Source of the DNA: a virus
Reading direction: 5' to 3' (one strand)
UHGV virus genome: UHGV-0019120
DNA: 31,192 bases
The translations under genes and the position numbers were made by a program. Within the stretch, counting starts at the first letter, position 1, and the number at the start of each line of letters is the position of its first letter. The notes under the pieces are model-generated. The model made no database searches. It was not told where the DNA came from and worked only from the letters and a program-made list of their open reading frames with translations. Of the stretch, positions 1 through 31,192 are shown one piece after another.

Positions 1-95
1 CAGCAACAAAGCGGTCATGAAAGCAAACCTTGAACCCGTTGCGCTTAAGGAACTTGTACGCAATCTGACAGAGTTCGCGGTGTGTTAACGCCATA

Positions 96-287
96 TCACT
101 CTCCTTTAGTACGCAAGTGGTTTTTCCAGCGGTTTTGCGCCGCGCTGCGCTTATCTTTGACTCCCTCTCTGGCAATTCCAGAAAATGAAAACAACACCAC
201 ACGGCGATTGCTAACTCTCAACCACTGGCTGGGGTAGCAAAGTCTGTATACACGGGAAATAAGCATCTTTGCTTTACGGTTTTTCAT
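96..287 (-). CDS. hypothetical small basic protein
   Basis: 63-aa ORF; AGGGGG Shine-Dalgarno about 7 nt upstream of ATG at 287; overlaps end of upstream ORF in operon-like fashion. No family recognised. Confidence 0.35.
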   Translation of the reverse strand: MKNRKAKMLISRVYRLCYPSQWLRVSNRRVVLFSFSGIAREGVKDKRSAAQNRWKNHLRTKGE

Positions 288-523
288 CGTTTGCCCCCTG
301 CTTTTCTGCCCTTAACACCATGCGAGAACCATCATCCAGCTCCCAATTGATTTCACCGCCTTCTGCCATGACAAGATGCCAAACGAGTTGTGCGGCCTCG
401 TTGGTTACATCACGACCGCGATCATTGCCTACACGGCGTTTTGTTCCGTCACCTAAATCGCGCATTTTGGCCAACACGATGGTTTTTGATAGCGGTGAAA
501 AACCAAGCTGTAGCCGTGCGGAA

Positions 524-1144
524 TTACTCACTGGTTGCCCCCTGAATACGTTTAAACTCAATTACCCATACCCACGGGTTAGATAGCCAGTTCTCTTGCC
601 CGTAAATACCGCGCCAGATATCACCAAAGCCAACGCGATAAACAGCTTCCGGCGGTGTAATCTTGTACGTCACCGGAGATGCGCCTTCTGCTTTAGCATC
701 TGCCTCGCTCATGTCATGCAGCCGCTCCACACGCACGTCGGTAATTTCCAGCAAAATACGCGAAGCCCAGCGCGGCATGTGAATCGACGGGGTCCAGCCC
801 TCAGCTGGCTTGCTACTATCTGAGTAATCAGCCTTGTAATCACACAGTTCAGAAGCCAGAGAGACACCATCTTTGATTTCCTGAATGACATCGTTATCCA
901 GCCAAAAAGCGTTGAATGTTTCACGGACCCATATGCGATCACCAACGTTACCGAACGGGCATAAACCATGTTCCAGTGCATCCATAACGTGGGTATAGAC
1001 ACCATTGCGTTTCTTTGTCGGTTTACGGATAACCAGGCAGTTATCGGCCCTGACATTTTTTACAGGTCGGCGAGTCTGCGTCTTCCTTCCTTCGAGGATG
1101 GCCCTAACCATATCGTCATTAAAAACAACACCACGTTCTTTCAT
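524..1144 (-). CDS. ASCH-domain-like phage protein
   Basis: 206-aa ORF; N-terminus MVRAILEGRKTQTRR matches my recollection of prophage ASCH-domain proteins; not verified by search. Confidence 0.55.
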   Translation of the reverse strand: MKERGVVFNDDMVRAILEGRKTQTRRPVKNVRADNCLVIRKPTKKRNGVYTHVMDALEHGLCPFGNVGDRIWVRETFNAFWLDNDVIQEIKDGVSLASELCDYKADYSDSSKPAEGWTPSIHMPRWASRILLEITDVRVERLHDMSEADAKAEGASPVTYKITPPEAVYRVGFGDIWRGIYGQENWLSNPWVWVIEFKRIQGATSE

Positions 1145-1299
1145 TTAGAAGCCACCTTGTTCAATTTCCGGCGACAAGACACGCAATCATCAGGACTCTC
1201 AAAAGTGTCTGGCTCACGGTAATCACCAAAATACATCCAACGGCCGCAAATGCTGGTTACTTCACCTTCATTAAAATAATGATGTTTATTCGCCTTCAT
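1141..1299 (-). CDS. hypothetical small Cys-containing protein (start uncertain)
   Basis: ORF track gives 1141..1395; internal Met (MKANKHH...) at 1299 avoids overlap with upstream gene; contains C..., CxxC. Weak. Confidence 0.25.
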   Translation of the reverse strand: MKANKHHYFNEGEVTSICGRWMYFGDYREPDTFESPDDCVSCRRKLNKVASK

Positions 1300-1328
1300 T
1301 GGCCTGACCCATCCGGCATTTTTCTTGC

Positions 1329-1694
1329 TCACTTCAACTCCTCCCGACGACGTTCCTGAAGCTCTAGCATTGCGGCTCGGAAATCCTGCCACCATTCCTC
1401 ATCGGCTACTGGGGTGTTCCGCTCCAGCACCTTGTCCGCATCGGCGATCAGGTTTGCCAGACTCTTGTCTGAAATCTTCGTTACCGGAGTCGTTGGTTGC
1501 TCAACCTGCCCGATAGGTTTTATCGTGCTCAAAAGGAGGCGACGGCGGGAAAGTGGTGCCCCACAACGACGGCCATCTTCCTTGCGATATGTTTCTTTCG
1601 GACCAACACACCAGGTTGTCGGCGTCTCGCGCAACTTCACTTTTTTCTCACCATCATTGGTAATGATTATTCCGGTATGGGTTTTGATGCTCAT
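1329..1694 (-). CDS. hypothetical protein
   Basis: 121-aa ORF in minus-strand gene chain; no recognisable motif. Confidence 0.45.
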   Translation of the reverse strand: MSIKTHTGIIITNDGEKKVKLRETPTTWCVGPKETYRKEDGRRCGAPLSRRRLLLSTIKPIGQVEQPTTPVTKISDKSLANLIADADKVLERNTPVADEEWWQDFRAAMLELQERRREELK

Positions 1695-1993
1695 GCCACA
1701 GCCCCTCTCAACGGCTTAACTTTGGCTAATAAGGTGTTAAACAACATGGAGTTAGGATTCATGCCAAATGGCAATTCCGGTTTAGCGGAGTAGTACAGGC
1801 AACCATTTATTTTCCTGGTTGTTATCTGTCCTTCGGCAACCATGCTTCTCAGTCTGCAACGCATAGAGTTCTGCGACACACCAATGTGCTCCGCGATTAC
1901 GTCCACTTTTGAACATGGGTGATCGGTCAGGAAATTAATCACATCTTGGGGGTTAATAATTTTGCGTTTCATTGTCGAGGCGTCCTTATACAT
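1691..1993 (-). CDS. putative winged-helix DNA-binding protein
   Basis: 100-aa ORF; central segment VDVIAEHIGVSQNSMRCRLRSMVAEGQI resembles a wHTH recognition helix and wing; AT-rich TATA-motif promoter region directly upstream (1994-2018). Start may be the internal MKRK. Confidence 0.45.
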   Translation of the reverse strand: MYKDASTMKRKIINPQDVINFLTDHPCSKVDVIAEHIGVSQNSMRCRLRSMVAEGQITTRKINGCLYYSAKPELPFGMNPNSMLFNTLLAKVKPLRGAVA

Positions 1994-2016
1994 TTGTATA
2001 AATATATAATTCTATA

Positions 2017-2040
2017 TACGGCGGGAGACGTCCCGCCGTA
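2017..2040 (-). terminator. hairpin downstream of the 2050..3117 gene
   Basis: 10-bp perfect stem TACGGCGGGA / TCCCGCCGTA with 4-nt loop right after the stop at 2050; following tract is A/T-mixed, not a clean U-run. Confidence 0.4.
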
Positions 2041-2049
2041 GGCTTACTG

Positions 2050-3117
2050 TCAGGCTTTCAATAGCGATTCTTTTAGATATCGGGCATCAGCCAGGGCGTT
2101 TGGAGTAATCTTGCGAACCCATGCATTACGGGTTGGACTCCACTTAAAGGCGCGTGATTTAAGCAGCGAACGAATGTTTGCCTCTGGTTTGCCAGGGAAA
2201 TAAAACAGGATGCGGTTATCCTCTGGATCTATCTCCATAGAAAAGCCGTCGTATTCTTCGCGCTGTGCTCCTGTTACAGACTTGACCGATTCAAGCTCCT
2301 TAATACGGCTCTGTAGTCGTTTGATTTCGGCGTTATTGTTGCTCAGTGCGTATGAAGGGAATCCGATGCGCCCACAGAAATCTCCGGCCAGTAACTCTTT
2401 GGCTTCGCTTTCTGTAAACCTGAGATCGATTAATGCAGAAAGCTGCTGTATTTGGTCTTTTTTGTATTTGCGAATGGCCTTATTTGCGGCCTTCATTTTG
2501 ACGTGTGACTTCATGCAGCCTTGCAGCTTACGAAGCAACTTAAATAGCGCATCAGGATCATCAGACGAAATTCCATTACGACCAACACCTGCGGCTTTGC
2601 TCTCGTAGTGTGATGCTTTACTTTCGCATTCAACAAACGCTTTTCTGAATAACGCATCAGCTTTAGACAAACGGCGGCGATGGCCTTTCGCGCTATAATG
2701 GTCAACTAAAATCGGCTGGCCTAACGGGATCACATCCAACAGGTCATGCGCTCGCTTATGCGCTACCGCACCTTCTTTTCTGGCTTTTTCTGCACAAGCA
2801 ATATATCGGGCAAGACGCGCGTTCTGGCGTTCCTGATAGGTGTTTACGTAATCATCTCCGCGCTGCTGCTGTTCAAGCCATGCTTTGCGCAGATCTTCTG
2901 TTACGTCCACCAGCTCCGCAGGGATACAACCAGTTTGGGCTTCATAAGAGTAACCATCCTCATAGATACGCCCATCGTCTTCAACAAAGAAAAAGGTTTC
3001 GTGCTCATCGCTTTTGACCATACGACCATTAACATGGCGTAATAGGTAGCCAGTATCAGTGCTTAACAGGCTGTTAGGGTTGTTGATCCAGTCAGAAATA
3101 ATTACTTGTTTATTCAT
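2050..3117 (-). CDS. hypothetical protein, possibly DUF3560-like
   Basis: ORF track gives 373 aa to 3171; I place the start at ATG 3117 (MNKQVI...) because a GGAG RBS lies about 6 nt upstream and the duplicated promoter block begins at 3124. C-terminal FYFPGKP...FKWSP...W motif recalls DUF3560; unverified. Confidence 0.5.
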   Translation of the reverse strand: MNKQVIISDWINNPNSLLSTDTGYLLRHVNGRMVKSDEHETFFFVEDDGRIYEDGYSYEAQTGCIPAELVDVTEDLRKAWLEQQQRGDDYVNTYQERQNARLARYIACAEKARKEGAVAHKRAHDLLDVIPLGQPILVDHYSAKGHRRRLSKADALFRKAFVECESKASHYESKAAGVGRNGISSDDPDALFKLLRKLQGCMKSHVKMKAANKAIRKYKKDQIQQLSALIDLRFTESEAKELLAGDFCGRIGFPSYALSNNNAEIKRLQSRIKELESVKSVTGAQREEYDGFSMEIDPEDNRILFYFPGKPEANIRSLLKSRAFKWSPTRNAWVRKITPNALADARYLKESLLKA

Positions 3118-3123
3118 CAGATT

Positions 3124-3225
3124 TCTCCGGTTTAACCAGGGCGGGTATCGCTCGGTTTCGGGTATAACCATAGGAAATTTTTTCCCACCTGTAAAGCACT
3201 TTTTATATAAATCTATAATTATATA
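3124..3225. repeat. 102-bp promoter/leader block, copy A
   Basis: 101/102 identical to 11972..12073. Read on the minus strand it contains an AT-rich upstream element, TTTACA-N17-TATGGT promoter, short leader and GGAG RBS. Confidence 0.9.
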
Positions 3226-3286
3226 TTTATAGATTTTCGATGTTCCCGATGTCTACACACCATCAAAACAGCTCAAAATGACACTT

Positions 3287-3664
3287 TTACTCTCTTCGCT
3301 TTTTCAAATAGTCGACAACATACGCCCTGGCTTTTGCCAGCTTCCGGCGATACTGTCTGAGGCTAAGAGAAAGGGCGTGGGCTTTATCAATATGCGGTGC
3401 ATTTATGTCGAGGCCCCGAATCTCCCACGCCCCGTATTCAATTCGGACAACCAGCGCCGCAGTCTCATCAACTACCGTGAGGGCCGTCACCGCTCCCTCT
3501 ATACTGGTTTCCAGTGAGTCATTTGGTGCGCCGCCCCCTCCGGTAAACTGGCAGCGCGTAACCATCATCATTTCTAACATCGACGCGAAACCGCTACGGG
3601 CGTTGCAGCCATTGCGCACCCACAGCGCCCATAGCTCAAACAAGCTATCCAGATCGCGTCTCAC
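3287..3664 (-). CDS. putative Q-like late antiterminator
   Basis: 125 aa; N-terminus MRRDLDSLFELWALW and basic C-terminus resemble what I recall of E. coli prophage Q homologues (Phage_antitermQ-like); last gene of the minus-strand early-type operon. Confidence 0.45.
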   Translation of the reverse strand: MRRDLDSLFELWALWVRNGCNARSGFASMLEMMMVTRCQFTGGGGAPNDSLETSIEGAVTALTVVDETAALVVRIEYGAWEIRGLDINAPHIDKAHALSLSLRQYRRKLAKARAYVVDYLKKRRE

Positions 3665-3667
3665 TGT

Positions 3668-4000
3668 TCAGATCTCCCGTATCGTGACGGGATAAAGCGC
3701 CTCTACCTGCTTTTTCTTCATGATGTAGACGTCTGTTCGCACACCTTTAGTGTCGACACAATCAATCGTCCCATCGTCATAAAACACCATGAAATCAAGT
3801 TTATAAACGACACCACCTGGCAGATGAAAAGGCACCTGCATAAGAAACGTCACAACGCGGCCAGCTTTTCTCAGTAGCTTCAGTTCGCAGTAGTAATCAG
3901 CCTCTTTTTTGCTATCAAAAGCGATATCATCGACAACCGTTTTTTTATTGCCGTATTTGCTTTTCCTTGTCGCTGGTTTGCGAAAGCCGGTATATCTCAT
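3668..4000 (-). CDS. DUF1064-like phage protein
   Basis: 110 aa; YGNKKT...FDSKKEA motif typical of DUF1064 proteins in lambdoid nin regions, as I recall; 4-bp overlap with upstream gene. Confidence 0.55.
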   Translation of the reverse strand: MRYTGFRKPATRKSKYGNKKTVVDDIAFDSKKEADYYCELKLLRKAGRVVTFLMQVPFHLPGGVVYKLDFMVFYDDGTIDCVDTKGVRTDVYIMKKKQVEALYPVTIREI

Positions 4001-4401
4001 TTGGTATCCCCTGGTACTTCACCAAGACTAAGATCAAACCCAATTTCGTCTTTAACTGACTGCGGCAACAGCTCCCACGTCTGCGCACACAAAAATTCAT
4101 CTGTGCCATAACGCTCAACAAAGCGAGCACAATTACTCAGGGGAGGGTGACGAACGGCAATATGCGGAGGCACACGCCCACCACCAGGCACAACACCGCG
4201 ATGATGTGGTGCGCACAACCCAAAGCTATGGAAGTGGCAATTCTCATCAACGCTGCCGTAATCAGGATCGTGATGTAGCTCCGTCCACAGCTCTGGATTC
4301 TCAATTTCACGGCCATCAATAATGCAAGCTATGCAACCCACGTGAGTGAGCACCGCTTGTATATAAAGTTTCTCTTTCTTCGTTGGTGTACGTCCGTTCA
4401 T
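3997..4401 (-). CDS. Cys/His-rich nin-region-like protein (possible nuclease)
   Basis: 134 aa with CxxC ... HH ... CHFH ... C..HH clusters suggesting metal binding; position matches lambdoid nin genes. Family uncertain. Confidence 0.4.
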   Translation of the reverse strand: MNGRTPTKKEKLYIQAVLTHVGCIACIIDGREIENPELWTELHHDPDYGSVDENCHFHSFGLCAPHHRGVVPGGGRVPPHIAVRHPPLSNCARFVERYGTDEFLCAQTWELLPQSVKDEIGFDLSLGEVPGDTK

Positions 4402-4634
4402 CAGCGCCCCTTACCATTGATAAAGAGGTTGAACTCGTTGATTAACTGGACATACATGCTTCTGGCCGCGTAGTTCTTTGCCAGCTCTTTACGGGATGAG
4501 ATCCCGCAAAACTCACGCAGAATCACAGAGGCCTCAGAACTGTTTGAAACGTTCTTCCCTGTTTTACTGGTCAGAAAGCGCCAGAATTGGGGATTCTGGC
4601 AATGCATCGCAGCACCGCGAACATAACTACTCAT
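4401..4634 (-). CDS. hypothetical protein
   Basis: 77-aa ORF translationally coupled to both neighbours (1- and 4-bp overlaps). Confidence 0.35.
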   Translation of the reverse strand: MSSYVRGAAMHCQNPQFWRFLTSKTGKNVSNSSEASVILREFCGISSRKELAKNYAARSMYVQLINEFNLFINGKGR

Positions 4635-5146
4635 TGATGGCCCCCGTCATTTCTGGTGCTTTTCACCGTGCGGCTTCTTAAAAACCTGCCATCACGAACA
4701 ACAGACACTTCTCGTTTACCCAACCTCATTTCACGGCGGTAACATTCAGAAAATGCCTCGTCCGGCATCATATAAATGCGACGCTTCGCCTCCGTATCCA
4801 GAAGGGAACGGCTTGGGGTTACATATAAGAACGACTCATCAATAGGGACAAAACCACGAGCAAGAATTGCTGGCAGAATACCAGGAAGAACGCAGAAAAC
4901 AGCTCCACGATGCAGCAACATCTGGTACTCCATGACCTCCGTAATCCCCGTAACGACTGTTACGGTGTCACGTCTGTTACGGCTGGCAACCAGTCGCTGC
5001 ACACCTCCAATTTTCTGCTCTACAGATAGACGTTTGCTATCGTTATCAATATGATCGATAACAAATCCTTTAATCGTTTGATCAAGGTAGTGCACCACCT
5101 GCGATTGAATCTGGTGATTATCACCAAAGAAGGCCAGAATCATCAT
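4631..5146 (-). CDS. hypothetical protein
   Basis: 171-aa ORF inside the minus-strand operon; no motif recognised. Confidence 0.45.
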   Translation of the reverse strand: MMILAFFGDNHQIQSQVVHYLDQTIKGFVIDHIDNDSKRLSVEQKIGGVQRLVASRNRRDTVTVVTGITEVMEYQMLLHRGAVFCVLPGILPAILARGFVPIDESFLYVTPSRSLLDTEAKRRIYMMPDEAFSECYRREMRLGKREVSVVRDGRFLRSRTVKSTRNDGGHQ

Positions 5147-5637
5147 TCCTCAAGCCTCCCAAGTGCTGAACGCCGGGCGTTGCTAATCTCCTTATGAATC
5201 AGCTCGATATCGCTGGAATCTTTATTCTTAAGCTCCAGCACGGTAATCGCATCACGAACCTCTGAAACGGTTACGTGTGAGTGTTTCCAGCGAGCAATGA
5301 ATCGCGGACCGCGTAGATTGCAACGCTCCGCAGGCATCCCCAGCTCAGAGAAAACCGCTTTCAGCCTTGATAAGCAGTTAACAGGGAGATTCCCTTTGAT
5401 CTTGTTCTGCCGAACCGATGTGCCATCGCTACGCTGGCGCTGACGTTCGGCAAAATCTGCCGCCCATTGCTGGACGTTAATCCGGCCTTCCGAATACGCC
5501 ACCAGCAGCGTCAGGTTATCCGCACGAGGGAATCTCTCGAAGCGATACCAGGCACCAATCAGTGATGACGTAAAGCCAAACTTTCTGGCAACACCAATTT
5601 GGCCTCCATTTTCGTCAACCCACTCCTGAAAGGTCAT
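5143..5637 (-). CDS. putative Cro/YdaS-like HTH regulator with C-terminal extension
   Basis: 164 aa; N-terminal GGQIGVARKFGFTSSLIGAW...P resembles the YdaS/Cro-type HTH; transcribed divergently from the CI-like gene with shared operators. Confidence 0.45.
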   Translation of the reverse strand: MTFQEWVDENGGQIGVARKFGFTSSLIGAWYRFERFPRADNLTLLVAYSEGRINVQQWAADFAERQRQRSDGTSVRQNKIKGNLPVNCLSRLKAVFSELGMPAERCNLRGPRFIARWKHSHVTVSEVRDAITVLELKNKDSSDIELIHKEISNARRSALGRLEE

Positions 5638-5656
5638 TTAACGAACTCCAGTTAAA

Positions 5657-5774
5657 ACCACGATACGTGGTATTAAAACCACATATCGTGAGTTTTTCAA
5701 TGGGCGAAACAAAAAATAACCTTCTATTTGTGGTCCACCTCTCGTCTTACCATGTGAAAACCACTAAATGTGGT
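5657..5774. promoter_or_regulatory. operator cluster in the divergent immunity promoter region
   Basis: ACCACGATACGTGGT (5657-5671), imperfect ACCACATATCGTG (5678-5690), half-site TTTGTGGT (about 5727-5734), ACCACTAAATGTGGT (5760-5774); all follow ACCAC-N5-GTGGT. Confidence 0.6.
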
Positions 5775-5811
5775 AATGTATAAATAACCCACCATTCACG
5801 ATTGATGAGAC

Positions 5812-6468
5812 ATGAAAAGCAACGACGAGAACATCAAGAAAGAAATAGGTCTGCGCATTCAGACTCTACGGAAACAATCCGGCATGACTGCCGGAGATCT
5901 CCAGCAAGTCACTGGAATAGGCTTAAGCACCTTGCAGAACTATGAGGCCGGATTAAGACAACCATCTATACCTGCCATCAAGAAAATCGCGCACGCCCTG
6001 AAAGCATCAGCGCCTTATATCGCGTGCTTAACAGATAACCCGTTCCCACCCCAGAATACTAACGCTCCTGTTATTCCTGGGCTTGTAGCTATAAAAAATG
6101 ACATAGCATCGCACGCCGGAGAAAAGCCAGTGCTGGCGATAGAACAGGAGATTCTACGAAGCAAGAACATCAACCCATCGTCTCTGTCAGTTCTCCAGAG
6201 CAACGATGAGTTAATGTCACCAACAATATCCCCAGGCTCCCAAGTCCTGATTAATACAGACGATACAGAGATTCATGAGGGGATCTATGCCCTTGAAGAC
6301 AGAAATGGCCTGGTTGTTTTGAGGCACTGTAGAGTCATACCGGGTGACAATGCTGTTATGCTGTCAACCGAAAGGGATGCTGAAATGAACACTAAGCATC
6401 TGAATAACGAGGAATTTAAGCGTTATAAAGTTCTTGGCCGCGTAGTTAGTGTTGTCAACTGGTTATGA
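5812..6468 (+). CDS. CI/LexA-type prophage repressor (HTH_XRE plus S24-like C-terminal domain)
   Basis: 218 aa; N-terminal HTH (LRKQSGMTAGDLQQVTGIGLSTLQNYEAG), C-terminal LMSPTISPGSQVLIN and FKRYK...GRVVSVVNWL resembling the LexA/CI Ser-Lys autocleavage domain. Confidence 0.75.
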   Translation: MKSNDENIKKEIGLRIQTLRKQSGMTAGDLQQVTGIGLSTLQNYEAGLRQPSIPAIKKIAHALKASAPYIACLTDNPFPPQNTNAPVIPGLVAIKNDIASHAGEKPVLAIEQEILRSKNINPSSLSVLQSNDELMSPTISPGSQVLINTDDTEIHEGIYALEDRNGLVVLRHCRVIPGDNAVMLSTERDAEMNTKHLNNEEFKRYKVLGRVVSVVNWL

Positions 6469-6510
6469 TACACAGCACGGCGAAAGCCGTGCATTTCTAC
6501 GCTCAAAAAA

Positions 6511-6525
6511 ACCACATTTTGTGGT
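6511..6525. promoter_or_regulatory. operator copy downstream of the repressor gene
   Basis: AAAACCACATTTTGTGGTTTT palindrome (core 6511-6525) adjacent to TTGACA at 6528. Confidence 0.5.
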
Positions 6526-6560
6526 TTTGACAACATGTAAAAGTATAAAAGAGGCTACGC

Positions 6561-6935
6561 ATGGAATTACATACAGCCAATAAAAACGAAACTCTGATCA
6601 CTGCTGGAATCGAAATCCAAGCGTTGAACATAGCGATTGAGTGTATGTTATGCCAAATCATTGATAATGAGAAAGATATCGACTGGATAGAATCTATCCT
6701 TCATCTGGCATCAGAACAAAAAGTCTGCCTCAAAACGGCCTTACAATACGATGTGCCAGCGGTATCGAAGCTGTGCCAGCCATTGATGGCATATAACAGG
6801 GCTATTATTTCTGTATGCCTCATGATTCTTGATGAAACCCCCCCTCTTAGCGACCGCTCAGAAGCTGCTCTAACCCTCTCACGTAAACAGCGACAGCTAG
6901 CAAATCAACTGATATCAACGATAGCTGACCTCTGA
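6561..6935 (+). CDS. hypothetical protein
   Basis: 124-aa ORF downstream of the repressor; AAGAGG RBS; followed by hairpin 6940-6959. Confidence 0.4.
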   Translation: MELHTANKNETLITAGIEIQALNIAIECMLCQIIDNEKDIDWIESILHLASEQKVCLKTALQYDVPAVSKLCQPLMAYNRAIISVCLMILDETPPLSDRSEAALTLSRKQRQLANQLISTIADL

Positions 6936-6939
6936 CTGC

Positions 6940-6959
6940 AAGCGGGCTAACGCCCGCTT
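6940..6959 (+). terminator. hairpin after the 124-aa ORF
   Basis: AAGCGGGC-TAAC-GCCCGCTT stem-loop; downstream tract only moderately T-rich. Confidence 0.4.
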
Positions 6960-6960
6960 A

Positions 6961-7062
6961 TATGATTATAGATTTATATAATTATATAAAACGCTTTTCA
7001 TCAGCCAAAAAGTTGGTTATGCTTACCTCGTTCTATAAATATAGATTTATAGAATTATATAA
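6961..7062. promoter_or_regulatory. centromere-like / operator repeat arrays upstream of parA
   Basis: Two AT-rich blocks (6961-6988, 7033-7062) carrying TATAGATTT / TATAGAATT 9-mers, partly as direct copies offset by 8 bp. Confidence 0.5.
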
Positions 7063-7085
7063 CCAAACACATGGAGTCTCGACAA

Positions 7086-7739
7086 ATGACTATCTCTGTA
7101 GGTATTTTCAACGGAAAAGGCGGCGTAACCAAATCAACAATTGCCCGTGCTTTAGCAGTTGCTTATGCAAAGGCTGGCTGGAATGTATGCCTGATCGATA
7201 TGGATGTGCTTAACGGAACGGTAACGCGTTGGGTACAACGCAGAATGGCCAACAATATCGAACCAGCAATCGCGGCGCAGCCGTGCGGCACACCATCACA
7301 AGTCCAGAAAATCATCGAATCAGAAGTATACGACCTGGTTATCGTCGATGGCGGTGCCTACGCATCTGAATCAGTACCGAAGCTATCTGAATTTCTGGAT
7401 ATGGTTATTTTGCCAACCCGATTCTCTACCGATGACCTGGAAACCACCGTTAACACTGCTCACGGCATCGTTAAAAAGGGTGTACCAATCAAGAAAATTT
7501 GCATGGTGTTTTCCGGCGCGGCTGAAAACGAAGCTGACTATATTGAAGCCCAAGAGTACCTGGCTAATACGCCATACTTTGTTGTCGATAAGTACATTCC
7601 CCACAAGCCAGCTCTGAGCAAAGCTCAGGATAAGGGCTTAAGCCTCATTGAGTGCTCATACGTTGCGCCACGCAAAAAGGCAGACGACGTTATTCAGGGG
7701 ATTATCAACCAGCTTGAGGCTCTGACTACTGCCGCATAA
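7086..7739 (+). CDS. parA: ParA/ParF-type partition ATPase
   Basis: Deviant Walker A FNGKGGVTKST, A-prime motif VCLIDMD, B-like DLVIVDGGA; start placed at ATG 7086 (GGAG RBS) rather than track start 7071. Confidence 0.8.
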   Translation: MTISVGIFNGKGGVTKSTIARALAVAYAKAGWNVCLIDMDVLNGTVTRWVQRRMANNIEPAIAAQPCGTPSQVQKIIESEVYDLVIVDGGAYASESVPKLSEFLDMVILPTRFSTDDLETTVNTAHGIVKKGVPIKKICMVFSGAAENEADYIEAQEYLANTPYFVVDKYIPHKPALSKAQDKGLSLIECSYVAPRKKADDVIQGIINQLEALTTAA

Positions 7740-7770
7740 TATATAATTATAGTTTTATAGATTTATATAA
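7737..7770. promoter_or_regulatory. TATAG(T/A)TTT repeat block upstream of the RHH gene
   Basis: TATAGTTTT and TATAGATTT direct copies offset 8 bp, between parA stop and the next start. Confidence 0.45.
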
Positions 7771-7782
7771 GAGGGGATACAC

Positions 7783-8031
7783 ATGGCCGCACCATCAAAA
7801 CCACCAAAGAAGAACAGCAAAGGCGTACCGCCATCGATCGAACAACCGCAGGTTTTCGACCCGACTGAAACGCCAACCAGAACCAAATCAGGTGGGGCAC
7901 AAATGGCGTTTAACGTCGACCCTGAATTTAAACGCGAGTACAAAACGTTCGCCAGCTCAATGGATATGTCATTGAAAGAAGTGCTGACAAAGTCTTTTGA
8001 GTTACTCAAGGCTCAATACAACCAGAAGTAA
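7783..8031 (+). CDS. putative ParG-like ribbon-helix-helix centromere-binding protein
   Basis: 82 aa; disordered basic N-terminal tail then MAFNVDPEFKREYKTFA...MSLKEVLTKSFELL, a beta-strand/helix/helix RHH pattern; directly downstream of parA; AGAGGGG RBS. Confidence 0.55.
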   Translation: MAAPSKPPKKNSKGVPPSIEQPQVFDPTETPTRTKSGGAQMAFNVDPEFKREYKTFASSMDMSLKEVLTKSFELLKAQYNQK

Positions 8032-8093
8032 GAGAAGGTGACGGCCTCCAGCGCCAACTGTTGGCCGTCGCGACACAACAAGGGGAATTTGTT

Positions 8094-8243
8094 ATGTCCG
8101 AGCAACAATATACACGGTTACTGAAAACTCGTCTAACCGACCTCAAACGGCTGCAAGCTGGTCGCTTATTTGCCCTGCTATCCACCAGGCCAGAATGGGT
8201 ACGTGAAGCAGTTCTGAAAGGCTTAATGCGCTCCAGCGTTTAA
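8094..8243 (+). CDS. hypothetical small protein
   Basis: About 49 aa from ATG 8094 (MSEQQYTRL...), AAGGGG RBS; track ORF 8061..8243 starts upstream. A palindrome GCCAACTGTTGGC lies just upstream. Confidence 0.3.
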   Translation: MSEQQYTRLLKTRLTDLKRLQAGRLFALLSTRPEWVREAVLKGLMRSSV

Positions 8244-8252
8244 ATTCAACCA

Positions 8253-8276
8253 TAAAAAAGGCCCCCGAAGGGGCCT
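8253..8276 (-). terminator. intrinsic terminator for the minus-strand small gene
   Basis: GGCCCC-CGAA-GGGGCC hairpin; A6 on the plus strand gives a U-run on the minus strand. Confidence 0.55.
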
Positions 8277-8281
8277 AATCG

Positions 8282-8404
8282 CTACTTGCTGCTAATGTTT
8301 ATCGTCACATTCAGAGCGTTATCAGTAATCTTCCAACCCTCCCCATGTGGCGTAAACAAAGCCCCAGTAACAACGATAAAAATACACATACAGTATTTTT
8401 TCAT
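8282..8404 (-). CDS. small hydrophobic peptide (about 40 aa)
   Basis: MKKYCMCIFIVVTGALF... with AAGGG RBS and own terminator; track ORF 8282..8464 is longer. Confidence 0.3.
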   Translation of the reverse strand: MKKYCMCIFIVVTGALFTPHGEGWKITDNALNVTINISSK

Positions 8405-8802
8405 TGTATGGCCCTTACAGGCCGTTTCACGGCATCCCCACCGACGAAAACAACGCGAGAGCAAGCACGGCTGCTTGTGCTTGCATGTACGGCAACGGAG
8501 AATCCTCCCCTAAAGTCGGTGCCCGGGTGCGAATCGGCGGGAAGGTCCACAGGTATTTTACGATTATTTTAAGATTAGTAATAGGAAAGAAATTAAACGA
8601 AAAAACTCGTTTATTTTCACAAAATCAGTAACCTACCCACAATCTGTGAGTTTGCAGGCACAACAAGAACCACAATTTTTTGAAGCATAATAGTGGACTA
8701 TTATTACCTTTTGGGTAAAATTAACTTGCTGCTTGTGCTTGCGTGGTTGTTTATACAACGACGTTATGCTGAAAGGACCGCGAATCCGATCAGCACGAAA
8801 GA

Positions 8803-8828
8803 ACCGTCCTCAATAGGGCGGTTTTTTT
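8803..8828 (+). terminator. intrinsic terminator within the non-coding region
   Basis: ACCGTCCT-CAAT-AGGGCGGT stem (one G-U wobble) followed by T7. Confidence 0.5.
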
Positions 8829-8883
8829 GTTTCTGCCTACCAATAAACCCACGCTATGTGGTTGTCTCTGTTAAAATCCCGCC

Positions 8884-8994
8884 GTATTGACATGAATGCG
8901 CCATTGGTGGACACTTTCCGAGCCGTAGCAAAATCTACGGTCGGGATTGGAACCCCGTAGACACAATGGCGCATACCGCGTTAGCGGTTTTTTT
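8884..8994 (+). ncRNA. candidate structured small RNA (c4-like antisense regulator)
   Basis: Extended -10 TGtTAAAAT near 8866-8874; 9-bp outer stem 8898-8906/8964-8972 enclosing two hairpins, one with loop ATTGGAAC; ends at short hairpin plus T7 (8975-8994). No ORF. Confidence 0.35.
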
Positions 8995-9160
8995 ATGCGT
9001 AAAGCACTGCTACACCCAAATTATGGTGGGGCGTGCGGGGGAGTCGTAAGACTCGCCGGTTCGTCATTGTGTCCGGTAGTTCCAACCCTGCACGTCTCAC
9101 CACCCAATGATTGGAACCTGACGGTGGTGAGTATCCTTAACCTTTAAGGGAATCATCACA

Positions 9161-9352
9161 ATGACAAACCTACCCCATGACTATTACGTCAACCTCGTAA
9201 AGATCCTTCTCAAGAAAGCCTCATACGCCGATAAATTCCGCCTGGCTGAAATCATCGAGCGCGAAGCTATGCGCATCGCCAGCAACGATAACGCTGTTTC
9301 TGACGCAAAAATCTCCCTCGTAACCAAAGTAGTTATGGGAGGTGCAAAATGA
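9161..9352 (+). CDS. small protein translationally coupled to the antirepressor (icd-like position)
   Basis: 63 aa; AAGGGA RBS; stop overlaps start of the next gene (ATGA-type overlap at 9349-9352). Confidence 0.4.
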   Translation: MTNLPHDYYVNLVKILLKKASYADKFRLAEIIEREAMRIASNDNAVSDAKISLVTKVVMGGAK

Positions 9353-10494
9353 AAACGCTTCCGACCGTTAACACCCTACAGCCTATCCTGCATAACCAAA
9401 TCCCTGTCATTACTACCGAGTTACTAGCACAGCTTTACGGCACTGAGCCGGTGCGTATTCGCCAGAATCATCATGAGAACAAAGCACGTTTCGTTGAAGG
9501 GAAACACTTTTTCAAAGTTGTTGGTAATGACCTTAAAGAATTGCGGGTAGCTTTAAACTACTCTCAAAATCCAGTTTCACCTAAAGTCCGCTCCCTCATC
9601 CTCTGGACAGAACGCGGGGCTGCACGTCACGCTAAAATGCTCGAAACCGATCAGGCGTGGGATGTATTCGAACGGCTGGAAGACTGCTACTTCAACCAGA
9701 ACGCGCAAACGGCCGCGACCGTAACCGTCTCACCAAACAATGCTCGTGAGGTTGTCGATACGCTCAACGCTAAACCAATGTATTACGTTAAGGTGTGCAA
9801 CAACGAGCCACTCACAACCTCAGCCGATGTTGCCCAGGCATTCAGCACCACAAACAATTCCATCGTTATGGCCATCGATGCGTTACGCATTCCTCGCACA
9901 GCTGCGGCGCGTCACTTCTTTAAAGAACAACGACCGCTGGAAGGAAGCGACCGCGAAATAACAATCTATCGCATGACAAAAGACGGATTTACCTTGCTCA
10001 TGGAAAGTATCGACGGTCCAGGCGTGAAGGATATCAAGCTGGCCTACATTGAAGCCTTTAACGCTATCAGCAGCATGTTAAAGGCAGAATACGAGCGAAT
10101 GCTATACAACCGACTGTATCAGGAAACAAAGATTATCCGAACGGCAACAGAACATCATCGGCTATTAACGGAACCAAACTACCGCAAGACACTAATCAAA
10201 GAGTTTGACAAGGCGACGGAGAAAACTAAAGCGGCACTAAATCTACCAACAATGACTAAAGATGATGTGATATCAGCCTTACTTCTTGATCTGCTCAGAA
10301 ACGTCAGAGCACTTATCAGTTTTGACGAAAACCTGAATCCTCAGCTCAAGCTACTACCACCGACAGGCAAAGTAGTCGACCAGGCTGATCACAACAGCAT
10401 ACTCAGCGTTCTGGATGCAAACCTGCCAGCCAGGACACTACAGGATCTGATAAAAACATGTGCTGATAAGCTGGCACAGAAAAGCAGACCATAA
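9349..10494 (+). CDS. phage antirepressor / regulatory protein (ORF6N-like plus Rha-like domains)
   Basis: 381 aa; N-terminal ITTELLAQLYG...EGKHFF...ILWTERGAARHAKMLETDQAWDVFERLEDCYF resembles ORF6N; central TTSADVAQAF...YRMTKDGFTLLM...IEAFN resembles Rha. Confidence 0.7.
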   Translation: MKTLPTVNTLQPILHNQIPVITTELLAQLYGTEPVRIRQNHHENKARFVEGKHFFKVVGNDLKELRVALNYSQNPVSPKVRSLILWTERGAARHAKMLETDQAWDVFERLEDCYFNQNAQTAATVTVSPNNAREVVDTLNAKPMYYVKVCNNEPLTTSADVAQAFSTTNNSIVMAIDALRIPRTAAARHFFKEQRPLEGSDREITIYRMTKDGFTLLMESIDGPGVKDIKLAYIEAFNAISSMLKAEYERMLYNRLYQETKIIRTATEHHRLLTEPNYRKTLIKEFDKATEKTKAALNLPTMTKDDVISALLLDLLRNVRALISFDENLNPQLKLLPPTGKVVDQADHNSILSVLDANLPARTLQDLIKTCADKLAQKSRP

Positions 10495-10498
10495 CTAC

Positions 10499-10524
10499 AA
10501 GGGGCTACGGCCCCTTACTCTTTT
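10499..10524 (+). terminator. intrinsic terminator after the antirepressor gene
   Basis: AAGGGGC-TACG-GCCCCTT hairpin followed by T-rich ACTCTTTTCTCTCT. Confidence 0.6.
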
Positions 10525-10693
10525 CTCTCTTATCAACACCAGAGACTTTCTGAAAATCCTTTCGAATAGCGTCAGCGTCACGCGCCAAGCCCATACTCGA
10601 ACGTGTCGCCATATGACGAAAATGATCAACTGCCGGAAACAAAGAAATAATGGACCCAATAGCTTGCAGCAAACTCGCTTTTCTACGCATCAT
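10505..10693 (-). CDS. hypothetical small protein
   Basis: About 62 aa from ATGATG at 10693 with GGTGGA RBS; track ORF extends to 10717 with a GTG start. Confidence 0.3.
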   Translation of the reverse strand: MMRRKASLLQAIGSIISLFPAVDHFRHMATRSSMGLARDADAIRKDFQKVSGVDKREKSKGP

Positions 10694-11230
10694 AATTCCA
10701 CCATAACCGATAGCCACCCTTCAGACACAACCCCCCCTCCCCCCATACAGGGTGTCCTTTACCGGAGTTCCGGCCCCTTCTCAAAAGCATCAAAAAAAGC
10801 TCGAGATCGAGTACCGGAACTCATGCCACCAGATAGCTCCACATCGTTTCCAATGCTTCGCCGCCGTGTGCGCCCTGTGGCCCACAATCATGCCATTGGT
10901 CGTCTGATATACCTTCTTCTGCTCATTGAGCACAGGCGAGTTGTCGCACTCCTGCCTTTCTCAGACTCGACTTAGTTTAGATCGCTGTTCCTGGCTTGCG
11001 TCAGCACACTTTCCCCTTGTACGCATACCCGCGCGCCACTCCGCCCAAAAACACCGAACCCAACGAAGTGGCAAAGACAACGACGCGAGCGTGAGTCTGA
11101 AACAGGCACCAGTAAAAAAGGGGTTGCAGGCGCAAAAAGATTTGATTATCTTTAGACGCAAGAAAGCCGCCCCAATCAAGAGGTGTCTTTTTAAATCCAG
11201 CCTACCAAGCAAGATTTAAATTTCAGACTG

Positions 11231-11256
11231 AAAACCGCCCGGCAAGGCGGTTTTTG
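11231..11256. terminator. bidirectional intrinsic terminator
   Basis: AAACCGCC-CGGCAA-GGCGGTTT stem flanked by A4 upstream and T5 downstream. Confidence 0.6.
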
Positions 11257-11583
11257 TCTTTCTGGCGCTTACATTACACCACCATAAAACGATCCGTAAA
11301 GGATCATTTGATCCCTTGTTCCAATTCTGACGACACTTTAACCTTTTCCCATACAAGGGTTTGCAGCCTTAACAGAATCGCATCTTTATCAAGGTGTGAA
11401 AGATCCTTAACCATATCGTCAAACGACAGAACGCGAATGGCCATCTCAATGACCCTCGGCGGCTCGCTCCTGCGTCCAGTTCATCCCACGACGCCATAAT
11501 TTCAATTCATAACCCGTCATAGCATCCTCCTCGCACAATATTAACACTCGCAAAGTGTCAAAATGACACTTTGCGTATTGTGT

Positions 11584-11964
11584 TTACTTAACGAGGAATA
11601 AAAATGGTTTATTGTTCGGCGGTGTAATCGGGGCTGGCTCGCTTTTGCTCATGCGATCAGTGTACCAGGCCAGCTCCTTGTCAAAGTAAGCCTGATTAAA
11701 ATAGGCCATGAATGTAGTTTCAAATCCATAACGACCGCTAATACGCAGCATCTGATTGCCGTTCTCTGTTTCCAGATATACCTGGGCACGTTCCTGATTC
11801 TCCTTCAGCCAGGTTAAAGCCTCATCGCACGAGGACACACGATACTCATCATCGTAGCCGTCATCGATGCGGCTTGAAGAAGAACGGCAAATCACGCCGA
11901 CAGAACCAGCCAGGATAGTTTGAATTTTAAGGAAAGCGTTTTTGCGGATTTTAATCATGCTCAT
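11584..11964 (-). CDS. hypothetical protein expressed from promoter block copy B
   Basis: 126 aa; GGAG RBS; immediately downstream of repeat copy B; followed by a 27-bp perfect palindrome (11549-11575). Confidence 0.5.
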   Translation of the reverse strand: MSMIKIRKNAFLKIQTILAGSVGVICRSSSSRIDDGYDDEYRVSSCDEALTWLKENQERAQVYLETENGNQMLRISGRYGFETTFMAYFNQAYFDKELAWYTDRMSKSEPAPITPPNNKPFLFLVK

Positions 11965-11971
11965 CGGGTTA

Positions 11972-12073
11972 TCTCCGGTTTAACCAGGGCGGGTATCGCT
12001 CGGTTTCGGGTATAACCATAGGAAATTTTTTCCTACCTGTAAAGCACTTTTTATATAAATCTATAATTATATA
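11972..12073. repeat. 102-bp promoter/leader block, copy B
   Basis: Single mismatch relative to 3124..3225 (CCTACC vs CCCACC). Confidence 0.9.
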
Positions 12074-12231
12074 AATAATAGTGACTGGTGCTTTTTTAGG
12101 CTTCACATTAAACATTTTTGTTTAGCTTATTGGCAAGGTCTTGAAAAAGACATTTCAGCAATGGTATACCATTGAACATGGTATCGGCTGAATTTTACAA
12201 TTAACACATTTTAAACAATTGGAGGTGCAAA

Positions 12232-12516
12232 ATGGCTAAACCAAAATCTGAAATTGATGCTATTCGAGCATTAACAGAAGTAACAATTAAAGGTTTTGAG
12301 CAGGTTGCTCAGGCATTAGTTGATATGAGAGAAGCTCAGGGAAAAGTCGCACGAGCAACATATAATGGATTAACCTCCTCAGGAAAATCTCGCTATGTTG
12401 CATCGCTAGTAGAGGAAGTAGGATCACAAGCTGAAGTAAGCCGCATGTTAAATATCACACCTGGGCGCGTTAGCCAGCTTATGAAGTCCGAAAAAAACCG
12501 CAAAAATGGTAAGTAA
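12232..12516 (+). CDS. putative HTH DNA-binding protein
   Basis: 94 aa; C-terminal GSQAEVSRMLNITPGRVSQLMK is HTH-like; GGAGGTG RBS; 16-bp perfect palindrome CAATGGTATACCATTG (12159-12174) in its upstream region. Confidence 0.45.
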   Translation: MAKPKSEIDAIRALTEVTIKGFEQVAQALVDMREAQGKVARATYNGLTSSGKSRYVASLVEEVGSQAEVSRMLNITPGRVSQLMKSEKNRKNGK

Positions 12517-12520
12517 ATAA

Positions 12521-12543
12521 GTAAGGCCCCAATGGGGCCTTAC
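12521..12543. terminator. hairpin between convergent genes
   Basis: GTAAGGCCCC-AAT-GGGGCCTTAC 10-bp stem; flanks only weakly U-rich. Confidence 0.45.
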
Positions 12544-12549
12544 ATTATG

Positions 12550-12849
12550 TTAGACATGGAACGCTACTCGCTTTCCTGTAGGAAGCTCAACATCCAGGCT
12601 TAATTTGCCTCCCATAGCTTCAACGTAACGCTTTAATGTCGCCAGCTTTAAATCATTTCCGCGCTGCTCCAGCTTTGTTACTGCTGGCTGGCTTATACCC
12701 ATCGCCTCAGCAACCTGTTTTTGTGATAACTGGAGTTCTTCACGCATCATCTGCAAGCCGACCTCAAGAATCATCTCATCTGCCATTTCTTTAATTCGCG
12801 CCTGGCTTTCAGGTGAACGGCAGGCAATCACCTCATCTAATGTTCTCAT
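12550..12849 (-). CDS. HigA-like XRE-family antitoxin
   Basis: 99 aa; HTH LSQKQVAEAMGISQPAVTKLE; start overlaps toxin stop (ATGA at 12846-12849), downstream of the toxin as in HigBA-type modules. Confidence 0.7.
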   Translation of the reverse strand: MRTLDEVIACRSPESQARIKEMADEMILEVGLQMMREELQLSQKQVAEAMGISQPAVTKLEQRGNDLKLATLKRYVEAMGGKLSLDVELPTGKRVAFHV

Positions 12850-13196
12850 TACTTGCTCTCCAGTGTGTTCAGATGTGCTGCAAACTCATCCTCAGCTATA
12901 CGCACCAGTTTTTTATAAAACCGCTTATCGTTACTTTTGTCTCCTGCACAAAGAACGATGGCCCGACGAATCGGATCGAACGCATAAAAGGCTCTTATCG
13001 GACGGCCAGAAAACTGAACGCGAAGCTCTTTCATATTTTTGTACCGAGAACCTTTTACGGTATCGGCATATGGCCTGGGTAACTCAGGTCCGTAAACCTG
13101 TAGATTTTTCAAATCAGCCAAAACCTTTTCCTGAAGAGCCTCTTCTTGCTCATTTAGCCAGTCGTCAAATCGCTGGCTAAAAAGTACCGTCCACAT
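12849..13196 (-). CDS. HigB/RelE-superfamily toxin (Gp49-like)
   Basis: About 116 aa from ATG 13196 (AGGA RBS); the ...YAFDPIRRAIVLCAGDKSNDKRF... C-terminus resembles phage Gp49/HigB-type toxins; track ORF 12849..13316 is longer. Confidence 0.6.
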   Translation of the reverse strand: MWTVLFSQRFDDWLNEQEEALQEKVLADLKNLQVYGPELPRPYADTVKGSRYKNMKELRVQFSGRPIRAFYAFDPIRRAIVLCAGDKSNDKRFYKKLVRIAEDEFAAHLNTLESK

Positions 13197-13440
13197 GCTC
13201 AATCCTATAACCTGTAGTTTATACCACTGACTATATAACCCGTAGGTTATAATTTCAAGAAAAACGGGGCTATTTAACATAATGGACGTTATCGGCACCA
13301 CCGGATCACCGTTCATTGTCGGATCTAAAAAATCCGCTCAAAAGATCATGTTTTCCTGGGCGTTTTCCACCGTTTTTTATGTTGCTTATTTGTTAATGAA
13401 ATCTCGTTTTCAGTTTCGCCTCATTTTCGACGCGAAAGCC

Positions 13441-13731
13441 CTATTTTTGTGACTTTACTCCTGGCATATGGACTTCCCAGCGACGAATCCCCATAGCTGC
13501 GCAAAAATCAGCCACATAATTCAATCCCGCCCATTCGCGGATACCACCACGGGCTTTTTCAATGAAAACGGCAATCCCTTTTTTATTGAGAGCAAAAAGC
13601 CGCCAGCTTTTTGTCACTTCGTCCTGGGTAGCCACAACACAAGTGAAAGCTCCCATGCGATACAGGTCCAAGAACTCTTTGCGTGTTTTGCGTACAAGTT
13701 CCATAACAAACCTCATATTTGCATGTTTCAA
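13441..13731 (-). CDS. hypothetical protein
   Basis: 96 aa; 4-bp overlap with the upstream HTH gene. Confidence 0.4.
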   Translation of the reverse strand: MKHANMRFVMELVRKTRKEFLDLYRMGAFTCVVATQDEVTKSWRLFALNKKGIAVFIEKARGGIREWAGLNYVADFCAAMGIRRWEVHMPGVKSQK

Positions 13732-14027
13732 ACATCTGTTTTGTTATCAATGAAGATTAACCCTAACCCAGCGAAGTAACACAGCAGCGCCCAGGCTGCA
13801 TACGGAATGCTGGATCTGGATGTGGACTCCTTTAACATCTGCCAGTTGCGAACATTGCGACTATCTTTTAAGCCTAGTTTTTTGGCTAACTGCGAGCCGC
13901 TCATTCCGGTCAGGCCAATGACTGCCCGAACTTCTCCACATGTAGGAGATTCCCATTCATCCGCTTTTTTTAAACAAGCCGGATTCAACATTTTTAAAAC
14001 AGTATCTTTATCCATAACCATCTCCAT
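13728..14027 (-). CDS. XRE-type HTH protein with C-terminal hydrophobic segment
   Basis: 99 aa; HTH LTGMSGSQLAKKLGLKDSRNVRNW then a roughly 20-residue hydrophobic stretch IPYAAWALLCYFAGLGLIFI. Confidence 0.45.
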   Translation of the reverse strand: MEMVMDKDTVLKMLNPACLKKADEWESPTCGEVRAVIGLTGMSGSQLAKKLGLKDSRNVRNWQMLKESTSRSSIPYAAWALLCYFAGLGLIFIDNKTDV

Positions 14028-14029
14028 TT

Positions 14030-14658
14030 ATTATATCTACGATGGTAGGAAATCTTTTCCTATGTAGCAATAGAAATTTACTACATTGCGTATAAGACAA
14101 GTTTTCTATGTCTAATAGGAAATGAGGTTTCTTACGTTTTATCGCGTTCTGATGGCTACTGTGTGCGTATTTATCGACGTTTATTGATAAGGCTCGCCCC
14201 TTCCTCCTGCAAAGCCCGGCCGTAGGCCTTATTTCGGCCTTATATAAATTGATTTTGTATAGTTCGAAACGCGCCGTTTCGAAAAGGATGATCAGGCTGC
14301 TCCATGCCTCCGGCAAGTGCCGGAGGAGGTATATTTGAGCGTAGCGACTCGAACCGGCGCGAGCTTTAGCTCGCTGCAAGGGCGAACATATTCACAGGCA
14401 AAGCCTGTGTAAGTTAAATAAAGAAAGTCTTAATAAAAGAAAGTAATTTTGCATTTATTTGTTTAGTGCATCTATTATAAAAAACCATTTGCATATACAT
14501 ATCAAAACTGTGGATAACTTTATTAGCCGATGCCTGTAAAGGCGATATTTTTGCTGTGTTCAGGTTTAGAGAAAATTAATTTAGATTGTTTTTTGAACAG
14601 ATGTTTTATTGCGACGTAGATAATCCTCCGGTAAAACCGGATTCATCATTCAGGTGGG
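14030..14658. other. candidate replication origin (oriR-like) downstream of repA
   Basis: AT-rich tract 14400-14600 with perfect DnaA box TTATCCACA (minus strand, 14509-14517) and a cluster of GC-rich perfect hairpins at 14263-14409. Confidence 0.45.
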
Positions 14659-15639
14659 TTAATGTTGGAGTGATTTCCAGGTCTTTCTTAACCTGTTATA
14701 ACGCTGCTCAACGAGGGATCGTAAATATGCAAGGTCAGCTCCAGGATACATGCCATCAGCAAATTCCTGGCTAACCTCTCTAGTGATTTGATGACGAAGT
14801 TCGGCCTCTCCCTTTTCCCGAACAAGACGCGCAGCTCTCTCCGCTGCTTTCTGTTTTGCCTTTATCTCTCTGGCCGTCTTCCTCTGACGCCATACATTCT
14901 CCATCTGCTCCTGAATAACAATACGCTTATAATCAGCCTCCGTTATCGCTTTTTTAAGCCGTTCGCTATTCCTCGCATTGAAGTAATTAAGTTTCTGGCT
15001 AACCGCACGTCTCCATGCTTGTTCAGTAATACCAACGGTTTCCAGCAGTTGATCACGAATCTCTATTTTCGCAGGCCAATACTGTTTATTCACCCGATCC
15101 CAGCGACGTTCATAATCAATAAAACCTAACGCTTTCAGTTGCGACAACGCCCTTGTACAGCGCGTTATAGACTTGTTCCCAGCTTCGGATACGGTAGACA
15201 GGCCGCAAAAATCAGACAACGCCTCAGCACTGGCCAGAACCCGCTTAGAAATGATGTTTACATGGTACAACATCGCAGCAATCAGAGCATTAAACGCCCG
15301 ACGACGATGTTCGTTTATCCGGCGTTTCCGCTCTGACGGTTGATTAACGTAGAACGCAACCTCACACGTAAGATCACGACCATTAATGCGCTGTAAAGCA
15401 TCAGATAACACCAGCGGCAGCTTGTGCGTATGGCGCTTTGGAGGCTGGAACTCCGGCGACAAATTACAAACGTAAGCTGAACGTAGAGACGGCATTGGTC
15501 TATCCATATGTTCGCTCTTGCGTCCACGGAAAACCAACGTATAATGGGAGTTGTCGAGGCGCCCATGGATTGTTGTTGTTGGTTTTCCGTGGATGTCGCA
15601 AGAAGCCCGCAGATTTATCTGCGGGCTTTTTGTTTCCAT
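14659..15639 (-). CDS. repA: IncFII-type plasmid replication initiator RepA
   Basis: Central LSTVSEAGNKSITRCTRALSQLKALGFIDY closely parallels R100/R1 RepA1 as I recall it; Arg/Lys-rich coiled C-terminus also similar. Start uncertain: ATG 15639 or internal ATG 15507. Confidence 0.75.
   Translation of the reverse strand: METKSPQINLRASCDIHGKPTTTIHGRLDNSHYTLVFRGRKSEHMDRPMPSLRSAYVCNLSPEFQPPKRHTHKLPLVLSDALQRINGRDLTCEVAFYVNQPSERKRRINEHRRRAFNALIAAMLYHVNIISKRVLASAEALSDFCGLSTVSEAGNKSITRCTRALSQLKALGFIDYERRWDRVNKQYWPAKIEIRDQLLETVGITEQAWRRAVSQKLNYFNARNSERLKKAITEADYKRIVIQEQMENVWRQRKTAREIKAKQKAAERAARLVREKGEAELRHQITREVSQEFADGMYPGADLAYLRSLVEQRYNRLRKTWKSLQH
15520..15635 (+). ncRNA. candidate antisense copy-control RNA (CopA-like) opposite the repA 5' region
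   Basis: 15-17-bp perfect inverted repeat (15524-15538 / 15578-15592) then a strong plus-strand intrinsic terminator (15603-15632); no plus-strand coding potential. Promoter not identified. Confidence 0.35.
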
Positions 15640-15675
15640 ATCTGGTCATTTTCCAACCAGACACCCACAATCATA

Positions 15676-15690
15676 ACCACGTTACGTGGT
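15676..15690. promoter_or_regulatory. CI-type operator palindrome upstream of repA
   Basis: ACCACGTTACGTGGT, same ACCAC-N5-GTGGT architecture as the immunity operators; abuts a minus-strand TATGAT -10 candidate. Confidence 0.5.
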
Positions 15691-16105
15691 TTTACGAGAA
15701 CTCTACCACAACACTTTCGGTCATGCACGAAGTCTCTCACTGATCGAACGATAATCCACCAGTAAAAGGATCTAAATTGGATCTCGTTTTGCGAGCATCA
15801 TACTACTGGCCTAACTCCAGTCAATGATTCCCAGCCAGAAACCTGCGGTAAACTCATCGTTCAGCAATATGCTGTCCGGCTTCAAAGATAAGGTGACATC
15901 ATCCCTTAACAGCGCGGCCAGTTCAGTTAAAGGGCTGTTCTGATTTAATGCTGGCCACTCATACCTGGTAATAAGTGGTCAGTCTTAACACTCACCATTT
16001 GATTGCACCCGTGTTGACGATTTGTTACTGGATATCAGACACGCTGGATAGCCAGTAGAAACATACCATTAAAATTATTACAATAATTGGTCACATGATT
16101 ATCTT

Positions 16106-16669
16106 ATGCTGAATAATAAAGATATGAATATTAATGAACTTAAAGACTGTATTCACTATGAAGTAATCGGTAGCGAGCGTCCTTTCTCCTGGCGAAAGGC
16201 AATTGTTCGCGCAATAAAACATAGAAGGGTTCGTTATTTATTTTGGTGGCGCATAGCCAAATACCTTTTTGATAAAGGCGGATACTGTCGGAAGATTGCG
16301 GGAAAAATAGAACGTTTCATTCTTGATAAATATAATGTAACAGTCCCTTTAACTGTAAATATAGGGAAAGGCTTTGATATTTCTTATCTCAACAGTGTTG
16401 TTATCGGTCACAAAGTAACAATCGGTGAAAATTGTTCAATTAAGCCCGGAGTAACTATTGGACTTCGCGGGGAATTTAATGATATGGATATTGTTATAGG
16501 GCATAATGTGACCATTGGTTGTAATGCCACCATTCTTGGTGGCAAAGTGCGTATAGGAAACAATGTCACAATAGGTGCTCATGCATTGGTATTGCATGAT
16601 ATTCCTGATGATTCAACATTCATCACTAAATTTCAGTCTGAAGTTATCTGCTCGTCCTCCCGAACATAA
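16106..16669 (+). CDS. hexapeptide-repeat (left-handed beta-helix) acyl/acetyltransferase
   Basis: 187 aa; repeated [LIV]-G-x-x-x-x-I-G hexapeptides; only plus-strand gene next to the tail module; 3' end overlaps the convergent fibre assembly gene. Confidence 0.6.
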
Positions 16670-17250
16670 CCCTGATTCATCAGCTCTGGCCATACGATAT
16701 CCGGAGCTGTACTGGTGTCAATTCTACTCACTAATACTCTGTATTTTCTCCAGGAATCCAGTTGTGAATTTTCCTCGTTTGTTGCTATTTCAAGATTAAC
16801 TGCATCCTGCAGAATTGCGATGTTATCTGTTGCTTCCTGGATCAACCTTGCCTTTTTCTCTTCCGCTTCCCGTATCCGAAACAGTTTTTCTGCTTCCTCA
16901 TCCGTCACCCAGGATACGCCGTCCCACTTCTGATACTCCCCTGCTGGCGACAACCAGGTGACATTCTCTGGTAGCGGTCCGAGTTCAGAAATAAACAATG
17001 CGTCCCCCGACGCCACGTCATAGACCGTTTTACCACGATGGTCTTCAACAATATTCCACGATTCATTTTCACTGTTAAAAACTGCCACAAAGCCAGCAGG
17101 AATTTCCGGTGGGGCGATATCTGTAGAATTAGCTGGCAGCCCTGTATGAGGTGGAATATATGCGTCACCTTCACCAATAAACTCATTAGTTCCGGCCAGC
17201 AGGTTATAAATTTTTACGGTACGTGATTGTTCACTCATTCTGAATGCCAT
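16633..17250 (-). CDS. tail fibre assembly protein (gpG/Tfa-like)
   Basis: 205 aa immediately downstream of the tail fibre; sequence style typical of Tfa chaperones. Confidence 0.8.
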
Positions 17251-20096
17251 TATGCAAGCCTCACAATATAATTAAATGCGATGTTTTTAACGGTGTTTTC
17301 CGCGTTACCAGCAGCGTTAACGGTGATGGTGTGTCCATGTGAACCAATCGCAACAGAGTGCGTATGAGCGCCAATACCAACAGTGTGTGCATGTGCCCCA
17401 GCACTTGTAGCGGTACCTGATACTGAGTGGGTATGTGCGCCAGAAGAAGGCACAGTTCCATTCCCCACCACCGTGCCACTTGATGAACCATCCAGCCAGT
17501 CGAAATTCATACCGCCACTGTTTGGTCTCCTTAATGGAACGGTATGAGTATGTGCGCCAGCACTATTTGCAGTACCAGATACATTATGGGTATGTGCACC
17601 TGTGTTATTCGTTGATTTAGTACCGTAATCAAACGACGATGTGGTTTTCGTACCCAAATCCGTATTGGATGCGCTGGCACTGTGGGTGTGCGATTTAATG
17701 CCATCCTGTTCCTGAGACAATACGGCCCGACCACTGGCGGGTTTGCCCTTGATTGTCCAGCCGCGCATATCTGGAATAACACCAGAAGGATAGGCAATAG
17801 CCAGTTTCGGATATGCTGCCTTATCAAACGTCTGCCCCTGCATGATTGCATAACCTGCAGGTGGCGTATCTGATGGCCACGGCAGCGGAACACCTGGCGG
17901 AAACGCTTCAATATTTGCCGAGCCGTCAAATTTTACGCCGTTAATTGTCCTTGCCGTTTTCAGCTTTGTTGCTGTAGCAGCATTGCCGGATAGTTCGCCT
18001 GAAAGACCACCGCTGAATGTCTGTTTCGCCATCCATGTCTGAGCTTCGTCGATAATTGGCACACGTCTTGTCGTGATCGTGCGGCTTCCCGGATTTCCTG
18101 AAATGCGAACCATAAAAAAGCGGTAGTTGGCTTTACTTACAGTGCTGCGCCATACATGCATTGAGCGTCCCGAACCAGAATCATCACTCGGACCGACTGA
18201 GATGTTTATCAGGTTGCCATCAATGACGCCCCAGTCCATACCGTCGGGAATATTGGTCATGTTATCAAGCCGAACGGTTATCAGACTGCCCGGCACAAAA
18301 TCGTAGGTCTGCCAGTCCAGGCTGGTGAGCTTTGCCACAGCACCGCCGATACCCAGATTCAGGGGAAGTGAATACGAGGTGTAGACTTCCCGCCATTCGC
18401 TCCATGAGCTGCCGGTAAAGACGCGCTCAAAGGTGCGGCCTTTAAGGGTTGTACCTGTTCCGGCAGTTGTATAACGCTGCCATACATTAACACCATCAAA
18501 CCGCCTCAACACTTCCAGAATACCGAGGACTGTCACGCCGTTTCCGTCCAGTACTGGACCGTTGGTCGCTTTACCTGTAACGCTGTAAATACCTGGTGAA
18601 GTCACATCATTCAAATCCCCGTCGTAATAACGACTCTCTGACTGATGACCGACTCTTAACCACGGTTCCCACTGCGGATTTGATGCATCCCAGCTTGCCG
18701 CAAGGCAGCGGACGTACATATTTCCACGGCGAGTGGTATAACGTTGCGTTCTTCCATAATTCCCGCCTTCGAGGATCTCAAGCGTCCCCTGAGCAAAGCC
18801 GCCTTCCTCTGGATAATTGCGTTCATATGAAGCTATAGCCGAGCTACTGTTACGCCATAAACCAAGATGCTCGGCGGCTCCAAGCGTATTCAGGTCTATA
18901 GTCGTACTCAAAGAGCGGGTAGCTGATTGAGTGTGACGCCATATGCCCCACGGACCATCAGAGCCATTCCACTTATTGGCGAGTCTGCGTATGTATACAT
19001 TGCCGTCTCTCGTGGTGAAGCGTTGCGTACCTGCAAAATTGCCGGCAGCAAAAACCTCAAGCACACCGACAGCATTATCTTCCGGGAAATTTTTCTCCAG
19101 TGTTGCGTTAGTTGAGGTAGCTTTAGACCAGATCCCCAGATAAGCCTTAACGGGACCAAATGTATTCAGATCAGCATCAAGCGGCATTTCGCCATTGTTT
19201 TTCATAAACGTCAGGCTGGTAACGCCAACATTGTCCAGAAAAGCTGATTTATCCTGGATATCTGCACCGTTCTGATTTTTCGCCAGACGTGAATTTGCGT
19301 TGTCATTTGCTGCCTTGACCGCTTTTGGCGTTGCCGCCTGCGTTTCAGACGTACTGTTAGTGGCACTACTGAGCTGAACTATCCCTTTTTGTGCCGTGGT
19401 GGCATTCTGGGCGGTATATTTTCCGTCAGCCAGGTCATATGCAGCCTTAACAGCCTTAGGCGTCGCTGCGAGCTTTTCAGACGTGCTATTGGTGGCATTA
19501 CTGAGTTGAACAATGCCTTTTGATGTTAAAGTTGCATCAGGATGATTACGTGATTGCTCATGTTTTACAATAGCTTGCTTAAGCCGCTTTGCTGAAACAG
19601 CCAGGGAATCATCTGTACCTGCATCAATTTCTTGTTCATTAGCAAATCTTGCTACTCCAACAACAGTTTCGGTTGCGGGAGGGTTAATAAACTCAACATC
19701 ACCAAATGTAATGTTTTTAGTATCAAGATTTTTAATTGCTATATCACTTGATATTAAAGCAATTGTAGAAGATGCTTTATTTATTATTACTTGTTCTTGC
19801 GAGTATACAGCAAACAATGTTCCTTTATTTGTATACAAACCTATTGTATGGACAACATACTCATCTTTACTATCATCCTTCGCAGTTACATGAATGGTAT
19901 CAGGAGAAACGACTTTGCCTCCTATTGTGGTAAGTCGCTTTATTTCATCTGTTATTTTTGTTTGTGTGGTTGATGTGGCATAATATCTACTACCTAAACC
20001 AACAGAAACGATCTCAACTTTATTTGTTCCAGTCTTGTTGGCATTAACCAGCGCCTTACGCCCGGCGTCAGTCATCGTAAATAATAATTTACTCAC
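17250..20096 (-). CDS. tail fibre protein (P2 gpH-like, His-box C-terminal domain)
   Basis: 948 aa; [16 protein letters not shown] and duplicated QLSxATNSTSE..[10 protein letters not shown] repeats match P2 gpH as I recall; C-terminal GAHTH repeats typical of receptor-binding tips. Confidence 0.85.
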
Positions 20097-20126
20097 GCTT
20101 AATTCCTTGGATTAACAAATCGCAAA

Positions 20127-20708
20127 TTAGCACTCACCAATTAATCGTACATAAGACACAGGCTGGAAAGCACCGACAATACCAACACCACCTGAAACAT
20201 TGGTTGCTTGCGAAAATGTAAATAGTGTTCTTGCCGACTTTGCACTCTTGATACTTCTTAACGTATCCTCCAACATCTCTTTCGAAGGAACAGCACCATC
20301 AAAAGAGTTAATCGAAGCAACAATTGAGGCTGTATATGGTTCGCCAGGTGGTGATGTTTCAAACCATTCTGTTATGTTTACCTCTCCACCCAAGCTATTT
20401 ACTACATCTTCAACCGCTGCCCTTGTACCCTTTATTCGCTTTGTTCGTATTATTGATTTAAAAACAGAACGCTTTAACGATACAGGCCAACTATCCCTCC
20501 ATGTATCAGCATTCCATTGCCAAGCTAAATGATCGAGAACAACTGAGTCCAGGTTATCAACAACGCTATATATTTCTGTCTTATATATTAAATTGTTAAT
20601 TGCTTGTAGTTCATCATCAATAGCTTTCGACATAGCTATCACGTTGGGATCGCTAGCTAAGTTAGGAGGTAAAACATCCAACAAGCTAACATTAAAGATA
20701 TCAGCCAT
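20127..20708 (-). CDS. baseplate protein gpI-like
   Basis: 193 aa; position between J-like and fibre genes. Confidence 0.65.
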   Translation of the reverse strand: MADIFNVSLLDVLPPNLASDPNVIAMSKAIDDELQAINNLIYKTEIYSVVDNLDSVVLDHLAWQWNADTWRDSWPVSLKRSVFKSIIRTKRIKGTRAAVEDVVNSLGGEVNITEWFETSPPGEPYTASIVASINSFDGAVPSKEMLEDTLRSIKSAKSARTLFTFSQATNVSGGVGIVGAFQPVSYVRLIGEC

Positions 20709-21825
20709 CCTCTAACCCCGCATACTGGCAATTTATATTTCTCTCTCTGGCGACCTGTGTCTCTCCAACCACAGTAAAAACAGGACTTGATATTTCTAAT
20801 CTTTTAGCCCCAGCATTTTTTAAACGTTGAATAATTTCATCTGGATTTATATCTCTTCCCATAACCGAACGTTGCCATTGTTTATACTCATCAATAGCTT
20901 TCTCAACCTCACTTTGAATTAAAGTTGTTCTGTTTTTGTCCGATGAGTTAATCCAGTATTTAATTATTATATCGTATTCAATGCTCTCTGGTTTCTTAGC
21001 AAGAACTTTATCTGTGAATGGTCGAATATTAGTTGCAGAGAGAACGCTATTTATCTGCTCTAATAGTTCATCAGAAGGTATATCTCCGTTCTCTAACAAA
21101 GAACGGATTTCTACAATTCCGGGCGATGGTGTATATACATTCACATCTTTTATATTCTGATTGGCTGTTCTTGTCCAATATTTATAAGAATCCTCCGGCC
21201 CTGCTGTAGACAGTTTTTCCGGCGACAGTTTTATTCTTTCAGCATAATTATCATCTGACTCCGTATCAGCACCAGAATTAGATGTTGTTACATTCCTTAC
21301 GCTGGAAACATACGGCAACGGAGTCACCAACTCATTTATTTGCCCTGGTAAAAAGCCATTCCCAGATAAACCAGGTATAACAGCATATCCTGAGACTGTA
21401 CCAACTGTTTTCCCAGCAGGTATTTCCAACAAAATATCTGTTTGGAAAATAACACCATTTCCAGTTGAAACTTGAGTGCCAGCAGGTATTGTATATATCC
21501 CCGATAATTTTGTTGACAGATTAAACTCAAATGTAGTCAAGGCAGATTGAGCTTCCAGCCTAGGCGTATCCGTCAGATAGCCTATATGGTCGAGATATTC
21601 ACCTTCACCATATGTAAGAAGGTTTTGTTTTGCAGAAAAATCGATAGCTTTTCTTTGCTGTATAATAATCTCACACAATGATAAGATGAATAATCTACGT
21701 GGATCAGCAGGTGCTAATGTTTCACCTGTTATACTCTCAAAAGCCCTGATTGAACGAGTTGTTATATCAGTCGGGTTAGAATCTGCGAAAGTAATATCTG
21801 GCAAACCACCACGCGGCAACGTCAT
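20701..21825 (-). CDS. baseplate protein gpJ-like
   Basis: 374 aa; size and position fit baseplate J. Confidence 0.75.
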   Translation of the reverse strand: MTLPRGGLPDITFADSNPTDITTRSIRAFESITGETLAPADPRRLFILSLCEIIIQQRKAIDFSAKQNLLTYGEGEYLDHIGYLTDTPRLEAQSALTTFEFNLSTKLSGIYTIPAGTQVSTGNGVIFQTDILLEIPAGKTVGTVSGYAVIPGLSGNGFLPGQINELVTPLPYVSSVRNVTTSNSGADTESDDNYAERIKLSPEKLSTAGPEDSYKYWTRTANQNIKDVNVYTPSPGIVEIRSLLENGDIPSDELLEQINSVLSATNIRPFTDKVLAKKPESIEYDIIIKYWINSSDKNRTTLIQSEVEKAIDEYKQWQRSVMGRDINPDEIIQRLKNAGAKRLEISSPVFTVVGETQVARERNINCQYAGLEDG

Positions 21826-22142
21826 TCTCTAACTCCTATCACAAGTTTTGGCCTAATAAAACCATCAGAAACGTCCGTTCTTTCAAAAGTAACAGAATGG
21901 ATAATCGCTCTAGGCTCAAACTCACTAATTTTTTGAATTATTTCTCGTGTTGCTGTAGCAATAAAAATTGGACTAGGGCTATCAACAAGACTTGAATTAA
22001 TTCCTAATTTTCTGGCATATGGTACAGTGCCAATTTGAGTATTAATAATAGTAGAGACATTTTGCAAAACTTCTTCTACAACTGTTTTGGGCGACCAATC
22101 AATCGAGTAAGAAGGTGATGATATGGTAAACGTATTATTCAT
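21822..22142 (-). CDS. baseplate wedge protein gpW/gp25-like
   Basis: 106 aa; conserved EPR motif region (ISEFEPRAIIHSVTF). Confidence 0.65.
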   Translation of the reverse strand: MNNTFTISSPSYSIDWSPKTVVEEVLQNVSTIINTQIGTVPYARKLGINSSLVDSPSPIFIATATREIIQKISEFEPRAIIHSVTFERTDVSDGFIRPKLVIGVRE

Positions 22143-22606
22143 AATAATTTACCTAACGCACTTCTAGTTTTTGACTCTATATTGCCAGCAATATCAACTA
22201 ATGCTTCTTTCAGAGAGGTCTGTCCGACTTCCTGTAATTTAATGCCGACGATAATCACTCGTGGATTCCCAGTTGGACCGAAATAAGTCCATGATTCCTC
22301 TATATCTGTAATTATAAAATTACCAAAATACTGAATACCAATTACAACAGGATTTACTTCCTGAATTGATTGCATTGTCCTAAGTAATGAAAGCGCAGCC
22401 AATGGAACAATGCCAAGTGTTGTATCCAACCGCATATTAAAACTAACTTCATCCAGATCTGGACCTATATCCTCCAGAACAGGTTTAAGCCCAATAACAT
22501 CATGGCGCGCTACACGACGCTTTGACGTCCTTTTAAAATTGTTGAACGTATTCACCACTATTGATGAGGCAACAAAAGGCATTGTACCAAGCATACCCAC
22601 AATCAT
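22139..22606 (-). CDS. hypothetical baseplate/tail protein
   Basis: 155 aa between V-like and W-like genes; family not recognised. Confidence 0.35.
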   Translation of the reverse strand: MIVGMLGTMPFVASSIVVNTFNNFKRTSKRRVARHDVIGLKPVLEDIGPDLDEVSFNMRLDTTLGIVPLAALSLLRTMQSIQEVNPVVIGIQYFGNFIITDIEESWTYFGPTGNPRVIIVGIKLQEVGQTSLKEALVDIAGNIESKTRSALGKLL

Positions 22607-23223
22607 GCCTGAGCCTCCGTTGTCGGAGCGTATTCCCCCTGAGCTGTGTGATGGTGGCCTTTAGATTTAATCCCATCAACATCTATATCACCACCAACAA
22701 CCTTAACATTCCCAGAAATTGTAGCTGCAACACCTCCAGCAGAAGATCCTTTCATTCCACCTTTGAAGGTTAGTAATCCTTCAACTGTAGCATTTCCGGT
22801 AATGATGGTTTCTGGAGCATCAATAGTTACGGTTCCTGTAGCCTTAATGGTTACATCTCCGACAGCATCAACAAGGAGTAAATTAGATTCTCTGTCTATC
22901 TCAATACGAGTTCCGTTATTAAATCTAATGACGCGTTTATTAACAGTATTAGATGGCGGCTTCTGTGTTTCATCATAAAAACTACCAAGAATAAAACCTT
23001 GTTGCGGCCCCGCGGGATGAAAGATACACAAAACTTGCTCACCAATATCTGGCATCCAGTAATCAGCATTCTTATCTGTATTTTTCACAATAACTGATAA
23101 CTTTGCCGAAGTGACGTTATCCTGATCATCGAAAGTAACTCTTGCTGTAACATCACCATCATCAATATCAGAAACAACGCCAACTCTTATAGTCTGACGT
23201 AATAATGTTTCTAAATCATTCAT
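22603..23223 (-). CDS. baseplate spike protein gpV-like
   Basis: 206 aa; GEQVLCIF...GSFY and Gly/Val-rich beta-helix-like C-terminus parallel P2 gpV. Confidence 0.7.
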   Translation of the reverse strand: MNDLETLLRQTIRVGVVSDIDDGDVTARVTFDDQDNVTSAKLSVIVKNTDKNADYWMPDIGEQVLCIFHPAGPQQGFILGSFYDETQKPPSNTVNKRVIRFNNGTRIEIDRESNLLLVDAVGDVTIKATGTVTIDAPETIITGNATVEGLLTFKGGMKGSSAGGVAATISGNVKVVGGDIDVDGIKSKGHHHTAQGEYAPTTEAQA

Positions 23224-23225
23224 AA

Positions 23226-24227
23226 TTAATACCCATTAATTACTCTTCGGACATCAATCGAGGTGGTATAACCACTAGTCCCAATTGAATGCACAGCTTT
23301 CGATATAAGATATTTTCCAGAAAATGAACCGAATCCCTCCAGATTTATAGTTACACCAGCTACCAATCTGGTGTCTCCAACCAATACTAAAGATCCGGTA
23401 TTTTGATATCTATTTTTAAGCCGCAAAGCAGCCTTTGCCTTACGTTTTGCTTCATCTAAATTAGCTACCAGTTTTCTTATCTTAAGATTCGACCCTTCTT
23501 CTACGGATGGATCTACCCAAGTATACGAAAGCGACTTTCTTTTTTTAGGTACGCGATATTTGCACGTGCAACTTTTATACAAATCTGTAGATTGTGTGCT
23601 AAAGCTATATCTGATTATCTCATCAATACCTAACGTAAGCGTAGCGATAGGATCTTTTTGCTCAAACATCTCTTGAGCAAATATTATTAATTGGCTATCA
23701 GTGACCTTTAACGACAACCCTTCATCCTGGCAAAGTCGATGGAGAAATTTTAAATCGCTTTCCTCCATTTGATCTTCACGCGCATAATATGGATTACTAT
23801 CACCATCAATAAGAAACAACAGTTCAAGGTTAGCTAATTTAGCTATAGAAGTTGCTATATCTTTAAGAGTTGTTTTTTCCCATGCATTACTTTTTAAATC
23901 ACGTCTAATGCCTGATGAAATAGGAACAGAAACAGCAGTTACCTCAACCACAGAAGGTGGTCCAGAGCAAGTTATGCCATCTACCTGGAATTTCCCGCAC
24001 TCAAGGACGATTTGATTTATAGGCTTAAAGCTCAAATCAATAAAATCACCCTTTTTAGGTGTCCAGTCTCCAGACCATTTCCCATCATCATTTTTTAATA
24101 TAATAGAAATATCATCGACCTGACCATCTTCATTATCTGTATAAGACATTGACAAAACATCAGGTGACATATGAGCGGTAATATTTACATTCTGATATAT
24201 AACATCAAAAAGCGTTTTACGTAACAC
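23226..24227 (-). CDS. putative gpD-like baseplate hub protein
   Basis: 333 aa after the X-like gene; assigned by position and size. Confidence 0.55.
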   Translation of the reverse strand: MLRKTLFDVIYQNVNITAHMSPDVLSMSYTDNEDGQVDDISIILKNDDGKWSGDWTPKKGDFIDLSFKPINQIVLECGKFQVDGITCSGPPSVVEVTAVSVPISSGIRRDLKSNAWEKTTLKDIATSIAKLANLELLFLIDGDSNPYYAREDQMEESDLKFLHRLCQDEGLSLKVTDSQLIIFAQEMFEQKDPIATLTLGIDEIIRYSFSTQSTDLYKSCTCKYRVPKKRKSLSYTWVDPSVEEGSNLKIRKLVANLDEAKRKAKAALRLKNRYQNTGSLVLVGDTRLVAGVTINLEGFGSFSGKYLISKAVHSIGTSGYTTSIDVRRVINGY

Positions 24228-24435
24228 TATTGCGTCTCCACGGAGGAAAATTGTTTACTGATATTGGCATAACCGGAGCATCAGGAACTTTAAGAATAAT
24301 TCCCGCAGAAAAAAGCACCGTAAAGCGGTGCTCAGTATTAGCATCAATAAGAAGATAAGACAGGTACTCATTACCATACAACTTTAAAGCGATACTATCC
24401 CATGAGTCCCCTTGAACCGTTCTATAATCATCCAA
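24217..24435 (-). CDS. tail protein X-like (LysM domain)
   Basis: 72 aa; YRTVQGDSWDSIALKLYGNEYLSYLLIDAN is a LysM-like motif. Confidence 0.65.
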   Translation of the reverse strand: MDDYRTVQGDSWDSIALKLYGNEYLSYLLIDANTEHRFTVLFSAGIILKVPDAPVMPISVNNFPPWRRNSVT

Positions 24436-27220
24436 AACTTAATCTCCGTTGTTGGAACATATGAGCACTCAATTTCTTCTCAAAATCAGAATATCCCGCA
24501 TCTAATGCTCTTTTAGCTGCCGCCTCAGTTTCCTTTGGTGAACCAGCCGGAAGATTGATTACAGGTGAATAGGTTATTCCACCAGTCACAGCGTTAACGT
24601 TCTGGCGAGGTCCAGAAGTCCCAGCGGCAGATATCCCGTGAGGTGATAAATTTGATTGCCCGAACTTGCTTGCTATTGCATTCTGTAAGCTGTTATTCCT
24701 GCTAACACCTGATGCCAGAGTAGTCATTATTGCACCACCTGACTTTGTTAGCTGTGAGAATGGACCTTTTTTCGCGTCAGAGAACGGTAAATACTCACGT
24801 ACAGAAGAAAAAACGCCTTTCACTTCATTAATTAAAGCATTTGCTTTTGATTTTATCCCAGTGATTAACGTCTCAATTATTTTTGCGCCTGACTCACTCC
24901 AGTTTATTCCAGATAAATAAGTCGTTACAGATTGGAATGCTCTTATAAAGAGTCCAACTGGTGAAAAACGCATAAAAACAGATACCAGTGTATCTATGAT
25001 TTTCTTTCCTGTTTCGCTCCAGTTAATGCCAGAAAGGTAATTTGTTGTAATTTTAAATGCTTTAATTAAGAACGGAAGCGGAGACATCCATTTAAAAGCA
25101 CTAATTAATGTACTGTAAATTCTTACTCCTGCCGAACTCCAGTTTATGTTGGAAAGATAATCCCATGCTTTACCAAACATAGATATAATCCATCCATTGA
25201 GGTCAAAGTTTAAGATAAAGTTTTTTATAGCCTCAAATGATTTAACTGTATATTCCTTAACAGAAGGCCAAACTCTGACAGCATAATCTCTGATCTTATC
25301 CCAATTCTGATAGAGCAATATTCCTGCGGCAACCAGCGCAGATATAGCCATCTGAATCCACCCGAAGGGTGTTAGCTTTGTCGCTACAGATAAAGCCAGC
25401 ATAGCTACCCTACACGCTATAACCACACTTTTCATGGTTAGAAACGCACCTGCCGCCATCACTATCTGAGACACAAAATTGGGGTTGTTAGCTACAAATT
25501 CACTAATTTTTGTAATCAGCGGAACCAAAACACTAAGCGCGGCATTCAAAGCAGGTTGCAAGGCCTGACCAAAACTTAATGATGCATTGCTAGCCTGAAT
25601 ACGTAATTGTTTCAATCGCTCCGCATTATCTTTCGTTATGTTGGCAAAATCGCGGTCAATAACAGCACTTCCAGCTCCAAGAGATGTTGCTTTGATTCTC
25701 TGGTATTCCTTCCAGTTTTGAATCATCGGACGAACAAAGTTCTGAACCTGCATATCGCCAAATAGTTCACCAAGTAACTTCTGATCTCCGTTCTTAGTCA
25801 TTTTCATGACAGAATGCATTGCAGCTTCGAATGGATTCTTCCCTTTTTTCTGCGCTGTTGTAACAATTTTATATAAATCTACACCGAAATTTTTCTTTGC
25901 TTTTTTTAGTGTTTCAGGGGAAAGTATTTTTGCCAAAAAGTTGTTCATATTATTAGCAGCCTCATCCGAAGTTGCAGCCCCCTTGCGAGCTATCTGCAAA
26001 GCTGCACCCATCGTCGCGGCTGCTTCTTTACCTCCCATTTTTAATGCCTGGAACTGAGCACCAAGCACAGGAAGATTTTTGGCCATATCTTTAAATTCAA
26101 AGTTCCCCTCTTTCCCTGCCTGAACCAGAATCCCCATTGCAGACTTCATTTGAGATGGATCAATCTTCAATGAGTCACTTAATGTAAATGATGCTTTCGA
26201 GACATCGAGGATATCAGAGCCAGTAGCTGTAGCTGTTCGCCCAATAGTTAGTAGATTCGCCTGAGCCTCTTTATAATCCTGCCCAGCAGCGACGAGAAAA
26301 CCCTGAGCGGCCTGAATATCAGATGCAAACTGGTTGGTAGCCGTTCCGGTAACAAGCATCGCCTGCCCCATCGCCTGAACTTCTTCCGGCTTCATATCTG
26401 CCGTAAGACCAATCATTTTGTTTTCACGATTGAAATTTGCTGCATTGTTAGCAGCAGCAAATGCACCAGCCGCTACAGCACCAGTTTGTAATCCTGACCT
26501 TACAAGTTGACTCTTTGCCTCACCAAGATGCTCTCGCTTCAATTCACGCTGCCTTTCCAACGCGCGGTTTAACTCCTCCTGAGCACGTTTTACTGCAAGA
26601 ACATTTTTCCGTGCTTCAGCCAACGCATTTTTATAGCTGTTAATTTTATCAATACGTTGTTTTTCTAATGCCCGGTTAAGTTCCTCCTGCTGTTTTTTCA
26701 CTTGCTGAACATTTGCTCTGGCTAAAGCCAAAGCCGTTCTGTAGCGGTTAACCTGCTCAACGCTACGGGCCTGAGCCTCACGATTACGATCAATGCTGGC
26801 TTTAAGCTCTTTCTCTCTTGAGGCCAAAGCTCTGGCAGATGTATCAGCTCCCTGATAGGCAGACTTTAAAGCGGCCAGTTCTTCACGCTGAGAACGTAGT
26901 GATGCTCGTAAATTTGATGAATGTGTTTTTGCCTTCTCAAAGTCACGAAGCATCGCTCTGGTTGGATTGGCCGTGTTTTTTATTTGCTTCTGTAACTCTT
27001 CAACGCGAGCGGCAGCTTTATGATATTCGAGGGCAGTCTGTCCAACCTTTACTTTTACAGATTGTAGCTTTTGAATTTCCCCATGTTCTTTCGTTAATCC
27101 AGCAAGCTCTGCATTTAATTTAGCAACAGCCTGATTAGCTGTAGTAAAACTTTTGGGGAGAGAGGCGGCAACTTTGCCGCCAATTTCAAAAGCCAGCTTA
27201 AAGTTCTTATTGCTGGCCAT
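24428..27220 (-). CDS. tail tape measure protein
   Basis: 930 aa; long Ala/Lys/Glu/Arg-rich helical N-terminal half, hydrophobic segments, tandem SGINWSE-containing repeats; directly after the chaperone genes. Confidence 0.8.
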   Translation of the reverse strand: MASNKNFKLAFEIGGKVAASLPKSFTTANQAVAKLNAELAGLTKEHGEIQKLQSVKVKVGQTALEYHKAAARVEELQKQIKNTANPTRAMLRDFEKAKTHSSNLRASLRSQREELAALKSAYQGADTSARALASREKELKASIDRNREAQARSVEQVNRYRTALALARANVQQVKKQQEELNRALEKQRIDKINSYKNALAEARKNVLAVKRAQEELNRALERQRELKREHLGEAKSQLVRSGLQTGAVAAGAFAAANNAANFNRENKMIGLTADMKPEEVQAMGQAMLVTGTATNQFASDIQAAQGFLVAAGQDYKEAQANLLTIGRTATATGSDILDVSKASFTLSDSLKIDPSQMKSAMGILVQAGKEGNFEFKDMAKNLPVLGAQFQALKMGGKEAAATMGAALQIARKGAATSDEAANNMNNFLAKILSPETLKKAKKNFGVDLYKIVTTAQKKGKNPFEAAMHSVMKMTKNGDQKLLGELFGDMQVQNFVRPMIQNWKEYQRIKATSLGAGSAVIDRDFANITKDNAERLKQLRIQASNASLSFGQALQPALNAALSVLVPLITKISEFVANNPNFVSQIVMAAGAFLTMKSVVIACRVAMLALSVATKLTPFGWIQMAISALVAAGILLYQNWDKIRDYAVRVWPSVKEYTVKSFEAIKNFILNFDLNGWIISMFGKAWDYLSNINWSSAGVRIYSTLISAFKWMSPLPFLIKAFKITTNYLSGINWSETGKKIIDTLVSVFMRFSPVGLFIRAFQSVTTYLSGINWSESGAKIIETLITGIKSKANALINEVKGVFSSVREYLPFSDAKKGPFSQLTKSGGAIMTTLASGVSRNNSLQNAIASKFGQSNLSPHGISAAGTSGPRQNVNAVTGGITYSPVINLPAGSPKETEAAAKRALDAGYSDFEKKLSAHMFQQRRLSFG

Positions 27221-27225
27221 TAGTA

Positions 27226-27408
27226 TTAATCCTCATTAAACACGTCAATCCATGCGACGATTCGCCTCAACCGAAGCGAAAGCCAGTAGGATATAGGTGT
27301 TGATTGAGATGATTGAGATAGAGAACTCGCGGCCCTCATTATTTGCTTATCAATAGGTTTTTGCTCATCAAAACCTACGAGAGCAAAAAATTCTGTACCT
27401 TTTGACAA
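27226..27408 (-). CDS. tail chaperone frameshift extension (E-prime-like)
   Basis: No ATG; lies in the -1 frame relative to the chaperone gene, overlapping its 3' end across slippery heptamer TTTTTTG. Confidence 0.5.
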   Translation of the reverse strand: MSKGTEFFALVGFDEQKPIDKQIMRAASSLSQSSQSTPISYWLSLRLRRIVAWIDVFNED

Positions 27409-27656
27409 ACTTTAACAAAGTCTTTCGCTGGTAATCCATTCAGATACTCTATTGGACGACCAATACAGCGAGCAGCCAAGGCTGCATGGACTTTATTATC
27501 AAGTGATGTTTGAACTGAAACATGCCCTTGAGATTGCAGTAAGTCCGATACCTCTAAAATATCACTGCCTTTTAGGTTGTCTAAATCAAGGTTGAGTTCA
27601 GTCACCGGCTCAAAGTCTTCAAAACGATATTCTTTACTTAATTTAACGGTTTCCAT
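27375..27656 (-). CDS. tail assembly chaperone (P2 gpE-like)
   Basis: 93 aa, acidic, between tube and tape measure; ends ...QNFLLS with TTTTTTG embedded in the last codons. Confidence 0.6.
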   Translation of the reverse strand: METVKLSKEYRFEDFEPVTELNLDLDNLKGSDILEVSDLLQSQGHVSVQTSLDNKVHAALAARCIGRPIEYLNGLPAKDFVKVCQKVQNFLLS

Positions 27657-27665
27657 TTTGTCACC

Positions 27666-28187
27666 TTATAAACCTAAATCATCACGAACGCTTTTTAATA
27701 TATCTTCACCATCAAAGATACAAATAAAGTTCAACTTATCAATTTCCAGGACTTCTTTTCCATCAATAAATAATTTGATATAGAGAACTTCAAATTCATT
27801 CTCTGAATCAGTAGCCTTTGCCACCTGTAGCGAACCTAAATCCAGTTTTTTAGGGTTTAGCTTCATTGAAGCCCGAATAGGAACCGTTTTATATTTTCCT
27901 GTTCCTGCATCATAAACCTGCTGGCTACCGCGAAAATCTACCTGATGCGATGAGGATAGAAATAATTTTGTACCAGCAGAGGTCAGAGTTCGCCATTTAA
28001 GAGAGACAGTCATTGGTTTGAAATGCCCCAGCGTTCCGCTCTCAAGCTCTCCAGCGATACCTGCACCACTAACAGTTTCTGTCATCATCTCAATTGATGG
28101 CAGCTTTGCGTCAGCAACACCGATAATACGGTTTCCTTCACCGTATACTGTAAAGTTAATAAGTCTCTCAGGAATTTGATTGCTCAA
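27666..28187 (-). CDS. tail tube protein (P2 FII-like)
   Basis: 173 aa; INFTVYGEGNRIIGV...LPSIE and C-terminal FIDGKEVLEIDKLNFI parallel P2 FII. Confidence 0.7.
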   Translation of the reverse strand: MSNQIPERLINFTVYGEGNRIIGVADAKLPSIEMMTETVSGAGIAGELESGTLGHFKPMTVSLKWRTLTSAGTKLFLSSSHQVDFRGSQQVYDAGTGKYKTVPIRASMKLNPKKLDLGSLQVAKATDSENEFEVLYIKLFIDGKEVLEIDKLNFICIFDGEDILKSVRDDLGL

Positions 28188-28203
28188 AGCAACCTCCTAT
28201 TAT

Positions 28204-29667
28204 TTATTCAGAAAACAAGTTCAGCAGATAATCAGGATTATATTCCATGACGAACTCTATATCTCTGGCAGGTGAGAATGGTGTCATTTTCACATGGAAT
28301 TTAACAATCCCGTCCATCAATGACGTAATCGTGTTTTCAGACTGATCAAAGGTAACAACACCACCTGCAATATCCTGATTACCAGTGAGGCCGTTAAGCC
28401 AAATATTCGCACTAGTAACAATCGATTCAATTAATCGACGGTTTGCAGGATTGTCTATTTTTGACCAATGCGAAAGAATTAACGTATTACCCACCCAGTT
28501 AAACATACGTCGGCAAACACGAAATGCGTCTTTGGGGTCTGTAGATGTTGGATAAATAGCATTACGGTTTCCCCATGATTTCCAACCATCAAAATTAAGG
28601 CTTGTTACAATCCCCTGTCCATTTAAGTAGTTTGCCTGGCTAATGTTAAGCCATACCTCACTGCCATCTTTACGTACAGCACCGTCCATCTGTAGTTTTA
28701 TATTTGACGGAGAACGTGATGGAATATCACCATACTGACTATCCAGCAAGCATGTTGCTGCCGCTAAATGGGTTGAGTGATGGTAAATATTGTCACCAAG
28801 TTTCACCATCGGCCAGCACACTGTCTGGTTAGCTGCCATATGATTATTGTTCTGCTTCCATTCAGGAACAGCAGAATAATCACTGATAGTAGATTTATCA
28901 GTCGGCGCATCGGTGATAGCTTCTGCTTTGAACAATTCACTAATCAGCGCAGCTTTAGCCGCCATTAGCTGGCCAACTTCACTATCAGAACTAAATCCAG
29001 GCGCAATCACTTGTCCTGGAACTAGTTTGAAGCGGGGATAAACATCCGACAGTAACTCAAGCCCCGTATTCGCTTTAGTGTTGGAATCCACACCACCAAT
29101 AATATCGTTTTTAGTTACAGCCCCGGGATCAAGATGCGTATAACTAACCTTAAGAGTGGCGTCTTTTTCAGTAATTTTTCCTCCGCTAATAGCGGTAATG
29201 ACCGTATAGCCATTATCATCCAGCGCCAGTACATAATCTGTATCAACCGTTAACCCTGGAGAATCACCATCTGCTTTTTTCACAACAACAGATTTATATA
29301 AGACACCATCGTTAGAGAGCGTACCTTTCCCGCCAGAAAGTTTTACTACCTCATCAGTTACGTCTTTCTTATGCTTTGCTGGATCAAGCACATTGATAAA
29401 TACAACTGGCGCAACACCATATATTCCAAATGCGACTTTAATTACTTCGCTTAAAGTATATTTCTCGAAGTTTGTGCTATATCCTATTTTAGATACGGCC
29501 TCTGCGTATGTATAAGCAATGATAGGTTTATTTACCGCTGAGGCTGGATCTTCTAACTGATTAACAGGAGCTGTACCAAATGCGACAATCAACCCAGCAC
29601 TAACTTGTACTGGAGGAGTTATAGATGTAGCCAGCTCAGATATATAAATACCGTGGCGATATCCCAT
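28204..29667 (-). CDS. contractile tail sheath protein (P2 FI-like)
   Basis: 487 aa; C-terminal WGNR...KFHVKM...Y block resembles sheath proteins. Confidence 0.8.
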   Translation of the reverse strand: MGYRHGIYISELATSITPPVQVSAGLIVAFGTAPVNQLEDPASAVNKPIIAYTYAEAVSKIGYSTNFEKYTLSEVIKVAFGIYGVAPVVFINVLDPAKHKKDVTDEVVKLSGGKGTLSNDGVLYKSVVVKKADGDSPGLTVDTDYVLALDDNGYTVITAISGGKITEKDATLKVSYTHLDPGAVTKNDIIGGVDSNTKANTGLELLSDVYPRFKLVPGQVIAPGFSSDSEVGQLMAAKAALISELFKAEAITDAPTDKSTISDYSAVPEWKQNNNHMAANQTVCWPMVKLGDNIYHHSTHLAAATCLLDSQYGDIPSRSPSNIKLQMDGAVRKDGSEVWLNISQANYLNGQGIVTSLNFDGWKSWGNRNAIYPTSTDPKDAFRVCRRMFNWVGNTLILSHWSKIDNPANRRLIESIVTSANIWLNGLTGNQDIAGGVVTFDQSENTITSLMDGIVKFHVKMTPFSPARDIEFVMEYNPDYLLNLFSE

Positions 29668-29957
29668 TATTTAATCTCCATGATAGAAGAAGAAACTCTA
29701 GAGTACATTACATACTCGACACTGGTTTTATCAGAAAGTCTTTTTTCTGCATCTGAAAAATCACTGGTTGCCACAAACAAACACTTTGCACCAGGAATAT
29801 GTGATATTAATTTTTCACACTCTGGAGATAAGCCATTCTTAAATAGTTTATGCTTCAAAATTGAGAGTTGAGGGATTGTTGGCCCTATATATACAAATAT
29901 TTGAGCAACATCTTCCTTCTTTTCTATATCTTCTTTACTACTTTTCTTATTAGCCAT
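29667..29957 (-). CDS. hypothetical protein
   Basis: 96-aa ORF upstream of sheath; AT-rich. Confidence 0.35.
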   Translation of the reverse strand: MANKKSSKEDIEKKEDVAQIFVYIGPTIPQLSILKHKLFKNGLSPECEKLISHIPGAKCLFVATSDFSDAEKRLSDKTSVEYVMYSRVSSSIMEIK

Positions 29958-30443
29958 TTAGATAAACTCCTGAGACTGAATATTCTGAGGCTTTAATACT
30001 AGCCACGTTCCAGTTGCTTCCGTTATCCAATATGGATATGGTTGATCATCAAACATTCGCCATCTGATATCACCCTGAAAGAGAAATTTCTCTTCAAGTA
30101 AAGGCTTCTCCTGAAAATGAAACATCATCCTTTCAAGAAGAGCCATTACCCATTCATATCCAGTATGGTCCTCACAAAAACCACCTAGAAGAAACTTAAC
30201 CTTAACTTCATCCGTTTCAGGCTGCATTCCTCCTTCCGTGGGCCTGATAATCACATGAGGAAATTCTGGCGGTTTATCTGGAGATGGTTGTGATTTAGGA
30301 GGCAAGTACCCTTTAAATATTGTTGGAACAAACAATTTAATATCGCTGTCTGTTTCATCATAAGGAGGCCCCTGCACTAATAAATCATGGAAAACCTCAT
30401 GTTCCAACCGATTTTTTATTGCATCTATCAAAAGATTAATCAA
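29958..30443 (-). CDS. hypothetical virion protein (possible tail completion/neck)
   Basis: 161 aa; assignment by position only. Confidence 0.4.
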   Translation of the reverse strand: MINLLIDAIKNRLEHEVFHDLLVQGPPYDETDSDIKLFVPTIFKGYLPPKSQPSPDKPPEFPHVIIRPTEGGMQPETDEVKVKFLLGGFCEDHTGYEWVMALLERMMFHFQEKPLLEEKFLFQGDIRWRMFDDQPYPYWITEATGTWLVLKPQNIQSQEFI

Positions 30444-30784
30444 ATCGGCATTCCTCTGTTAGTATTAACAGTGAGAGTTATTTCCAATACACCAACATTA
30501 TCTGATACTTCATCAACAATATAATTTTTACCGTTGATTTTCATTGACTGGTCTTTGACAGGGAGAACAGGAAAATCTTTTCTTGAAACAAATAATATTA
30601 TTTGCCCCTGATTTATTCCCTCTGCAAACTCAGCATATGAGCGTTTATTCCGCTCATGAATAAGGTCTGTATCAATAACGGCAAGGATATCCTTGCCGTC
30701 TATGTTATATGTATCGGCAAACTCTTTTTCATTGAGGAATATTGCAGAAATATCTTGCGCTATAACCTCTTTGAAGGAGTTCAT
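30440..30784 (-). CDS. hypothetical virion protein
   Basis: 114 aa; translationally coupled to neighbours. Confidence 0.4.
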   Translation of the reverse strand: MNSFKEVIAQDISAIFLNEKEFADTYNIDGKDILAVIDTDLIHERNKRSYAEFAEGINQGQIILFVSRKDFPVLPVKDQSMKINGKNYIVDEVSDNVGVLEITLTVNTNRGMPI

Positions 30785-31176
30785 TACTTCTTATTACCTT
30801 TTTTTTGCGTTGATTTTTTCGCATTACTGGTATCAGAAGTAGCTACAGATTCAGATGAATCATCAGCAACCATTTCCTCATTGCCGCCATCATCCTCAAA
30901 CTCAACCTCGAATACACAGCTACCCGCCTCCGTTCGCGTAATCAACCCCGCGTCCACAGCATCATTAACAGCAGATGCGTATCCATGCTCAAAAGCTAAC
31001 TTAGCAGCATCATAGCCCCCAGCCGATGCCAAATCACCATCCTCTTCGGTGGCAATAGCATGTCCTGACGCAATCAGTTCGGCAATTCTGGAGTTATCCA
31101 TTAGCCCATTAAGCAAACGGCCCGCTTTTAGCGAGCCGTGGCTTATCGTATCAATGTTTTTAATCAGTCTGGCCAT
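30784..31176 (-). CDS. hypothetical virion protein with acidic/basic C-terminal tail
   Basis: 130 aa; AAGGTGG RBS upstream of ATG 31176. Confidence 0.4.
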   Translation of the reverse strand: MARLIKNIDTISHGSLKAGRLLNGLMDNSRIAELIASGHAIATEEDGDLASAGGYDAAKLAFEHGYASAVNDAVDAGLITRTEAGSCVFEVEFEDDGGNEEMVADDSSESVATSDTSNAKKSTQKKGNKK

Positions 31177-31192
31177 TTAAACCACCTTAGCC

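Follow-up and report, generated by a model that had tools for sequence, protein, structure and literature searches.

A 31 kb viral sequence as probable part of a circular myovirus phage-plasmid with an IncFII-superfamily replicon

The stretch of DNA analysed here (the window) comprises 31,192 nucleotides of the virus genome UHGV-0019120. It carries phage tail genes together with plasmid-type replication, partition and addiction genes on one replicon (Table 1). An earlier note, made from the letters of the window, had described such a hybrid plasmid and phage architecture. Most of the components that it listed were located by family matches, including the HigBA-like addiction module (a Gp49 toxin followed by an HTH antitoxin), the antirepressor and the contractile tail module.

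Table 1. Features of the window, with the matches or sequence properties on which they were assigned.
Feature	Position	Strand	Basis or remark
8-bp-unit arrays	1986-2017, 3203-3234, 12051-12074
Early operon	3287..5637	-	164-aa, 171-aa and 77-aa proteins, Ref nuclease, DUF1064, 125-aa protein
125-aa sigma-region-4/Q21-like protein	3287-3664	-	Early operon; weak structural support
DUF1064 protein	3668-4000	-	Early operon
Ref nuclease	3997-4401	-	Early operon
Three operator palindromes	5656..5775		Between cI and divergent early operon; equivalents in relatives
CI-like prophage repressor	5812..6468	+	XRE HTH and weak S24-like C-terminal domain
32-bp arrays of 8-bp TTATAKAW units flanking parA	6958-6989, 7031-7062, 7739-7770
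Partition pair	7086..8031	+	Small ParA and 82-aa partner
ParA	7086-7739	+	Family models, PHROG
82-aa ParA partner	7783-8031	+	Basic disordered N-terminus, two C-terminal helices
Candidate type I toxin-antitoxin locus (ryfA/timP-timR)	8254..8833		Rfam, complementarity
ryfA/timP-like RNA	8254-8550	-	Rfam ryfA 141.8 bits (gathering score 80)
40-aa hydrophobic ORF	8282-8404		Within timP-like RNA
Divergent TimR-like sRNA	~8728-8833	+	Promoter-like site 8694-8721, terminators nearby
P1/P7-type immI unit	8847..10494	+	Operator, boxes, C4 RNA, small ORF, ant
CI-type operator	8847-8863		immI unit
isrK-like leader with a1/b1 boxes	8909-8994		Rfam isrK 67.7 bits (gathering score 50)
a1 and b1 boxes	8947-8953, 8960-8968		Complementary to C4 loops
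C4 antisense RNA	9019-9107		Rfam C4 RF01695, 77.8 bits (gathering score 45)
a2 box	9111-9117		Complementary to C4 loop
b2 box	9157-9165		Spans ATG (9161) of 63-aa ORF 9161-9352
ant, antirepressor, 381 aa, intact	9349-10494	+	ORF6N and pRha domains, anti-repressor PHROGs
HigBA-type pair	12550..13196	-	Toxin gene first, then antitoxin
HTH antitoxin	12550-12849	-	HTH_3, HTH_37
HigB-like Gp49 toxin	12849-13196	-	PF05973 80.7 bits
Candidate origin	14400..14520		DnaA box beside AT-rich stretch, downstream of repA
RepA replication initiator	14659..15507	-	PF02387 at 154 bits
Candidate countertranscript RNA, ~88 nt, antisense to repA leader	15552..15640	+	Folding, conservation
Predicted CI operator in repA leader	15675..15691		Perfect AACCAC-N5-GTGGTT
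Predicted repA promoter TTGACT-16-TATGAT	15797..15824	-	Promoter scan; conserved in Salmonella
Hexapeptide (LbH) acyltransferase	16106..16669	+	Hexapep 47.5 bits
Contractile tail module and head-tail connectors	16633..31176	-	Pfam, PHROG, PGAP names

RepA is the sole replication initiator annotated on the element. The reading frame is open from 15639 (14659-15639, minus strand) and has a conserved start at 15495 (or 15507). The ATG at 15639 is absent in a Salmonella relative, in which RepA is annotated with 277 aa, and a start at this position is disfavoured; translation probably begins at the ATG at 15495. RepA of a more distant relative has 276 aa. The earlier label of an IncFII-type RepA holds for the superfamily (PF02387, and NF040977 RepA_IncFII_LM with 227.6 bits, where the cut-off is 70) but not for the model of true IncFII RepA proteins (TIGR03474 incFII_RepA), for which the score is 78.3 bits, below the cut-off of 446.9. 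Identity to classical IncFII RepA proteins is 28-37%; outside the family, the closest RepA is that of the K. pneumoniae T4SS plasmid pCAV1344-40, with 37% identity. These profile matches place RepA in the IncFII RepA superfamily, outside the true IncFII RepA model. Sequence features downstream of repA agree with the origin candidate proposed earlier: a DnaA box (14509-14517), the sole perfect TTATCCACA in the window, lies 142 bp past the repA stop and beside a GC minimum of 23% (14400-14499).

The plus strand opposite the repA leader (15520-15645) has a predicted fold of -67.8 kcal/mol (z = -8.3) and is a two-hairpin candidate. The candidate countertranscript has a possible promoter, TTGCGT-16-TATAAT, at 15518-15545, and its 3' end is formed by a terminator hairpin and a U-run. 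The hairpins and the promoter-like hexamers are kept in Salmonella, with 2 compensatory pairs in a comparison of only three sequences. The repA leaders of L006 and pCAV1344-40 have terminators on the antisense strand as well. Within the antisense target, at 15566, begins a conserved leader ORF (MGASTTPIIRW...) that runs well beyond the repA start. The CI-type operator in the leader is kept in L001-L004, and its spacer differs in Salmonella. Because it is placed ~100 nt downstream from the predicted repA promoter, this operator may or may not act on RepA.

The replicon resembles the IncFII replicon of R1/R100 (copB-copA-tap-repA-oriR) in its PF02387 RepA with an origin candidate just downstream, in a strongly folded countertranscript candidate over the leader and in a conserved leader ORF that starts in the antisense target. 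It differs in the distance of its RepA (~30% identity), in the Rfam CopA covariance model, which gave no match at E up to 1, and in the lack of an annotated CopB-like gene upstream of repA. In addition, the leader ORF reads on past the repA start, and a phage-repressor operator occupies the leader.

The CI-like repressor matches HTH_3 (43 bits) and phrog_4, transcriptional repressor; its Peptidase_S24 score of 18.4 bits does not reach the cut-off (23.3), visual inspection shows NDELMS in place of the usual GDSM motif, and PDB sequence matches span the HTH only. The predicted CI operator motif has 8 matches in the window versus 0.94 expected; four relatives have it at the same five regulatory positions. 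A search for a LexA box found none. Of the CI/Cro-like switch in the earlier note, the CI-like repressor was located, with three predicted operators beside it; "Cro-like" describes position only. The first divergent gene, which occupies the Cro position, encodes a 164-aa protein that has no family match in profile searches and whose length is kept in distant relatives. The label "Q-like" is plausible for the 125-aa protein of the early operon.

Downstream of the partition genes lies a second regulatory unit, of P1/P7 type. Its four target boxes are 7-9 nt perfect complements of the C4 RNA, which is also present in L001, L002 and L004; the Rfam model c4-a1b1, with 38.8 bits, falls short of its gathering score (46.7). 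Regulation, earlier described as lambdoid, is so only in part: the predicted scheme combines a CI-like repressor with an immI unit of P1/P7 type and is not simply lambdoid.

The earlier designation of a ParA/RHH pair was upheld for ParA by family models. The 82-aa partner is specific in sequence to this phage-plasmid family and found no family or fold match in sequence and structure searches, RHH proteins included. Its AF2 model has helices at 47-59 and 62-80. The RHH label is nevertheless plausible. Omega of pSM19035 and ParG of TP228, RHH regulators of type Ib partition systems, are the basis of comparison: in common with these centromere-binding regulators, a small ParA is paired with a partner of ~80 aa with a basic flexible N-terminus and a predicted strand-helix-helix C-terminus, and short repeat units lie before the par genes and several other operons. 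The partner differs in lacking a sequence or fold match, and its binding to the repeats is putative. The AT-only 32-bp arrays precede six genes in the window, and there are eight sites on the whole plasmid. The array motif gives 11 strand-hits versus a shuffle mean of 0.9. Array positions are kept in Salmonella at ~74% nucleotide identity; in distant relatives the array units are lineage-specific.

Two loci may stabilise the plasmid. The HigBA toxin and antitoxin genes overlap by one base, and a HigBA-type pair is kept beside repA in a distant relative. The second locus, between the partition and immI units, is a candidate type I toxin-antitoxin system with putative toxicity. Since 8728-8745 repeats 8470-8487 at 17/18 positions, the 5' end of the divergent sRNA is complementary to the timP 5'UTR. 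The arrangement is as described for TimP/TimR (PMC7667032), which it resembles in the ryfA match, a hydrophobic ORF in the same place, a divergent sRNA with 5'UTR complementarity and a terminator. It differs in location: TimP/TimR lies in the chromosomal sseA-sseB region. The locus is absent from the Salmonella relative.

The Pfam matches of the tail module (16633-29667) comprise tube FII, gpU, V, J, I, D, tape measure, E chaperone, fibre and Tfa; matches to the W/gp25 and X families are below cut-off, and the sheath is named by PGAP only. Four small virion proteins are also encoded in the module. The parts are those of P2/Mu-type tails (tube FII, gpU, V, W, J, I, D, X, E chaperone, tape measure, fibre and Tfa), and the fibre segment at 17941-19377 is ~94% identical to P2 H. 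The tail genes lie in a single collinear block (sheath, tube, chaperone, tape measure, X, D, V, U, W, J, I, fibre, Tfa), an order closer to that of Mu than to the two P2 operons. The full plasmid's head genes (portal, ClpP-like protease, major capsid) are not of P2 type.

The circular form of the element is supported by comparison. Positions 541-31192 of the window are collinear, at 99.83% identity, with an E. coli plasmid that forms a closed circle of 47.9 kb; the match runs across the origin of the plasmid's record. The other 16.7 kb of this plasmid carry capsid, portal, terminase and lysis genes (holins, endolysin); by annotation, integrase is absent. The window (31 kb) is about two thirds of the ~48 kb element, with the head, packaging and lysis genes outside it. 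Because the ends of the window fall inside phage genes, its own circularity is deduced from its relatives: the architecture recurs in over 60 independently closed plasmids with lengths of 44-52 kb. PLSDB holds 63 related plasmids (32-94 kb, mostly 46-52 kb), all typed as non-mobilizable; its record for pE1-5 has this mobility call and is without replicon type. Three 49 kb GenBank records, Yersinia phages vB_YpM_39, _41 and _44, are ~97.7% identical and carry the same repA. Their host is Y. pestis EV76, and the "M" in their names stands for myovirus. Among the matches listed in the phage collection, these three phages are the only long ones, and P1, N15 and SSU5 records do not occur. Taken together, the comparisons make it highly probable (about 0.88) that the window is part of a circular temperate myovirus of ~48 kb that persists as a low-copy plasmid in its prophage state, i.e. 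a phage-plasmid. The ability to form virions is indirectly suggested by the three deposited Yersinia phage genomes.

It is improbable that this copy is a defective phage-derived plasmid, maintained but yielding no infectious virions. Some losses point in this direction. A 56-bp deletion truncates a 90-aa XRE regulator which is intact in pE1-5 and the Yersinia phages; the acyltransferase, a cargo gene, replaces the DNA invertase and invertible fibre segment of relatives; and ant is split in the closest plasmid. In the window, however, ant is intact, as is every tail gene, each with a family match. The head, packaging and lysis genes are intact on the 99.8%-identical plasmid, and near-identical elements have been deposited as phage genomes.

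An integrated prophage with plasmid-like genes as relics is largely refuted and very unlikely. Its case would be that circular closure is not visible in a window that ends within phage genes, and that one tail-core place among complete E. coli genomes is chromosomal. Against this, each of the 82 places at which the repA-ori segment was located, in 71 of 5,426 complete E. coli genomes, is on a plasmid. The tail core is found in the same genome set, even by distant DNA search (72 genomes; 82/83 places on plasmids). No integrase is annotated on any of three full-length relatives, the 99.8%-identical plasmid among them; some relatives carry only a Hin/Pin-type DNA invertase beside the tail fibre. 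The intact RepA shares 96-98% identity with copies on closed plasmids and in deposited phage genomes. In complete E. coli genomes the replicon was extrachromosomal throughout and had no annotated integrase, as the earlier note had favoured; the circularity, location and integrase checks all agree with an extrachromosomal prophage.

A classical IncFII plasmid that recently captured a prophage, or a chimera of plasmid and phage made in assembly, would account for the IncFII_repA Pfam match but is scarcely credible given the low RepA identity and failed TIGR03474 match, the absence of transfer genes, a backbone order (repA, toxin-antitoxin pair, par genes, cI, early operon) kept in the Salmonella plasmid at ~74% nucleotide identity and in more distant metagenomic relatives, and the number of independently closed circles.

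The phage-plasmid reading invites comparison with known plasmid prophages. N15, phiKO2 and PY54 also lack an integrase and have an antirepressor, a putative Q and a partition system, as well as a CI-like repressor with three operators before a divergent lytic gene and further operators at the replication gene. They have a protelomerase, siphovirus particles and a large multifunctional RepA of an unrelated family. In contrast to their linear form with hairpin telomeres, the present element is circular, with a contractile tail, an IncFII-superfamily RepA and an apparent antisense RNA. In N15/phiKO2, the CB repressor binds operators at the repA promoter and lowers copy number, which ties copy number to immunity (PMC4997575).

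With P1/P7, the element shares a circular plasmid prophage, a contractile tail, a Ref-family nuclease and, in relatives, an invertase-switched fibre. The immI units agree in the c4 RNA, the a1/b1 and a2/b2 boxes, the masked start of a small ORF and the downstream ant. The primary repressor here is XRE-HTH/S24-like and not C1. P1 has an iteron-type RepA, type Ia ParAB-parS and Cre-lox; none of these was seen on the element. Size also differs (~48 kb versus ~72-125 kb for P1-type elements).

Phage-plasmids are already known as a kind, and the present lineage appears to be little studied; no publication was found that describes Yersinia phages vB_YpM_39/_41/_44 or this plasmid family. The ten groups typed by tyPPing are P1_1, P1_2, N15, SSU5_pHCM2, pMT1, pCAV, pSLy3, pKpn, AB_1 and cp32. 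The myovirus groups P1_1 and P1_2 span 72-125 kb; the SSU5-related ones, at 85-134 kb, are siphoviruses. A ~48 kb myovirus fits neither. The element is outside the ten groups, set apart by size and virion ranges.

A working scheme for the element can be proposed. During lysogeny, RepA would fire the origin just downstream of its own gene. The ~88-nt countertranscript would limit RepA synthesis, and the CI-like repressor would probably do so as well, via the operator in the leader. ParA and its 82-aa partner would segregate the copies; the HigBA-type pair, and probably also the timP/timR-type pair, would penalise plasmid loss. CI would shut the divergent early operon via the three operators, and the c4 antisense RNA would mask the start of the small upstream ORF and so hold off Ant. 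Upon induction, Ant would inactivate CI, and the loss of CI would release the early operon, the sigma-4/Q21-like regulator and RepA together.

A wider reading is tentative, and the odds are against it in its full form: that the element represents a distinct, widespread and unnamed Enterobacteriaceae lineage; that a single replicon of the IncFII superfamily, doubly controlled by a countertranscript RNA and by the prophage repressor's operator in the repA leader, serves both maintenance and lytic replication; and that the ParA partner is a centromere protein and also a global regulator, acting via 8-bp arrays before at least eight transcription units. In the element, modes of control described separately for P1, N15 and R1 come together. 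With a repressor operator beside an antisense RNA in the repA leader, the link between immunity and copy number is directly testable in a compact system. Phage-plasmids spread genes in two ways, by infection and by plasmid inheritance, and present typing schemes are centred on a few large groups (P1, N15 and SSU5 relatives). The lineage also occurs in Salmonella, Klebsiella, E. albertii and E. fergusonii; among complete E. coli genomes, ~1.3% are carriers, including the reference strain ATCC 25922.

The earlier note described a plasmid replicon, partition genes and an addiction module embedded in a myovirus; this hybrid architecture is confirmed, and the reading of the element as a phage-plasmid is supported. 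Near-full-length megablast matches of the window's first 25 kb are confined to circular E. coli plasmids of ~47-50 kb (98-99.8% identity) and three 49 kb Yersinia phage records, vB_YpM_39, _41 and _44 (host Y. pestis EV76; ~97.7% identity). The closest complete relative is the circular E. coli plasmid pPRO_A-1505-6W-A_3 (47,904 bp). It is collinear with window 541-31192 in a single-piece alignment (99.83%, 6 gaps) that crosses the origin of the plasmid record. The 16.7 kb of this plasmid absent from the window are annotated with a major capsid protein, ClpP-like head protease, portal and large terminase, as well as ParB/Srx-methyltransferase genes, one tRNA, two holins and an endolysin. The annotations of this plasmid, of pE1-5 (another complete E. 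coli plasmid relative) and of a Salmonella Weltevreden plasmid that is syntenic with the window element at ~74% nucleotide identity contain no integrase. Window 1-540 does not match the otherwise 99.8%-identical plasmid and is 91% identical to the Yersinia phage; this points to a putative mosaic junction in an ead/Ea22-like accessory region.

The repA-ori segment (14030-15850) is present in 71 of 5,426 complete E. coli genomes, and all 82 of its places are on plasmids. The tail core (24428-31192) has 83 places in 72 complete E. coli genomes: 82 on plasmids and one on a chromosome record. That chromosomal place, which is not among the matches listed, may represent an integrated copy or a misassembly. 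In a lower-stringency DNA search, the tail-core sub-segment 27600-31192 matched no further, diverged relatives on chromosomes. Of the 63 PLSDB records with the repA leader, 59 are from Escherichia, three from Salmonella and one from Klebsiella; every one is typed as non-mobilizable. Replicon and virion genes are therefore carried together on a plasmid. Neither chromosomal flanks with an integrase nor a pseudogenised RepA was found.

More distant relatives were identified in two Logan assemblies, L006 (1-18568) and L008 (1-16326). Both share a backbone order with the window: parA and a small partner gene, a 124-132-aa gene, cI, a 164-aa gene, Ref and a 125-aa regulator; of the two, only L006 also has repA and the Gp49/HTH toxin-antitoxin pair in this backbone. 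Since the order is kept and the 125-aa regulators are 59-63% identical to that of the window, the lineage is broader than the E. coli and Salmonella plasmids. Phage-plasmids are a well-known kind of element, and near-identical sequences of this one are already in databases. The lineage is outside the ten typed phage-plasmid groups; pSLy3 was rejected as its group, being an SSU5-type siphovirus group of 85-134 kb. No published name or description was found in the literature, including the supplements of phage-plasmid surveys.

Coordinates of features in the window
Feature	Position (strand)	Details
TTATAKAW arrays	1986-2017, 3203-3234, 6958-6989, 7031-7062, 7739-7770, 12051-12074	
Direct repeat, 102 nt	3124-3225, 11972-12073	99% identical
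125-aa protein	3287-3664	
CI-like repressor	5812-6468	218 aa
AACCAC-N5-GTGGTT outside the cI/early-operon gap	6510	perfect; just after cI
	8847	before antirepressor operon
	15675-15691	perfect; repA leader
Unannotated 49-codon ORF	8095-8243 (+)	
Candidate type I toxin-antitoxin locus	8254-8833	
Hydrophobic ORF in ryfA/timP-like RNA	8282-8404 (-)	40 aa
TimR-like sRNA	~8728-8833 (+)	
isrK-like leader	8922-8994	Rfam
C4 antisense RNA	9019-9107	Rfam, 77.8 bits (gathering score 45)
Truncated XRE-family gene	~11227-11499 (-)	90 aa when intact
Palindrome, 25 bp	11551-11575	perfect
Candidate countertranscript	15552-15640 (+)	~88 nt
GATC-N8-GATC pair	15768-15783	
Acyltransferase gene	16106-16669 (+)	hexapeptide-repeat
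Rfam IS009 match	16709-16907 (-)	79 bits (gathering score 117)
Tail block	16633-29667	Tfa, fibre, gpI, J, W, U-like, V, D, X, tape measure, E-type chaperone, tube, sheath
Distal tail-fibre segment	17941-19377	

RepA scores 154 bits with Pfam IncFII_repA and 227.6 bits with NCBIfam NF040977 ('RepA_IncFII_LM'; cut-off 70), but falls below the equivalog for true IncFII RepA, TIGR03474 (78 bits; cut-off 447). Classical IncFII RepA proteins are 28-37% identical to it over partial length. The nearest RepA outside the window's plasmid family is 37% identical over its full length and belongs to pCAV1344-40, an ordinary type IV secretion plasmid of K. pneumoniae. The description of RepA as 'IncFII-type' is therefore right only at superfamily level. 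Copies with at least 95% identity (tblastn) occur only in the window's plasmid family and the three Yersinia phages; a scan of one genome per species found no RepA relatives. The repA ORF is open from 15639. The ATG at 15639 is missing in the Salmonella relative, in which RepA is annotated as 277 aa; a more distant relative has 276 aa. The predicted conserved start is ATG 15495.

The window contains a single perfect DnaA box, 142 bp beyond the repA stop codon and adjoining a 23% GC stretch; this fits a candidate origin placed as in R1. Upstream of repA, the opposite strand folds very stably (-67.8 kcal/mol, z = -8.3) into a pair of hairpins with a U-run after them, and a promoter-like TTGCGT-16-TATAAT (TATAAT at 15540-15545) would start a short RNA at this region. 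E. coli and Salmonella share the hairpins (with two compensatory pairs), the promoter hexamers and a leader ORF starting inside the target; antisense-strand terminators are also present in the repA leaders of a distant relative and pCAV1344-40. The Rfam CopA model does not match this candidate countertranscript, for which we infer a CopA-like logic outside CopA membership. Just downstream of the predicted repA promoter is a pair of GATC sites, both kept in the Salmonella relative with a different spacer; it is a possible Dam/SeqA-sensitive element.

The CI-like repressor combines an unambiguous XRE HTH with a C-terminus whose S24-like match is below threshold. Between cI and the divergent early operon, the palindrome AACCAC-N5-GTGGTT occurs three times (5656, 5677 and 5759); with up to two mismatches allowed, there are eight occurrences in the window against 0.94 expected. 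The Yersinia phage, the Salmonella plasmid and two E. coli plasmids all have the palindrome at the same five positions; the Salmonella copy in the repA leader retains both half-sites and has a different spacer. From its position, the palindrome is predicted to be the CI operator; if so, the prophage repressor would also touch RepA expression. Relative to the top-ranked predicted repA promoter, the repA-leader copy lies ~100 nt downstream. In N15 and phiKO2, CB was shown experimentally to bind operators at the repA promoter and to lower copy number (PMC4997575); the likeness is a repressor operator at repA, here predicted from the motif and located in the repA leader. A search for an SOS link found no LexA box in regulatory DNA, and the 164-aa protein taken as 'Cro' has no Pfam match at E values up to 10. 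Elsewhere, a 90-aa XRE-family gene has been cut by a 56-bp deletion between short GAGCCGC repeats; it is intact in pE1-5 and vB_YpM_39. A perfect palindrome lies just upstream of the truncated gene.

The antirepressor operon proposed previously is confirmed; Ant is intact (381 aa) and contains ORF6N and pRha domains. Two loops of the C4 RNA show perfect complementarity to upstream boxes (8947-8953, 8960-8968) and to downstream ones (9111-9117, 9157-9165); the last box spans the ATG of a 63-aa ORF ahead of ant. By these sequence features, the operon is a predicted P1/P7-type immI unit. Lambdoid control does not hold for this operon: the C4 RNA and its boxes indicate RNA-based, P1-like regulation. 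The control circuitry joins features known separately in P1 (immI), N15 (repressor operator at repA) and R1 (RepA superfamily, countertranscript); the combination is a tidy experimental system rather than a surprise.

ParA is a small Walker ATPase according to family matches. Its 82-aa partner is confined to the window's plasmid family, and its model has a disordered basic N-terminus and two C-terminal helices after a short extended segment. This model is compatible with the ribbon-helix-helix fold assigned earlier, but no search returned a match to that fold. The ParA and small protein of pCAV1344-40 were tested as homologues of the pair and are not homologous. Between the partner gene and the ryfA terminator is an unannotated ORF; the stretch still aligns with the Salmonella relative.

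In the window, six intergenic sites hold arrays of ~32 bp, composed of four 8-bp TTATAKAW units; the whole plasmid has eight such sites. Each lies 13-130 nt before a transcription unit (up to ~170 nt on the whole plasmid); two precede parA and one is between parA and the partner gene. Eleven strand-hits were observed against 0.9 in block shuffles. The Salmonella plasmid has eight arrays at equivalent positions. In comparable places, the GC-richer L006 and L008 have AT-only islands built from other units. Across relatives, the strand residues predicted for the ParA partner vary in step with the array units. Together, arrays and partner would fit a centromere-binding protein doubling as a global regulator; the 125-aa protein is an alternative candidate binder. 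The omega protein of pSM19035 and ParG of TP228 are centromere-binding proteins with such a dual role. A direct repeat places the same array-bearing leader before a DUF3560 gene and an unrelated 126-aa gene.

The HigBA label holds up: the gene for a Gp49/RelE-fold toxin precedes that for an HTH antitoxin, and a pair of this type is kept beside repA in a distant relative. When the small genes of unassigned function were screened for defence systems with PADLOC, this toxin-antitoxin pair was the sole match. A second addiction candidate, missed in the earlier note, is a putative type I locus. It consists of a ryfA/timP-like RNA (Rfam, 141.8 bits; gathering score 80) carrying a hydrophobic ORF, and a divergent TimR-like sRNA whose 5' end equals the timP 5'UTR at 17 of 18 positions and which is followed by a terminator; the arrangement is that of TimP/TimR. 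E. coli and Yersinia-phage copies of the element carry this locus, which is absent from the Salmonella relative.

The 125-aa protein, labelled 'Q-like', has no Pfam match, and sequence methods gave no support for Q; a weak PA0613-family match is the lone exception among them. It has 31 homologues in 5.8 billion proteins, none of them named. The top Foldseek match of its model (pLDDT 77) is Q21, at a sub-significant E of 0.3-0.9. Its gene closes the early operon, behind those for Ref and DUF1064, and distant relatives keep it in this place. The protein is probably a sigma-4-type transcription factor, for which Q21-like antitermination is a plausible function.

The tail gene families are P2-like, as proposed, and encode a contractile tail; four small virion proteins come after the sheath. 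The single collinear order of the tail genes resembles that of Mu. The distal tail-fibre segment has ~94% nucleotide identity to gene H of P2-like phages, which would indicate a recent exchange of a host-range module. The IS009 match inside the tail-fibre assembly gene is below the gathering score and is probably coding-sequence similarity, not an RNA gene. An acyltransferase gene, which may serve as cargo or in host modification, separates repA from the tail-fibre assembly gene; many relatives instead carry a Hin/Pin DNA invertase with an invertible fibre segment there.

Follow-up and report, generated by a model that had tools for sequence, protein, structure and literature searches.

The question raised by this locus is whether the last gene of a compact early operon codes for a Q-like antiterminator and, if so, whether its product acts at the repeated promoter cassette that lies immediately beyond it. 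The window (the whole stretch of DNA analyzed, 31,192 nucleotides, UHGV-0019120) comes from a ∼47-kb Escherichia (E. coli) phage-plasmid that codes for an IncFII-type RepA, a ParA (confirmed by a CbiA match, E = 1.7e-12), a cI-like repressor, and P2-like tail genes. Window positions 2000 to 8000 are 100% identical to plasmid NZ_CP053252.2, in which all six open reading frames of the operon are already annotated as CDSs. Positions prefixed L003 are those of the complete plasmid and extend beyond the window. A literature search found no paper characterizing this plasmid family or the Yersinia phages vB_YpM_39/41/44; the pSLy3 phage-plasmid group, which was also considered, belongs to the SSU5 supergroup, and no tie to the present element was found.

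Genes 1 to 6 (Table 1) are an early-right operon, with a candidate repressor-controlled promoter adjoining the cI-like gene. Their stop and start codons overlap by 4, 4, 1, and 4 nt, with a 3-nt gap at the final junction, and each gene matches a PHROG family (E ≤ 1e-36); the first-pass annotation described six packed minus-strand genes, and the coordinates, overlaps, CDS annotation, and PHROG matches all agree with it. The 174-nt gap between the cI-like gene and the operon contains ACCAC..GTGGT-type palindromes together with TTGAAA and TTTAAT hexamers that, from their sequence and spacing, may constitute PR, and a palindrome with 14-bp arms (5691 to 5658) spans the −10 hexamer and is likely the operator. 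Gene 1, first labeled Cro-like, is a putative Cro-type repressor from its position as the first gene divergent from the cI-like gene and from one weak match of residues 1 to 53 to phrog_35 (transcriptional repressor, E = 0.0023); it has no match to Pfam or PDB. The DUF1064 assignment of gene 5 is confirmed, and its PHROG family is labeled as a Holliday junction resolvase. The gene reported as Cys/His-rich and nin-like does exist, but its product is a Ref-type RecA-dependent nuclease. Gene 6 closes the early operon in all of the relatives examined.

Table 1. Features of the operon, the promoter cassettes, and the partition locus, in window coordinates
Feature	Position	Strand	Evidence or remark
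DUF3560 gene, first under cassette A	2050..3117	-	PF12083, E 3e-31; annotated start
Iteron array between DUF3560 gene and next gene	1987..2016		
Cassette A conserved leader, to ATG of DUF3560 gene	3118..3166	-	Sequence conservation
Cassette A promoter	3167..3195	-	TTTACA-17-TATGGT
AT-rich iterons, 8-bp period, upstream of cassette A −35	3204..3233		0 expected by chance
Gene 6, 125 aa, divergent Q21-like putative antiterminator	3287..3664	-	phrog_5285; PA0613-related
Gene 5, 110 aa, DUF1064	3668..4000	-	PF06356, E 6.8e-19; phrog_190, E 9e-38
Gene 4, 134 aa, Ref-type RecA-dependent nuclease	3997..4401	-	PF16786, E 1.6e-11
Gene 3, 77 aa, function unassigned	4401..4634	-	phrog_5358, E 1e-39
Gene 2, 171 aa, function unassigned	4631..5146	-	phrog_7047, E 5e-92
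Gene 1, 164 aa, Cro-position protein	5143..5637	-	phrog_7452, E 3e-104
Candidate PR	5658..5700	-	TTGAAA (5700-5695), 17 nt, TTTAAT (5677-5672)
cI-like repressor gene, divergent from operon	5812..6468	+	Pfam HTH_3, E 4.5e-11; weak Peptidase_S24, E 0.0018
Two iteron arrays upstream of parA	6959..7061		Same kind as cassette iterons
Iteron array between parA (7071-7739) and 82-aa gene (7783-8031)	7740..7769		
126-aa gene under cassette B	11584..11964	-	Then small HTH gene, 10961-11212
Cassette copy B	11972..12073	-	Iterons 12052-12073, promoter 12043-12015, leader, ATG at 11964
Strong co-directional intrinsic terminator in tail operon	24309..24333	-	Only late-path terminator inside the window

Judged from family profiles, the 125-aa product of gene 6 is a distant relative, so far unannotated, of the Q antiterminator of phage 21 (Q21). 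Searched as a single sequence it finds no Q family and has no Pfam match even at E ≤ 10, and among Pfam, NCBIfam, and PDB the only useful match is to PA0613_fam, which is full length (E = 2.5e-4) but far under the 100-bit cutoff of that family. A profile of its close family gives a weak helix-turn-helix (HTH) match in PDB and a probability of 27.7% against Q21 with hhalign. The 122-member family profile, by contrast, matches Q21 in PDB (6JNX/6P18) with an E value of 1.3e-5 over Q21 residues 11 to 95, and hhalign reports 93.8% (E = 1.7e-7) against the single Q21 sequence and 95.0% (E = 3.7e-8) against the Q21-family alignment. The kinship originally proposed for this gene is thus detected with the family profile. 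PF06530 is matched by 10 of the 122 members (E ≤ 0.01), phrog_79 ("anti-termination protein Q-like") by 21, PA0613_fam by 61 (best E = 6.7e-9), and ECF sigma models by a few. The phrog_5285 family, which comprises ∼130 clusters at 50% identity in an exhaustive search, is thus a distant sister of both the Q21/Q933W antiterminators and the PA0613 family. The significant alignment with Q21 is restricted to the N-terminal two thirds of the 125-aa protein.

In the predicted structure an N-terminal helix carrying an ELWxxW motif packs on a sigma-region-4-related fold, the C-terminal part being a predicted sigma-region-4-like HTH domain, and four Q21 entries are among the five best Foldseek matches in PDB (probability 0.77 to 0.94). 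The helix is followed by a Gly-rich segment of high conservation and predicted disorder that aligns with the Q21 torus. Most residues that are invariant in the close family fall within this segment (residues 19 to 47), and its pLDDT is below 50, a combination that fits a segment folding only on RNA polymerase; it is a putative counterpart of the RNA-threading torus. The resemblance to Q21/Q933W (PF06530; 6JNX, 6P18-6P1C) lies in remote profile similarity over the N-terminal ∼80 to 100 residues, a stretch that takes in the ELWGAW helix and the putative torus segment, in the sigma-R4-like fold, and in the placement of the gene, which closes an early-right operon and precedes terminators and lysis genes. 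The present protein differs in its length (125 versus 162 aa), in scoring under the PF06530 threshold, and in its plain HTH with a turn of 3 to 4 residues (helices 91 to 97 and 102 to 124); the helix-turn[loop]-helix of Q21, with its ∼20-residue minor-groove loop, is absent from both the model and the alignment. Lambda Q (PF03589) and Pseudomonas aeruginosa AlpA have no detectable sequence relationship with it, and their folds differ outside the HTH.

The end of gene 6 (position 3287) is separated by 62 nt from a 102-nt duplicated block, close to the 60 bp first noted. The two copies in the window (cassette A, 3124 to 3225, and cassette B, 11972 to 12073) are 99% identical, a third (cassette C) lies outside the window at L003 33617 to 33730, and all three phage records, like the majority of the ∼62 related plasmids, have three near-identical copies. 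The cassettes are organized with iterons, then a minus-strand TTTACA-17-TATGGT promoter (0 matches expected by chance), and then an invariant 45-nt leader. The leader element GAAACCGAGC (3159 to 3150) is unchanged in all cassette copies and in the relative L011, the core GAAACCGAGCGATA is identical even in L011, and a GAAAC(C)GAG motif after the −10 is also present in the cassettes of L005. A GATACC element at about +12 to +17 from the presumed start is weakly −10-like (three of six matches, without the final T), and its L011 counterpart, GATAGT, has four of six, with A2 and T6 present.

The Q-like protein may act at the adjoining cassette, as its position might suggest, but the earlier expectation of a qut site exactly there is not supported. 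The Q21 binding element is a direct repeat of two TGAGCA sequences (PMC6606751), and no such Q21-like repeat is present in the 17-nt spacer between the −35 and −10 of the cassette. Nor was a convincing sigma-dependent pause element found in the cassette, no terminator follows it for ∼3.6 kb, unlike the Q21 layout with a terminator within 100 to 200 nt, and the candidate promoter is present here in three copies. Adjacency is also lost among relatives: gene 6 adjoins the cassette in the window, L004, and L012, but one gene intervenes in L011 and three in L005, and L008 and L009 have no equivalent cassette. Cassette B, proposed as a further Q-responsive entry point, heads a unit of only two short genes that meets a convergent gene and is thus poorly suited to late entry, a role that fits cassette C better.

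Three other readings of the cassette sequence were set aside. Two ATACCCG copies in the leader, 17 nt apart, were rejected as a binding element because both are changed in L011 while the neighboring bases are invariant. A leader RNA element or terminator was rejected as well, the leader forming a weak hairpin only (z of −1.8 to −2.7) without a U-run, and an Rfam search of it gave no family match. The AT-rich iterons are unlikely to be bound by a Q protein, as they lie upstream of the −35, are common to the parA promoter, and co-vary with the repeats there in relatives.

What makes processive antitermination plausible is the presence of strong co-directional terminators beyond cassettes A and C, at L003 30815, 34215, 34914, and 5778. 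One is directly in front of the holin gene (30815, 20 nt before it, −22 kcal/mol), two follow cassette C, and one is within the tail operon; they lie 0.5 to 3.6 kb from cassettes A and C with genes between, and none is within ∼200 nt. L011 also has the pre-holin terminator, its stem differing in sequence, and there are five terminators in L005 and seven or more in L012. Our preferred reading, to which we assign a probability of about 0.5, is that a Q-like antiterminator loads near a promoter, the cassette being the nearest candidate, and reads through these late terminators. Expression of the early operon would yield the 125-aa protein, which would bind DNA at a promoter-proximal site and then move onto RNA polymerase, and the modified polymerase would pass the strong intrinsic terminators along the rightward path. 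The triplicated cassette, upstream of all four terminators, would be the nearest candidate loading site, and a second DNA-binding protein, one linked to partition, probably gates initiation there, since the cassette iterons are common to the parA locus.

These iterons, with their 8-bp period, precede every cassette and also flank parA, at its promoter on one side and ahead of the 82-aa gene on the other; although their sequence in L004, L005, and L012 differs from that in the window, par and cassette iterons match within each element. Such co-variation points to control by another DNA-binding protein, and it favors an account in which the cassettes are a promoter regulon repressed by the partition iteron-binding protein, with lytic-side genes kept silent in the plasmid state and the adjacency of gene 6 incidental, as the extra gene between the two in L011 would also suggest. 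We consider this account a serious contender, if somewhat short of probable. It explains the iterons but leaves the invariant 45-nt leader unaccounted for; since Q could still load at these promoters, the antitermination reading could hold alongside it. Its iteron-binding protein is moreover a candidate only: the 82-aa protein has no Pfam match, its AF2 model (pLDDT 65, pTM 0.28) has a topology compatible with a ribbon-helix-helix but returns only noise in Foldseek, and hhalign against an approximate ParG sequence gives an E value of 0.05.

Loading could instead occur ∼4 kb downstream of gene 6, in the ∼200-nt noncoding leader ahead of the holin gene (L003 ∼30660 to 30850, outside the window), as a PR'/tR'-type unit, the cassettes then being ordinary middle promoters repressed through their iterons. 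Between L003 and L011 this leader shows stronger conservation than the sequence on either side; it ends in the strong pre-holin terminator and contains a near copy of an element of the cI/Cro intergenic region (ACCAC..GAAGGTT-T run), a pairing of PR region and late leader found again in L005, L012, and L009. Distant relatives L008 and L009 lack the cassette yet retain a terminator immediately ahead of the holin gene or a short distance upstream of it, and L005 has a promoter-like site with a terminator 50 to 60 nt further on. We nonetheless regard it as unlikely, for the pre-holin gap of L003 has no consensus-grade sigma-70 promoter on that strand, neither a binding repeat nor a pause element was identified in the leader, and a distance of 4 kb from the Q-like gene is contrary to the classical layout. 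Still less probable is that the 125-aa protein is a sigma-region-4-like activator or repressor of initiation, a minimal late-gene activator rather than a processive antiterminator, with internal promoters such as cassette C bypassing the terminators. Its canonical HTH and the ECF sigma matches of some family members would suit such a regulator, and cassettes or iteron arrays in several intergenic gaps could restart transcription; however, the significant match to Q21 covers the non-HTH N-terminal part including the torus segment, and the 20-nt gaps that separate the 30815 terminator from the holin gene and the 34914 terminator from the gene after it contain no promoter-like site.

Partition systems that invite comparison are the type Ib ParF/ParG system of TP228, the omega regulator of pSM19035, and the dispersed centromeres of N15. 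Like the type Ib systems, the present locus encodes a small ParA with a second small protein after it and has short 8-bp-period repeats arrayed at the par promoter, although the ribbon-helix-helix of the 82-aa protein is a candidate assignment with no significant match, and it resembles omega and N15 in having par repeats at other replicon promoters too. It differs from all of these in that the extra sites are on phage lytic-side promoters, a phage-plasmid layout that, if correctly read, bears on the choice between plasmid life and lysis.

Under the antitermination reading, phrog_5285, an unannotated phage protein family, would gain a function, and the Q21-type "nozzle" antiterminators would extend to a smaller protein with a plain HTH. 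The PA0613 family (NCBIfam NF051483) is of equal size and similarly placed ahead of lysis and tail genes; in the R/F-pyocin cluster of P. aeruginosa, the PA0613 gene directly precedes the holin gene. A literature search found no function reported for PA0613, and the link offers a testable idea about how the long pyocin operon is transcribed. In its most elaborate form, which we consider a long shot, near-identical cassettes in triplicate would load a new Q21-like clade, the partition protein would gate them through the iterons, and the PA0613 relatives would be the pyocin processivity factor. A single partition protein would then keep three antitermination entry points closed during plasmid life, and PA0613 relatives would supply the missing processivity factor of the ∼30-kb P. 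aeruginosa pyocin operon. A member of the plasmid family is present in E. coli ATCC 25922 (NZ_CP009073.1).

The last gene of the minus-strand early operon, called Q-like in the first-pass annotation, codes for a 125-aa protein that in single-sequence searches matches no Pfam family and no PDB sequence; its matches are to phrog_5285 (unknown function) and, far under the model cut-off, to NCBIfam PA0613_fam (NF051483; E = 2.5e-4). A word-indexed homology search gave just 31 close clusters, and their alignment, used as the query in an exhaustive HMM search, gave 130 representatives at E ≤ 0.001, of which 122 were aligned (A3). The A3 profile matches Q21, the Q antiterminator of phage 21, in the PDB (E = 1.3e-5), with profile positions 5-92 corresponding to Q21 residues 11-95, LELWGAWV included, and hhalign scores A3 at 93.8% (E = 1.7e-7) against the single Q21 sequence and at 95.0% (E = 3.7e-8) against a Q21-family alignment made from PF06530 proteins. 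Scanned singly, 10 of the 122 members match PF06530 and 61 match PA0613_fam; phrog_79 and phrog_943, both labelled "anti-termination protein Q-like," are matched by 21 and 5 of them, respectively. The Q21 link rests on the wider family, because the close-family profile alone gives an hhalign probability of 28%.

Four of the five best Foldseek matches in the PDB to an AF2 model of the protein (pLDDT 77) are Q21 entries, with probabilities of 0.77 to 0.94 and weak E-values. Q21 has a sigma-R4-like fold with an additional N-terminal helix (10.1101/651190; PMC6606751), and its H1-H2 linker, H2, and H2-H3 linker make up the RNA-threading "torus," which refolds on RNA polymerase. Residues 19-47 of the 125-aa protein (GCNARSGFASMLEMMMVTRCQFTGGGGAP) align to these segments, contain the majority of positions that are invariant in the close family, and have pLDDT < 50. 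The protein is 37 residues shorter than Q21 and has a plain HTH as its DNA-binding motif, whereas Q21 has a minor-groove loop of ~20 residues there. We conclude that it is remotely related to the Q21-type antiterminators without being a strict family member; its Q-like identity stands as homology seen through the wider-family profile, but not as a Pfam match of the protein alone.

The element is a phage-plasmid. It codes for RepA, ParA, a RelE/ParE toxin module, and a repressor of cI type, and it has one long same-strand run of early genes, DUF3560, holins and lysozyme, MT-A70, ParB/Srx proteins, terminase, portal, capsid, and contractile tail; its rightward direction is the minus strand of the window. 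Window positions 2000-8000 are 100% identical to Escherichia coli plasmid pSCU-204-5 (NZ_CP053252.2; 47,295 bp, circular) and 99.3% identical to Yersinia phages vB_YpM_39/41/44, and the family comprises ~62 plasmids of 46 to 51 kb in Escherichia, Salmonella, and Klebsiella; E. coli ATCC 25922 carries one of them. A gene for tRNA-Met separates the lysis cassette from the MT-A70 methyltransferase gene and lies just 3' of an iteron array.

The first-pass annotation described a lambdoid early operon whose terminal Q-like protein, if an antiterminator, would be expected to act at an adjacent duplicated promoter, and this is partly supported: the operon, the repeated promoter cassette, the shared iterons, the terminators, and remote Q21 homology stand, with antitermination and cassette loading as graded readings. 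All six ORFs are present at the coordinates given there, as annotated CDSs with PHROG family matches (each E ≤ 1e-36), joined by overlaps of 4, 4, 1, and 4 nt and then a 3-nt gap. The DUF1064 gene is borne out, and one gene codes for a Ref-type RecA-dependent nuclease; the first gene is Cro-like in position, with a single weak repressor match (phrog_35, E = 0.0023). The 174-nt gap adjoining the cI-like gene contains TTGAAA-17-TTTAAT, a palindrome with 14-bp arms spanning its -10, and more ACCAC..GTGGT palindromes, which we infer to be the early promoter PR and its operators.

The complete plasmid, L003, has four canonical terminators on its rightward strand; none is in the stretch from PR to cassette A, and all are downstream of cassettes A and C. 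The Klebsiella relative L011 keeps the pre-holin terminator with a changed stem sequence. In the distant relatives L008 and L009 (~44% identity in the Q-like protein), the layout is kept: the Q-like gene closes the early operon, with a strong terminator just before or shortly 5' of the holin gene, 3 kb beyond it; relatives L005 and L012 have five and at least seven such terminators. This pattern argues for processive antitermination as a probable property of the group as a whole. No antiterminator candidate other than the Q21-like protein was identified, and we infer, at a probability of roughly 60%, that the activity is its own. The main value is a testable function for an unannotated family that includes relatives of the pyocin-cluster protein PA0613. 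Its gene lies just 5' of the holin gene in the P. aeruginosa R/F-pyocin cluster, and from that position and its relatedness to the 125-aa protein family PA0613 may be an unrecognised Q-like antiterminator; the literature searched contained no functional study of it.

A Q loading site (qut) had been proposed at the promoter cassette. The duplication is confirmed (99% identity between cassettes A and B, with TTTACA-17-TATGGT on the minus strand), a third copy (cassette C) is present in L003, and replicons across the family as a rule carry three copies. Loading here is favored by the cassette being the first promoter after the Q-like gene in the window and in relatives L004 and L012, by the position of cassettes A and C relative to the four terminators, by the 45-nt leader, which is almost invariant among copies despite unrelated downstream genes, and by a leader core, GAAACCGAGCGATA, intact in L011 (87% protein identity) although adjoining bases have changed; a GAAAC(C)GAG motif also lies 7 to 10 nt 3' of the -10 in L005 cassettes. 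However, the spacer lacks a Q21-type direct repeat (TGAGCA twice, at -21 and -13 [PMC6606751]), the sole -10-like element 3' of the promoter is weak (GATACC; GATAGT in L011), the leader folds into only a weak hairpin without a U-run, the nearest terminator is 3.6 kb from cassette A, and adjacency is lost in L011 and L005, with one and three intervening genes, respectively. We regard cassette loading as doubtful. Cassette B is unlikely to be a second late entry point, since it transcribes only two small genes, running against a convergent antirepressor-like gene. That convergent region is a P1 immI-like antirepressor module, in which isrK and C4 antisense RNA lie directly 5' of two genes, one for a 63-aa product and one for a 381-aa protein with an ORF6N domain.

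Loading could instead be at a repressor-controlled late promoter in the leader before the pre-holin terminator, in a classical PR'/tR' arrangement. The ~200 nt 5' of this terminator are more conserved between L003 and L011 than their flanks, and the leader contains ACCACGATATGAAGGTT and then a T-run, which nearly repeats the ACCACAAATAGAAGGTTATTTTTTG of the cI/Cro gap; in L005, L012, and L009 the PR region and the late leader are paired in the same way. Such a promoter would have a terminator ~90 nt downstream, but no consensus-grade promoter was detected in the leader.

Coordinates of features in the window and in plasmid L003
Feature	Location	Strand or direction	Details
Early operon	window 5637-3287	minus	six ORFs
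Q-like gene	window 3287-3664	minus	gene end at 3287
Cassette A	window 3124-3225	minus	
Cassette B	window 11972-12073	minus	
Cassette C	L003 33617-33730		
Pre-holin leader	L003 30660-30850		possible late promoter; outside window
ACCACAAATAGAAGGTTATTTTTTG	window 5734-5710		cI/Cro gap
Terminator	L003 30815-30842	rightward	11-bp stem, nine U, -22 kcal/mol, 20 nt 5' of holin start
Terminators	L003 34215-34238, 34914-34935	rightward	canonical
Strong intrinsic terminator	L003 5778-5798 = window 24309-24333	minus (window)	co-directional with transcription; tail operon, between tape-measure gene and next tail gene
Iteron arrays	window 6959-7061, 7740-7769, 3204-3233, 12052-12073, 1987-2016		8-bp period, AT-rich
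Iteron arrays	L003 32468-32507, 33609-33640		8-bp period, AT-rich; outside window
isrK	window 8922-8994	plus	Rfam, 67.7 bits
C4 antisense RNA	window 9019-9107	plus	Rfam, 77.8 bits
63-aa and ORF6N-domain genes	window 9161-10494	plus	
ryfA RNA	window 8254-8550	minus	full-length match, 141.8 bits
Palindromic terminators	window 12521-12543, 8259-8276		GC-rich
tRNA-Met	L003 32638-32713		outside window

Directly 5' of the -35 in every cassette, 8-bp units (TTATATAA or TTATAGAT) form an AT-rich array, and further arrays of this kind occur 5' of parA (two), between parA and an 82-aa gene (one), and at two other intergenic sites, with 0 expected by chance. Although the unit varies between elements (AAGATATA in L004; TTAATTAAATAAT in L005 and L012), the par-locus and cassette arrays match within each, and therefore one element-specific DNA-binding protein probably reads both. 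By position, the obvious candidate is the small 82-aa protein coded after ParA, which has no significant match in any search and whose predicted topology, which combines a disordered tail and a short extended segment with two helices, would suit a ribbon-helix-helix protein. The shared arrays suggest that a partition DNA-binding protein may also repress phage promoters. Two GC-rich palindromic terminators set the plasmid-maintenance modules apart from cassette B and the par operon, and ryfA, a chromosomal sRNA/small-toxin locus, is here present on a phage-plasmid.

Follow-up and report, generated by a model that had tools for sequence, protein, structure and literature searches.

The 8-bp repeat arrays which flank parA in a ~47-kb E. 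coli myovirus phage-plasmid, and which recur well away from it, are almost certainly what they are predicted to be, binding sites of the element's small ribbon-helix-helix (RHH) partition protein. By analogy with omega of plasmid pSM19035, that protein probably also regulates the genes beside the arrays that lie outside par, and multi-site control by it is well supported by inference. Taken as a whole, the reading that we think has the better of the odds is that the arrays are sites for the RHH partner of ParA, serving partition and autoregulation at par, with five extra arrays coupling a small regulon to it. The stretch of DNA analysed (the window, 31,192 nts of UHGV-0019120) is about two thirds of the element. 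It contains six arrays, and eight are present in a complete ~47-kb relative. Binding of the RHH protein to all eight, if it occurs, would make the element a compact example of a phage-plasmid in which a partition protein sets accessory-gene expression as well.

Phage-plasmids like UHGV-0019120 are common in clinical E. coli, yet the circuits that maintain and regulate them lack annotation. The par region is contained in 61 PLSDB plasmid records, and the phage-plasmid is present in the reference strain ATCC 25922 (as NZ_CP009073.1; a match made with the DUF3560 region). [The pSLy3 phage-plasmid group was rejected as its identity; pSLy3 is of the SSU5 supergroup. A literature search revealed no paper naming vB_YpM_39.]

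Phased TATA boxes

The repeat unit is 8 bp, an invariant TATA box followed by a 4-bp spacer, with the consensus TATA[T/G]A[A/T]T. An earlier note on this DNA had described a 9-mer, but its TATAGATTT is one 8-bp unit together with the first T of the unit that follows. Each array is four such units, 32 bp, read toward the downstream gene (Table 1). The six sites that the note listed are all present, at or within a few bases of where it had placed them. Polarity toward the downstream gene is identical in all six window arrays, and the gene-proximal end of every one of them is TATATAA[A/C/G] or TGTATAAG. Array A4 had been described as an inverted pair. There is indeed an TATAGATTT on the minus strand (3209-3217) and another on the plus strand (3228-3236), and a plus-strand arm, TATATATT TATAGATT (3220-3235), overlaps the array, but A4 is equally a four-unit direct array which starts, as does A2, with TCTATAAA.

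Table 1. Arrays, promoters and genes of the window, in the order of the sections that treat them
Feature	Position	Strand	Sequence or description
A1	6959-6990	+	TATATGAT TATAGATT TATATAAT TATATAAA
A2	7032-7063	+	TCTATAAA TATAGATT TATAGAAT TATATAAC
A3	7740-7771	+	TATATAAT TATAGTTT TATAGATT TATATAAG
Putative par promoter	6995-7023	+	TTTTCA, 17 nt, TATGCT; read by eye
parA	7086-7739	+	217-aa Walker ATPase without N-terminal DNA-binding domain; ORF open from 7071
Candidate centromere-binding protein, 82 aa	7783-8031	+	basic disordered N-terminal tail and C-terminal ribbon-helix-helix
A4	3233-3202	-	TCTATAAA TATATAAT TATAGATT TATATAAA; with the plus-strand arm, 3202-3236
Promoter-leader cassette, copy 1	3117-3201	-	-35 TTTACA (3195-3190), 17 nt, -10 TATGGT (3172-3167)
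DUF3560 gene	2050-3117	-	downstream of cassette copy 1
A5	12081-12050	-	(CTATTATT) TATATAAT TATAGATT TATATAAA; distal unit degenerate
Promoter-leader cassette, copy 2	11964-12049	-	-35 12043-12038, -10 12020-12015; drives the 11584-11964 gene
126-aa gene, function unknown	11584-11964	-	downstream of cassette copy 2
A6	2016-1985	-	TATAGAAT TATATATT TATACAAA TGTATAAG
93-aa MarR-like winged-helix gene	1691-1972	-	downstream of A6

The arrays are real and far from chance. The window has six runs of at least three TATA in 8-bp phase, 500 dinucleotide shuffles have 0.004 on average, and at periods 5-7 and 9-12 no such run is present in the window. When shuffling is confined to each 35-45 bp AT-rich block, such a run arises in 1.3% of trials or fewer. 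With at most one mismatch TATAGATTT has 27 matches, the shuffled expectation being 11.7 +/- 3.5, and none of 100 shuffles reaches 27. The earlier contention that the same arrays recur at genes unrelated to par is borne out, at a level well above chance in shuffles.

The par locus and its 82-aa RHH protein

A small Walker ParA, an 82-aa RHH protein and flanking repeat arrays support classing the locus as type Ib-like, in agreement with the earlier note. ParA has Pfam CbiA/ParA/MipZ matches over residues 10-191 and is a member of PHROG 164 (ParA-like); its match to ParF of TP228 (4dzz) is weak (E=3e-4). The RHH gene starts 44 bp 3′ of parA. Its product has a tail (MAAPSKPPKKNSKG...), a strand, QMAFNV, and helices at 47-59 and 64-80, and the AF2 model of it is disordered over 1-40 and then has two helices. 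The top Foldseek matches of the model are mostly RHH proteins (CdbA, StnY, ParD, AmrZ, CopG, Arc) with target TM 0.6-0.8; every E-value exceeds 1, the domain being tiny and the model monomeric. While Pfam and PDB sequence searches with the 82-aa protein gave no match, exhaustive HMMER searching and a family profile, and these alone, revealed its RHH family. The family has more than 1000 members, including PHROG 6024 (annotated as of unknown function), and Pfam RHH_10 is matched by 13 of 50 of them. The protein is ‘hypothetical’ in every annotation, and a literature search found no paper on it. The case for its being RHH-like, part of which comes from modelling, is moderate.

The protein had been called ParG-like. 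This holds for membership of the RHH family and for the 4+4-bp geometry of the sites, but not for sequence membership of Pfam ParG: PF09274 is matched by one of 50 relatives (E=0.018), the family profile aligns with ParG (1p94) in the RHH register at E=0.55, and hhalign gives a probability of 11%. The closest precedent for the site geometry is nonetheless TP228 ParG. In TP228 tetramer boxes of parH and OF are separated by 4-bp AT-rich spacers, bind one ParG dimer per box, occur in direct or inverted orientation, and form arrays which serve as both operator and centromere (PMC3130281). In the TP228 ParF/ParG system (type Ib, E. coli), as here, the gene for a small Walker ParA precedes that for a small RHH protein whose N-terminal tail is flexible, and 4-bp boxes alternate with regular 4-bp AT-rich spacers to give an 8-bp period. 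The differences are that the box is TATA rather than ACTC, that four-unit arrays in three par-proximal blocks replace 12 + 8 contiguous boxes, that parA and the RHH gene have an array between them, that five more arrays are elsewhere in the genome, and that the 82-aa protein lacks a Pfam ParG match and its ParA is only remotely similar to ParF.

Three arrays are at par. A1 is 3′ of the terminator of a 124-aa gene and 4 nts upstream of a weak −35-like TTTTCA (6995-7000). A2 is placed between the putative par promoter and the parA ribosome-binding site (GGAG 7073-7076), and A3, between parA and the RHH gene, adjoins the ribosome-binding site GAGGGG. The promoter calls in general are weak consensus matches, and that for par, with 8 of 12 consensus positions, is below the cut-off of the scan, which missed it; a Salmonella relative has the same geometry there (TTCCAA, 17 nts, TATCAT).

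In the mechanism proposed, the 82-aa protein would be the centromere-binding partner of the ParA ATPase. One dimer would read each TATA box via a two-stranded beta-sheet, as in the analogy with TP228 ParG, each 32-bp array would be covered by four dimers binding cooperatively, and contact with ParA would be made through the basic, disordered N-terminal tails. A1, upstream of the putative −35, A2, just past the putative start site, and A3 would together constitute partition site and autoregulatory operator. [A small ORF, 8076-8243, follows the RHH gene; it has no detectable relation to the small ORFs after the RHH gene in two homologous loci, L003 and L007.]

Arrays outside par

The promoter block reported as duplicated is so: 3117-3233 is nearly identical to 11964-12081, and a third copy of the cassette is outside the window (L001 27574-27683). 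In copy 1 a leader of ~45 nts and GGAG precede the DUF3560 start codon (ATG, 3117); the C-terminal part of the product matches a PHROG annotated as primase. The copies evolve in concert, and within a genome every copy has the same lineage-specific substitutions. [A structured RNA in the conserved leader was considered and rejected, as the small hairpin found by RNAalifold is without compensatory changes and Rfam gave no match.] Beyond the window there are two arrays, that of the third cassette and one before tRNA-Met, so that the five extra-par arrays of the full genome are those of three cassettes, of the MarR-like gene and of tRNA-Met. Since three of the five are copies of one cassette, the independent non-par contexts number three, not five.

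The arrays had been said to sit at several unrelated promoters. Some do, but A2, A3 and A6 adjoin ribosome-binding sites, and only some arrays are at recognisable promoters. A6 has the DUF3560 terminator (2020-2040) on one side and the ribosome-binding site of the MarR-like gene on the other; a canonical promoter was looked for at A3 and A6, both by scan and by eye, and none was found. A1 and all but one of the five extra-par arrays occupy the position of an UP element, 1-6 nts ahead of a −35-like hexamer that has their orientation. All five extra-par arrays would recruit the same RHH protein, and where it is bound in UP-element position the promoter would most likely be repressed or tuned. 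The partition protein would in this way couple a small phage-plasmid regulon to its own autoregulated level, and the scattered arrays may double as extra segregation sites. [AT-rich arrays upstream of a −35 could also work as UP elements without the RHH protein.]

The closest precedent for such a multi-promoter role is omega of pSM19035. The promoters of copS, delta and omega all overlap repeats to which this RHH protein binds, and the same sites are parS (PMC9499535). Omega resembles the 82-aa protein as predicted here: it is a centromere-binding RHH protein, its N-terminal tail is disordered, and the stoichiometry proposed here is that of omega, one dimer per repeat. In both systems short contiguous repeats precede the ParA gene, the RHH gene and one or more further genes. 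However, omega has no detectable sequence relationship to the 82-aa protein, and its sites are 7-bp WATCACW heptads, 7-10 per site, as against 8-bp TATA units, four per site. The pSM19035 host is also a Firmicute (inc18), whereas here it is Gram-negative and the element a phage-plasmid. Copy control and toxin-antitoxin are the targets there, accessory genes and a tRNA operon the putative ones here. A second phage-plasmid with partition-protein sites spread through its genome, as is putatively the case here, is N15. Its SopAB system has four dispersed centromere sites, some of them in phage-gene control regions, though it is of type Ia, and HTH SopB acts at single palindromic inverted repeats instead of phased arrays.

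An alternative, to which we give about one chance in five, is that the dispersed arrays are RHH-bound but are extra partition sites only, without meaningful effect on transcription. The four dispersed centromeres of N15 and the lack of a recognisable promoter at A3 and A6 are in keeping with it. So are the six parS sites of pSM19035, and the four units per array are the minimum, since full ParA activation in pSM19035 requires at least four contiguous repeats (PMC9499535). However, a mechanical site would need no fixed placement or polarity, and the arrays which are not close to a −35-like hexamer adjoin ribosome-binding sites. Nor are the two roles exclusive, as the sites of pSM19035 are both parS and operators.

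Conservation and co-variation in relatives

In Salmonella relatives all eight arrays are at orthologous places in flanks that are about 72% identical; A6 is kept in one of these, L009, which also has the array orthologous to A1. Between E. coli and Salmonella the TATA phasing is kept while the spacers vary. [Counts of box versus spacer substitutions were abandoned because overlapping TATATA motifs permit 2-bp register shifts.] The scan of viral contigs with the family alignment gave only near-identical relatives, and it was the scan of genome contigs that was informative. Arrays of 8-bp period are visible in about a dozen of ~15 distant ParA+RHH loci from several phyla, upstream of parA and/or directly upstream or downstream of the RHH gene (no clear array was seen at the L027 and L036 loci). 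An array directly preceding the RHH gene recurs throughout the family, and in some loci it falls within the coding end of parA. Within +/-10 kb, most of the distant members have arrays only at par, so that dispersal is not a family-wide trait.

The box changes with the protein. The predicted beta-strand AQ[ML]x[FL][NY]V pairs with the TATA box in two unrelated backbones, PLNF[KR]V with GCACG[A/C]AA in five loci and with TAACGAAA in L003, and DLNFKV with [AT]AGCGATT or AACGATTT in two loci. The box thus co-varies with the predicted DNA-reading strand over ~15 loci, and these sequence comparisons tie the arrays to the RHH protein. Such co-variation might serve to predict or redesign RHH specificity. 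[pCREC-544_3 (L063) was tried as a natural par-swap test and rejected: it is a recent deletion derivative without par and cI, and therefore uninformative on co-variation.]

Dispersed arrays also occur in relatives. The phage homolog L003, whose protein is 44% identical, has an extra-par array of TAACGA units (3132-3152) adjoining a ribosome-binding site, and its TAACGA matches (0.04 expected) are limited to this site and two at par; the 123-aa gene behind the array has no homolog in the UHGV-0019120 element. Two pESA2-type conjugative plasmids (L064, L065), otherwise unrelated and with an RHH protein 39% identical, have TATA arrays between virB9 and virB10, inside the T4SS operon, and further TATA arrays before other genes.

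These comparisons bear on whether the arrays are related to the RHH protein at all. They could belong to the promoters or UP elements themselves, or be sites for a host nucleoid protein such as H-NS, Fis or IHF, given that they are 77-94% A+T, that several are at −38 to −70 of sigma-70-like promoters and that TATA-rich DNA looks like −10 elements. But composition does not explain a strict 8-bp phase. Generic AT-richness was what the earlier note had named as a finding that would tell against its own reading, and, among the 30 window stretches with at least 80% A+T over 36 bp, more than one in-phase TATA is present only in the six arrays, the 24 others being equally AT-rich and without 8-bp phasing. 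Homologous par loci moreover combine the same geometry with boxes other than TATA, in part GC-rich (TAACGA, GCACGAAA, AAAGG), which follow the beta-strand, and the extra-par array of L003 has its own TAACGA box. Such an origin is improbable.

Slightly less probable again is a different binder encoded by the element, either the 93-aa MarR-like protein, a predicted DNA binder, or the 124-aa protein encoded upstream of parA (6561-6935), the genes for both of which adjoin arrays. Yet arrays of 8-bp period are present in L003, L007 and L008, where neither gene was seen beside par, and in L064 and L065, whose annotated products include neither. As judged from identified genes rather than from whole elements, ParA and RHH are the only ones common to the phage-plasmid and the pESA2-type plasmids with TATA arrays, apart from a HigBA/94-aa segment in L064 only. 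Winged-helix dimers, besides, usually read palindromes rather than 8-bp direct repeats like these. That the extra-par arrays are passive passengers, a cassette copied by recombination and otherwise functionless relics, accords with the concerted evolution of the three cassette copies but is the least credible proposal, as the MarR-like and tRNA arrays are outside the cassette and are kept between E. coli and Salmonella lineages with diverged flanks, in-phase TATA boxes persist while spacers drift, and the pESA2-type plasmids have extra-par arrays independently.

Proposed global control by a partition protein

With the RHH protein as the preferred binder, the likeness to KorB suggested in the earlier note is apt only as a functional analogy; KorB is an unrelated HTH ParB and omega of pSM19035 the better precedent. 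KorB (IncP, RK2) is a large HTH protein of the ParB family that binds 13-bp palindromes; the 82-aa RHH protein has neither ParB nor HTH domain and no homology to it, and its putative sites are phased 8-bp direct repeats. What is alike in concept is a partition protein with scattered sites and many operons, transfer genes included, putatively so here, and the arrays inside the T4SS operon of the pESA2-type relatives are a parallel in this respect. A bolder generalisation, tentative and to our minds rather less than an even bet, is that the large RHH family reads 8-bp-phased boxes via a beta-strand-to-box code, with the TATA clade acting as a KorB-like master regulator of the triplicated promoter cassette, the MarR-like gene and a tRNA/methyltransferase operon in the E. 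coli/Salmonella phage-plasmids and of the T4SS and restriction-modification genes of pESA2-type plasmids, segregation being thereby tied to prophage-plasmid and transfer programmes. If all eight arrays are bound by the RHH protein, a family of more than 1000 members would gain a name and a recognition geometry. The same logic seems to be at work in small conjugative plasmids with resistance genes such as cfr.

Arrays of an 8-bp unit

AT-rich repeats had been placed by an earlier note at six sites in the window, and all six are there (A1–A6). The unit, taken then to be a 9-mer, is in fact 8 bp, an invariant TATA box with a 4-bp spacer (consensus TATA[T/G]A[A/T]T), and every window array is four units, 32 bp, with identical polarity towards the following gene in all six. 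Three or more TATA in 8-bp phase form a run at six places in the window, against a mean of 0.004 such runs in 500 dinucleotide-preserving shuffles, and the same search at periods 5–7 and 9–12 found none in the window. With the shuffle confined to the 35–45 bp AT-rich block, an in-phase run reappears in no more than 1.3% of trials. The window has 30 stretches of at least 80% A+T, and the six with two or more TATA in phase are exactly the six arrays. Chance and base composition are ruled out as their source. The complete relative, L001, has eight arrays, the two outside the window being that of a third cassette copy and one upstream of tRNA-Met.

Table. Positions of arrays and neighbouring features, and boxes at distant par loci. 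Units of A1–A6 are listed in the reading direction of the downstream gene.
Feature	Record	Position	Strand	Units or box
A1	window	6959-6990	+	TATATGAT TATAGATT TATATAAT TATATAAA
A2	window	7032-7063	+	TCTATAAA TATAGATT TATAGAAT TATATAAC
A3	window	7740-7771	+	TATATAAT TATAGTTT TATAGATT TATATAAG
A4	window	3233-3202	-	TCTATAAA TATATAAT TATAGATT TATATAAA
A5	window	12081-12050	-	CTATTATT TATATAAT TATAGATT TATATAAA
A6	window	2016-1985	-	TATAGAAT TATATATT TATACAAA TGTATAAG
Cassette copies	window	3117-3233; 11964-12081		
Third cassette copy	L001	about 27574-27690		
tRNA-Met array	L001	28797-28824		
Truncated cassette	L064	1444-1494		
94-aa HTH-like gene	window	12232-12516	+	
HigB/RelE-type toxin, HTH antitoxin	window	12550-13196	-	
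Arrays	L064	11985-12012; 13762-13787		
Arrays	L065	3253-3272; 3755-3782; 7917-7936; 27514-27541		
Third TAACGA site	L003	3132-3152		
Box	L003			TAACGAAA
Box	L007			CGTTATTC
Box	L008			TTAAAGAA
Box	L020			TAAAGGAA, at least 7 tandem copies
Box	L021, L022			[AT]AGCGATT
Box	L032, L035, L037, L043			GCACGAAA
Box	L028			GCACGCAA
Repeat, 16 bp (2 x 8)	L005	8920-9290		TTTCTTGCTATCTGTC
Arrays inside parA 3′ coding end	L035; L043; L032; L028	3393-3429; 9791-9819; 1967-1987; 2173-2193		
Repressor to ParA/RHH	L003; L007; L008; window	6247-9840; 8201-10264; 5311-10258; 5812-8031		
ryfA, isrK, C4, ORFs	window	8254-8550; 8922-8994; 9019-9107; 9161-10494	-; +; +; +	

Array placement and promoters

The promoter block described earlier as duplicated proves to be present three times per genome, as a cassette of ~115 bp before unrelated genes (DUF3560, 126-aa and 89-aa). 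Its array comes first, then, after 6 nt, a sigma-70-like promoter (TTTACA, 17 nt, TATGGT), and this is followed by a leader of ~45 nt, GGAG and ATG. Each lineage, E. coli or Salmonella, has its own substitutions, found in every one of the three copies; this points to concerted evolution, and the three cassette arrays count as one independent context. No RNA structure backed by covariation was found in the leader. The cassette resembles the CUP repeats carried by IncN plasmids.

Directly after the tRNA-Met array is TTACAA, 17 nt, TCATGG (read by eye). TTTTCA, 17 nt, TATGCT begins 4 nt downstream of A1 and, with 8 of 12 consensus matches, is a putative par promoter (the matching position in the Salmonella relative has TTCCAA, 17 nt, TATCAT); if so, the par transcript would have A2 at ~+2 to +33. 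Neither A3, which follows a stop codon, nor A6, which follows a terminator, has a recognisable promoter; each adjoins a ribosome-binding site. A 94-aa HTH-like gene is divergent from cassette copy 2, so that A5 lies between two divergent promoters; beyond it is a HigB/RelE-type toxin gene with an HTH antitoxin. [In the pESA2-type plasmid L064 a cassette copy is cut by an IS26 insertion, with the array and part of the promoter remaining; it adjoins a HigBA/94-aa segment common to the phage-plasmid, ~1.5 kb from the TATA-type par locus of L064.]

The RHH protein and array boxes at distant loci

The 82-aa product, annotated ‘hypothetical’ in all records examined, had no match in Pfam or PDB sequence searches and is a member of PHROGs family 6024 (function unknown there). 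Exhaustive HMMER searching gave a family of 75–90-aa proteins, 1091 members by profile search, with a conserved basic N-terminus (MA..KPPKK..KG.PP), a variable linker and a strand-helix-helix core (LNFKV..EFRREFKxFA...D.SM.ELL...FELYK). Pfam RHH_10 matches 13 of 50 members and Antitox_RHH 9 of 50. Alignment of the family profile to ParG (1p94) keeps the RHH register, though E is no better than 0.55 and the hhalign probability is 11%. An AF2 model has pLDDT 53–61 for residues 1–40 and confident helices at 47–59 and 64–80; its best Foldseek matches in PDB are mostly RHH proteins (CdbA, StnY, ParD, AmrZ, CopG, Arc, AtaR) at target TM 0.6–0.8, all with E>1, which a monomer model of 40 residues would lead one to expect. 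The ParA protein, a Walker ATPase of 217 aa, has only remote similarity to ParF.

Distant homologs were viewed in their encoding contigs and 43 genome loci, and in the ~15 loci with a ParA gene in front of the RHH gene the flanks were inspected for 8-bp-period arrays. About a dozen of these have such arrays, with a box specific to each locus; a clear array was not seen in the par flanks of L027 and L036, and L026 is ambiguous. An array directly upstream of the RHH gene recurs; in four loci with overlapping parA and RHH genes it falls within the 3′ coding end of parA, so that its presence there seems selected even in coding sequence. The predicted strand PLNF[KR]V goes with the box GCACG[A/C]AA in five loci and with the L003 box in that phage-like contig, DLNFKV with an AGCGATT-type box in two, and AQ[ML]x[FL][NY]V with the TATA box. 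The box tracks the predicted DNA-reading strand, and no other computational evidence points as strongly to the TATA arrays as cognate sites of the window RHH protein. [The marine (Tara) Rep3 plasmid L005, which encodes a family member, has a 16-bp repeat in well over ten tandem copies between rep and parA, the run broken by a stretch of N; these may be iterons or the centromere.]

Arrays outside par in relatives

The Salmonella relative, ~72% identical in the DUF3560 region, retains each of the eight arrays at its orthologous place; the TATA boxes keep their phase and the spacers differ. Across 13.5 kb of L003 (RHH 44% identical), three TAACGA units in 8-bp phase are found at 3 sites, where 0.04 hits would be expected; par has two of them, and the third adjoins the ribosome-binding site of an unrelated gene (123 aa). 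Searching with the DUF3560/cassette region led to L064 (NZ_CP037908.1) and L065 (pESA2), conjugative MOBC/MPF_T plasmids, one of which carries cfr, whose ParA is 45% and 77-aa RHH protein 39% identical to those of the window. TATA/8-bp arrays are upstream of their parA and RHH genes, and both plasmids have an array between virB9 and virB10, adjoining the virB10 ribosome-binding site; further arrays precede another T4SS gene, the nuclease gene and a restriction-modification operon. Together with those of the phage-plasmids, these make dispersal a recurrent feature of the TATA clade, seen on two backbones that are unrelated. In most of the other family members, arrays are at par only (within ±10 kb).

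Proposed role and alternatives

The earlier note had likened a multi-promoter role of the RHH protein to control by KorB. As functional analogies to the dispersed arrays, KorB, N15 SopB, R388 StbA and the IncN CUP repeats stand; the concept itself is instead the already known ParG/omega paradigm, and a literature search found no paper connecting an RHH partition protein with phage-plasmids. Array geometry matches that of TP228 and array distribution that of omega, the RHH ParB of pSM19035, whose bound repeats overlap three promoters, those of copS, of delta (ParA) and of its own gene, and where full ParA activation needs at least four contiguous repeats (PMC9499535). From these two likenesses it is proposed that four RHH dimers would coat each 32-bp array, that A1–A3 would serve as partition complex and in autoregulation of par, and that the other arrays would bring the same protein close to promoters, with repression or tuning of expression as the most likely effect.

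The arrays outside par may possibly be centromeres only, though a centromere role does not exclude regulation. That they are passive duplicates is argued against by conservation of the non-cassette arrays and by the independent arrays in pESA2-type plasmids. Generic −10 or UP-element AT-richness, which the earlier note had seen as the alternative, does not explain the arrays given the shuffles and the AT-rich stretches; for UP elements or host nucleoid-protein sites the 8-bp phase and the non-TATA arrays at homologous loci both tell against such a reading. Binding by another element-encoded protein, the 93-aa MarR-like or the 124-aa one, is disfavoured, as neither is seen beside par in the array-carrying L003, L007 and L008 or among the annotated products of L064 and L065.

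The element and the surroundings of par

Non-mobilizable E. coli plasmids of 47–49 kb (61 PLSDB records) share 99.8% identity with the par region (5800-8300), and three Yersinia myophages, vB_YpM_39, 41 and 44, share 99.0–99.4%. Annotated relatives combine a complete myovirus head/tail/lysis set with repA, ParA, a CI-like repressor and the toxin-antitoxin pair HigBA, which makes the element a phage-plasmid; the window is ~2/3 of it (window coordinate ~ L001 coordinate − 31335, wrapping around the record). The 32,182-bp L063 (NZ_CP024829.1), labelled a ‘complete’ plasmid, is a deletion derivative of it without cI, the early operon and the entire par locus, and retains repA, HigBA, one cassette copy and structural genes.

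In four different phage-like elements a CI-like HTH/S24 repressor gene is followed, on the same strand, by a few small genes and the ParA/RHH module, a recurring immunity-partition synteny. Downstream of par, Rfam matches above gathering score are ryfA (141.8 bits), isrK (67.7) and P1-type C4 antisense RNA (77.8), the last followed by a 63-aa ORF and an ORF6N antirepressor-like gene; this module, directly downstream of the par operon, looks like P1 immI c4/icd/ant.

Follow-up and report, generated by a model that had tools for sequence, protein, structure and literature searches.

The segment 8847-10494 of the virus genome UHGV-0019120, of which we analysed a stretch of 31,192 nucleotides (the window), is probably an immI-type module for control of an antirepressor, in which a C4-based off-switch works together with an a1/b1 decoy; it is part of a 47-49 kb E. 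coli/Yersinia phage-plasmid. Judged from its sequence, the element is an ordinary, unannotated copy of the P1-type C4 antisense RNA module. Both of its RNAs are already known as curated Rfam families, with isrK and C4 matches above the cut-off. The family membership and structures of the two RNAs, the six complementary sites, their co-evolution and the gene layout are directly supported by the data described below. The original prediction had assigned the region to the c4/immI-type family from same-strand bipartite pairing ahead of a small ORF and the antirepressor coupled to it, and our analysis bears this out.

The module was found in 2199 of 5426 complete E. coli genomes, with up to 7 modules in a single genome. 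The RefSeq plasmid pECO-b75, which is 100% identical, carries no annotated feature over the counterpart of window positions 8031-9161, in agreement with the earlier statement that no credible ORF lies in front of the operon. This 1.1-kb stretch, blank in RefSeq, corresponds to four RNA genes, namely ryfA/timP, a TimR-like sRNA, an IsrK-like leader and C4. The region has been wrongly annotated elsewhere as "ash family protein".

The C4 RNA

The Rfam C4 model (RF01695) matched the window at 9019-9107 on the plus strand over model positions 1-87 of 87, with 77.8 bits against a cut-off of 45. This segment has a minimum free energy (MFE) of -46.6 kcal/mol (z -5.7), and equal stability was reached in none of 200 shuffles. 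Its MFE fold is the Rfam C4 consensus, in which a long outer stem (17 bp, 9024-9040 with 9086-9102) encloses two hairpins, the second carrying b' in a 13-nt loop, and a' is unpaired 3' of the second hairpin. The b' element (9058-9072, plus strand) consists of the hairpin 2 loop TTCGTCATTGTGT (9060-9072) and two stem bases, and pairs with b1 and b2. The a' element (GTTCCAA, 9079-9085, plus strand) lies single-stranded between hairpin 2 and the outer stem, and pairs with a1 and a2. The CATTGTG within the b' loop was unique to the window among the 89 C4-bearing sequences examined. Two reading frames across C4 were rejected as coding: a 50-aa ORF (8995-9147) that spans the RNA had no PHROG match, and an orf45-like frame from the conserved AUG (9023) runs into a stop after 8 codons in the window.

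These results change the identity of the regulator. An RNA of ~100 nt ending at 8994 had been proposed as the antisense RNA, whereas the regulator is C4 at 9019-9107; with the Rfam match at this position, the target that had been claimed for it (9065-9086) is therefore the regulator's own b' loop and a'. The single stable fold at 9019-9107 had been overlooked. A covariance search against c4 models, which had been suggested as a check, thus gave a C4 match, but at 9019-9107, and the c4-a1b1 model stayed under its cut-off.

The leader RNA and its terminator

A promoter precedes the module on the plus strand at 8887-8915 (-35 TTGACA at 8887-8892, a 17-nt spacer, -10 GACACT at 8910-8915), with a predicted start at ~8922. 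Its geometry is that of Gifsy-1 (TTGACA, 17 nt, TATATT, 6 nt, then isrK position 1). A simple promoter scan did not call it because the -10 element is weak, and inspection by eye revealed no LexA box near it.

The leader RNA that would follow (8922-8994, plus strand) is a homolog of IsrK and c4-a1b1, with hairpin 1, hairpin 2 carrying a1 in its loop, b1, and an intrinsic terminator. The isrK model (Rfam RF01394) matched exactly this segment over positions 1-77 of 77, with 67.7 bits against a cut-off of 50, and the features of the family, two 5' hairpins and an intrinsic terminator, were present. The c4-a1b1 model (RF03163) reached 38.8 bits against 46.7 (E 3.7e-8, 8909-8961). Part of this model, which P1, D6 and VT2-Sakai pass, spans the -10 region, divergent in the window, and the region it covers here passes the overlapping isrK model. 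The terminator (8975-8994, plus strand; ACCGC-GTTA-GCGGT followed by T7) had been predicted correctly and was found both by a separate terminator scan and as the terminator hairpin of the isrK model. Synthesis of C4 and of the mRNA must involve read-through of 8975-8994. A hairpin and T-run between b1 and C4 occurred in 15 of 15 annotated phage loci, P1 included, and a comparable one in nearly all 44 rows of the alignment (A1), variant L019 being the exception.

A compact multi-hairpin structure had also been described at 8898-8972. The hairpins within 8922-8957 are indeed the two isrK / c4-a1b1 hairpins, but the 9-bp outer stem (8898-8906 with 8964-8972), although present in the DNA, was rejected as an RNA structure. 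Its 5' arm lies inside the -35/-10 spacer, upstream of the likely transcription start at ~8922, which is homologous to the start of Gifsy-1 isrK, and the stem shows no covariation, since the sole change, in variant L001, shortens it. Similarly, of the two terminators proposed for the region both are real, but the one at 8803-8828 does not belong to the module. Folding showed a terminal hairpin followed by a U-run (unit 8728-8835, z = -5.65), and this terminator is part of a TimR-like sRNA in a neighbouring, unrelated TimR/ryfA-type toxin-antitoxin pair. Rfam matches to RNAI (26.1 bits) and Phe_leader (22.9 bits) at 8707-8830 were far under their cut-offs, and are due to the terminator hairpin of this TimR-like RNA.

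Six complementary sites on one strand

The complementary blocks of the original prediction were located in the sequence at 8945-8953 (GATTGGAAC), 8961-8969 (ACACAATGG), 9065-9072 (CATTGTGT) and 9079-9086 (GTTCCAAC), so its coordinates (8945-8969 against 9065-9087) were right within 1 nt. The bipartite pattern TTGGAAC-N(5-35)-CACAATG had two matches in the 31-kb window, at 8947-8968 on the plus strand and, as the complement, at 9065-9085 on the minus strand; 0.02 were expected in shuffles, and none of 100 shuffles contained two. The plus-strand match comprises a1 (TTGGAAC, 8947-8953), the complement of a', and b1 (ACACAATG, 8961-8968), the complement of the b' loop, which shows compensatory changes in variants L001 and L137.

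The second pair of sites lies downstream of C4 on the same strand. A third copy of TTGGAAC had been noticed in the loop of a hairpin, and we found it there: a2 (9111-9117) is in the loop of the hairpin at 9096-9131, formed by CTCACCACC, which is also the 3' arm of the C4 outer stem, with GGTGGTGAG, and is complementary to a' at 7 of 7 positions. The b2 site (CACAATGACAAACC, 9157-9170), which had been overlooked, pairs at 13 of 14 positions with 9058-9071 and lies over the first three codons of the 63-aa ORF, with the ATG at 9161-9163. The translational target had thus been half seen; the site that repression has to occlude is a2 together with b2 over the ATG. In most variants b2 ends 10-13 nt 5' of the ATG and adjoins or overlaps the Shine-Dalgarno sequence; it overlaps the ATG in the window and in L001, and in the window variant the start codon is that of a non-Icd first gene.

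In duplex predictions with the a'b' elements, a1/b1 was the best non-self site in the window (-29.4 kcal/mol), while a2/b2 (-22.0 kcal/mol) ranked at about the top ten of 12,450 windows and was not unique; the a':a2 duplex alone had an energy no better than that of shuffled loops. Because duplex energy alone does not single out a2/b2, the case for these sites rests on their position and on covariation.

Covariation of the a and b sites

Among 44 distinct variants, a1, a' and a2 covaried strongly, and likewise b1, b' and b2. For a1:a', 94.1% of cells were paired and 80 carried double changes, compared with 19.7 in shuffles; for a':a2, 91.2% were paired and 76 carried double changes, compared with 20.8. 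In neither case did any of 500 shuffles reach as high a value, and the signal collapsed when the a-pair alignments were slid by 1-3 columns. The specificity of the 44 variants was also apparent in match length, which averaged 13.6 nt with the own partner versus 7.8 nt with foreign ones for the a sites, and 14.9 versus 8.5 nt for the b sites. The stem of the a2 hairpin (the C4 3' arm with GGTGGTGAG) was 90.6% paired, with a covariation score (0.072) equal to that of shuffles (0.072), and this hairpin remains a case of conserved complementarity only.

We compared 8880-9175 in the window with the corresponding regions of vB_YpM_39 and vB_YpM_41. Differences among these near-identical phage-plasmids fell mainly at a1/a'/a2 and b1/b'/b2 and were compensatory; vB_YpM_39 shares a with the window but not b, and vB_YpM_41 differs in both. 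Single elements (L085, L046) carry two or three orthogonal cassettes in tandem. One reading, which we hold tentatively, is that the two-block a/b code acts as an addressing system, in which a and b are swapped independently within a phage-plasmid lineage to give separate anti-immunity groups, and in which the terminated a1/b1 leader (IsrK) is a general decoy that titrates the cognate C4. The specificity of the window (a' GTTCCAA, b' CATTGTGT) allows predictions about cross-repression and cross-induction of antirepressors among related phage-plasmids and prophages.

The antirepressor operon and a possible repressor input

The first gene of the operon is a 63-aa ORF (9161-9352, plus strand) that occupies the position of P1 icd without being homologous to it. 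It matched PHROG 7886 over its full length (E 2e-47) and has 39 homologs, down to 60% identity; BLASTP found no similarity to P1 Icd, and the NCBIfam Icd-like model, which matches the Icd proteins of P1 and D6, did not match it. The second gene (9349-10494, plus strand) encodes a 381-aa antirepressor with Pfam ORF6N (4.7e-20) and Phage_pRha (4.4e-12) domains and matches to PHROG anti-repressor families. The stop codon of the 63-aa ORF and the antirepressor start share an ATGA, as in icd/ant1 of P1, and BLASTP found no similarity of the antirepressor to P1 Ant1. A P1-like protein cargo was rejected, as neither protein resembles Icd or Ant1. By these comparisons P1 and the window share the RNA module, not the cargo proteins, and Icd/Ant is a feature of the P1 operon rather than of the RNA family.

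As main repressor the window encodes a CI/LexA-like HTH protein (5812-6468), for which the S24 peptidase match was weak. A palindrome that resembles an operator (8847-8863, ACCCAC-GCTAT-GTGGTT) shares its motif with sites around the CI-like repressor gene: AACCAC-N5-GTGGTT occurs with 0-2 mismatches at 5656, 5677, 5759, 6510, 8847, 15675 and 23946. The 5-nt spacer gave this real motif, whereas a search with a 6-nt spacer did no better than chance. The palindrome is kept in two related phage-plasmids, and homology with them starts there. By its motif, 8847-8863 is a possible repressor input to the module. The combination of the RNA switch with a lambda-type CI repressor, which had been pointed out, is not unusual: the nin regions of VT2-Sakai and PhiR12_1 contain the same module, as do other Stx-converting phages.

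Proposed mechanism and alternatives

C4 processing, the translational block, Rho polarity and the decoy role are taken by analogy from P1 and Gifsy-1, and on this model the module would work as follows. The promoter (-35 at 8887-8892, -10 at 8910-8915) would start the leader at ~8922, and most transcripts would end at 8975-8994, giving an IsrK-like RNA of ~73 nt with a1 in a hairpin loop and then b1. Read-through transcripts would hold C4 (9019-9107), which is probably excised as a stable, tRNA-like stem-loop RNA; in the P1 system, mature C4 is cut from the operon transcript, with RNase P acting at the 5' end. The C4 b' loop and single-stranded a' would pair with a2 (9111-9117) and b2 (9157-9170), and this pairing would mask the start codon of the 63-aa ORF and block its translation. 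The overlap between the antirepressor start and the 63-aa ORF stop may couple the two genes, and the untranslated leader would also be open to Rho; because coupling and Rho exposure would keep the antirepressor off, the plasmid-prophage would stay repressed. The a1/b1 RNA would compete for C4 because it carries the same two blocks as the target, and as an anti-antisense decoy it may turn the operon on when it rises relative to C4.

Three other mechanisms were weighed against this one. If control were exerted by termination, in the style of P4 CI RNA and N15 CA RNA, C4 would act on nascent a1/b1 to enforce the stop at 8975-8994 or a later Rho-dependent stop, thereby limiting its own synthesis and that of the operon, and a2/b2 would be secondary. 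The terminator hairpin lies 6 nt past the end of b1, a1/b1 is the best predicted C4 site, all 15 annotated loci that we examined contain the terminator-like hairpin and T-run, the module also stands beside the protelomerase gene of a phiKO2-like (N15-family) phage, and the Gifsy-1 authors themselves raised the analogy (PMC4825925). Nevertheless, covariation is as strong for a2 and b2 as it is for a1 and b1, and nearly all variants have a2 and b2 at the Shine-Dalgarno sequence or the start codon, which indicates selection for a translational target, and we consider termination unlikely to be the main mode of control. The termination and translational layers are not mutually exclusive.

The original version of the switch, in which a c4-like repressor RNA lies upstream and ends at 8994, with 9065-9087 as its mRNA target in front of the ribosome-binding site, is quite improbable. 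It invokes a pairing that does exist and that no other in the window exceeds in strength (-29.4 kcal/mol), and the homologous IsrK does act in trans, as an sRNA that binds precisely at this site (PMC4825925). However, 9065-9086 lies within a full-length C4 match that folds very stably, and the covariation of a2 and b2 at the ribosome-binding site with the same loops would be left unexplained. Moreover, 8922-8994 is the a1/b1 leader, and its homolog IsrK is an activator in Gifsy-1, where it raises antirepressor translation 139-fold in trans (PMC4825925).

A purely cis-acting switch, in which the read-through transcript toggles between intramolecular a1b1:a'b' pairing and separate IsrK and C4 folds with no diffusible C4, is a possibility because 8922-9180 has the cis-paired form itself as its MFE structure (-100.5 kcal/mol, z -4.6), and this form corresponds to the translationally silent 'structure A' of Gifsy-1 (PMC4825925), but we find it hardly credible: P1 c4 acts in trans and sets heteroimmunity, according to a review (PMC12197685, citing Citron and Schuster 1990), STnc1160 builds up as a stable RNA of its own (PMC4825925, bioRxiv 10.1101/787010), and orthogonal specificities in one element, with up to 7 modules per genome, are sensible only with encounters in trans.

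Translational repression by C4, relieved by the a1/b1 decoy, is thus the reading that we prefer. For general biology it adds little, as the mechanism was solved in P1/P7 in 1990 and the RNAs are already in Rfam. Its practical value lies in annotation, the phage-plasmid family being common in clinical E. coli.

Comparison with known systems

All 15 phage loci that we fetched, among them P1, D6, VT2-Sakai, P88-like phages and a phiKO2-like phage, had isrK/a1b1, C4, a2 and then b2 at the ribosome-binding site. The immI region of P1/P7, for which Citron and Schuster reportedly established in 1990 the order a1 b1 - c4 - a2 b2 - icd - ant1/2, resembles the window in having all six sites in the same order on one strand, and the C4 and c4-a1b1 Rfam models match P1. 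The two also share a terminator-like hairpin between b1 and c4, a2 straight after C4, the ATGA overlap and a plasmid-prophage host. A further parallel may be extra repressor control, through the palindrome at 8847-8863 in the window and Op51 in P1. The window differs from P1 in its a/b sequences, which represent another specificity class, in the position of b2 over the start codon instead of the Shine-Dalgarno sequence, in a first ORF that is not Icd, in an ORF6N and Rha antirepressor unrelated to Ant1, and in a CI/LexA-like HTH main repressor instead of P1 C1.

P4 CI RNA (seqA-seqB-seqC) and N15 CA RNA are, by their descriptions, also small RNAs processed from the leader of the operon that they control, with complementary sites up- and downstream, in plasmid-prophage or satellite-phage contexts, and the phiKO2-like (N15-family) phage has the same isrK and C4 pair as the window. 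Unlike the translational block proposed here, these systems are said, from work by Ravin et al. in 1999 and by the Deho/Ghisotti laboratories, to act through premature transcription termination. In the window, too, an intrinsic terminator follows b1 directly. IsrK has been called a structural homolog of P4 SeqA (PMC4825925).

The isrK - STnc1160/orf45 - anrP region of Salmonella Gifsy-1 (Hershko-Shalev et al. 2016, PMC4825925) resembles the window in having isrK and C4 matches at equal spacing, one promoter that gives a short terminated RNA and a read-through mRNA, and an antirepressor downstream. It differs in that b2 directly abuts the anrP Shine-Dalgarno sequence, and in that orf45 runs from the conserved AUG in the C4 5' arm through C4 to the anrP start, whereas in the window a stop closes this frame after 8 codons and the first gene is a distinct 63-aa ORF. 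In Gifsy-1, IsrK activates antirepressor translation, and trans-activation of the read-through mRNA by the short isrK form, like Hfq binding, is described for this prophage only (PMC4825925). Gifsy-1 lysogens contain large amounts of both IsrK and STnc1160, which occupies the C4 position (bioRxiv 10.1101/787010). The authors ascribed activation to orf45 translation, not C4 titration, and did not treat STnc1160 as a C4 repressor (PMC4825925); if IsrK is a general C4 decoy, titration of C4 would include the published 'orf45' mechanism as one particular case. Two IsrK base pairs verified by experiment, G28-C162 and G31-C159 (PMC4825925), join a1 to a', and their numbering carries over to the window (G8949-C9083). 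Mapping the Gifsy-1 IsrK mutations onto a1 and a' joins two literatures that are still separate in a 2025 review (PMC12197685).

The complementary blocks belong to an isrK-like leader and a C4 RNA

A scan of the whole window with Rfam at curated thresholds gave three matches: C4 antisense RNA (RF01695) at 9019-9107 (+), full length, with 77.8 bits against a cut-off of 45; isrK (RF01394) at 8922-8994 (+), full length, with 67.7 bits against a cut-off of 50; and ryfA (RF00126) at 8550-8254 (-), with 141.8 bits. A more permissive scan also placed c4-a1b1 (RF03163), described as "a1, b1 targets of C4 antisense RNA", at 8909-8961 with 38.8 bits, under its cut-off of 46.7 (E 3.7e-8). The original prediction of a c4/immI-type switch, which had suggested such a covariance search, was right about the family but wrong about the roles of the elements.

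The sequence features it listed were all found, at most one base off. The blocks are GATTGGAAC (8945-8953, a1 region), ACACAATGG (8961-8969, b1 region), CATTGTGT (9065-9072, b' region) and GTTCCAAC (9079-9086, a' region), all on the plus strand. The pattern TTGGAAC-N(5-35)-CACAATG matched twice in the 31,192 bases, at 8947-8968 (+) and, as the complement, at 9065-9085 (-); shuffles gave an expectation of 0.02, and none of 100 contained two matches. The RNA ending at 8994 had been taken for the antisense RNA and 9065-9087 for its mRNA target. Because the C4 match spans 9019-9107 (+), the supposed target lies inside the antisense RNA itself, as its b' loop and a', and the RNA ending at 8994 is the upstream a1/b1 leader that matches isrK. 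In this leader a1 occupies the loop of the second hairpin and is followed by b1 and then by an intrinsic terminator, and a consensus terminator scan recovered the terminator at 8975-8994.

Folded alone, 9019-9107 adopted the Rfam C4 consensus structure, with a 17-bp outer stem, a first hairpin and a second hairpin with a 13-nt loop (9060-9072), at -46.6 kcal/mol (z = -5.7; 0 of 200 shuffles equally stable). In this fold b' (CAUUGUGU) lies in the 13-nt loop and a' (GUUCCAA, 9079-9085) is unpaired. The b' motif CATTGTG was absent from the b' loops of all other C4-bearing sequences (89 examined). That 8470-9160 holds no credible ORF agrees with the RefSeq plasmid pECO-b75 (E. coli ECONIH1), which is 100% identical to the window over 8700-9360 and whose annotation is blank over the stretch matching 8031-9161. 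The C4 module of the window is an unannotated copy of a known, very common kind.

The downstream target and the antirepressor operon

The a2 site is the third TTGGAAC (9111-9117), which folding places, as originally predicted, in the loop of a CTCACCACC / GGTGGTGAG hairpin (9096-9131). It is the 3' arm of the C4 outer stem that is also complementary to the conserved downstream GGTGGTGAG; across the 44 loci compared below this complementarity was kept in 90.6% of cells, with nearly invariant bases. The hairpin may represent another folding state of the transcript before processing, or a means of presenting a2.

The b2 site, CACAATGACAAACC at 9157-9170, had escaped the original prediction. It pairs at 13 of 14 positions with GGTTCGTCATTGTG at 9058-9071, and it spans the ATG (9161-9163) of a 63-aa ORF, a conserved phage protein of unknown function (PHROG 7886, E 2e-47) with 39 homologs, down to 60% identity. 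The stop of this ORF overlaps the start of a 381-aa protein in an ATGA at 9349-9352; the larger protein has ORF6N and Rha domains and matches many PHROG anti-repressor families. The antirepressor is a single intact ORF in the window (9349-10494) and in Yersinia phage vB_YpM_39, and is annotated in pECO-b75 (NZ_CP009861, locus 4150-5319) as a partial ORF6N pseudogene plus a Rha family regulator.

The paired sites have co-evolved

Fifteen phage loci were collected by DNA similarity, from P1, D6, VT2-Sakai and other Stx phages, P88-like P2-family phages, phage cdtI, a Salmonella phage, two Klebsiella phages and vB_YpM_39, a close relative of the window. All 15 have the order isrK/c4-a1b1, about 25 nt, C4, a2, and b2 at the ribosome-binding site, followed by a small ORF or the antirepressor itself. 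In one Klebsiella phage, which is phiKO2-like, the module adjoins the protelomerase gene. Viral contigs scanned with a pattern contributed another 120 loci. In all, C4 hairpin 2 could be parsed in 89 sequences, which between them show 44 different a'/b' combinations drawn from 16 a cores and 34 b loops. In these variants, the longest exact complement of the C4 a'/b' averaged 13.6 nt in own versus 7.8 nt in foreign flanks for a, and 14.9 versus 8.5 nt for b. On a MAFFT alignment of the 44 variants, 94.1% of a1:a' cells were paired, with 80 double-change cells against 19.7 in shuffles (0 of 500 as high) and a covariation score of 0.664, compared with at most 0.168 when the partner columns were slid. 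For a':a2 the values were 91.2%, 76 against 20.8 (0 of 500 as high), and 0.631 compared with at most 0.066.

Over 8880-9175, most of the differences between the window, vB_YpM_39 and vB_YpM_41 fall at the six pairing sites, and there they are compensatory. The window has TTGGAAC at a1/a2, GTTCCAA at a', ACACAATG at b1, CATTGTGT at b' and TCACAATG at b2; vB_YpM_39 shares its a sites and has TCATCATGG, CCATGGTGA and TCACCATG at b1, b' and b2; vB_YpM_41 has TTGGCGT at a1/a2, ACGCCAA at a', and TCATCATG, TCATGATGA and TCATCATGA at b1, b' and b2. P1/P7 heteroimmunity rests on specificity switching of the same type (PMC12197685).

The contig IMGVR_UViG_2671181028_000005 (locus L046) carries three tandem isrK-C4-ORF cassettes on its reverse strand (1430-3010, 656-nt period), each with its own self-consistent a/b set (a sites CGCAG, TTGGCGT and TTGGAAC; b sites GATCAAGG, TCAACATAG and GCATACGG), and a second locus (L085, 7730-8650) carries two. 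A single element can therefore harbour orthogonal C4 specificities side by side.

Comparison with Gifsy-1

In Gifsy-1 (NC_010392, minus strand, locus 34076-34316), isrK occupies 34316-34240, and the C4 model matches 34214-34131 with 69 bits. We placed its sites by reading the sequence with the numbering of Hershko-Shalev et al. (PMC4825925). G28 and G31 fall in a1 (UUGGCGU) and C159 and C162 in a' (ACGCCAA), so the compensatory mutants of that study, G28A/C162U and G31A/C159U, test the a1:a' pairing. The numbering is identical in the window, where nt 28 is G8949, paired with nt 162, C9083. A107 is the A of the conserved AAUUAUGG at the C4 5' end, and orf45 is the frame that runs from the conserved AUG there through C4, a2 and b2 to a TGA overlapping the anrP ATG. 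In 24 of the 44 variants an orf45-like frame contains no stop within the 120 nt examined past C4, and in one locus (L012), read by eye, it continues in frame into the ATG of the downstream gene; in the remaining variants a stop closes it after 3-45 codons (8 codons in the window). Gene callers name such ORFs 'ash family protein' (PF10554).

In Gifsy-1, short IsrK RNA supplied in trans raised anrP translation 139-fold, and a stable RNA, STnc1160, lies downstream of IsrK; the authors likened the system to P4 seqA/CI (PMC4825925). Both RNAs are abundant in Gifsy-1 lysogens (bioRxiv 10.1101/787010).

Proposed mechanism

The sequences show the anatomy of the module and the co-evolution of its sites, whereas we infer C4 processing, a translational block and a decoy role for a1/b1 by analogy with the P1 model (Citron and Schuster 1990, as summarised in PMC8198154 and PMC12197685). 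C4 would be freed from a read-through transcript, and its b' and a' would pair with b2 and a2, occluding the start codon of the 63-aa ORF and so preventing coupled translation of the antirepressor; the blocked transcript would presumably be left exposed to Rho. The terminated a1/b1 RNA displays both of these blocks as well and would be expected to titrate C4, which would account for the activating effect of IsrK.

Several points weaken the model. The duplex energy with the C4 elements is better for a1/b1 (-29.4 kcal/mol) than for a2/b2 (-22.0 kcal/mol), and among 12,450 windows the a2/b2 value ranks no higher than roughly within the best ten. The -10 hexamer of the module promoter is weak. In the MFE fold of 8922-9180 (-100.5 kcal/mol, z -4.6), a1b1 is paired with a'b' in cis. 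Gifsy-1 has an analogous silent form, "structure A", and pairing in cis may therefore coexist with pairing in trans. There may also be a P4/N15-type termination layer at 8975-8994.

Neighbouring elements

The ryfA match corresponds to a ryfA/timP-type type I toxin mRNA (8254-8550, -) that adjoins a divergent sRNA of about 100 nt (8728-8831, +). At its 5' end (8728-8745) the sRNA shares 17 of 18 nt with 8470-8487, which makes it antisense to the 5' part of ryfA. The sRNA ends in a strong terminator at about 8797-8831 (z -5.65 for the fold of 8728-8835), and the pair fits the published TimP/TimR arrangement (PMC7667032). The first terminator of the original prediction (8803-8828) thus exists, and is explained by this TimR-like sRNA.

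AACCAC-N5-GTGGTT palindromes with 0-2 mismatches occur at 5656-5672, 5677-5693, 5759-5775, 6510-6526, 8847-8863, 15675-15691 and 23946-23962; with up to three mismatches there are 20 matches versus 11.3 expected. They are grouped around the CI-like repressor gene, with one 24 nt upstream of the C4-module -35, and are probably the operators of the repressor. Just 3' of the 8847 palindrome, an extended -10-like TGTTAAAAT (8869-8877) could be a second, repressor-controlled promoter, whose transcripts would take in the outer stem of the original prediction. AT-rich, TTATAGATTTATATAA-like repeats in an 8-nt register, partly inverted, lie at 6953-7070 and 7739-7778 on both sides of the ParA gene (7071-7739) and are likely partition (centromere) sites.

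Host element and comparison with P1

The window is a member of a 47-49 kb E. coli phage-plasmid family with a P2-like tail module, RepA and ParA, related to the Yersinia pestis phages vB_YpM_39, 41 and 44. Its main repressor (5812-6468) is of the HTH type and matches S24 peptidase weakly. The combination with a lambda-type CI repressor, noted in the original prediction, is not special, because VT2-Sakai and PhiR12_1 carry the same RNA module in their nin region and other Stx-converting phages have it too. Of 5426 complete E. coli genomes, 2199 contain similar sequence, at up to seven places each; RefSeq leaves it without annotation, names it "ash family protein" or includes it in a Rha regulator.

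In P1 the first ORF is Icd, which the 63-aa ORF of the window is not, and the window's antirepressor is unrelated to Ant1. The b2 site covers the ATG in the window, a geometry also found in three other loci (L001, L100 and L133), whereas in most variants b2 lies beside or overlaps the Shine-Dalgarno sequence and ends 10-13 nt before the ATG. The window thus differs from P1 in cargo and address, not in kind.

Follow-up and report, generated by a model that had tools for sequence, protein, structure and literature searches.

An inverted repeat upstream of a small Xre-type HTH gene is probably its autorepression operator in an E. coli phage-plasmid

Introduction

What does a 27-nucleotide inverted repeat do that lies between two minus-strand genes of a phage-related element from E. 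coli? The repeat occupies positions 11549-11575 of the virus genome UHGV-0019120, analysed here as one stretch of 31,192 nucleotides (termed “the window”). The initial annotation, which was made from the sequence alone, described the site as a perfect palindrome directly past a stop codon, linked it to a second, partial copy elsewhere in the window and favoured a protein-binding or RNA element over a simple terminator. In this study we compare the repeat and its surroundings across related phages, plasmids and metagenomic contigs, and we propose that it probably serves as the autorepression operator of the downstream minus-strand gene, which codes for a 90-aa HTH protein. Readings that treat the repeat as an RNA element, as one of two linked sites, as a structural DNA element or as a terminator are weighed against this proposal.

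The phage-plasmid and the layout around the repeat

The window region is 100% identical to plasmid pPRO_A-1505-6W-A_3, a 47,904-bp circle from an E. coli isolate. A further 70 or so E. coli plasmids (46-49 kb) are 95-99% identical, nearly all of them typed as non-mobilizable, and close kin are also found among the Yersinia phages vB_YpM_39, vB_YpM_41 and vB_YpM_44. The element encodes myovirus-type head and tail genes together with an IncFII-type RepA, ParA, a CI-like S24 repressor and an ORF6N/Rha antirepressor, and this combination identifies the approximately 48-kb element as a phage-plasmid. The features that matter for the present analysis are compiled in Table 1.

Table 1. Features of the window discussed in the text (positions refer to the whole stretch; a dot denotes no strand)
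Feature	Positions	Strand	Remarks
Site 2	3273..3287	-	15-mer in common with the inverted repeat, minus strand AAAGTGTCATTTTGA; read as remnant of a lost gene
CI-like S24 repressor	5812..6468
Antirepressor with C4/isrK RNAs	8922-10494
GC-rich hairpin	11229..11256	.	T/A runs on both sides; directly past the HTH gene
Remnant of the 90-aa Xre-type HTH gene	11304..11520	-	Start codon 11520..11518; compared with the intact gene L001:12405-12677(-)
Shine-Dalgarno sequence GAGGAGG of the HTH gene	11526..11532	-	Sequence and aligned purine-rich block
Extended -10, predicted, TGT-TAATAT	11538..11546	-	Invariant in alignment A2
Inverted repeat, proposed HTH operator	11549..11575	.	Sequence, excess over chance, conserved core
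126-aa gene, PHROG 8090	11584..11964	-	Function unknown; transcribed from promoter block B toward the inverted repeat
Promoter block copy B	11968..12075	-	TTTACA-17-TATGGT (12043..12015), AT-rich repeat motif and 5' UTR
repA	14659..15639	-	About 3 kb from the inverted repeat (replication region)

As initially annotated, the repeat adjoins the stop of the 126-aa gene; it begins 8 nt past the stop codon (11584-11586), and on the minus strand a gap of 28 nt separates it from the start codon of the HTH gene, of which it lies upstream. The 126-aa protein has no match in Pfam, NCBIfam or PADLOC and no toxin-family match. The PADLOC search for defence systems returned no matches, and a defence-system assignment was dropped on this ground. 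On the far side of the HTH gene, the GC-rich hairpin is likely a bidirectional terminator that closes the HTH unit. The minus-strand gene at 3287..3664 had been labelled “Q-like”, a label that finds no backing: the gene has no Pfam match and belongs to PHROG 5285, of unknown function, and its product reaches 21 bits with the NCBIfam family PA0613, which is far below the cutoff of 100.

Two further features of the window were recorded. The AT-rich motif TTATATAAATCTATAATTATATAA and its variants are present at six intergenic places (1978-2017, 3203-3234, 6958-6989, 7031-7062, 7739-7778 and 12049-12076), including both promoter blocks and both sides of parA, and may be sites at which another regulator acts, either as a common operator or in the manner of a centromere. 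Moreover, Rfam matches above the gathering score comprise ryfA (8254-8550, minus strand), isrK (8922-8994, plus strand) and the C4 antisense RNA (9019-9107, plus strand). The latter two are located just upstream of the ORF6N/Rha antirepressor gene (9349..10494), an arrangement like that of immI in P1/P7.

Sequence of the repeat and odds against chance

The repeat reads CGCAAAGTGTCA-AAA-TGACACTTTGCG, with two fully complementary arms of 12 nt and a spacer of 3 nt. The perfection that had been ascribed to a 27-bp palindrome thus holds for the arms; strict palindromy is ruled out, since the central AAA is not self-complementary, and the element is a perfect inverted repeat with a spacer (below also called the palindrome or the dyad). 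Its conserved core, AAAGTGTCA-N3-TGACACTTT, spans positions 11552-11572.

Perfect inverted repeats with arms of at least 12 nt and a spacer of at most 10 nt were observed twice in the window, against 0.027 expected from vectorised order-1 Markov simulations. The sole other repeat with perfect 12-bp arms, AAGCCCGCAGAT-TT-ATCTGCGGGCTT at 15603-15628, is followed by TTTTGTTT on the plus strand and lies within the first codons of repA on the minus strand. This second repeat has the appearance of a terminator for an antisense, CopA-like RNA of the IncFII-type replicon.

The HTH gene, broken in the window and intact elsewhere

The HTH gene downstream of the palindrome is disrupted in the window by a deletion of 56 bp between two 10-bp direct repeats, TCGGCGGCTC, the surviving copy of which is at 11456-11465. 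The deletion shifts the frame, such that 24 aa are followed by a stop, and a leftover ORF of 46 aa is all that PGAP annotates at this position. An intact copy of the gene is found in the Yersinia phages, including vB_YpM_41 (L001 in Table 1), and the other 19 listed E. coli records contain about 56 bp more at the position of the deletion. Since the HTH gene is inactivated in the window plasmid, the operator proposed here is probably orphaned and unoccupied in this plasmid.

Many independent frameshifted or truncated alleles of the HTH gene are also found among its homologues (P0013, P0016, P0025, P0029, P0031, P0043 and P0044). These broken alleles cluster at a G5 run and GCCGCC repeat that encodes the peptide EKGEPPR, which suggests either recurrent inactivation or homopolymer assembly errors.

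The intact protein of vB_YpM_41 carries an Xre-type domain, as it matches PF01381 (HTH_3) with 29.8 bits at a cutoff of 23 and HTH_31 with 27.6 bits at a cutoff of 27. The closest named families are RstR, MqsA and HipB, all of which remain sub-threshold; the best named match is NCBIfam RstR, likewise sub-threshold, with an E-value of 2.6e-8. RstR, MqsA and HipB are autorepressors that bind palindromes. The best sequence match in the PDB, to the HTH domain of MqsA, is weak (E = 0.06).

An AlphaFold model of the HTH protein is all-helical and comprises five helices, with a mean pLDDT of 75. A long C-terminal helix that extends beyond the HTH bundle in this model could serve dimerisation. A fold search of the model against the PDB returned SinR, Aca1, P2 C, HigA, HipB and 434 Cro, all as weak matches (best E = 0.17); these neighbours are Xre/Cro-type repressors and consistent with, yet not diagnostic of, the Xre class. 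The HTH family is small, as it forms 44 clusters at 90% identity, all of them enterobacterial, and it appears to be uncharacterised.

Some HTH homologues adjoin cargo of defence or anti-defence type (AcrVA2-like, AAA_15/21, Mrr). As a separate observation, the invariant C-terminal peptide of the HTH protein, EKVKVSSEL, is encoded by DNA that contains a half-site about 200-240 bp downstream of the operator. This half-site reads AAAGTGTCG at window positions 11331-11339 (minus strand), and in L071 (7488) the exact sequence AAAGTGTCA is present.

The dyad is retained with the HTH gene

All 10 IMG/VR loci that encode the HTH protein contain the dyad upstream of its gene, nine of them exactly and one with a single mismatch. 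About 12 further homologues with 45-76% identity harbour related dyads, the half-sites of which are often changed symmetrically, with T to C in one arm and A to G in the other. In every homologue checked that has its own upstream region, a related dyad is present at the HTH promoter, with the consensus GTG(T/C/A)CA-N3-TG(A/G)CA(C/T). The length of the spacer is kept, and its sequence varies. The half-site changes accompany substitutions in the predicted recognition helix, which reads SLATYKR versus GLRTYKR, CLRSYKD or SMRTYIR.

Particularly informative are the relatives whose HTH proteins are 68-76% identical (L070, L041/L071, L042 and L072). There, the core AAAGTGTCA-N3-TGACACTTT is kept at the same distance from the ATG, and the flanks have diverged. 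In two of these loci, L042 and L072, the upstream DNA is entirely different and the 126-aa gene is absent, and the dyad is still found at the same distance from the ATG. The dyad therefore goes with the HTH gene and not with the gene upstream. In an alignment of five variants from this range of protein identity (alignment A2), the intergenic region is invariant in the columns GTGTCA, TGA.ACTTT and TG.TA...T; beyond the core of the palindrome and the extended -10, only isolated single positions are invariant. The motif search across relatives that the initial annotation had suggested thus reveals a core that is conserved upstream of the HTH gene in divergent relatives.

The more distant homologues (45-66% identity) stem from Serratia, Lelliottia, Scandinavium, Pseudescherichia, Erwinia, Providencia and metagenomes. 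Their dyads are AAAGTGCCA-ATT-TGGCACTTT, AAAGTGCC-ATATC-GGCACTTT, AAGTGCA-N5-TGCACTT, ATATGACA-AAT-TGGCATAT, AAAGTGCCA-AAA-TGACACTTT and AAAGTGACA-TAA-TGACATTTT, and they are positioned directly after, or overlap with, a -10-like hexamer (TATAAT, TATGCT or TAAAAT). The dyads of several homologues are imperfect in a manner that would break a hairpin. In L073 the HTH gene is part of an operon, and an imperfect related dyad is located in the intergenic region upstream of this operon; in L075 there is no dyad directly upstream of the HTH gene. All-against-all BLAST of the neighbouring genes detected none in common across the loci, the 45-66% homologues likewise having no neighbouring gene in common with the window, and a conserved partner gene for the HTH gene, be it toxin or cargo, was rejected on this basis. 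Taken together, dyad and HTH gene co-occur and co-vary across homologues in different genetic contexts.

The outer arms of the dyad are symmetric with different sequences in three lineages, namely CGC/GCG, ATGCTC/GAGCAT and TGCGC/ACGCA. Selection for a hairpin would be compatible with such re-symmetrisation, too.

In the whole 47.9-kb plasmid, the only exact half-site outside the palindrome is the one at site 2, which is discussed below. The 21-bp pattern AAAGTGTCA-N3-TGACACTTT is also present in about 20 unrelated viral contigs of IMG/VR (e.g., L006, L017, L023, L029 and L031). Searches with phmmer (E<=10) found no HTH homologue within 700 bp of the pattern in these contigs, and the idea that they encode one was rejected. 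The 21-bp motif is consequently not exclusive to the HTH family. Two contigs, L028 and L030, contain four copies each, and some contigs feature adjacent tandem half-sites, such as repeats of AGAAAATGACACTTT. A literature search did not find the motif as a bacterial binding site; the matches were primers and shRNA sequences. A paper on Yersinia phage HQ103 was set aside, as it concerns an unrelated 32-kb phage.

A predicted promoter and a model of autorepression

In five variants the signature TGnTAnnnT occurs just downstream of the dyad and at a fixed distance from it, which places the dyad at the predicted promoter of the HTH gene itself. For the window, this promoter (P_hth) is predicted to comprise the extended -10 element TGT-TAATAT at 11546..11538, and transcription would start near 11531, about 7 nt downstream of the -10. 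The palindrome would then extend from about -44 to -18, with its centre near -31, where a -35 element would fall. A scan for sigma-70 promoters makes no call at P_hth, because there is no -35/-10 pair with a spacing of 16-18 nt.

The palindrome is, in our judgement, probably the autorepression operator of the 90-aa HTH gene. The dyad is conserved in sequence, tolerates asymmetry and keeps a fixed relation to promoter elements; this combination argues for an operator, and the pattern is unlike that of a structural RNA or DNA hairpin. The earlier preference for a protein-binding site over a simple terminator is borne out in that the sequence is conserved, and not merely its pairing, the dyad follows the HTH gene and not the upstream gene, and it overlaps promoter elements.

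In the proposed mechanism, a dimer of the HTH protein would bind the two GTGTCA half-sites with the 3-bp spacer between them. The occupied dyad would cover the -35 region of the extended -10 promoter and keep RNA polymerase off, and by excluding the polymerase the HTH protein would limit its own synthesis, i.e., exert negative autoregulation. The bound dimer might also act as a roadblock to read-through transcription from promoter block B and the 126-aa gene. Binding by the HTH protein, repression and the transcription start are what we infer from the sequence. The regulatory geometry is not uniform across the family, since the dyad is positioned upstream of the -10 in the close group and downstream of it in the distant homologues.

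An extended version of the model, which we regard as unlikely, would assign the dyad a dual use. The DNA form would serve the HTH gene as its operator, and the hairpin formed in the read-through mRNA would be a target of the HTH protein or of RNases, which would insulate the output of the HTH gene (and of the cargo) in an Aca2-like DNA-plus-RNA circuit; being palindromic, the site would at the same time be a mutational hotspot, where inversions of the spacer, insertions and deletions repeatedly switch the regulator off in natural phage-plasmids.

Alternative readings

An RNA element had been considered from the outset. According to this explanation, the palindrome would form an intercistronic hairpin in the mRNA that reads through from the 126-aa gene, where it would stabilise or process the transcript, hide the ribosome-binding site of the HTH gene, which would make HTH translation dependent on the upstream ORF, or be bound as RNA by the HTH protein. 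The minus-strand sequence 11500-11600 indeed folds at -34.8 kcal/mol (z = -5.5), with an apex hairpin flanked by a UUCCUCG:CGAGGAGG pairing. Extended hairpins are also predicted for L070 and L042 from different outer sequences, and the one-sided change in L041/L071 (C to T) still permits a G-U pair. However, most of the fold energy of the region comes from the dyad itself, and the folds of L071 and L072 are no better than those of shuffled sequences (z = -0.95 and -1.47). The core is kept by sequence and not by compensatory change, and the core mismatches of five distant homologues break pairs. Furthermore, the predicted P_hth transcripts would not include the palindrome. In all five variants, pairing of the Shine-Dalgarno sequence was no higher than with shuffled 5' flanks (a fraction of 0.12-0.79 of the shuffles reached the observed value), and sequestration of this sequence or translational coupling was dropped for this reason. 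A whole-window search with cmscan yielded no Rfam match at the palindrome, the only hits being ryfA, isrK and C4, all at 8254-9107, and a known RNA family was rejected accordingly. The RNA alternative of the initial annotation thus gains no specific support from Rfam or from Shine-Dalgarno pairing, and we consider it rather improbable.

A second explanation builds on the recurrence of half of the palindrome between the gene at 3287..3664 and promoter block copy A (3114-3225). One and the same factor would bind the palindrome and this second site (site 2) and thereby link the control of the duplicated promoter cassettes. The recurrence as such is real: the 14-mer CAAAATGACACTTT is found exactly at 3274-3287, one position short of the end at 3288 given before, and the identity with the palindrome extends to 15 nt, TCAAAATGACACTTT at 3273-3287. 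Given the palindrome, 0.001-0.002 exact 15-mer recurrences are expected per window (analytic expectation). By our own arithmetic, a 31-kb sequence should contain about one chance pair of identical 15-mers, whatever their sequence, and the recurrence is therefore notable only because the palindrome is involved. The two sites share a strand and an intergenic location, each directly past a stop codon; site 2 overlaps that of 3287..3664 by one base and lies upstream of promoter block copy A. As mentioned, site 2 is the only other exact half-site of the 47.9-kb plasmid.

Several findings speak against a partner operator. On the minus strand, site 2 reads TAA-AAGTGTCATTTTGA-GCTGTTTTG, which corresponds to one half-site, the spacer and only 5 of the 9 bases of the other half-site. 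Site 2 is kept only in relatives of about 99% identity. The 68-92% relatives examined have a gene of 146-152 aa at this position, between the homologue of 3287..3664 and a DUF3560 gene, and no half-site there. Among them are the 68-76% relatives, in which HTH gene and palindrome are both retained, and the notion of a second shared element finds no support there. Within the 146-152-aa gene, an internal coding segment aligns with GTCATTTTGAGCTGTTT of the window, at a score reached by 0-1 of 2000 shuffles. The aligned coding segment is GTCATTTTGAGCTATTT in L070 and TCATTTTGAGCTATTT in L071 and L072, and AAAAGGTCATTTTGA is already present in the coding DNA of the relatives. The E. coli lineage lacks the gene; among plasmids, tblastn detected it only in three Salmonella relatives, along with one distant match in a Pseudomonas plasmid (41% identity). 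Both promoter blocks are ancient and occur in relatives without site 2. Because site 2 is absent from divergent relatives and aligns with a coding segment of the gene lost there, we read it as a remnant: judged by these alignments, it is probably the relic of a gene deletion with a chance likeness to a half-site and not a partner operator. A two-site system is hence improbable.

Thirdly, the palindrome might act mainly as a hairpin or cruciform, that is, as a hotspot of recombination and insertion or as a replication-related site rather than as the site of a regulator. The spacer is inverted (AAA versus TTT) between the near-identical L038 and L040, three different rearrangements (an element with terminal inverted repeats (TIRs), an ORF cassette and the deletion in the window) map at most 30 bp away on the HTH side, and the outer arms have been re-symmetrised with different sequences. 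Yet, a structural role leaves unexplained the strict tie to one HTH family in unrelated contexts as well as the fixed distance to the -10 element, and the plasmid replication region is about 3 kb away. We deem this explanation very improbable; the spacer inversion, the re-symmetrised arms and the nearby rearrangements look like side-effects of a palindromic operator.

The rearrangements themselves are as follows. L040 and L007 differ in the spacer from L038 and all other close relatives, with sequences that are otherwise near-identical, and the inversion resembles a hairpin-templated switch. A MITE-like element of 318 bp in the Yersinia phages (L001 12681-12998 in vB_YpM_41), with 38-bp TIRs that are 92% complementary and a 5-bp target duplication (GCTAT), separates the Shine-Dalgarno sequence of the HTH gene from its ATG. 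The insertion in L038/L040 (2404-3000) measures about 570 bp and carries a 141-aa ORF that runs on the opposite strand; this cassette follows directly on the TAATAT -10 and parts the palindrome from the HTH gene.

Finally, a role as Rho-independent terminator of the 126-aa gene can practically be discarded: a hairpin with a 12-bp stem and 6 G-C pairs does lie 8 nt past the stop, but the minus-strand stem is followed by AGUGUUAAUAUUGUG and not by a U-run, as noted initially and correct for this sense strand, a consensus scan reports only the antisense plus strand (tail TATTGTGTTT), the dyad persists where the 126-aa gene is absent, and the likely terminator at 11229-11256, a proper GC-rich one, comes after the HTH gene. 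The site 11549-11575 accordingly lacks the combination of a G+C-rich stem and a U-run on the transcribed strand that characterises intrinsic terminators, and the terminator was rejected because the sense strand has no U-run and the element persists without the upstream gene.

Comparison with known regulator-operator systems

Judged by sequence, the dyad and the HTH protein are a member of the general class of Xre-type HTH regulators with palindromic operators; they do not belong to the MqsA family and probably not to the Aca family. The dyad would have the mode of action known from MqsA, HipB, Aca and Cro-type operators.

MqsA binds the palindrome 5'-AACCT-N3-AGGTT-3' in the mqsRA promoter (PMC4894380). 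The system described here resembles MqsA in the Xre-type HTH, in a dyad that has a 3-bp spacer and is placed at the promoter of the regulator gene itself, and in the expected autorepression. Unlike MqsA, the HTH protein has neither an N-terminal zinc-binding domain nor an MqsR-like toxin partner, the half-site differs, and the dyad is located between two genes instead of upstream of a pair. The protein also falls outside the MqsA family by score, with 25.4 bits for TIGR03830 at a cutoff of 61.8, and its 90 aa start directly with the HTH.

Aca2 of phage ZF40 is an HTH autorepressor of a phage accessory operon (PMC6765145). Common to Aca-type regulators and the present system are small HTH dimers (proposed for the present protein), encoded last in a short operon of a mobile element, and promoter-overlapping inverted repeats that are conserved across the regulator loci; moreover, Aca1 (structures 7c0g/7vjn) is among the top fold neighbours of the HTH model, albeit a weak one. 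In contrast to Aca systems, no anti-CRISPR gene was identified here, the 126-aa protein being without a match in Pfam, PHROG functions, NCBIfam or PADLOC, and the dyad lies after the 126-aa cargo gene and not before it. Neither by sequence nor by fold does the HTH protein match any Aca family significantly.

With repressors of the Cro/CI and RstR types (434 Cro, P2 C and RstR of CTXphi), the system shares the HTH_3 fold class and a (proposed) dyad operator that overlaps promoter elements. It differs from them in that the HTH gene is situated away from the lysis-lysogeny switch and is associated with a single operator and not with an array of sites.

Conclusions

The practical value of the analysis is mainly negative, in that the two-site link between the duplicated cassettes is best regarded as a probable relic of gene loss, which leaves no network to pursue. 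The proposed arrangement is an ordinary one, and the understanding of such autoregulatory circuits is unchanged. If the operator reading is correct, it would provide the cognate operator for an uncharacterised small HTH family restricted to enterobacterial phage-plasmids and related islands. It would also define a testable pair of regulator and site, for which the window plasmid carries a null allele of the regulator.

Follow-up and report, generated by a model that had tools for sequence, protein, structure and literature searches.

A toxin-first HigBA-type cassette with two predicted operators over its promoter in an Escherichia coli phage-plasmid

The minus-strand gene pair at positions 12550 to 13196 of the window (the whole 31,192-nucleotide stretch of DNA analysed here, from the virus genome UHGV-0019120) is in all likelihood a functional, autoregulated type II toxin-antitoxin pair of the toxin-first HigBA type, belonging to the Gp49 branch. 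It is called HigBA for its organisation and for the naming of its relatives; judged by its sequence, the toxin stands outside the family of the Rts1 HigB. Binding of the antitoxin, HigA, to two predicted operators (O1 and O2) that overlie the promoter is very likely, because the operators are conserved among related loci, their half-sites covary with the HigA recognition helix, a matching palindrome occurs at a Mycobacterium tuberculosis promoter, and the cassette moves with its operators. The cassette itself is ordinary and already annotated, as a member of a known toxin-antitoxin family: its RefSeq labels are "type II toxin-antitoxin system RelE/ParE family toxin" and "helix-turn-helix domain-containing protein". 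The elements of the cassette are as follows.

12521..12543, both strands: bidirectional intrinsic terminator with a 10-bp stem containing 7 G-C pairs
12550..12849, minus strand: higA-like antitoxin gene, 99 aa
12849..13196, minus strand: higB-like toxin gene, Gp49 family, 115 aa
12856..12861, minus strand: ribosome-binding site GGAGAG of the antitoxin gene, inside the 3' end of the toxin gene, 8 nt before the ATG (read from the sequence)
13203..13206, minus strand: Shine-Dalgarno sequence AGGA of the toxin gene, 6 nt before the ATG (read from the sequence)
13206..13223: predicted operator O2, TATAACCTGTAGTTTATA, an 18-bp palindrome with one mismatch; on the minus strand TATAAAC-TACA-GGTTATA
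13230..13235, minus strand: -10 hexamer TATAGT of a sigma-70-like site
13234..13251: predicted operator O1, TATAACCCGTAGGTTATA, a perfect 18-bp 7-N4-7 palindrome, TATAACC-N4-GGTTATA
13253..13258, minus strand: -35 hexamer TTGAAA of the predicted higBA promoter, a sigma-70-like site

Both open reading frames proposed in the first-pass annotation, 12849..13196 and 12550..12849, are present at exactly those coordinates; they are co-oriented and closely abutting, with the toxin gene upstream. The reading of the pair as a HigBA-type module also held, given the toxin-first order, a Gp49 toxin with a RelE/HigB2-like predicted fold and an XRE-type helix-turn-helix (HTH) antitoxin whose nearest relatives are HigA proteins. 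The junction differs from the "ATGA overlap" described there. The toxin frame ends in AAG TAA (12851 to 12849) and the antitoxin ATG occupies 12849 to 12847, so the overlap is a single nucleotide (TAATG), with the antitoxin gene beginning at the last A of the toxin stop codon; the string ATGA is owed to an in-frame TGA, a second stop directly after the TAA. Across 81 loci (the window and 80 relatives), a true ATGA overlap was the commonest junction (24 loci), and TAATG was found in six, the window included. Together with the GGAGAG ribosome-binding site, the 1-nt overlap suggests that translation of toxin and antitoxin may be coupled. A longer, 155-aa ORF starting at 13316 was rejected as the toxin gene, since the homologues all begin with MW and since the promoter and operators would fall within its extra N-terminal stretch.

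The 1.2 kb surrounding the module (12300 to 13500) are 100% identical to the 47.9-kb E. coli plasmid pPRO_A-1505-6W-A_3. The remainder of the window agrees with it for the most part, the exceptions being a few divergent stretches that lie before ~10,100. Among the genes of this plasmid are repA, parA, a holin gene, and genes for a P2-like tail and baseplate, a combination that identifies it as a phage-plasmid. Near-identical genomes have been deposited as Yersinia phages vB_YpM_39/41/44, in which the toxin is labelled higB2. In the window, the module belongs to the plasmid-maintenance region, between parA (~7086 to 7739) and repA (~14659 to 15639), and two other HTH proteins are encoded nearby (13728 to 14027 and 12232 to 12516). 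At least 80% of the cassette was found in 77 of 5,426 complete E. coli genomes, with the pair conserved at 97 to 100%; 102 of the 103 matching places in these genomes were on plasmids, mostly of 47 to 50 kb. The reference strain Seattle 1946 is among the carriers.

A 95% identical copy of the cassette, from the antitoxin stop codon to ~27 nt upstream of the -35 hexamer (12550 to 13285), is present in the Yersinia pestis plasmid pPCP1, where it adjoins the virulence gene pla. Since the edges of the shared segment enclose them all, promoter, operators, and genes move as one unit. At least one paper names the pPCP1 pair merely "transcriptional regulator" and "hypothetical protein". Some pPCP1-type variants (P0012) have a local double frameshift in the toxin gene.

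Like the window pair, HigBA2 of Acinetobacter baumannii is plasmid-borne and consists of a Gp49 toxin encoded first and an XRE-HTH antitoxin encoded second. The identities are 57% for the toxin and 60% for the antitoxin when calculated against the copy on p3ABAYE (NC_010404), one of the plasmids listed as carrying higBA2 (Armalyte et al. 2018, PMC5906591), whereas the published experiments concern the copy on pAB120. The pAB120 system showed growth arrest and rescue, its toxin degrades RNA in vitro, the pair stabilises an unstable plasmid, and complexes form among A. baumannii HigBA variants (PMC5906591). In the same study, the Gp49 cluster includes A. baumannii HigB together with M. tuberculosis HigB2 and HigB3. 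The published higA2 cloning primer did not tie the Acinetobacter homologue to pAB120 itself, locus L083 containing no site for it at up to 3 mismatches and none of the retrieved loci an exact one; p3ABAYE was therefore taken for the comparison.

From its genetic context and by analogy with such systems, plasmid addiction is the main role towards which we lean for the cassette. The main alternative, itself compatible with addiction, keeps the same parts and assigns them to conflict between mobile elements (abortive infection, anti-phage defence, or exclusion of competitors) over post-segregational stabilisation. Type II toxin-antitoxin systems can serve as defence systems, and the element carrying this one is a temperate phage-plasmid that forms virions, to judge from the near-identical Yersinia phages named above. 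The toxin also matched the PADLOC defence component NsnC weakly (E 2.8e-7); however, the match is partial, confined to the last 100 of the model's 294 residues. The position of the cassette between parA and repA, outside any recognisable defence island, speaks against a primary role in defence, as do the presence of the same cassette on pPCP1, a small plasmid that is not a phage, and the plasmid stabilisation recorded for the A. baumannii pair with its 57%-identical toxin. We regard this alternative as unlikely and retain addiction as the favoured role.

In a search against Pfam-A, the toxin matched PF05973 (Gp49, RelE/ParE superfamily) with 80.7 bits against a cutoff of 23.9 (E 8.6e-23), over positions 1 to 89 of the 90-position model. 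Gp49 was the only family returned by hmmscan at an E value of <=0.01; PF05015, the family of the Rts1 and E. coli K-12 HigB toxins, was not matched. The score against TIGR02683 (upstrm_HI1419, an NCBIfam RelE/ParE toxin subfamily) was 18.2 bits, below the cutoff of 62.85, and the toxin matched PHROG 3445, annotated as "toxin". The subfamily is large, comprising 3,289 cluster representatives at 50% identity (E <= 1e-3). The tblastn search of 50,697 phage records with the toxin (E <= 1e-3) did not reach N15, so that any relationship to N15 gp49 is distant and appears as shared membership of the Pfam family. N15 is a linear phage-plasmid, and its gp49 is the namesake of the family. Dziewit and co-workers reportedly described, in 2007, both N15 gp49/gp48 and tad-ata of the Paracoccus plasmid pAMI2 as toxin-first stabilising modules.

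No meaningful match to the toxin was found among all PDB chains, whether the search used the single sequence, a 26-sequence profile, or a diverse 73-sequence profile; the sole hits, to PDK1 and alpha-galactosidase, were at chance level. As no solved structure is reachable by sequence, there is no experimental structure for the toxin subfamily, and the fold assignment rests on a predicted model. The AlphaFold2 model (pLDDT 90.3) has the element order E-H-H-E-E-E-H and a RelE-type topology; the predicted fold is that of RelE/ParE, with an N-terminal helical hairpin on a 3- to 4-stranded antiparallel sheet. In a Foldseek search of the PDB, the top match of the model was Vibrio cholerae HigB2 (5JAA_D, E 5.8e-5), and further matches included RelE of Thermus thermophilus (2KHE) and of E. 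coli (4FXE_E) and HigB of Streptococcus pneumoniae (SpHigB; 6AF4, TMq 0.67). ParE2 (5CW7, E about 1e-2, TMq 0.46) and YoeB ranked lower. Among 73 diverse relatives of the toxin, Y94 is invariant and E57, L58, R59, R68, F73, R77, and K87 are nearly so. R59, R68, K87, and Y94 are candidate catalytic residues, in that they resemble a RelE-type active site.

By analogy with its relatives, HigB is probably an RNase. Were it instead a ParE-like gyrase poison, its membership of a superfamily that joins RelE and ParE and the presence of ParE2 among its fold matches would be accounted for, but the RelE and HigB RNases are the better fold matches, the near-invariant R59, R68, K87, and Y94 recall, as we read them, an RNase active site of the RelE type, and A. 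baumannii HigB2, with which the toxin shares 57% identity, breaks down RNA in vitro (PMC5906591). We consider gyrase poisoning very improbable.

Equally improbable is that the module is decayed or domesticated, with an inactive toxin and a HigA that acts merely as a transcription factor. The frameshifted toxin gene of some pPCP1-type variants would suit such a history. In the window, however, both ORFs are intact, the toxin keeps all residues that are nearly invariant across the family, the 77 E. coli genomes retain the pair at the high conservation given above, and purifying selection on the toxin is as strong as that on the antitoxin (pN 0.07 to 0.14 against pS 0.73 to 0.90 for the two proteins, with synonymous sites saturated).

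The antitoxin contains a Pfam HTH_3 domain at residues 32 to 83 (E 4e-10), an HTH of the XRE/Cro-C1 type with its recognition helix around S53 to Q62 (SQPAVTKLEQ). The best matches to it among solved structures are M. tuberculosis HigA3 (MtHigA3; 6LTY, E 5.2e-5), MtHigA2 (7EWC), and HigA of S. pneumoniae (SpHigA; 6AF3). For the antitoxin, AlphaFold2 had a shallow alignment to work from (87 to 100% identity), and the resulting model was of low confidence (pLDDT 70.8, pTM 0.32) and was left out of the fold search for that reason.

The sequence TTGAAA-17-TATAGT (13258 to 13230, minus strand) agrees with the sigma-70 consensus at 10 of 12 positions and was the sole sigma-70-like promoter predicted across 12200 to 13800. 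A separate internal promoter for the antitoxin gene was considered and dropped, no such promoter being predicted in this interval; in A. baumannii, an internal higA promoter was once proposed and later disproved, none being active (PMC5906591). The terminator, a strong one, lies 7 nt past higA and is common to higA and the convergent plus-strand gene at 12232 to 12516. An Rfam search returned no RNA element within the cassette.

The two palindromes noted in the first-pass annotation proved exact in position and sequence, that at 13234 to 13251 being perfect and that at 13206 to 13223 having one mismatch. O1 takes up 16 of the 17 spacer bases between the -35 and -10 hexamers and reaches 2 nt into the start of the -10 hexamer. 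O2 begins ~7 nt past the -10 hexamer and covers the 5' untranslated region and the transcription start, whose position is inferred from the placement of the -10 hexamer; O2 and the AGGA Shine-Dalgarno sequence of the toxin gene share one base, the last of the former and the first of the latter. At up to 2 mismatches, TATAACC-N4-GGTTATA occurs in the window only at O1 and O2, whereas shuffles preserving dinucleotide composition gave an expectation of 0.06 matches, and none of 100 contained two.

This arrangement recurs across the subfamily. When the 110 nt upstream of the toxin gene were scanned in 80 related loci from different species and in the window, a TATA-ended 7-N4-7 palindrome was found at least once in 79 of the 81 loci and at least twice in 56, against a background of 0.054 per 110 nt elsewhere in the same loci. 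The palindromes cluster at -55/-60 and -30/-35 relative to the start codon, corresponding to O1 and O2, and of the 68 loci with a distal palindrome, 48 have a -35-like TTGNNN no more than 9 nt upstream of it. The spacing between the two is variable, mostly 25 to 29 bp, and phased cooperative binding is therefore not implied. The half-site varies by lineage, TATAAGC being the commonest form and TATAACC (as in the window), TATAAAC, TATAGAT, and TATAGCC the others, and the changes fall on both arms, usually in both operators. The proposal that the palindromes are autoregulatory operators is thus supported in silico by their position on the promoter, their recurrence, and the two-sided half-site changes that covary with the recognition helix. 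That they serve another regulator (a repressor or a RepA/Par factor, two HTH proteins being encoded nearby) or stop transcription of an upstream operon is highly implausible, because they accompany both genes into unrelated contexts (chromosomes, pPCP1, and small and large plasmids), their half-sites covary with the HigA recognition helix, and both lack a downstream T-run and went uncalled in the terminator prediction.

The operators, taken as HigA sites, can be compared with those of four systems. In the A. baumannii study, HigA repressed the higBA2 promoter, HigBA did so to a greater degree, and the operator was left undefined (PMC5906591). In contrast to the window with its two palindromes, the Acinetobacter loci examined have one clear palindrome over the -10 hexamer, of the type TATAGAC-N4-ATCTATA, and differ in recognition helix as well as in half-site (KQPSLSAIEN rather than SQPAVTKLEQ).

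The promoter of M. tuberculosis higBA3 (Rv3182/Rv3183) contains TATAACC-TAGA-GGTTATA around its -10 box (PMC7340258), so that half-sites and spacing are as in O1, and the recognition helices share a lysine (SQARVSKLE in MtHigA3, SQPAVTKLE in the window). That system differs in being chromosomal and actinobacterial, in the longer N-terminus of its antitoxin, and in having one such palindrome reported. The N-terminal ~34 residues of MtHigA3 are disordered and dispensable for DNA binding, a structure of HigA3 with DNA is available (6LTY/6LTZ), and in electrophoretic mobility shift assays a 20-bp oligonucleotide with the left half shifted, whereas a 24-bp oligonucleotide with the full palindrome did not (PMC7340258). 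This outcome does not sit easily with simple binding of a dimer to the palindrome.

V. cholerae HigBA2 (5JAA, 8A0X), whose toxin ranked first in the fold search with the window's toxin model, is also toxin first. It differs in toxin sequence (~17% identity in the structural alignment), in its location in a superintegron rather than on a plasmid, and in having just one operator, TGTACGC-N5-GCGTACA, whose spacer is 5 bp long and whose sequence is unrelated. Its 7-bp inverted repeat extends from just after the -35 element across the -10 element, and its antitoxin, similar in architecture to that of the window, combines toxin binding at the N-terminus with an HTH dimer at the C-terminus (PMC5416850, PMC11006873). 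HigBA of the Proteus vulgaris plasmid Rts1, founder of the "hig" name, is likewise plasmid-borne and toxin first and has two operators. These overlap promoter elements, and HigA or HigB2-HigA2 binds each of them independently and non-cooperatively (PMC12266136). The Rts1 operators lie over the -35 and -10 elements, whereas those of the window lie over the spacer and the start site; moreover, the Rts1 toxin belongs to a different Pfam family (PF05015), and HigA architecture and mode of toxin binding are unlike those of the window pair.

A more tentative proposal is that residue 59 of the antitoxin recognition helix (K, Q, or A) sets the base pair accepted at position 6 of the half-site (C, G, or A, respectively) in TATAAnC. 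Lysine was accompanied by C6 in 8 of 9 cases, glutamine by G6 in 41 of 53, and alanine by A6 in 10 of 12, a correlation confounded by phylogeny. The 24-kb E. coli plasmid NZ_CP070117 provides a close comparison: its antitoxin HTH differs from that of the window by E48D and K59Q only, and both of its operators carry G6 in place of C6, TATAAG(T/C)...(G/A)CTTATA, the promoter regions being similar in other respects. The position of K59 aligns with a lysine in MtHigA3. If the rule is true, near-identical antitoxins on co-resident plasmids would repress their own promoters only, the 24-kb plasmid pair, with K59Q and C-to-G operators, would be a natural one-residue specificity swap, and the M. tuberculosis HigA3 operator would be accounted for as well.

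Taken together, the parts suggest the following mechanism. The lone promoter TTGAAA-17-TATAGT would drive transcription of higB and then higA, ending at the terminator. Dimers of HigA would use the recognition helices of their HTH domains to occupy O1 and O2, obstructing RNA polymerase both at the spacer and -10 hexamer and at the start site, with K59 perhaps reading base pair 6 of each half-site. Repression would be exerted by HigA alone or, more strongly, by HigB-HigA complexes, making HigB a co-repressor. The N-terminal ~30 residues of HigA may wrap around HigB and neutralise it. HigB itself would be an mRNA endoribonuclease with a RelE fold. On loss of the plasmid or proteolysis of HigA, free HigB would arrest growth, and the phage-plasmid would thereby be retained in the population.

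These findings leave the general understanding of toxin-antitoxin systems unchanged. To the existing annotation they add the anatomy of promoter and operators and its conservation throughout the subfamily, with half-site changes on both arms. They also contribute a candidate rule by which one residue governs recognition, and show that the cassette is nearly identical to the one beside pla on pPCP1. The comparative data define an operator (7-N4-7, TATA-ended, in two copies) for an antitoxin subfamily in which experiments have so far defined the operators only in part. As for the phage-plasmids themselves, a widespread E. coli family of ~47 to 50 kb, the cassette plausibly serves as a determinant of their stability.

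The HigBA-type cassette of the window (12550 to 13285, minus strand) has a close relative on the plague plasmid: 1675 to 2409 of Yersinia pestis pPCP (NZ_CP045153.1) is 95% identical to it over the entire cassette, with the identity spanning the promoter, the operators, and both genes. The left arm of the imperfect operator O2 is degenerate in pPCP1 (GGTAAGC). On this plasmid, the gene pair immediately follows pla, the gene for the plasminogen activator, on its downstream side. One paper names the two genes just "putative transcriptional regulator" and "hypothetical protein", and shows that the block consisting of pla and the two genes is also present on a Citrobacter koseri plasmid (PMC4793686).

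The 9,631-bp Scaffold15 of "Amphibacillus jilinensis Y1" (NZ_JH976447.1), a Firmicute assembly, was 100% identical to Y. pestis pPCP across all 4,821 nt compared, and this scaffold is almost certainly pPCP1 contamination of the assembly. An antitoxin attributed to Enterococcus durans (P0203; 94% identical) may be a similar case of contamination.

In Acinetobacter baumannii p3ABAYE, an antitoxin without annotation (42200 to 42505, minus strand) follows the second higB2 copy and appears to be frameshifted at a G-run (gggggggaaa). The toxin of this second copy would thus lack an intact antitoxin of its own, the other copy presumably covering for it.

Several small genes and RNA elements were identified elsewhere in the window, including a second small gene pair (13441 to 14027, minus strand) between the cassette and repA:

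13728 to 14027, minus strand: HTH protein (phrog_8351), weak match to "mobile mystery protein A"
13441 to 13731, minus strand: 96-aa protein of unknown function (phrog_4595)
12232 to 12516, plus strand: 94-aa protein, convergent with higA (matches phrog_15590, of unknown function)
8254 to 8550, minus strand: ryfA RNA (Rfam, 141.8 bits)
8922 to 8994, plus strand: isrK (Rfam, above the gathering score)
9019 to 9107, plus strand: C4 antisense RNA (Rfam, above the gathering score)

The HTH gene and the 96-aa gene overlap by 4 nt and could form a regulator pair or a further TA-like module. On the other side of the cassette, the 94-aa gene shares a bidirectional terminator with higA, and its product gave weak HTH and YdaS-like matches (21 bits, below the Pfam cutoff of 30). 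All three Rfam matches (window 8254 to 9107), which exceed the gathering score, fall in an unannotated 1.1-kb gap of the phage-plasmid. The isrK and C4 elements are located just upstream of ORF6N/Rha-type genes, an arrangement that looks like an antirepressor under antisense control of the P1/P7 immI type. As for ryfA, it could represent a second toxin locus, type I-like in kind.

The phage-plasmid family and its cassette are present in the reference strain E. coli Seattle 1946 (pEcFELIX377.1, 48,488 bp; NZ_CP101926.1), where operator O1 is TATAACT-CACA-GGTTATA, with one mismatch. The remaining aligned E. coli phage-plasmid copies likewise have one O1 mismatch; O1 is perfect in the window and also in the Yersinia phage vB_YpM_41 copy (TATAACC-CACA-GGTTATA). 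In EMSAs of Mycobacterium tuberculosis HigA3 with the oligonucleotides DNA-2 and DNA-4, a 20-mer with one TATAACC half-site was shifted, whereas a 24-mer with the complete TATAACC-TAGA-GGTTATA palindrome was not (PMC7340258). At odds with this, it is the full palindrome that is conserved, judging from the sequence comparisons.

A homologous cassette is carried by a 24-kb E. coli plasmid (NZ_CP070117.1; 591 to 1371). Its upstream flank is similar to that of the window, the cassette and flank being 75.8% identical overall, and the toxins have diverged more than the antitoxins. E48D and K59Q, the latter at the recognition-helix residue proposed to read base pair 6 of the half-site, are the sole differences in the antitoxin HTH domain, and TATAACC of the window is replaced by TATAAG(C/T) in both operators of this plasmid. 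The two cassettes, with their putative operators, would be a natural specificity-swap pair.

Follow-up and report, generated by a model that had tools for sequence, protein, structure and literature searches.

The region described here lies between two genes on the minus strand of the window, the window being the whole stretch of 31,192 nt that was analysed. The first is repA, which encodes an IncFII-family replication initiator, and the second is the next gene at lower coordinates (ORF 13728-14027); the features in and beside the interval are listed in the order in which they are met on leaving repA.

14659-15639, minus strand: repA, IncFII-family replication initiator gene (Pfam PF02387 IncFII_repA, E = 6.1e-45, residues 53-319)
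14518-14658, minus strand: CIS-like spacer from repA to the putative origin, aligning with R100 and other IncFII-family plasmids
14509-14517, minus strand: perfect DnaA box TTATCCACA, at the repA-proximal edge of the putative origin
14451-14494, minus strand: three (A/G)ATGCA repeats, candidate RepA-binding sites (ATGCAAAT at 14487-14494, GATGCAC at 14466-14472 and AATGCAAAA at about 14447-14455)
14410-14450, no strand: AT-rich tract of 23% GC, presumed DNA-unwinding element, with a TTTCTTTTA motif kept in relatives
14393-14409, plus strand: hairpin D, CACAGGC-AAA-GCCTGTG, with a covarying stem
14388-14396, plus strand: DnaA-box-like 9-mer ATATTCACA, an 8/9 match to TTATNCACA that overlaps hairpin D
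14351-14384, plus strand: block 1, a conserved 34-nt core made up of GAACCGGC, hairpin C and then CTGCAAGGGCG
14359-14374, plus strand: hairpin C, GCGAGC-TTTA-GCTCGC, with a CTG at 14374-14376
14339-14345, plus strand only: mini-hairpin motif GCGTAGC of the d(GCGNAGC) type (motif as defined in PMC13037366)
14307-14326, plus strand: hairpin B, CCTCCGGC-AAGT-GCCGGAGG, effectively 8 bp with a 4-nt loop
14263-14283, plus strand: hairpin A, TTCGAAACG-CGC-CGTTTCGAA, 9 bp with a 3-nt loop
14196-14228, plus strand: block 2, GCCCCTTCCTCCTGCAAAGCC, with a CTG at 14207-14209 and a small hairpin GGCC-GTA-GGCC at 14218-14228
14030-14195, minus strand: upstream region of the next gene, with repeats D3, I5, I6 and I18, probably outside the origin

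The repA ORF is annotated "plasmid replication initiator RepA" in plasmids that are 98.9% identical, and its true start codon is probably internal to the ORF. In a tblastn search the window RepA matches RepA1 of R100, an initiator of the same Pfam family, the local match spanning 94 residues with an identity of only ~37%. RepA proteins of the IncFII group work in cis, their origin following closely on the gene itself, and it was downstream of repA that the first-pass annotation had placed a candidate origin of the IncFII type, proposing a comparison with oriR of R100. Both the PF02387 match and the layout of the region support that placement: the initiator gene is immediately upstream, and a consensus DnaA box in repA sense follows the repA stop at 142 nt, compared with 177 nt in R100, where the box of oriR (L004 5847-5855) falls in the same alignment columns. 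Five other replicons have aligned DnaA boxes with up to two or three mismatches. The spacer in front of the box, ~140-180 nt long in both window and R100, begins in both with a CCGG..CCGGAGG hairpin; the spacer hairpin TCCGG-TTTTA-CCGGA (14627-14641) and the motif GTTCAAAAAAC (14588-14598) are conserved, their aligned R100 counterparts being AATCCGGCCTGCGCCGGAGG and CACAAAAAATC respectively. Beyond the box come the conserved ATGCA motifs, to which RepA is predicted to bind, and in the family alignment the columns ATGCAAATGG, AGATGCA and TA(A/G)ATGC are kept where R100 has TGCAA motifs. These are followed by the AT-rich tract, which contains two direct 15-nt repeats (14414-14428 and 14430-14444, family D1). 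The order of spacer with hairpin, DnaA box, TGCA repeats and AT-rich tract is common to the window, R100 and five diverged IncFII-family plasmids. In R1, a 188-bp oriR close to repA has a consensus DnaA box with RepA bound beside it, and replication from it is unidirectional (PMC5883639).

The DnaA box had been reported as perfect and as lying in AT-rich DNA, and both statements hold: TTATCCACA occurs without mismatch at a single site in the 31-kb window, and GC content falls to 23% over 14400-14499 (30-33% over 14450-14649). The hairpins had been described as upstream of this box, which needs correcting, as repA is on the minus strand and replicon order is therefore the reverse of window coordinates; in replicon terms the hairpins are downstream, the series being repA, DnaA box, AT-rich tract, hairpins. 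It could be argued that the region is no origin at all, that the box is there by chance or for regulation and that replication starts elsewhere, for example upstream of repA or at a phage lytic origin. Being a phage as well, the element may have a separate lytic origin; a single 9-mer has a probability of about 0.2 of arising by chance somewhere in 62 kb of two-strand sequence, and boxes with one mismatch are at chance level in the 31-kb window (8 observed, 8.2 expected), so that the weight rests on the perfect box and its position only. That position, however, is homologous to the oriR boxes of R100 and of five IncFII-family plasmids within a shared motif order, and we regard this explanation as very improbable. 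Its sequence makes it very probable that 14196-14658 holds the vegetative origin of an IncFII-family replicon, carried by a ~47-kb phage-plasmid of E. coli.

Some other features of R1/R100-type replicons were sought. No Rfam family reached threshold for an antisense-RNA control of the CopA type upstream of repA; a terminator-like structure is present on the plus strand at 15522-15635, antisense to the 5' region of repA. Two inverted Ter (Tus) sites lie near the origin in R100 and its close relatives, whereas the search of the window gave Ter matches at chance level and none near the origin. The two elements also differ in kind, the window belonging to a phage-plasmid and R100 being a conjugative plasmid. 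At the far side of the region, similarity among the families ends at block 2, and the DNA beyond it includes inverted and direct repeats at 14046-14125.

Four perfect hairpins between 14263 and 14409 had been noticed earlier, and all four, A to D, are present where they were reported. When 14196-14412 is folded as single-stranded DNA its centroid structure consists of exactly these four hairpins, and its energy is -45.1 kcal/mol as compared with -31.6 +/- 3.3 for 200 dinucleotide-preserving shuffles, none of which folded as well (z = -4.1, 0/200). The stems have been maintained whilst their sequences changed. Hairpin A is kept in a diverged class of relatives with compensatory changes, as GGCGAAAAG-CGC-CTTTTCGC; hairpin B, which can also be drawn with 9-nt arms CCTCCGGCA and TGCCGGAGG set 2 nt apart, has 44 variants among relatives, with covarying stems. 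Hairpin C has 30 variants, counted like the other motif variants over related sequences with shared ancestry included, that fall into eight perfectly complementary stem types (10 arm combinations); 177 of their 179 pairs are Watson-Crick, the helix is 99.6% paired and compensatory changes are found at three of the six pairs. Taken together hairpins B, C and D give a covariation score of 0.319, compared with 0.181 in shuffles (0/500 as high) and no more than 0.136 when the partners are slid. Beside hairpin C, the mini-hairpin site at 14339-14345 reads GCGTAGC, GCGAAGC or GCGGAGC in relatives. The weak DnaA box at hairpin D is also maintained, a box with at most two mismatches being found there in 44 of 47 representative relatives and in about 10% of shuffles; in six relatives the box is perfect to the consensus TTATNCACA, and four of these have TTATCCACA. 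Furthermore, 10 diverse replicons and the par region of pSC101 have the block 2 motif CCCC-Y(n)-CTGC-N-AG in conserved form.

Free stem sequence with conserved pairing suggests that the module acts as a folded strand, and this could in principle be RNA. Since repA and the next gene share a strand and have the hairpins between them, these might be transcription signals, whether terminators, insulators or 3'-end stabilisers, that stop read-through from repA or shield the origin; hairpin B was flagged as terminator-like on the plus strand in a scan, and both the wobble pairs of G.U type (for hairpin B, 24 plus-strand G.T pairs against three A.C pairs) and the GNRA-like loops would also fit a plus-sense RNA. 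However, on the repA-sense strand a proper T run is missing after every hairpin, and the terminator-like call for hairpin B concerns the plus strand, into which no gene reads from the left, and has a weak tail (AGGTATATTT). Nor are terminator calls enriched (2 compared with 0.9 expected), the promoter scan found no promoter-like site, and Rfam searches at the gathering threshold and at E up to 1 gave no match in the hairpin cluster. The loops GTCA, GTTA and GTA fit the rule for DNA mini-hairpins and not GNRA, and the same core recurs in the non-coding DNA of conjugative leading regions in template-strand sense. A role in transcription is thus improbable.

The distribution of the module bears on a further suggestion of the first-pass annotation, that the cluster might be an inserted REP/MITE-like element. 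The cluster differs from its AT-rich intergenic surroundings in being GC-rich and palindromic, and R100 lacks block 1 through a clean absence of ~50 nt between hairpins B and D, with colinear flanks, which resembles an insertion or deletion event. Against this, the 231-nt hairpin interval occurs at no chromosomal place and at 76 plasmid places in 5,426 complete E. coli genomes (median 1 and maximum 2 per genome that carries it), so the cluster does not have the dispersed chromosomal copies of REP, BIME, ERIC or MITE repeats, and its surroundings show neither terminal inverted repeats nor target duplications. Its genomic context does not vary either: at 104 of the 104 loci with a RepA match the distance between the block 1 core and an IncFII-family repA is 278-490 nt and the relative orientation is the same, even where RepA is only 25-37% identical to that of the window. 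This fixed position and orientation relative to repA agrees with the other half of the suggestion, that the hairpins are origin structure, and an inserted host repeat unrelated to replication is refuted as far as these genomes go and can be given next to no weight. Block 1 is better conserved than the initiator, and a host factor is therefore its likely target.

Copies of block 1 beside an IncFII-family repA were found in plasmids of Salmonella, Pantoea, Serratia, E. coli and Klebsiella and at 120 metagenome loci. Matches to the most common version of the module come from more than 4,300 plasmids, and in 2,898 of these at least 80% of that version is covered; Salmonella plasmids account for 522 of the matching records. 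The invariance of CTGCAAGGGCG at the metagenome loci is partly by construction, as that sequence formed part of the search pattern; the CTG of block 1 is also kept in six relatives found by BLAST. A loose scan of contigs with GCAGCG-N-GCGYCGGTTCG gave mostly chance matches in GC-rich genomes, the informative ones being loci of Mixta and Erwinia. In the few block-1 replicons that were compared, a distal conserved element reads TACCAG or TACTAA.

Small hairpin motifs in the module are strongly biased towards one strand. Across 38 representatives, mini-hairpin motifs of the form GCGN(N)AGC number 38 on the plus strand and two on the minus strand, and the loop of hairpin C is of the GN(N)A type in 15 of 30 variants when read on the plus strand and in none of 30 on the minus. 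Loop motifs of the GNNA/GNA kind mark hairpin I of the G4, St-1 and alpha3 origins (PMC13037366). The loops of the four window hairpins (CGC, AAGT, TTTA and AAA) are not of the GNNA type, and the GNA-type hairpins of the window are the small GCGTAGC and GGCC-GTA-GGCC only. Folding energy was also considered as a sign of strandedness: the plus strand folds better in 35 of 37 representatives, by about 3.8 kcal/mol in the window, but shuffled sequences differ by -3.7 kcal/mol (p = 0.76), so that base composition fully explains the difference, the advantage carries no weight and this asymmetry was rejected as evidence. The covariation and the motif bias would indicate that the module acts as a folded single strand bearing the marks of being read on one strand, with the plus strand as the probable leading-strand template.

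At the origin of complementary-strand synthesis of phage G4 (G4oric) the primer starts at the T of a CTG on the 3' side of three stem-loops (PMC6783573). The window resembles G4oric in that three stem-loops lie within about 110 nt (hairpins A, B and C, in the 112 nt on the 5' side of the CTG at 14374-14376), with the CTG on their 3' side and followed by CAA(A)G, in the window CAAG as in G4 (CTGCAAAG). It also resembles it in having GNA/GNNA mini-hairpin motifs on the template strand and in the direction that a primer would take, which is through the hairpins and away from the unwound origin. There are differences in detail, the CTG of the window overlapping the hairpin C stem at its last pair whilst that of G4 is 3-4 nt past stem-loop I. 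The hairpin at the start site has a GNNA/GNA mini-hairpin loop in G4 (GCGAAAGC) and in St-1 and alpha3 (GCGTTAGC); the TTTA of hairpin C does not fit this, but half of the hairpin C variants in the family do on this strand, and the window has GCGTAGC 14 nt away. Local alignment of G4oric with the window, R100 and relatives gave short matches only, the block 1 regions reaching z = 0-2 with nothing significant beyond CTGCAA, and nhmmer with the family profile found nothing in G4. Block 2 does somewhat better, 14203-14216 matching the G4 primer-start sequence CCTACTGCAAAGCC at 13 of 14 positions (z = 3.5), with a top shuffle score of 23 that equals the observed score.

A comparable site, the G-site, reportedly lies downstream of oriR in R1/R100, as described by Masai and Arai in 1989 and by Bernander and colleagues in 1992. 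Leading-strand priming in R100 takes place several hundred bp farther from oriR. Two candidates for this site can be picked out on the template strand of R100, one at about L004 6265-6310 (GCGTTAGC...GTCA loop...TACTG) and the other at about L004 6423-6450 (CCGGC-GTAA-GCCGG-TACTG). R100 does have equivalents of hairpins B (CCCGCCGC-TT-GCGGTGGG) and D beyond its AT-rich tract. The candidate priming site of the window, in contrast to the distant G-site of R1/R100, abuts the AT-rich tract. Hairpin D invites comparison with the A-site, a single-stranded hairpin whose duplex holds a DnaA site (PMC3737561); in the window the 8/9 box has 4 nt in common with the 5' arm of hairpin D and is thus only partly within the stem, and the box is kept in relatives.

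We would therefore read 14196-14658 as an origin of the IncFII type next to a signal for single-strand priming, a reading to which we give a probability of roughly 0.6. The homologous layout, the conservation, the covariation, the strand bias of the hairpin motifs and the non-repetitive nature of the cluster are observed, whilst origin activity, the direction of replication and priming at the CTG are deduced from them. RepA, with help from DnaA, would open the AT-rich tract, and DnaB would be loaded and would unwind the DNA away from repA, toward lower coordinates. The plus strand thereby exposed would be the leading-strand template, and would fold into hairpins A-D and the small GNA-loop hairpins, which would keep SSB off. 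DnaG primase would then start the leading strand at the CTG abutting hairpin C, opposite T14375, and the primer from 14374-14376 would run away from repA; a second DnaG start may lie at the G4-like CCTCCTGCAAAG (14203-14214). The weak DnaA box of hairpin D may provide a second DnaA contact or, with its hairpin, a helicase-loading site of the A-site type. Most likely, then, the hairpin cluster marks for the host primase the point at which the first DNA strand is begun.

It is possible that the origin is correctly placed and that the module has a different task, namely as a duplex, pSC101-par-like strong gyrase site that raises negative supercoiling and helps the AT-rich tract to open. Like the window module, pSC101 par is a non-coding, hairpin-rich module that flanks an origin in the same orientation to the AT-rich tract, and there is similarity in sequence: in IncFII(K)-like relatives (L007-L009) a segment adjacent to block 1 matches pSC101 4853-4913 with 92% identity over 57-61 nt, and this stretch of pSC101 sits between a traD-like gene and the pSC101 origin. 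This par segment, AAAAGGA.T.TTCAG...CCCG-loop-CGGG, is diverged in the window, and so is the arrangement around block 2 (CCCC..CTGCCAG in par), of which the window keeps AAAAGGATGATCAG, hairpin B and block 2. The par locus binds gyrase and enhances replication through the superhelicity of the origin (PMC5043065; PMC6379681), and palindromic BIME repeats are likewise preferred by gyrase (PMC6379681). However, pSC101 is without block 1, the best conserved part of the module, and its initiator is unrelated to that of the window; the documented activity of par is gyrase binding on duplex DNA, and a duplex gyrase site predicts neither compensatory stem changes with free stem sequence nor a 38:2 strand bias of GCGN(N)AGC. 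A gyrase site would also leave unaccounted for the copies on the transferred single strand of R100. For these reasons we think it unlikely that gyrase binding is what the module is for, though gyrase and priming functions are compatible and need not exclude each other. A review describes par as unique to pSC101 (PMC5043065); the similarity just described suggests that it is not.

The copies in R100 are in the leading region of the conjugative plasmid. There the motif formed by hairpin C and CTGCAA occurs three times (0.003 expected by chance), always on the template strand for transcription of ssb and psiB, which is taken to be the transferred strand, and one copy is roughly 200 nt from a Frpo-like single-strand-promoter hairpin. 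The same core recurs there, as GCGACC-loop-GGTCGC-TGCAA, on the single strand that enters the recipient. Frpo1 and Frpo2 have been described (PMC9849209); Frpo, a long stem-loop, presents RNA polymerase with a mimic of a -35/-10 promoter, whilst the core is a separate short hairpin outside the Frpo stem. The element of hairpin C and CTGCAA is found in at least 5,000 plasmids.

These occurrences allow a wider proposal that we put forward tentatively and hold to be rather less than an even bet. The hairpin-C-CTGCAAG core and its flanking hairpins may be a widespread and uncharacterised module of enterobacterial mobile elements for single-strand priming, or for recruitment of helicase or primase, that has been reused in three settings. 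It would directly flank the unwinding tract at most IncFII-family origins, those of this phage-plasmid and of thousands of plasmids of Klebsiella, Salmonella and Yersinia among them; a part of it would be present at the par locus of pSC101; and F-like leading regions would have two to three copies by Frpo, on their transferred strand. R1/R100 would have lost the origin-proximal copy, and if this is true that loss would be the reason both that the module has gone unnoticed and that the R1 leading strand starts far from oriR.

Placing a vegetative origin in a common family of ~47-kb phage-plasmids of E. coli and Yersinia is ordinary but useful annotation, and no annotated features lie under the origin match in the public records examined. 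Of wider interest is that a core of ~34 nt has outlasted the conservation of the initiator across the IncFII family, including the clinically dominant IncFII(K) plasmids of Klebsiella and those of Salmonella and Yersinia, and is missing from R1/R100, the one model origin behind the textbook mechanism. If the core is a leading-strand start signal, it would give the start of DNA synthesis in these plasmids a concrete site that can be tested, would suggest that par is not confined to pSC101, and would link vegetative initiation to the synthesis of the complementary strand after conjugation.

Circular elements of ~47-49 kb, among them E. coli plasmids and the Yersinia phages vB_YpM_39, 41 and 44, form a family of which the window is a member, at 98-99% identity, and since it carries tail-fibre genes together with a P1-type C4 antisense RNA it is a phage-plasmid. 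The features that surround the origin are as follows.

Genes, RNAs and repeats of the window
8254-8550, minus strand: ryfA (Rfam, gathering level)
8922-8994, plus strand: isrK (Rfam, gathering level)
9019-9107, plus strand: P1/P7-type C4 antisense RNA (Rfam, gathering level)
12550-13316, minus strand: overlapping pair, Gp49/HigB-like toxin (PF05973) and HTH antitoxin
14046-14125, upstream of ORF 13728-14027: direct repeat TAGGAAAT (at 14046 and 14116) with nested inverted repeats
14659-15639, minus strand: repA ORF, IncFII_repA-family initiator (E = 6e-45)
15522-15635, plus strand: terminator-like stem-loop, sub-threshold Rfam matches to Thr_leader (31 bits) and the CsrC 3' end (E = 3e-4)

The ryfA, isrK and C4 matches indicate a P1-like immunity region on the 47-kb element. 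The toxin is annotated in relatives as RelE/ParE-family and its partner as a helix-turn-helix domain protein, and the pair, near the origin, is likely to be a plasmid-addiction module. The repeats at 14046-14125 are operator-like and probably regulatory for ORF 13728-14027, outside the origin. The Pfam match begins at residue 53 of the 326-aa ORF and RepA of relatives has 277-313 aa, so repA probably starts internally, near 15507; the structure at 15522-15635, antisense to the ORF in its 5' part, is a possible CopA-like antisense RNA. At ~15852 the match to the Yersinia phages and some plasmids ends, with a hin-type DNA invertase there in those elements and a hexapeptide-repeat transferase (16106-16669) in the window and other plasmids, so that ~15853-16669 is a variable cassette adjoining the tail-fibre genes.

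As repA is on the minus strand, the origin and the hairpin interval lie downstream of it in the minus-strand sense. Replication of the IncFII type moves away from repA, and the first-pass annotation had proposed an origin of this type downstream of the gene. We compared the sequence following repA1 in R100 (NC_002134) with that of the window and of five diverged plasmids from BLAST (Salmonella, Pantoea, Serratia and two E. coli) with RepA 25-83% identical to that of the window. Alignment revealed a common order of repA stop, hairpin (T)CCGG...CCGGAGG, GTTCAAAAAAC, DnaA box, ATGCA/TGCAA repeats, AT-rich tract with TTTCTTTTA and hairpins, and with a comparable distance from repA stop to DnaA box (142 nt in the window vs 177 nt in R100) the proposal is borne out. 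The DnaA box TTATCCACA (minus strand, 14509-14517) is indeed perfect and the sole mismatch-free match in the window, where one-mismatch sites are at chance level (8 vs 8.2 expected), and the tract reported as AT-rich has 23% GC in 14400-14499. The origin very probably lies within about 14380-14520, judging from this shared layout, and as an origin it is a further member of the known IncFII type. In R1, oriR measures 188 bp and is close to repA; it has a consensus DnaA box, immediately downstream of which RepA binds, and replication is of the unidirectional theta type (PMC5883639).

Beyond the AT-rich tract lie the hairpins, all four of which are perfect, as had been noticed.

Hairpins and associated motifs of the window
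14218-14228, plus strand: small hairpin GGCC-GTA-GGCC
14263-14283: hairpin A
14307-14326: hairpin B
14339-14345, plus strand: mini-hairpin motif GCGTAGC
14359-14374: hairpin C
14388-14396: DnaA-box-like ATATTCACA, overlapping hairpin D
14393-14409: hairpin D

As single-stranded DNA, 14196-14412 folds at -45.1 kcal/mol vs -31.6 +/- 3.3 for 200 shuffles (z = -4.1), and its centroid fold consists of hairpins A-D. These had been read as either origin structure or a REP/MITE-like insert, and it is the former that stands, given their fixed place by repA. A host repeat is poorly supported, as the 231-nt hairpin interval has no chromosomal match in 5,426 complete E. coli genomes, occurring in these on plasmids only (per-genome median 1, maximum 2), and the core of the cluster keeps a constant position and orientation to repA. 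A terminator or insulator is also poorly supported. In plasmids of other genera, found as distant BLAST matches, only a ~50-nt piece is common (window 14334-14387), in each case about 270-360 nt past an IncFII-family repA. A metagenome scan with the flanks of this piece, GAACCGGCGC-N10-14-GCTGCAAGGGCG, gave at least 120 loci; RepA is recognisable in 104 of 138 loci, in all 104 on the opposite strand, on the same side and 278-490 nt away, and most loci without a RepA match stop no more than about 500 nt from the block. The commonest version of the region is found in more than 4,300 plasmid records (Klebsiella 2,911, Salmonella 522, Yersinia 94, plus others). By these comparisons the hairpin DNA element is better conserved than the initiator protein, which suggests that its partner is a host factor and not RepA.

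In its pattern of substitution the cluster behaves as a folded single strand. The outer GCG/CGC of hairpin C is constant and the three inner pairs change together, with stem types that include ACC/GGT, AGC/GCT, GAC/GTC, ACG/CGT, GCC/GGC, AAC/GTT, GCG/CGC and GGC/GCC, and 177 of 179 pairs are Watson-Crick among 30 variants with shared ancestry. When pairs of hairpins B, C and D were counted over 47 aligned representatives, 84.9% of cells were paired vs 75.7% in shuffles and 35-51% with slid partners, and the covariation score was 0.319 vs 0.181 in shuffles (0 of 500 as high); hairpin C was paired at 99.6%. Hairpin A has been retained in one diverged class of relatives, where its stem changes are compensatory.

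Several features, all given as raw counts over sequences of shared ancestry, favour the plus strand of the window as the one that would fold. In 15 of the 30 hairpin C variants the loop reads GN(N)A on the plus strand, a reading that the minus strand gives in none; 38 representatives of at most 85% identity have 38 plus-strand and two minus-strand occurrences of GCGN(N)AGC; and in hairpin B the G.T pairs of the plus strand number 24 vs 3 A.C pairs. Folding energy was rejected as strand evidence, the plus strand being ~3.8 kcal/mol better but equalled by composition-matched shuffles (p = 0.76). It has been observed that d(GCGNAGC) and d(GCGNNAGC) form exceptionally stable DNA mini-hairpins, and that these occur in hairpin I of the primase origins of G4 (GCGAAAGC) and of St-1 and alpha3 (GCGTTAGC) (PMC13037366).

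In phage G4 priming takes place at the T of a CTG, 3' of three stem-loops, with primase and SSB only (PMC6783573). The G4 sequence at the start is ...GGACGGCGAAAGCCGCCGTCC-CTA-CTG-CAAAG; on the plus strand of the window hairpins A, B and C lie inside 112 nt and are directly followed by CTG-CAAGGGCG, with CTG at 14374-14376, then hairpin D and the AT-rich tract. We envisage that DnaB would be loaded at the AT-rich tract and travel toward lower coordinates, that the plus strand would then be the displaced leading-strand template, and that a primer would start opposite T14375 and be extended away from repA. The leading strand of R1 is reportedly begun by primase at a "G-site" of the G4 type that lies downstream of oriR, in work attributed to Masai and Arai in 1989 and Bernander et al. 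in 1992, and priming as envisaged here would agree with that model. A second, borderline, start motif of the G4 type is CCTCCTGCAAAGCC at 14203-14216, which agrees with G4 CCTACTGCAAAGCC at 13 of 14 positions; ten diverse replicons, and pSC101 also, keep it as CCCC-Y(n)-CTGC-N-AG. Furthermore, a DnaA-box-like site comparable to that at 14388-14396 is found in 44 of 47 relatives vs about 10% of shuffles, and together with hairpin D may resemble the A-site of the ABC primosome, itself a hairpin (PMC3737561). That the hairpin module is a leading-strand priming signal is a well-motivated reading, to which we assign a probability of roughly 0.5-0.6.

A profile of the module gave three weak matches elsewhere in R100; all three fit GCG-NNN-loop-NNN'-CGCTGCAA exactly, the arms being complementary, and 0.003 such copies are expected.

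Copies of the hairpin-C core, GCGACC-loop-GGTCGC-TGCAA, in R100 (NC_002134.1)
30103-30124, minus strand
33409-33430, minus strand
47982-48003, minus strand

The conjugative leading region holds all three, on the template strand of ssb and psiB, which is taken to be the transferred single strand, and the copy near ssb is roughly 200 nt from a long stem-loop (33620-33700) that is like Frpo, of which Frpo1 and Frpo2 have been described (PMC9849209). With its surrounding 111 nt the leading-region element is found in 5,000 or more plasmids, usually with 2-3 copies in each. As the hairpin-CTGCAA core is here on DNA that is necessarily single-stranded, it lends independent support to a single-strand function.

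The main rival reading is a gyrase site like pSC101 par; part of the module may act in this way, though as the primary function it seems unlikely. Relatives of the IncFII(K) type have, beside block 1 (hairpin C with its CTG-bearing tail), a segment with 92% identity to pSC101 4853-4913, just before the pSC101 origin. This par/gyrase-site region (2501-2561 of our pSC101 locus, L141) is matched by 2443-2499 of the E. coli p5E44 locus (L008), a diverged version is kept in the window, and par is known to bind gyrase, origin opening being aided by supercoiling (PMC5043065, PMC6379681). A gyrase site, however, leaves unexplained block 1, which pSC101 is without, the covariation of stems whose sequence is free, the strand-biased mini-hairpins and the leading-region copies. 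Gyrase-site and priming functions could coexist. Small ColE10-typed MOBQ plasmids also carry a pSC101-par-like segment; a review names par as unique to pSC101 (PMC5043065).

R100 and its closer relatives (RepA 70-79% identical) are colinear for Ter sites, hairpins B and D, AT-rich tract and DnaA box, but R100 is without the ~50-nt block 1 between hairpins B and D (about 6030-6036 of its origin region, L004), which is present in L143, L165, L156 and L049; a motif search of the R100 origin, like the alignment, did not find it. The distal conserved element is TACTG in R100 vs TACCAG or TACTAA in relatives with block 1. Just past hairpin B, R100-like origins (those four loci and others) have a pair of Ter-like sites in inverted orientation, (T/C)TGTAACTA, and none was found in the origin region of the window's family.

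Ter-like sites of the R100 origin region (L004), an inverted pair
about 6060-6075
about 6209-6230

As block 1 is missing from R100, the model origin that has been studied experimentally is one without this element. What is added here is the recognition of the hairpin cluster as a module that bears a CTG, is strand-specific and widely conserved, and is missing from the R1/R100 paradigm.

Follow-up and report, generated by a model that had tools for sequence, protein, structure and literature searches.

Results

The 5' region of repA contains two long inverted repeats

The stretch of viral DNA analysed here (the window, 31,192 nt, virus genome UHGV-0019120) carries a repA gene on its minus strand, where a mechanical open reading frame of 326 aa at 14659..15639 is open from an ATG at 15639. 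A repeat search of its 5' end revealed an inverted repeat with arms at 15523-15538 and 15578-15593 (16 nt, 100% complementary, 39 nt between them), and a second repeat with arms at 15599-15614 and 15617-15632 (16 nt, 94%) that continues into TTTTTGTTT up to 15635. An outer CTTGCG/CGCAAG helix (15517-22/15597-15602) lengthens the long stem to 22 bp. The plus strand of 15518-15637 folds with an energy of -68 kcal/mol, compared with -32.6 ± 3.4 kcal/mol for 200 dinucleotide shuffles of the same segment, none of which was equally stable (z = -10.3). An earlier reading made from the sequence alone had described an inverted repeat and a hairpin with a T-run, both overlapping the first 40 codons of the frame; the repeat search, the sequence and RNA folding confirmed these structures, and both lie where that reading placed them. 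The gene and the elements of its mRNA are listed here with their positions in the window; groups A and B are sets of related leaders that are taken up below.

14659..15507, minus strand: repA coding sequence, 282 aa from the ATG at 15507 or 278 aa from the ATG at 15495
15508..15790, minus strand: untranslated leader of the repA mRNA, including mis-called codons 1-44, as indicated by the broken frame, homologue lengths and profile starts
15797..15824, minus strand: predicted repA mRNA promoter TTGACT-16-TATGAT (scanner match 10/12), with the start predicted near 15790
15517..15602, minus strand: long leader hairpin of the repA mRNA, a 6-bp outer and a 16-bp perfect helix around the patch and the inner hairpin
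15544..15566, minus strand: inner hairpin AUGGG/CCCAU with apical loop CGCCUCGACAACU, invariant in group A and with a core common to group B
15567..15577, no strand assigned: hypervariable patch, in mRNA sense AACAACAAUCC, the predicted apical loop of SL1 in the short RNA described below
14420..14600, no strand assigned: probable replication origin, AT-rich, with the window's only perfect DnaA box TTATCCACA at 14509-14517

The first 44 codons of the annotated frame are leader

We compared the 5' end of the frame among relatives and homologues. The upstream frame is broken in the Salmonella and Klebsiella relatives (71-75% repA identity) by 7-nt, 2-nt and other indels in the hairpin loop, and patch indels of -1 or +2 nt break it even in E. 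coli-type relatives that are more than 97% identical (L042, L043, L045, L021, L169 and L170). All 14 homologues examined (33-84% identity) begin at most two residues from Met49 of the window frame and have a length of about 277 aa; a 44-residue N-terminal extension was absent as protein in every one. The Pfam IncFII_repA match spans residues 53-319 of the 326-aa frame, from profile position 2, and the NCBIfam NF040977 match begins at residue 10 of the protein read from Met49. PGAP annotations in near-identical plasmids give 326, 282 or 278 aa. The 326-aa call is the commonest, being found in most E. coli-type plasmids and in a cluster of 525 member sequences, and together with the open frame from ATG 15639 it is what speaks for a genuine 326-aa RepA whose coding sequence merely happens to hold the two structures. 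We give this explanation next to no credence: the segment bears indels that are not multiples of three, the frame is broken in the six E. coli-type relatives named above and in all Salmonella and Klebsiella relatives, the extension is missing from the homologues, and the family profiles begin only at about residue 53. From the broken frames, the ~277-aa homologues and the differing PGAP calls we therefore regard the 326-aa call as an artefact of a leader that is open by chance, and these comparisons make it almost certain that 44 of its residues do not belong to the protein. The 132 nt from ATG 15639 down to 15508 were accordingly reclassified from coding sequence to leader, as the earlier reading had suggested.

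Two start codons for RepA come into consideration. ATG 15507 is preceded by an SD-like AAGAG at 15515-15519, 7 nt 5' of it, and is the start used by PGAP in relative L170. In four group-B relatives (L024, L025, L028 and L036), the same leader cassette and a good SD are followed by a 274-aa initiator of the IncFII_repA family beginning MDNHTPTLRPG; window RepA read from ATG 15507 (MDRPMPSLRSA...) aligns with this protein from residue 1 (34% identity, E = 7e-27), and by this alignment ATG 15507 is homologous to the cassette's own start codon. ATG 15495 encodes Met49, the sole Met conserved in all group-A relatives. In the E. coli subgroup, ATG 15507 shares the reading frame of RepA. In the Salmonella and Klebsiella subgroups the AUG of the cassette falls in another frame, so RepA must start there at the equivalent of Met49. 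For the window, the alignments favour ATG 15507, the start proposed in the earlier reading and now well supported by the group-B comparison and by the annotation of L170, with ATG 15495 as the less probable alternative. Both hexamers of the predicted repA mRNA promoter are kept in the Salmonella relatives.

The cassette is conserved as a mosaic of RNA structure

To describe conservation of the region, 27 unique leaders were collected, nine of them cassette loci found by protein and BLAST searches and the remainder by a DNA pattern. The retrieval pattern for L021-L053 included ATTATA, and the invariance of TATAAT is thus independent only in the nine protein-retrieved cassette loci and the window; the divergent cassette L171 was retrieved through its protein only. 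A repeated search with the core pattern lacking TATAAT returned only chance matches and already collected loci among the matches listed.

Identity is distributed unevenly along the cassette. The inner hairpin with TATAAT (27 nt holding TATAAT) is 96-100% identical, compared with 71-75% for the repA coding sequence. The terminator hairpin reaches 83-93%, the segment from the 3' arm to the SD 81-88%, and the 5' arm with the patch 57-77%, where the neighbours of the patch are 83-100% identical. Among E. coli-type leaders that are more than 97% identical, the patch (15567-15577) occurs in at least eight variants, including indels of -1, -3 and +2 nt.

The helices persist through these changes. In the terminator helix, 13 pairs are paired in 100% of 22 distinct sequences and three pairs are changed on both sides, a covariation reached by 0 of 500 shuffles and equalled by no slide. 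In group A, pairing in the long helix is kept at 96% and two of its pairs are compensated (again 0 of 500 shuffles equal), and in group B and L171 its arms are wholly different with complementarity kept, including a matched shortening by 2 bp. SL1 is 98% paired, and one of its pairs is seen as G-C, G.U and A-U, a variation that fits the short RNA but is not significant (54 of 500 shuffles). These structures, with their conserved and compensated helices, are supported directly, as are the non-conserved coding frame and the homologous N-termini described above and the outcomes of the family tests given below. We read the cassette from its sequence as conserved as RNA and promoter rather than as protein.

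A predicted antisense RNA arises inside the leader hairpin

On the plus strand, opposite the leader, the following elements are predicted.

15518..15545, plus strand: predicted antisense promoter TTGCGT-16-TATAAT, with the -35 at 15518-15523 and the -10 at 15540-15545
15552..15635, plus strand: predicted antisense RNA of ~82 nt, consisting of a 5' tail, SL1 (15563-69/15586-92) and the terminator SL2
15599..15635, plus strand: intrinsic terminator of the predicted antisense RNA, with a GC core at 15605-13/15618-26 and a T-run at 15627-35

The terminator hairpin has the composition of a Rho-independent terminator, with a 9-bp GC core and a 4-nt loop, followed by TTTTTGTTT. A simple terminator scanner left it unlisted in the window and in the relatives, in our reading because an upstream A-run pairs with the T-run, which is then counted as stem. 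The window ORFs include no plus-strand gene 5' of this terminator.

The TTGC.../TATAAT element is the sole plus-strand promoter-like site common to all 27 unique leaders, and it is kept in the protein-retrieved L002, L004, L014 and L016-L020 and in the divergent L171. Its form varies by lineage: TTGCGT-16-TATAAT in group A, TTGCAT-18-TATAAT in group B and TTGCTT-16-TATAAT in L171. Measured against sigma-70, the group-A form matches 9 of 12 positions, with a perfect -10 and only 3 of 6 at the -35; it falls below the scanner rule and was unlisted. With this element inside the long hairpin, the plus-strand 5' arm would be promoter spacer, and the RNA would therefore start near 15552 and carry no 5' arm. 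All 12 variants folded gave this short RNA the same predicted structure, in which the hypervariable patch forms the apical loop of SL1. The complement of the inner hairpin (15544-15566) coincides with the predicted 5' end of the RNA.

As their sequence suggests, the most likely product of the hairpins is a small antisense RNA that keeps plasmid copy number in check, and for the form of this RNA we lean slightly towards a short, ~82-nt plus-strand transcript starting near 15552, as modelled. The earlier reading had taken the long stem to be part of a plus-strand RNA of about 100 nt; given the conserved promoter-like site inside the stem-loop and the ~82-nt RNA that would follow from it, this part was probably wrong.

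Proposed control of RepA synthesis

In the proposed mechanism, the repA mRNA would begin near 15790 on the minus strand and carry a leader of ~280 nt. The plus-strand promoter within the leader would drive constitutive synthesis of the ~82-nt antisense RNA, from about 15552 to 15635, with a short 5' tail, a stem-loop that presents the hypervariable patch at its apex, and a strong intrinsic terminator. As long as the mRNA is free, its 3' arm would be sequestered in the long hairpin of 22 bp; the 16-bp repeat would act chiefly as an mRNA hairpin. Pairing of the antisense RNA with the 5' arm, the patch and the apical loop would release the 3' arm, which would refold onto 15493-15508 and bury the start codons. 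A rising copy number would then lead to less RepA synthesis. The element formed in the bound state is

15493..15539, minus strand: predicted alternative helix of the 3' arm (15525-15539) with 15493-15508, with a tip hairpin CGC-AAGA-GCG

We modelled the bound state by constrained folding, in which the part of the mRNA complementary to the antisense RNA was blocked and the remainder refolded. The constrained fold contains an alternative helix of 15 bp, four of them G.U, within which both candidate AUGs lie, and the probability that AUG 15495 is unpaired falls from 0.50 to 0.02 on blocking. In the window, accessibility of AUG 15507 is unchanged in the bound state and the SD-like AAGAG is more exposed. 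Stability of the alternative helix relative to shuffles is only z = -1.7 to -2.4, and -0.9 in L034. The same alternative topology was predicted in three group-A subgroups with differing partners (AGACCAAUG, CCAGCG-AUG and UUCAACG-AUG); the three subgroup sequences 5' of the RepA AUG are all complementary to a constant CGUUGG, with one U-A to A-U exchange between subgroups. When the antisense-covered part was blocked in group B, a freed CCUGGC paired with G(U/C)CAGG, which overlaps the SD. The conserved RepA AUG was not sequestered in L002 and L004, and the Salmonella Weltevreden type behaved differently at the RepA AUG in the bound-state folds. We infer from these models that an alternative 3'-arm helix may form over the start codons; the antisense transcript with its 5' end and the copy-control role are likewise inferred. 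Antisense-induced attenuation of transcription was considered and is unlikely, the alternative helix being followed by no U-run.

The main competitor is a version that follows the earlier reading, a plus-strand RNA of ~115 nt that starts at about 15520, contains both the long and the terminator hairpin as two CopA-like stem-loops, and would inhibit by loop-loop kissing followed by a duplex ending 4 nt from the SD that sterically blocks ribosomes. The full plus-strand segment is very stable, and in every variant its fold is better than that of the mRNA strand, although the G+U-rich composition of the plus strand accounts for part of this. In L018 and four group-B leaders, substitutions leave a G.U pair on the plus strand where the mRNA strand has A.C, but one in L002 leaves U.G on the mRNA strand and A.C on the plus strand; as substitutions point both ways, and as the better plus-strand folding is partly compositional, this asymmetry does not assign the long helix to either strand. 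Antisense RNAs of IncFII and I-complex plasmids span the entire target stem-loop, as the longer RNA would; a perfect 22-bp helix without bulges is, on the other hand, atypical of plasmid antisense RNAs. On the antisense strand, L018 has a scanner-grade promoter ahead of the entire hairpin, ATTACA-18-TATCAT, and the window a weak TAGAGA-17-TATGTT. Such a promoter is not conserved: neither L014 nor L171 nor the window has one of scanner grade there, its hexamers vary between group-A subgroups, and a longer RNA leaves the invariant TATAAT and the TTGC within the hairpin unexplained. In the models, binding of the full-length RNA changed accessibility little, so this RNA would have to act sterically, which is impossible in group B, where the duplex would end ~30 nt short of the SD. 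We consider the ~115-nt RNA unlikely, though it deserves to be kept in mind.

It is far less probable that there is no antisense RNA and that the hairpins serve the repA mRNA purely in cis, by stabilising it, by directing its processing or as a constitutive attenuator, with the T-run incidental or part of a bidirectional terminator. The mRNA-sense hairpin is followed by CUUCUUG in the window, UUUUUG in L038 and UUUUG in L171, which makes partial termination of repA conceivable, and the covariation of the long helix would fit a structure of the mRNA only. Against this, TTTTTGTTT on the plus strand makes a far better T-run than the tail in mRNA sense, the plus-strand lower stem of the terminator contains in 21 of 22 sequences a G.U pair whose counterpart in the mRNA would be A.C, and the conserved TATAAT with TTGC stands ~90 nt upstream of the terminator on the same strand, with no upstream plus-strand gene that needs termination. 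The related replicons, moreover, all employ antisense RNAs. We hold with high confidence the joint claim of a leader with a cis-antisense control element and a RepA start at 15507 or 15495; the short RNA with refolding, as the specific architecture, would have in our models a slightly better than even chance.

RepA and its predicted control RNA compared with known families

RepA matches Pfam IncFII_repA with 154 bits and NCBIfam NF040977 (RepA_IncFII_LM) with 228 bits against a cut-off of 70, and reaches 79 bits for the strict IncFII equivalog TIGR03474, whose cut-off is 446.9. Classic IncFII RepA proteins are 28-38% identical to it over part of their length. From its sequence we assign RepA to the IncFII superfamily and not to strict IncFII. 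Nothing relevant was returned by a sequence search of the PDB with RepA. Outside the family, the nearest RepA is that of L013 (P0009), with 62% identity in the search table and 60% in the alignment. In the leader of L013, a UUGGCG loop is accompanied by a leader ORF of 15 codons that overlaps the start of RepA. In IncFII-type replicons the origin is located downstream of repA. The DnaA box of the window lies ~150 nt past the repA stop, and the sequence points to a probable origin downstream of repA in an arrangement of this type.

Searches with Rfam models were made with positive controls. CopA (RF00042; gathering score 60 bits) had no match at E<=10 in window positions 14000-17000 and none at E<=1 in relatives L002, L014, L017 and L018; it was detected at 75-78 bits beside Serratia RepA genes ~31% identical to that of the window, including the controls L006 (77.6 bits) and L010 (75.5 bits). 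PK-repBA (RF01089) and PK-repZ (RF01087) had no match in the window, L002, L014, L017 and L018, and the PK-repBA control L013 scored 49.3 bits against a gathering score of 45. In the window, none of the ctRNA families of Rfam matched. Permissive Rfam scans covering the window and nine relatives returned Thr_leader (31 bits against a gathering score of 55), Leu_leader and the CsrC 3' hairpin (E = 4e-4), which we rejected as families and regard as generic terminator or leader look-alikes; the CsrC 3' hairpin and the terminator part of Thr_leader align with 15599-15635 as a generic Rho-independent terminator hairpin.

No conserved leader peptide like tap or repY was found. The +1-frame ORF of the window ends at TAG 15502-15500; close relatives have GTG or CTG in place of its ATG, or no such codon, and in the Salmonella and Klebsiella subgroups this ORF is interrupted or not there at all. 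The ORF list contains no CopB-sized ORF upstream, and among ORFs of at least 25 aa the minus strand of 15640-16090 shows only a 41-aa GTG ORF (15615..15740), which lies within the leader. In relatives, this region holds a DNA invertase. A pseudoknot of the I-complex kind was rejected: the apical loop CGCCUCGACAACU has less complementarity to the start region than most shuffles, and in group A 402-492 of 500 shuffles match or exceed its best duplex with the 70 nt that follow the hairpin. The earlier reading had invoked CopA-type antisense control, of which the general idea, a plasmid copy-control antisense RNA, is still the best reading, and the specific type is not borne out by a CopA match, a CopB-sized ORF or a tap-like peptide.

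The replicon belongs to a family of phage-plasmids

The element is one of a family of non-mobilizable plasmids, 47-49 kb in size, that occurs in E. coli, Salmonella and Klebsiella and includes the Yersinia phages vB_YpM_39, 41 and 44. The window carries genes for tail sheath, tape-measure and tail-fibre proteins, and the element is therefore a phage-plasmid. The label of a 'pSLy3-like' plasmid was rejected, as pSLy3 is a member of the SSU5 supergroup. The cassette is always plasmid-borne, with matches in 71 of 5426 complete E. coli genomes, and E. coli ATCC 25922 carries a 99%-identical copy. Among the matches listed for the 71 E. coli plasmids, none has an RNA feature annotated by RefSeq at the cassette, and our literature searches found no publications on this replicon or on Yersinia phages vB_YpM_39/41/44. 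We think that the repA cassette probably serves as the copy-number control of an IncFII/L-M-superfamily replicon on a ~48-kb phage-plasmid of the myovirus type.

The cassette was seen in three arrangements: before a 274-aa initiator, before a remnant of this initiator with translational coupling to a RepA of the window type, and, in the window, as an in-frame fusion with RepA. In seven group-B members (L014, L016, L017, L022, L027, L035 and L051), only a 42-162-aa N-terminal remnant of the initiator is kept; its stop overlaps the ATG of the window-type RepA as ATGA in six of the seven, and the remnant of L017 ends a few codons inside repA. We interpret this coupling from its sequence context as a by-product of recombination and not as an ancestral leader peptide. 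As the cassette is found before different initiators or remnants, it behaves as a portable unit. More tentatively, it may be a self-contained translational switch, with the antisense promoter inside the hairpin that keeps the target mRNA open to translation and a hypervariable loop that sets incompatibility (superinfection) specificity between phage-plasmids circulating together, which has been recombined before at least three downstream arrangements.

Discussion

The replicon described here maintains a phage-plasmid family that about 1.3% of complete E. coli genomes carry, the reference strain ATCC 25922 among them, and that also occurs in Salmonella, in Klebsiella and in virions isolated on Yersinia. 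Its RepA carries three different annotated N-termini in near-identical records, and its predicted control RNA is absent from RNA-family libraries. If the model is true, the cassette would be a compact case of antisense-induced refolding acting on translation, and its 11-nt hypervariable loop would be a candidate incompatibility determinant that could explain coexistence and superinfection of phage-plasmids.

The proposed control is of a known type in an undescribed form: it would function in the manner of IncFII and I-complex antisense control and belongs to neither. As in the CopA-CopT system of IncFII plasmids R1 and NR1, a small constitutive antisense RNA is predicted opposite the repA leader, RepA matches Pfam IncFII_repA, a probable origin with a DnaA box lies downstream of repA, and a role in copy number and incompatibility is expected. 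Unlike CopA, the predicted antisense promoter of the window sits within the target hairpin, and inhibition would proceed through refolding and not through blocked translation of a leader peptide. The I-complex systems (IncB pMU720 RNAI/repB/repA and IncI1 ColIb-P9 Inc RNA/repY/repZ) resemble the proposed control in that a target stem-loop is needed for translation and is disabled by the antisense RNA; in contrast to them, the window has no UUGGCG loop, conserved leader peptide or pseudoknot partner, and it has a separate dedicated terminator hairpin. In the attenuation systems of the Gram-positive plasmids pT181, pIP501 and pAMbeta1, and in the dual control of pSK41, a countertranscript on the 5' half of the leader frees the 3' half to form an inhibitory helix. 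The same refolding logic is predicted in the window, although the Rep proteins and RNAs are unrelated, and whereas the alternative helix of the Gram-positive plasmids is a transcription terminator, that of the window has no U-run and would cover the start codons, which predicts an effect on translation.

Regulatory cassette and initiator genes

The regulatory cassette, comprising leader hairpins and a predicted plus-strand antisense RNA, was also present upstream of repA in 11 related leaders (L014, L016, L017, L022, L024, L025, L027, L028, L035, L036, and L051). There it was followed either by a full 274-aa second initiator of the IncFII_repA family or by N-terminal remnants of this protein (42–162 aa), and in most hybrids the stop codon of the remnant overlapped the ATG of a window-type RepA. 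This arrangement indicates that replicon modules have recombined with each other.

Elements in the repA leader

On the repA strand, the sequence immediately after the terminator hairpin (15599–15632) was CUUCUUG in the window, UUUUUG in the related leader L038, and UUUUG in the divergent cassette L171. The hairpin may act as a bidirectional terminator, which would also end part of the repA transcripts prematurely. The 5' leader of repA contained three further elements:

15675–15691, small palindrome, AACCACGT-a-ACGTGGTT
15769–15772, GATC site 1
15780–15783, GATC site 2

The stem of the palindrome, AACCAC(G)/(C)GTGGTT, was conserved in Salmonella and Klebsiella relatives with a variable loop, and the element could serve either as a conserved hairpin of the leader or as a protein-binding site. 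Both GATC sites, which would fall between about +7 and +21 on the predicted repA mRNA, were kept in Salmonella relatives and could tie repA expression to Dam methylation or to SeqA binding after replication.

Regions flanking the replicon

Upstream of repA, similarity between the window and its relatives ended at ~15828–15852. A hin-type DNA invertase adjoins the repA promoter in most relatives, its place being taken in the window and in the related locus L001 by a hexapeptide-repeat "transferase" ORF (16106–16669, plus strand). The stretch ~15828–16669 forms a boundary of the tail-fibre region that is variable and possibly invertible. A sub-threshold Rfam match to IS009 (16709–16907, minus strand; 79 bits versus a gathering score of 117) fell within the tail-fibre-assembly gene 16633–17250; it is probably due to tfa-like coding sequence common to both, and not to an sRNA. 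Downstream of the replicon, a RelE/ParE-type toxin ORF (12849–13316, minus strand) and small adjoining ORFs probably constitute the addiction module of the plasmid.

Immunity-like region

The window contained three Rfam RNA matches, all exceeding the gathering score, and an anti-repressor-like ORF:

8254–8550, minus strand, ryfA
8922–8994, plus strand, isrK
9019–9107, plus strand, C4 antisense RNA (P1/P7-type)
9349–10494, plus strand, anti-repressor-like ORF, directly downstream of the C4 RNA

On this phage-plasmid, the C4 RNA and the anti-repressor-like ORF look like a P1-style immI immunity module.
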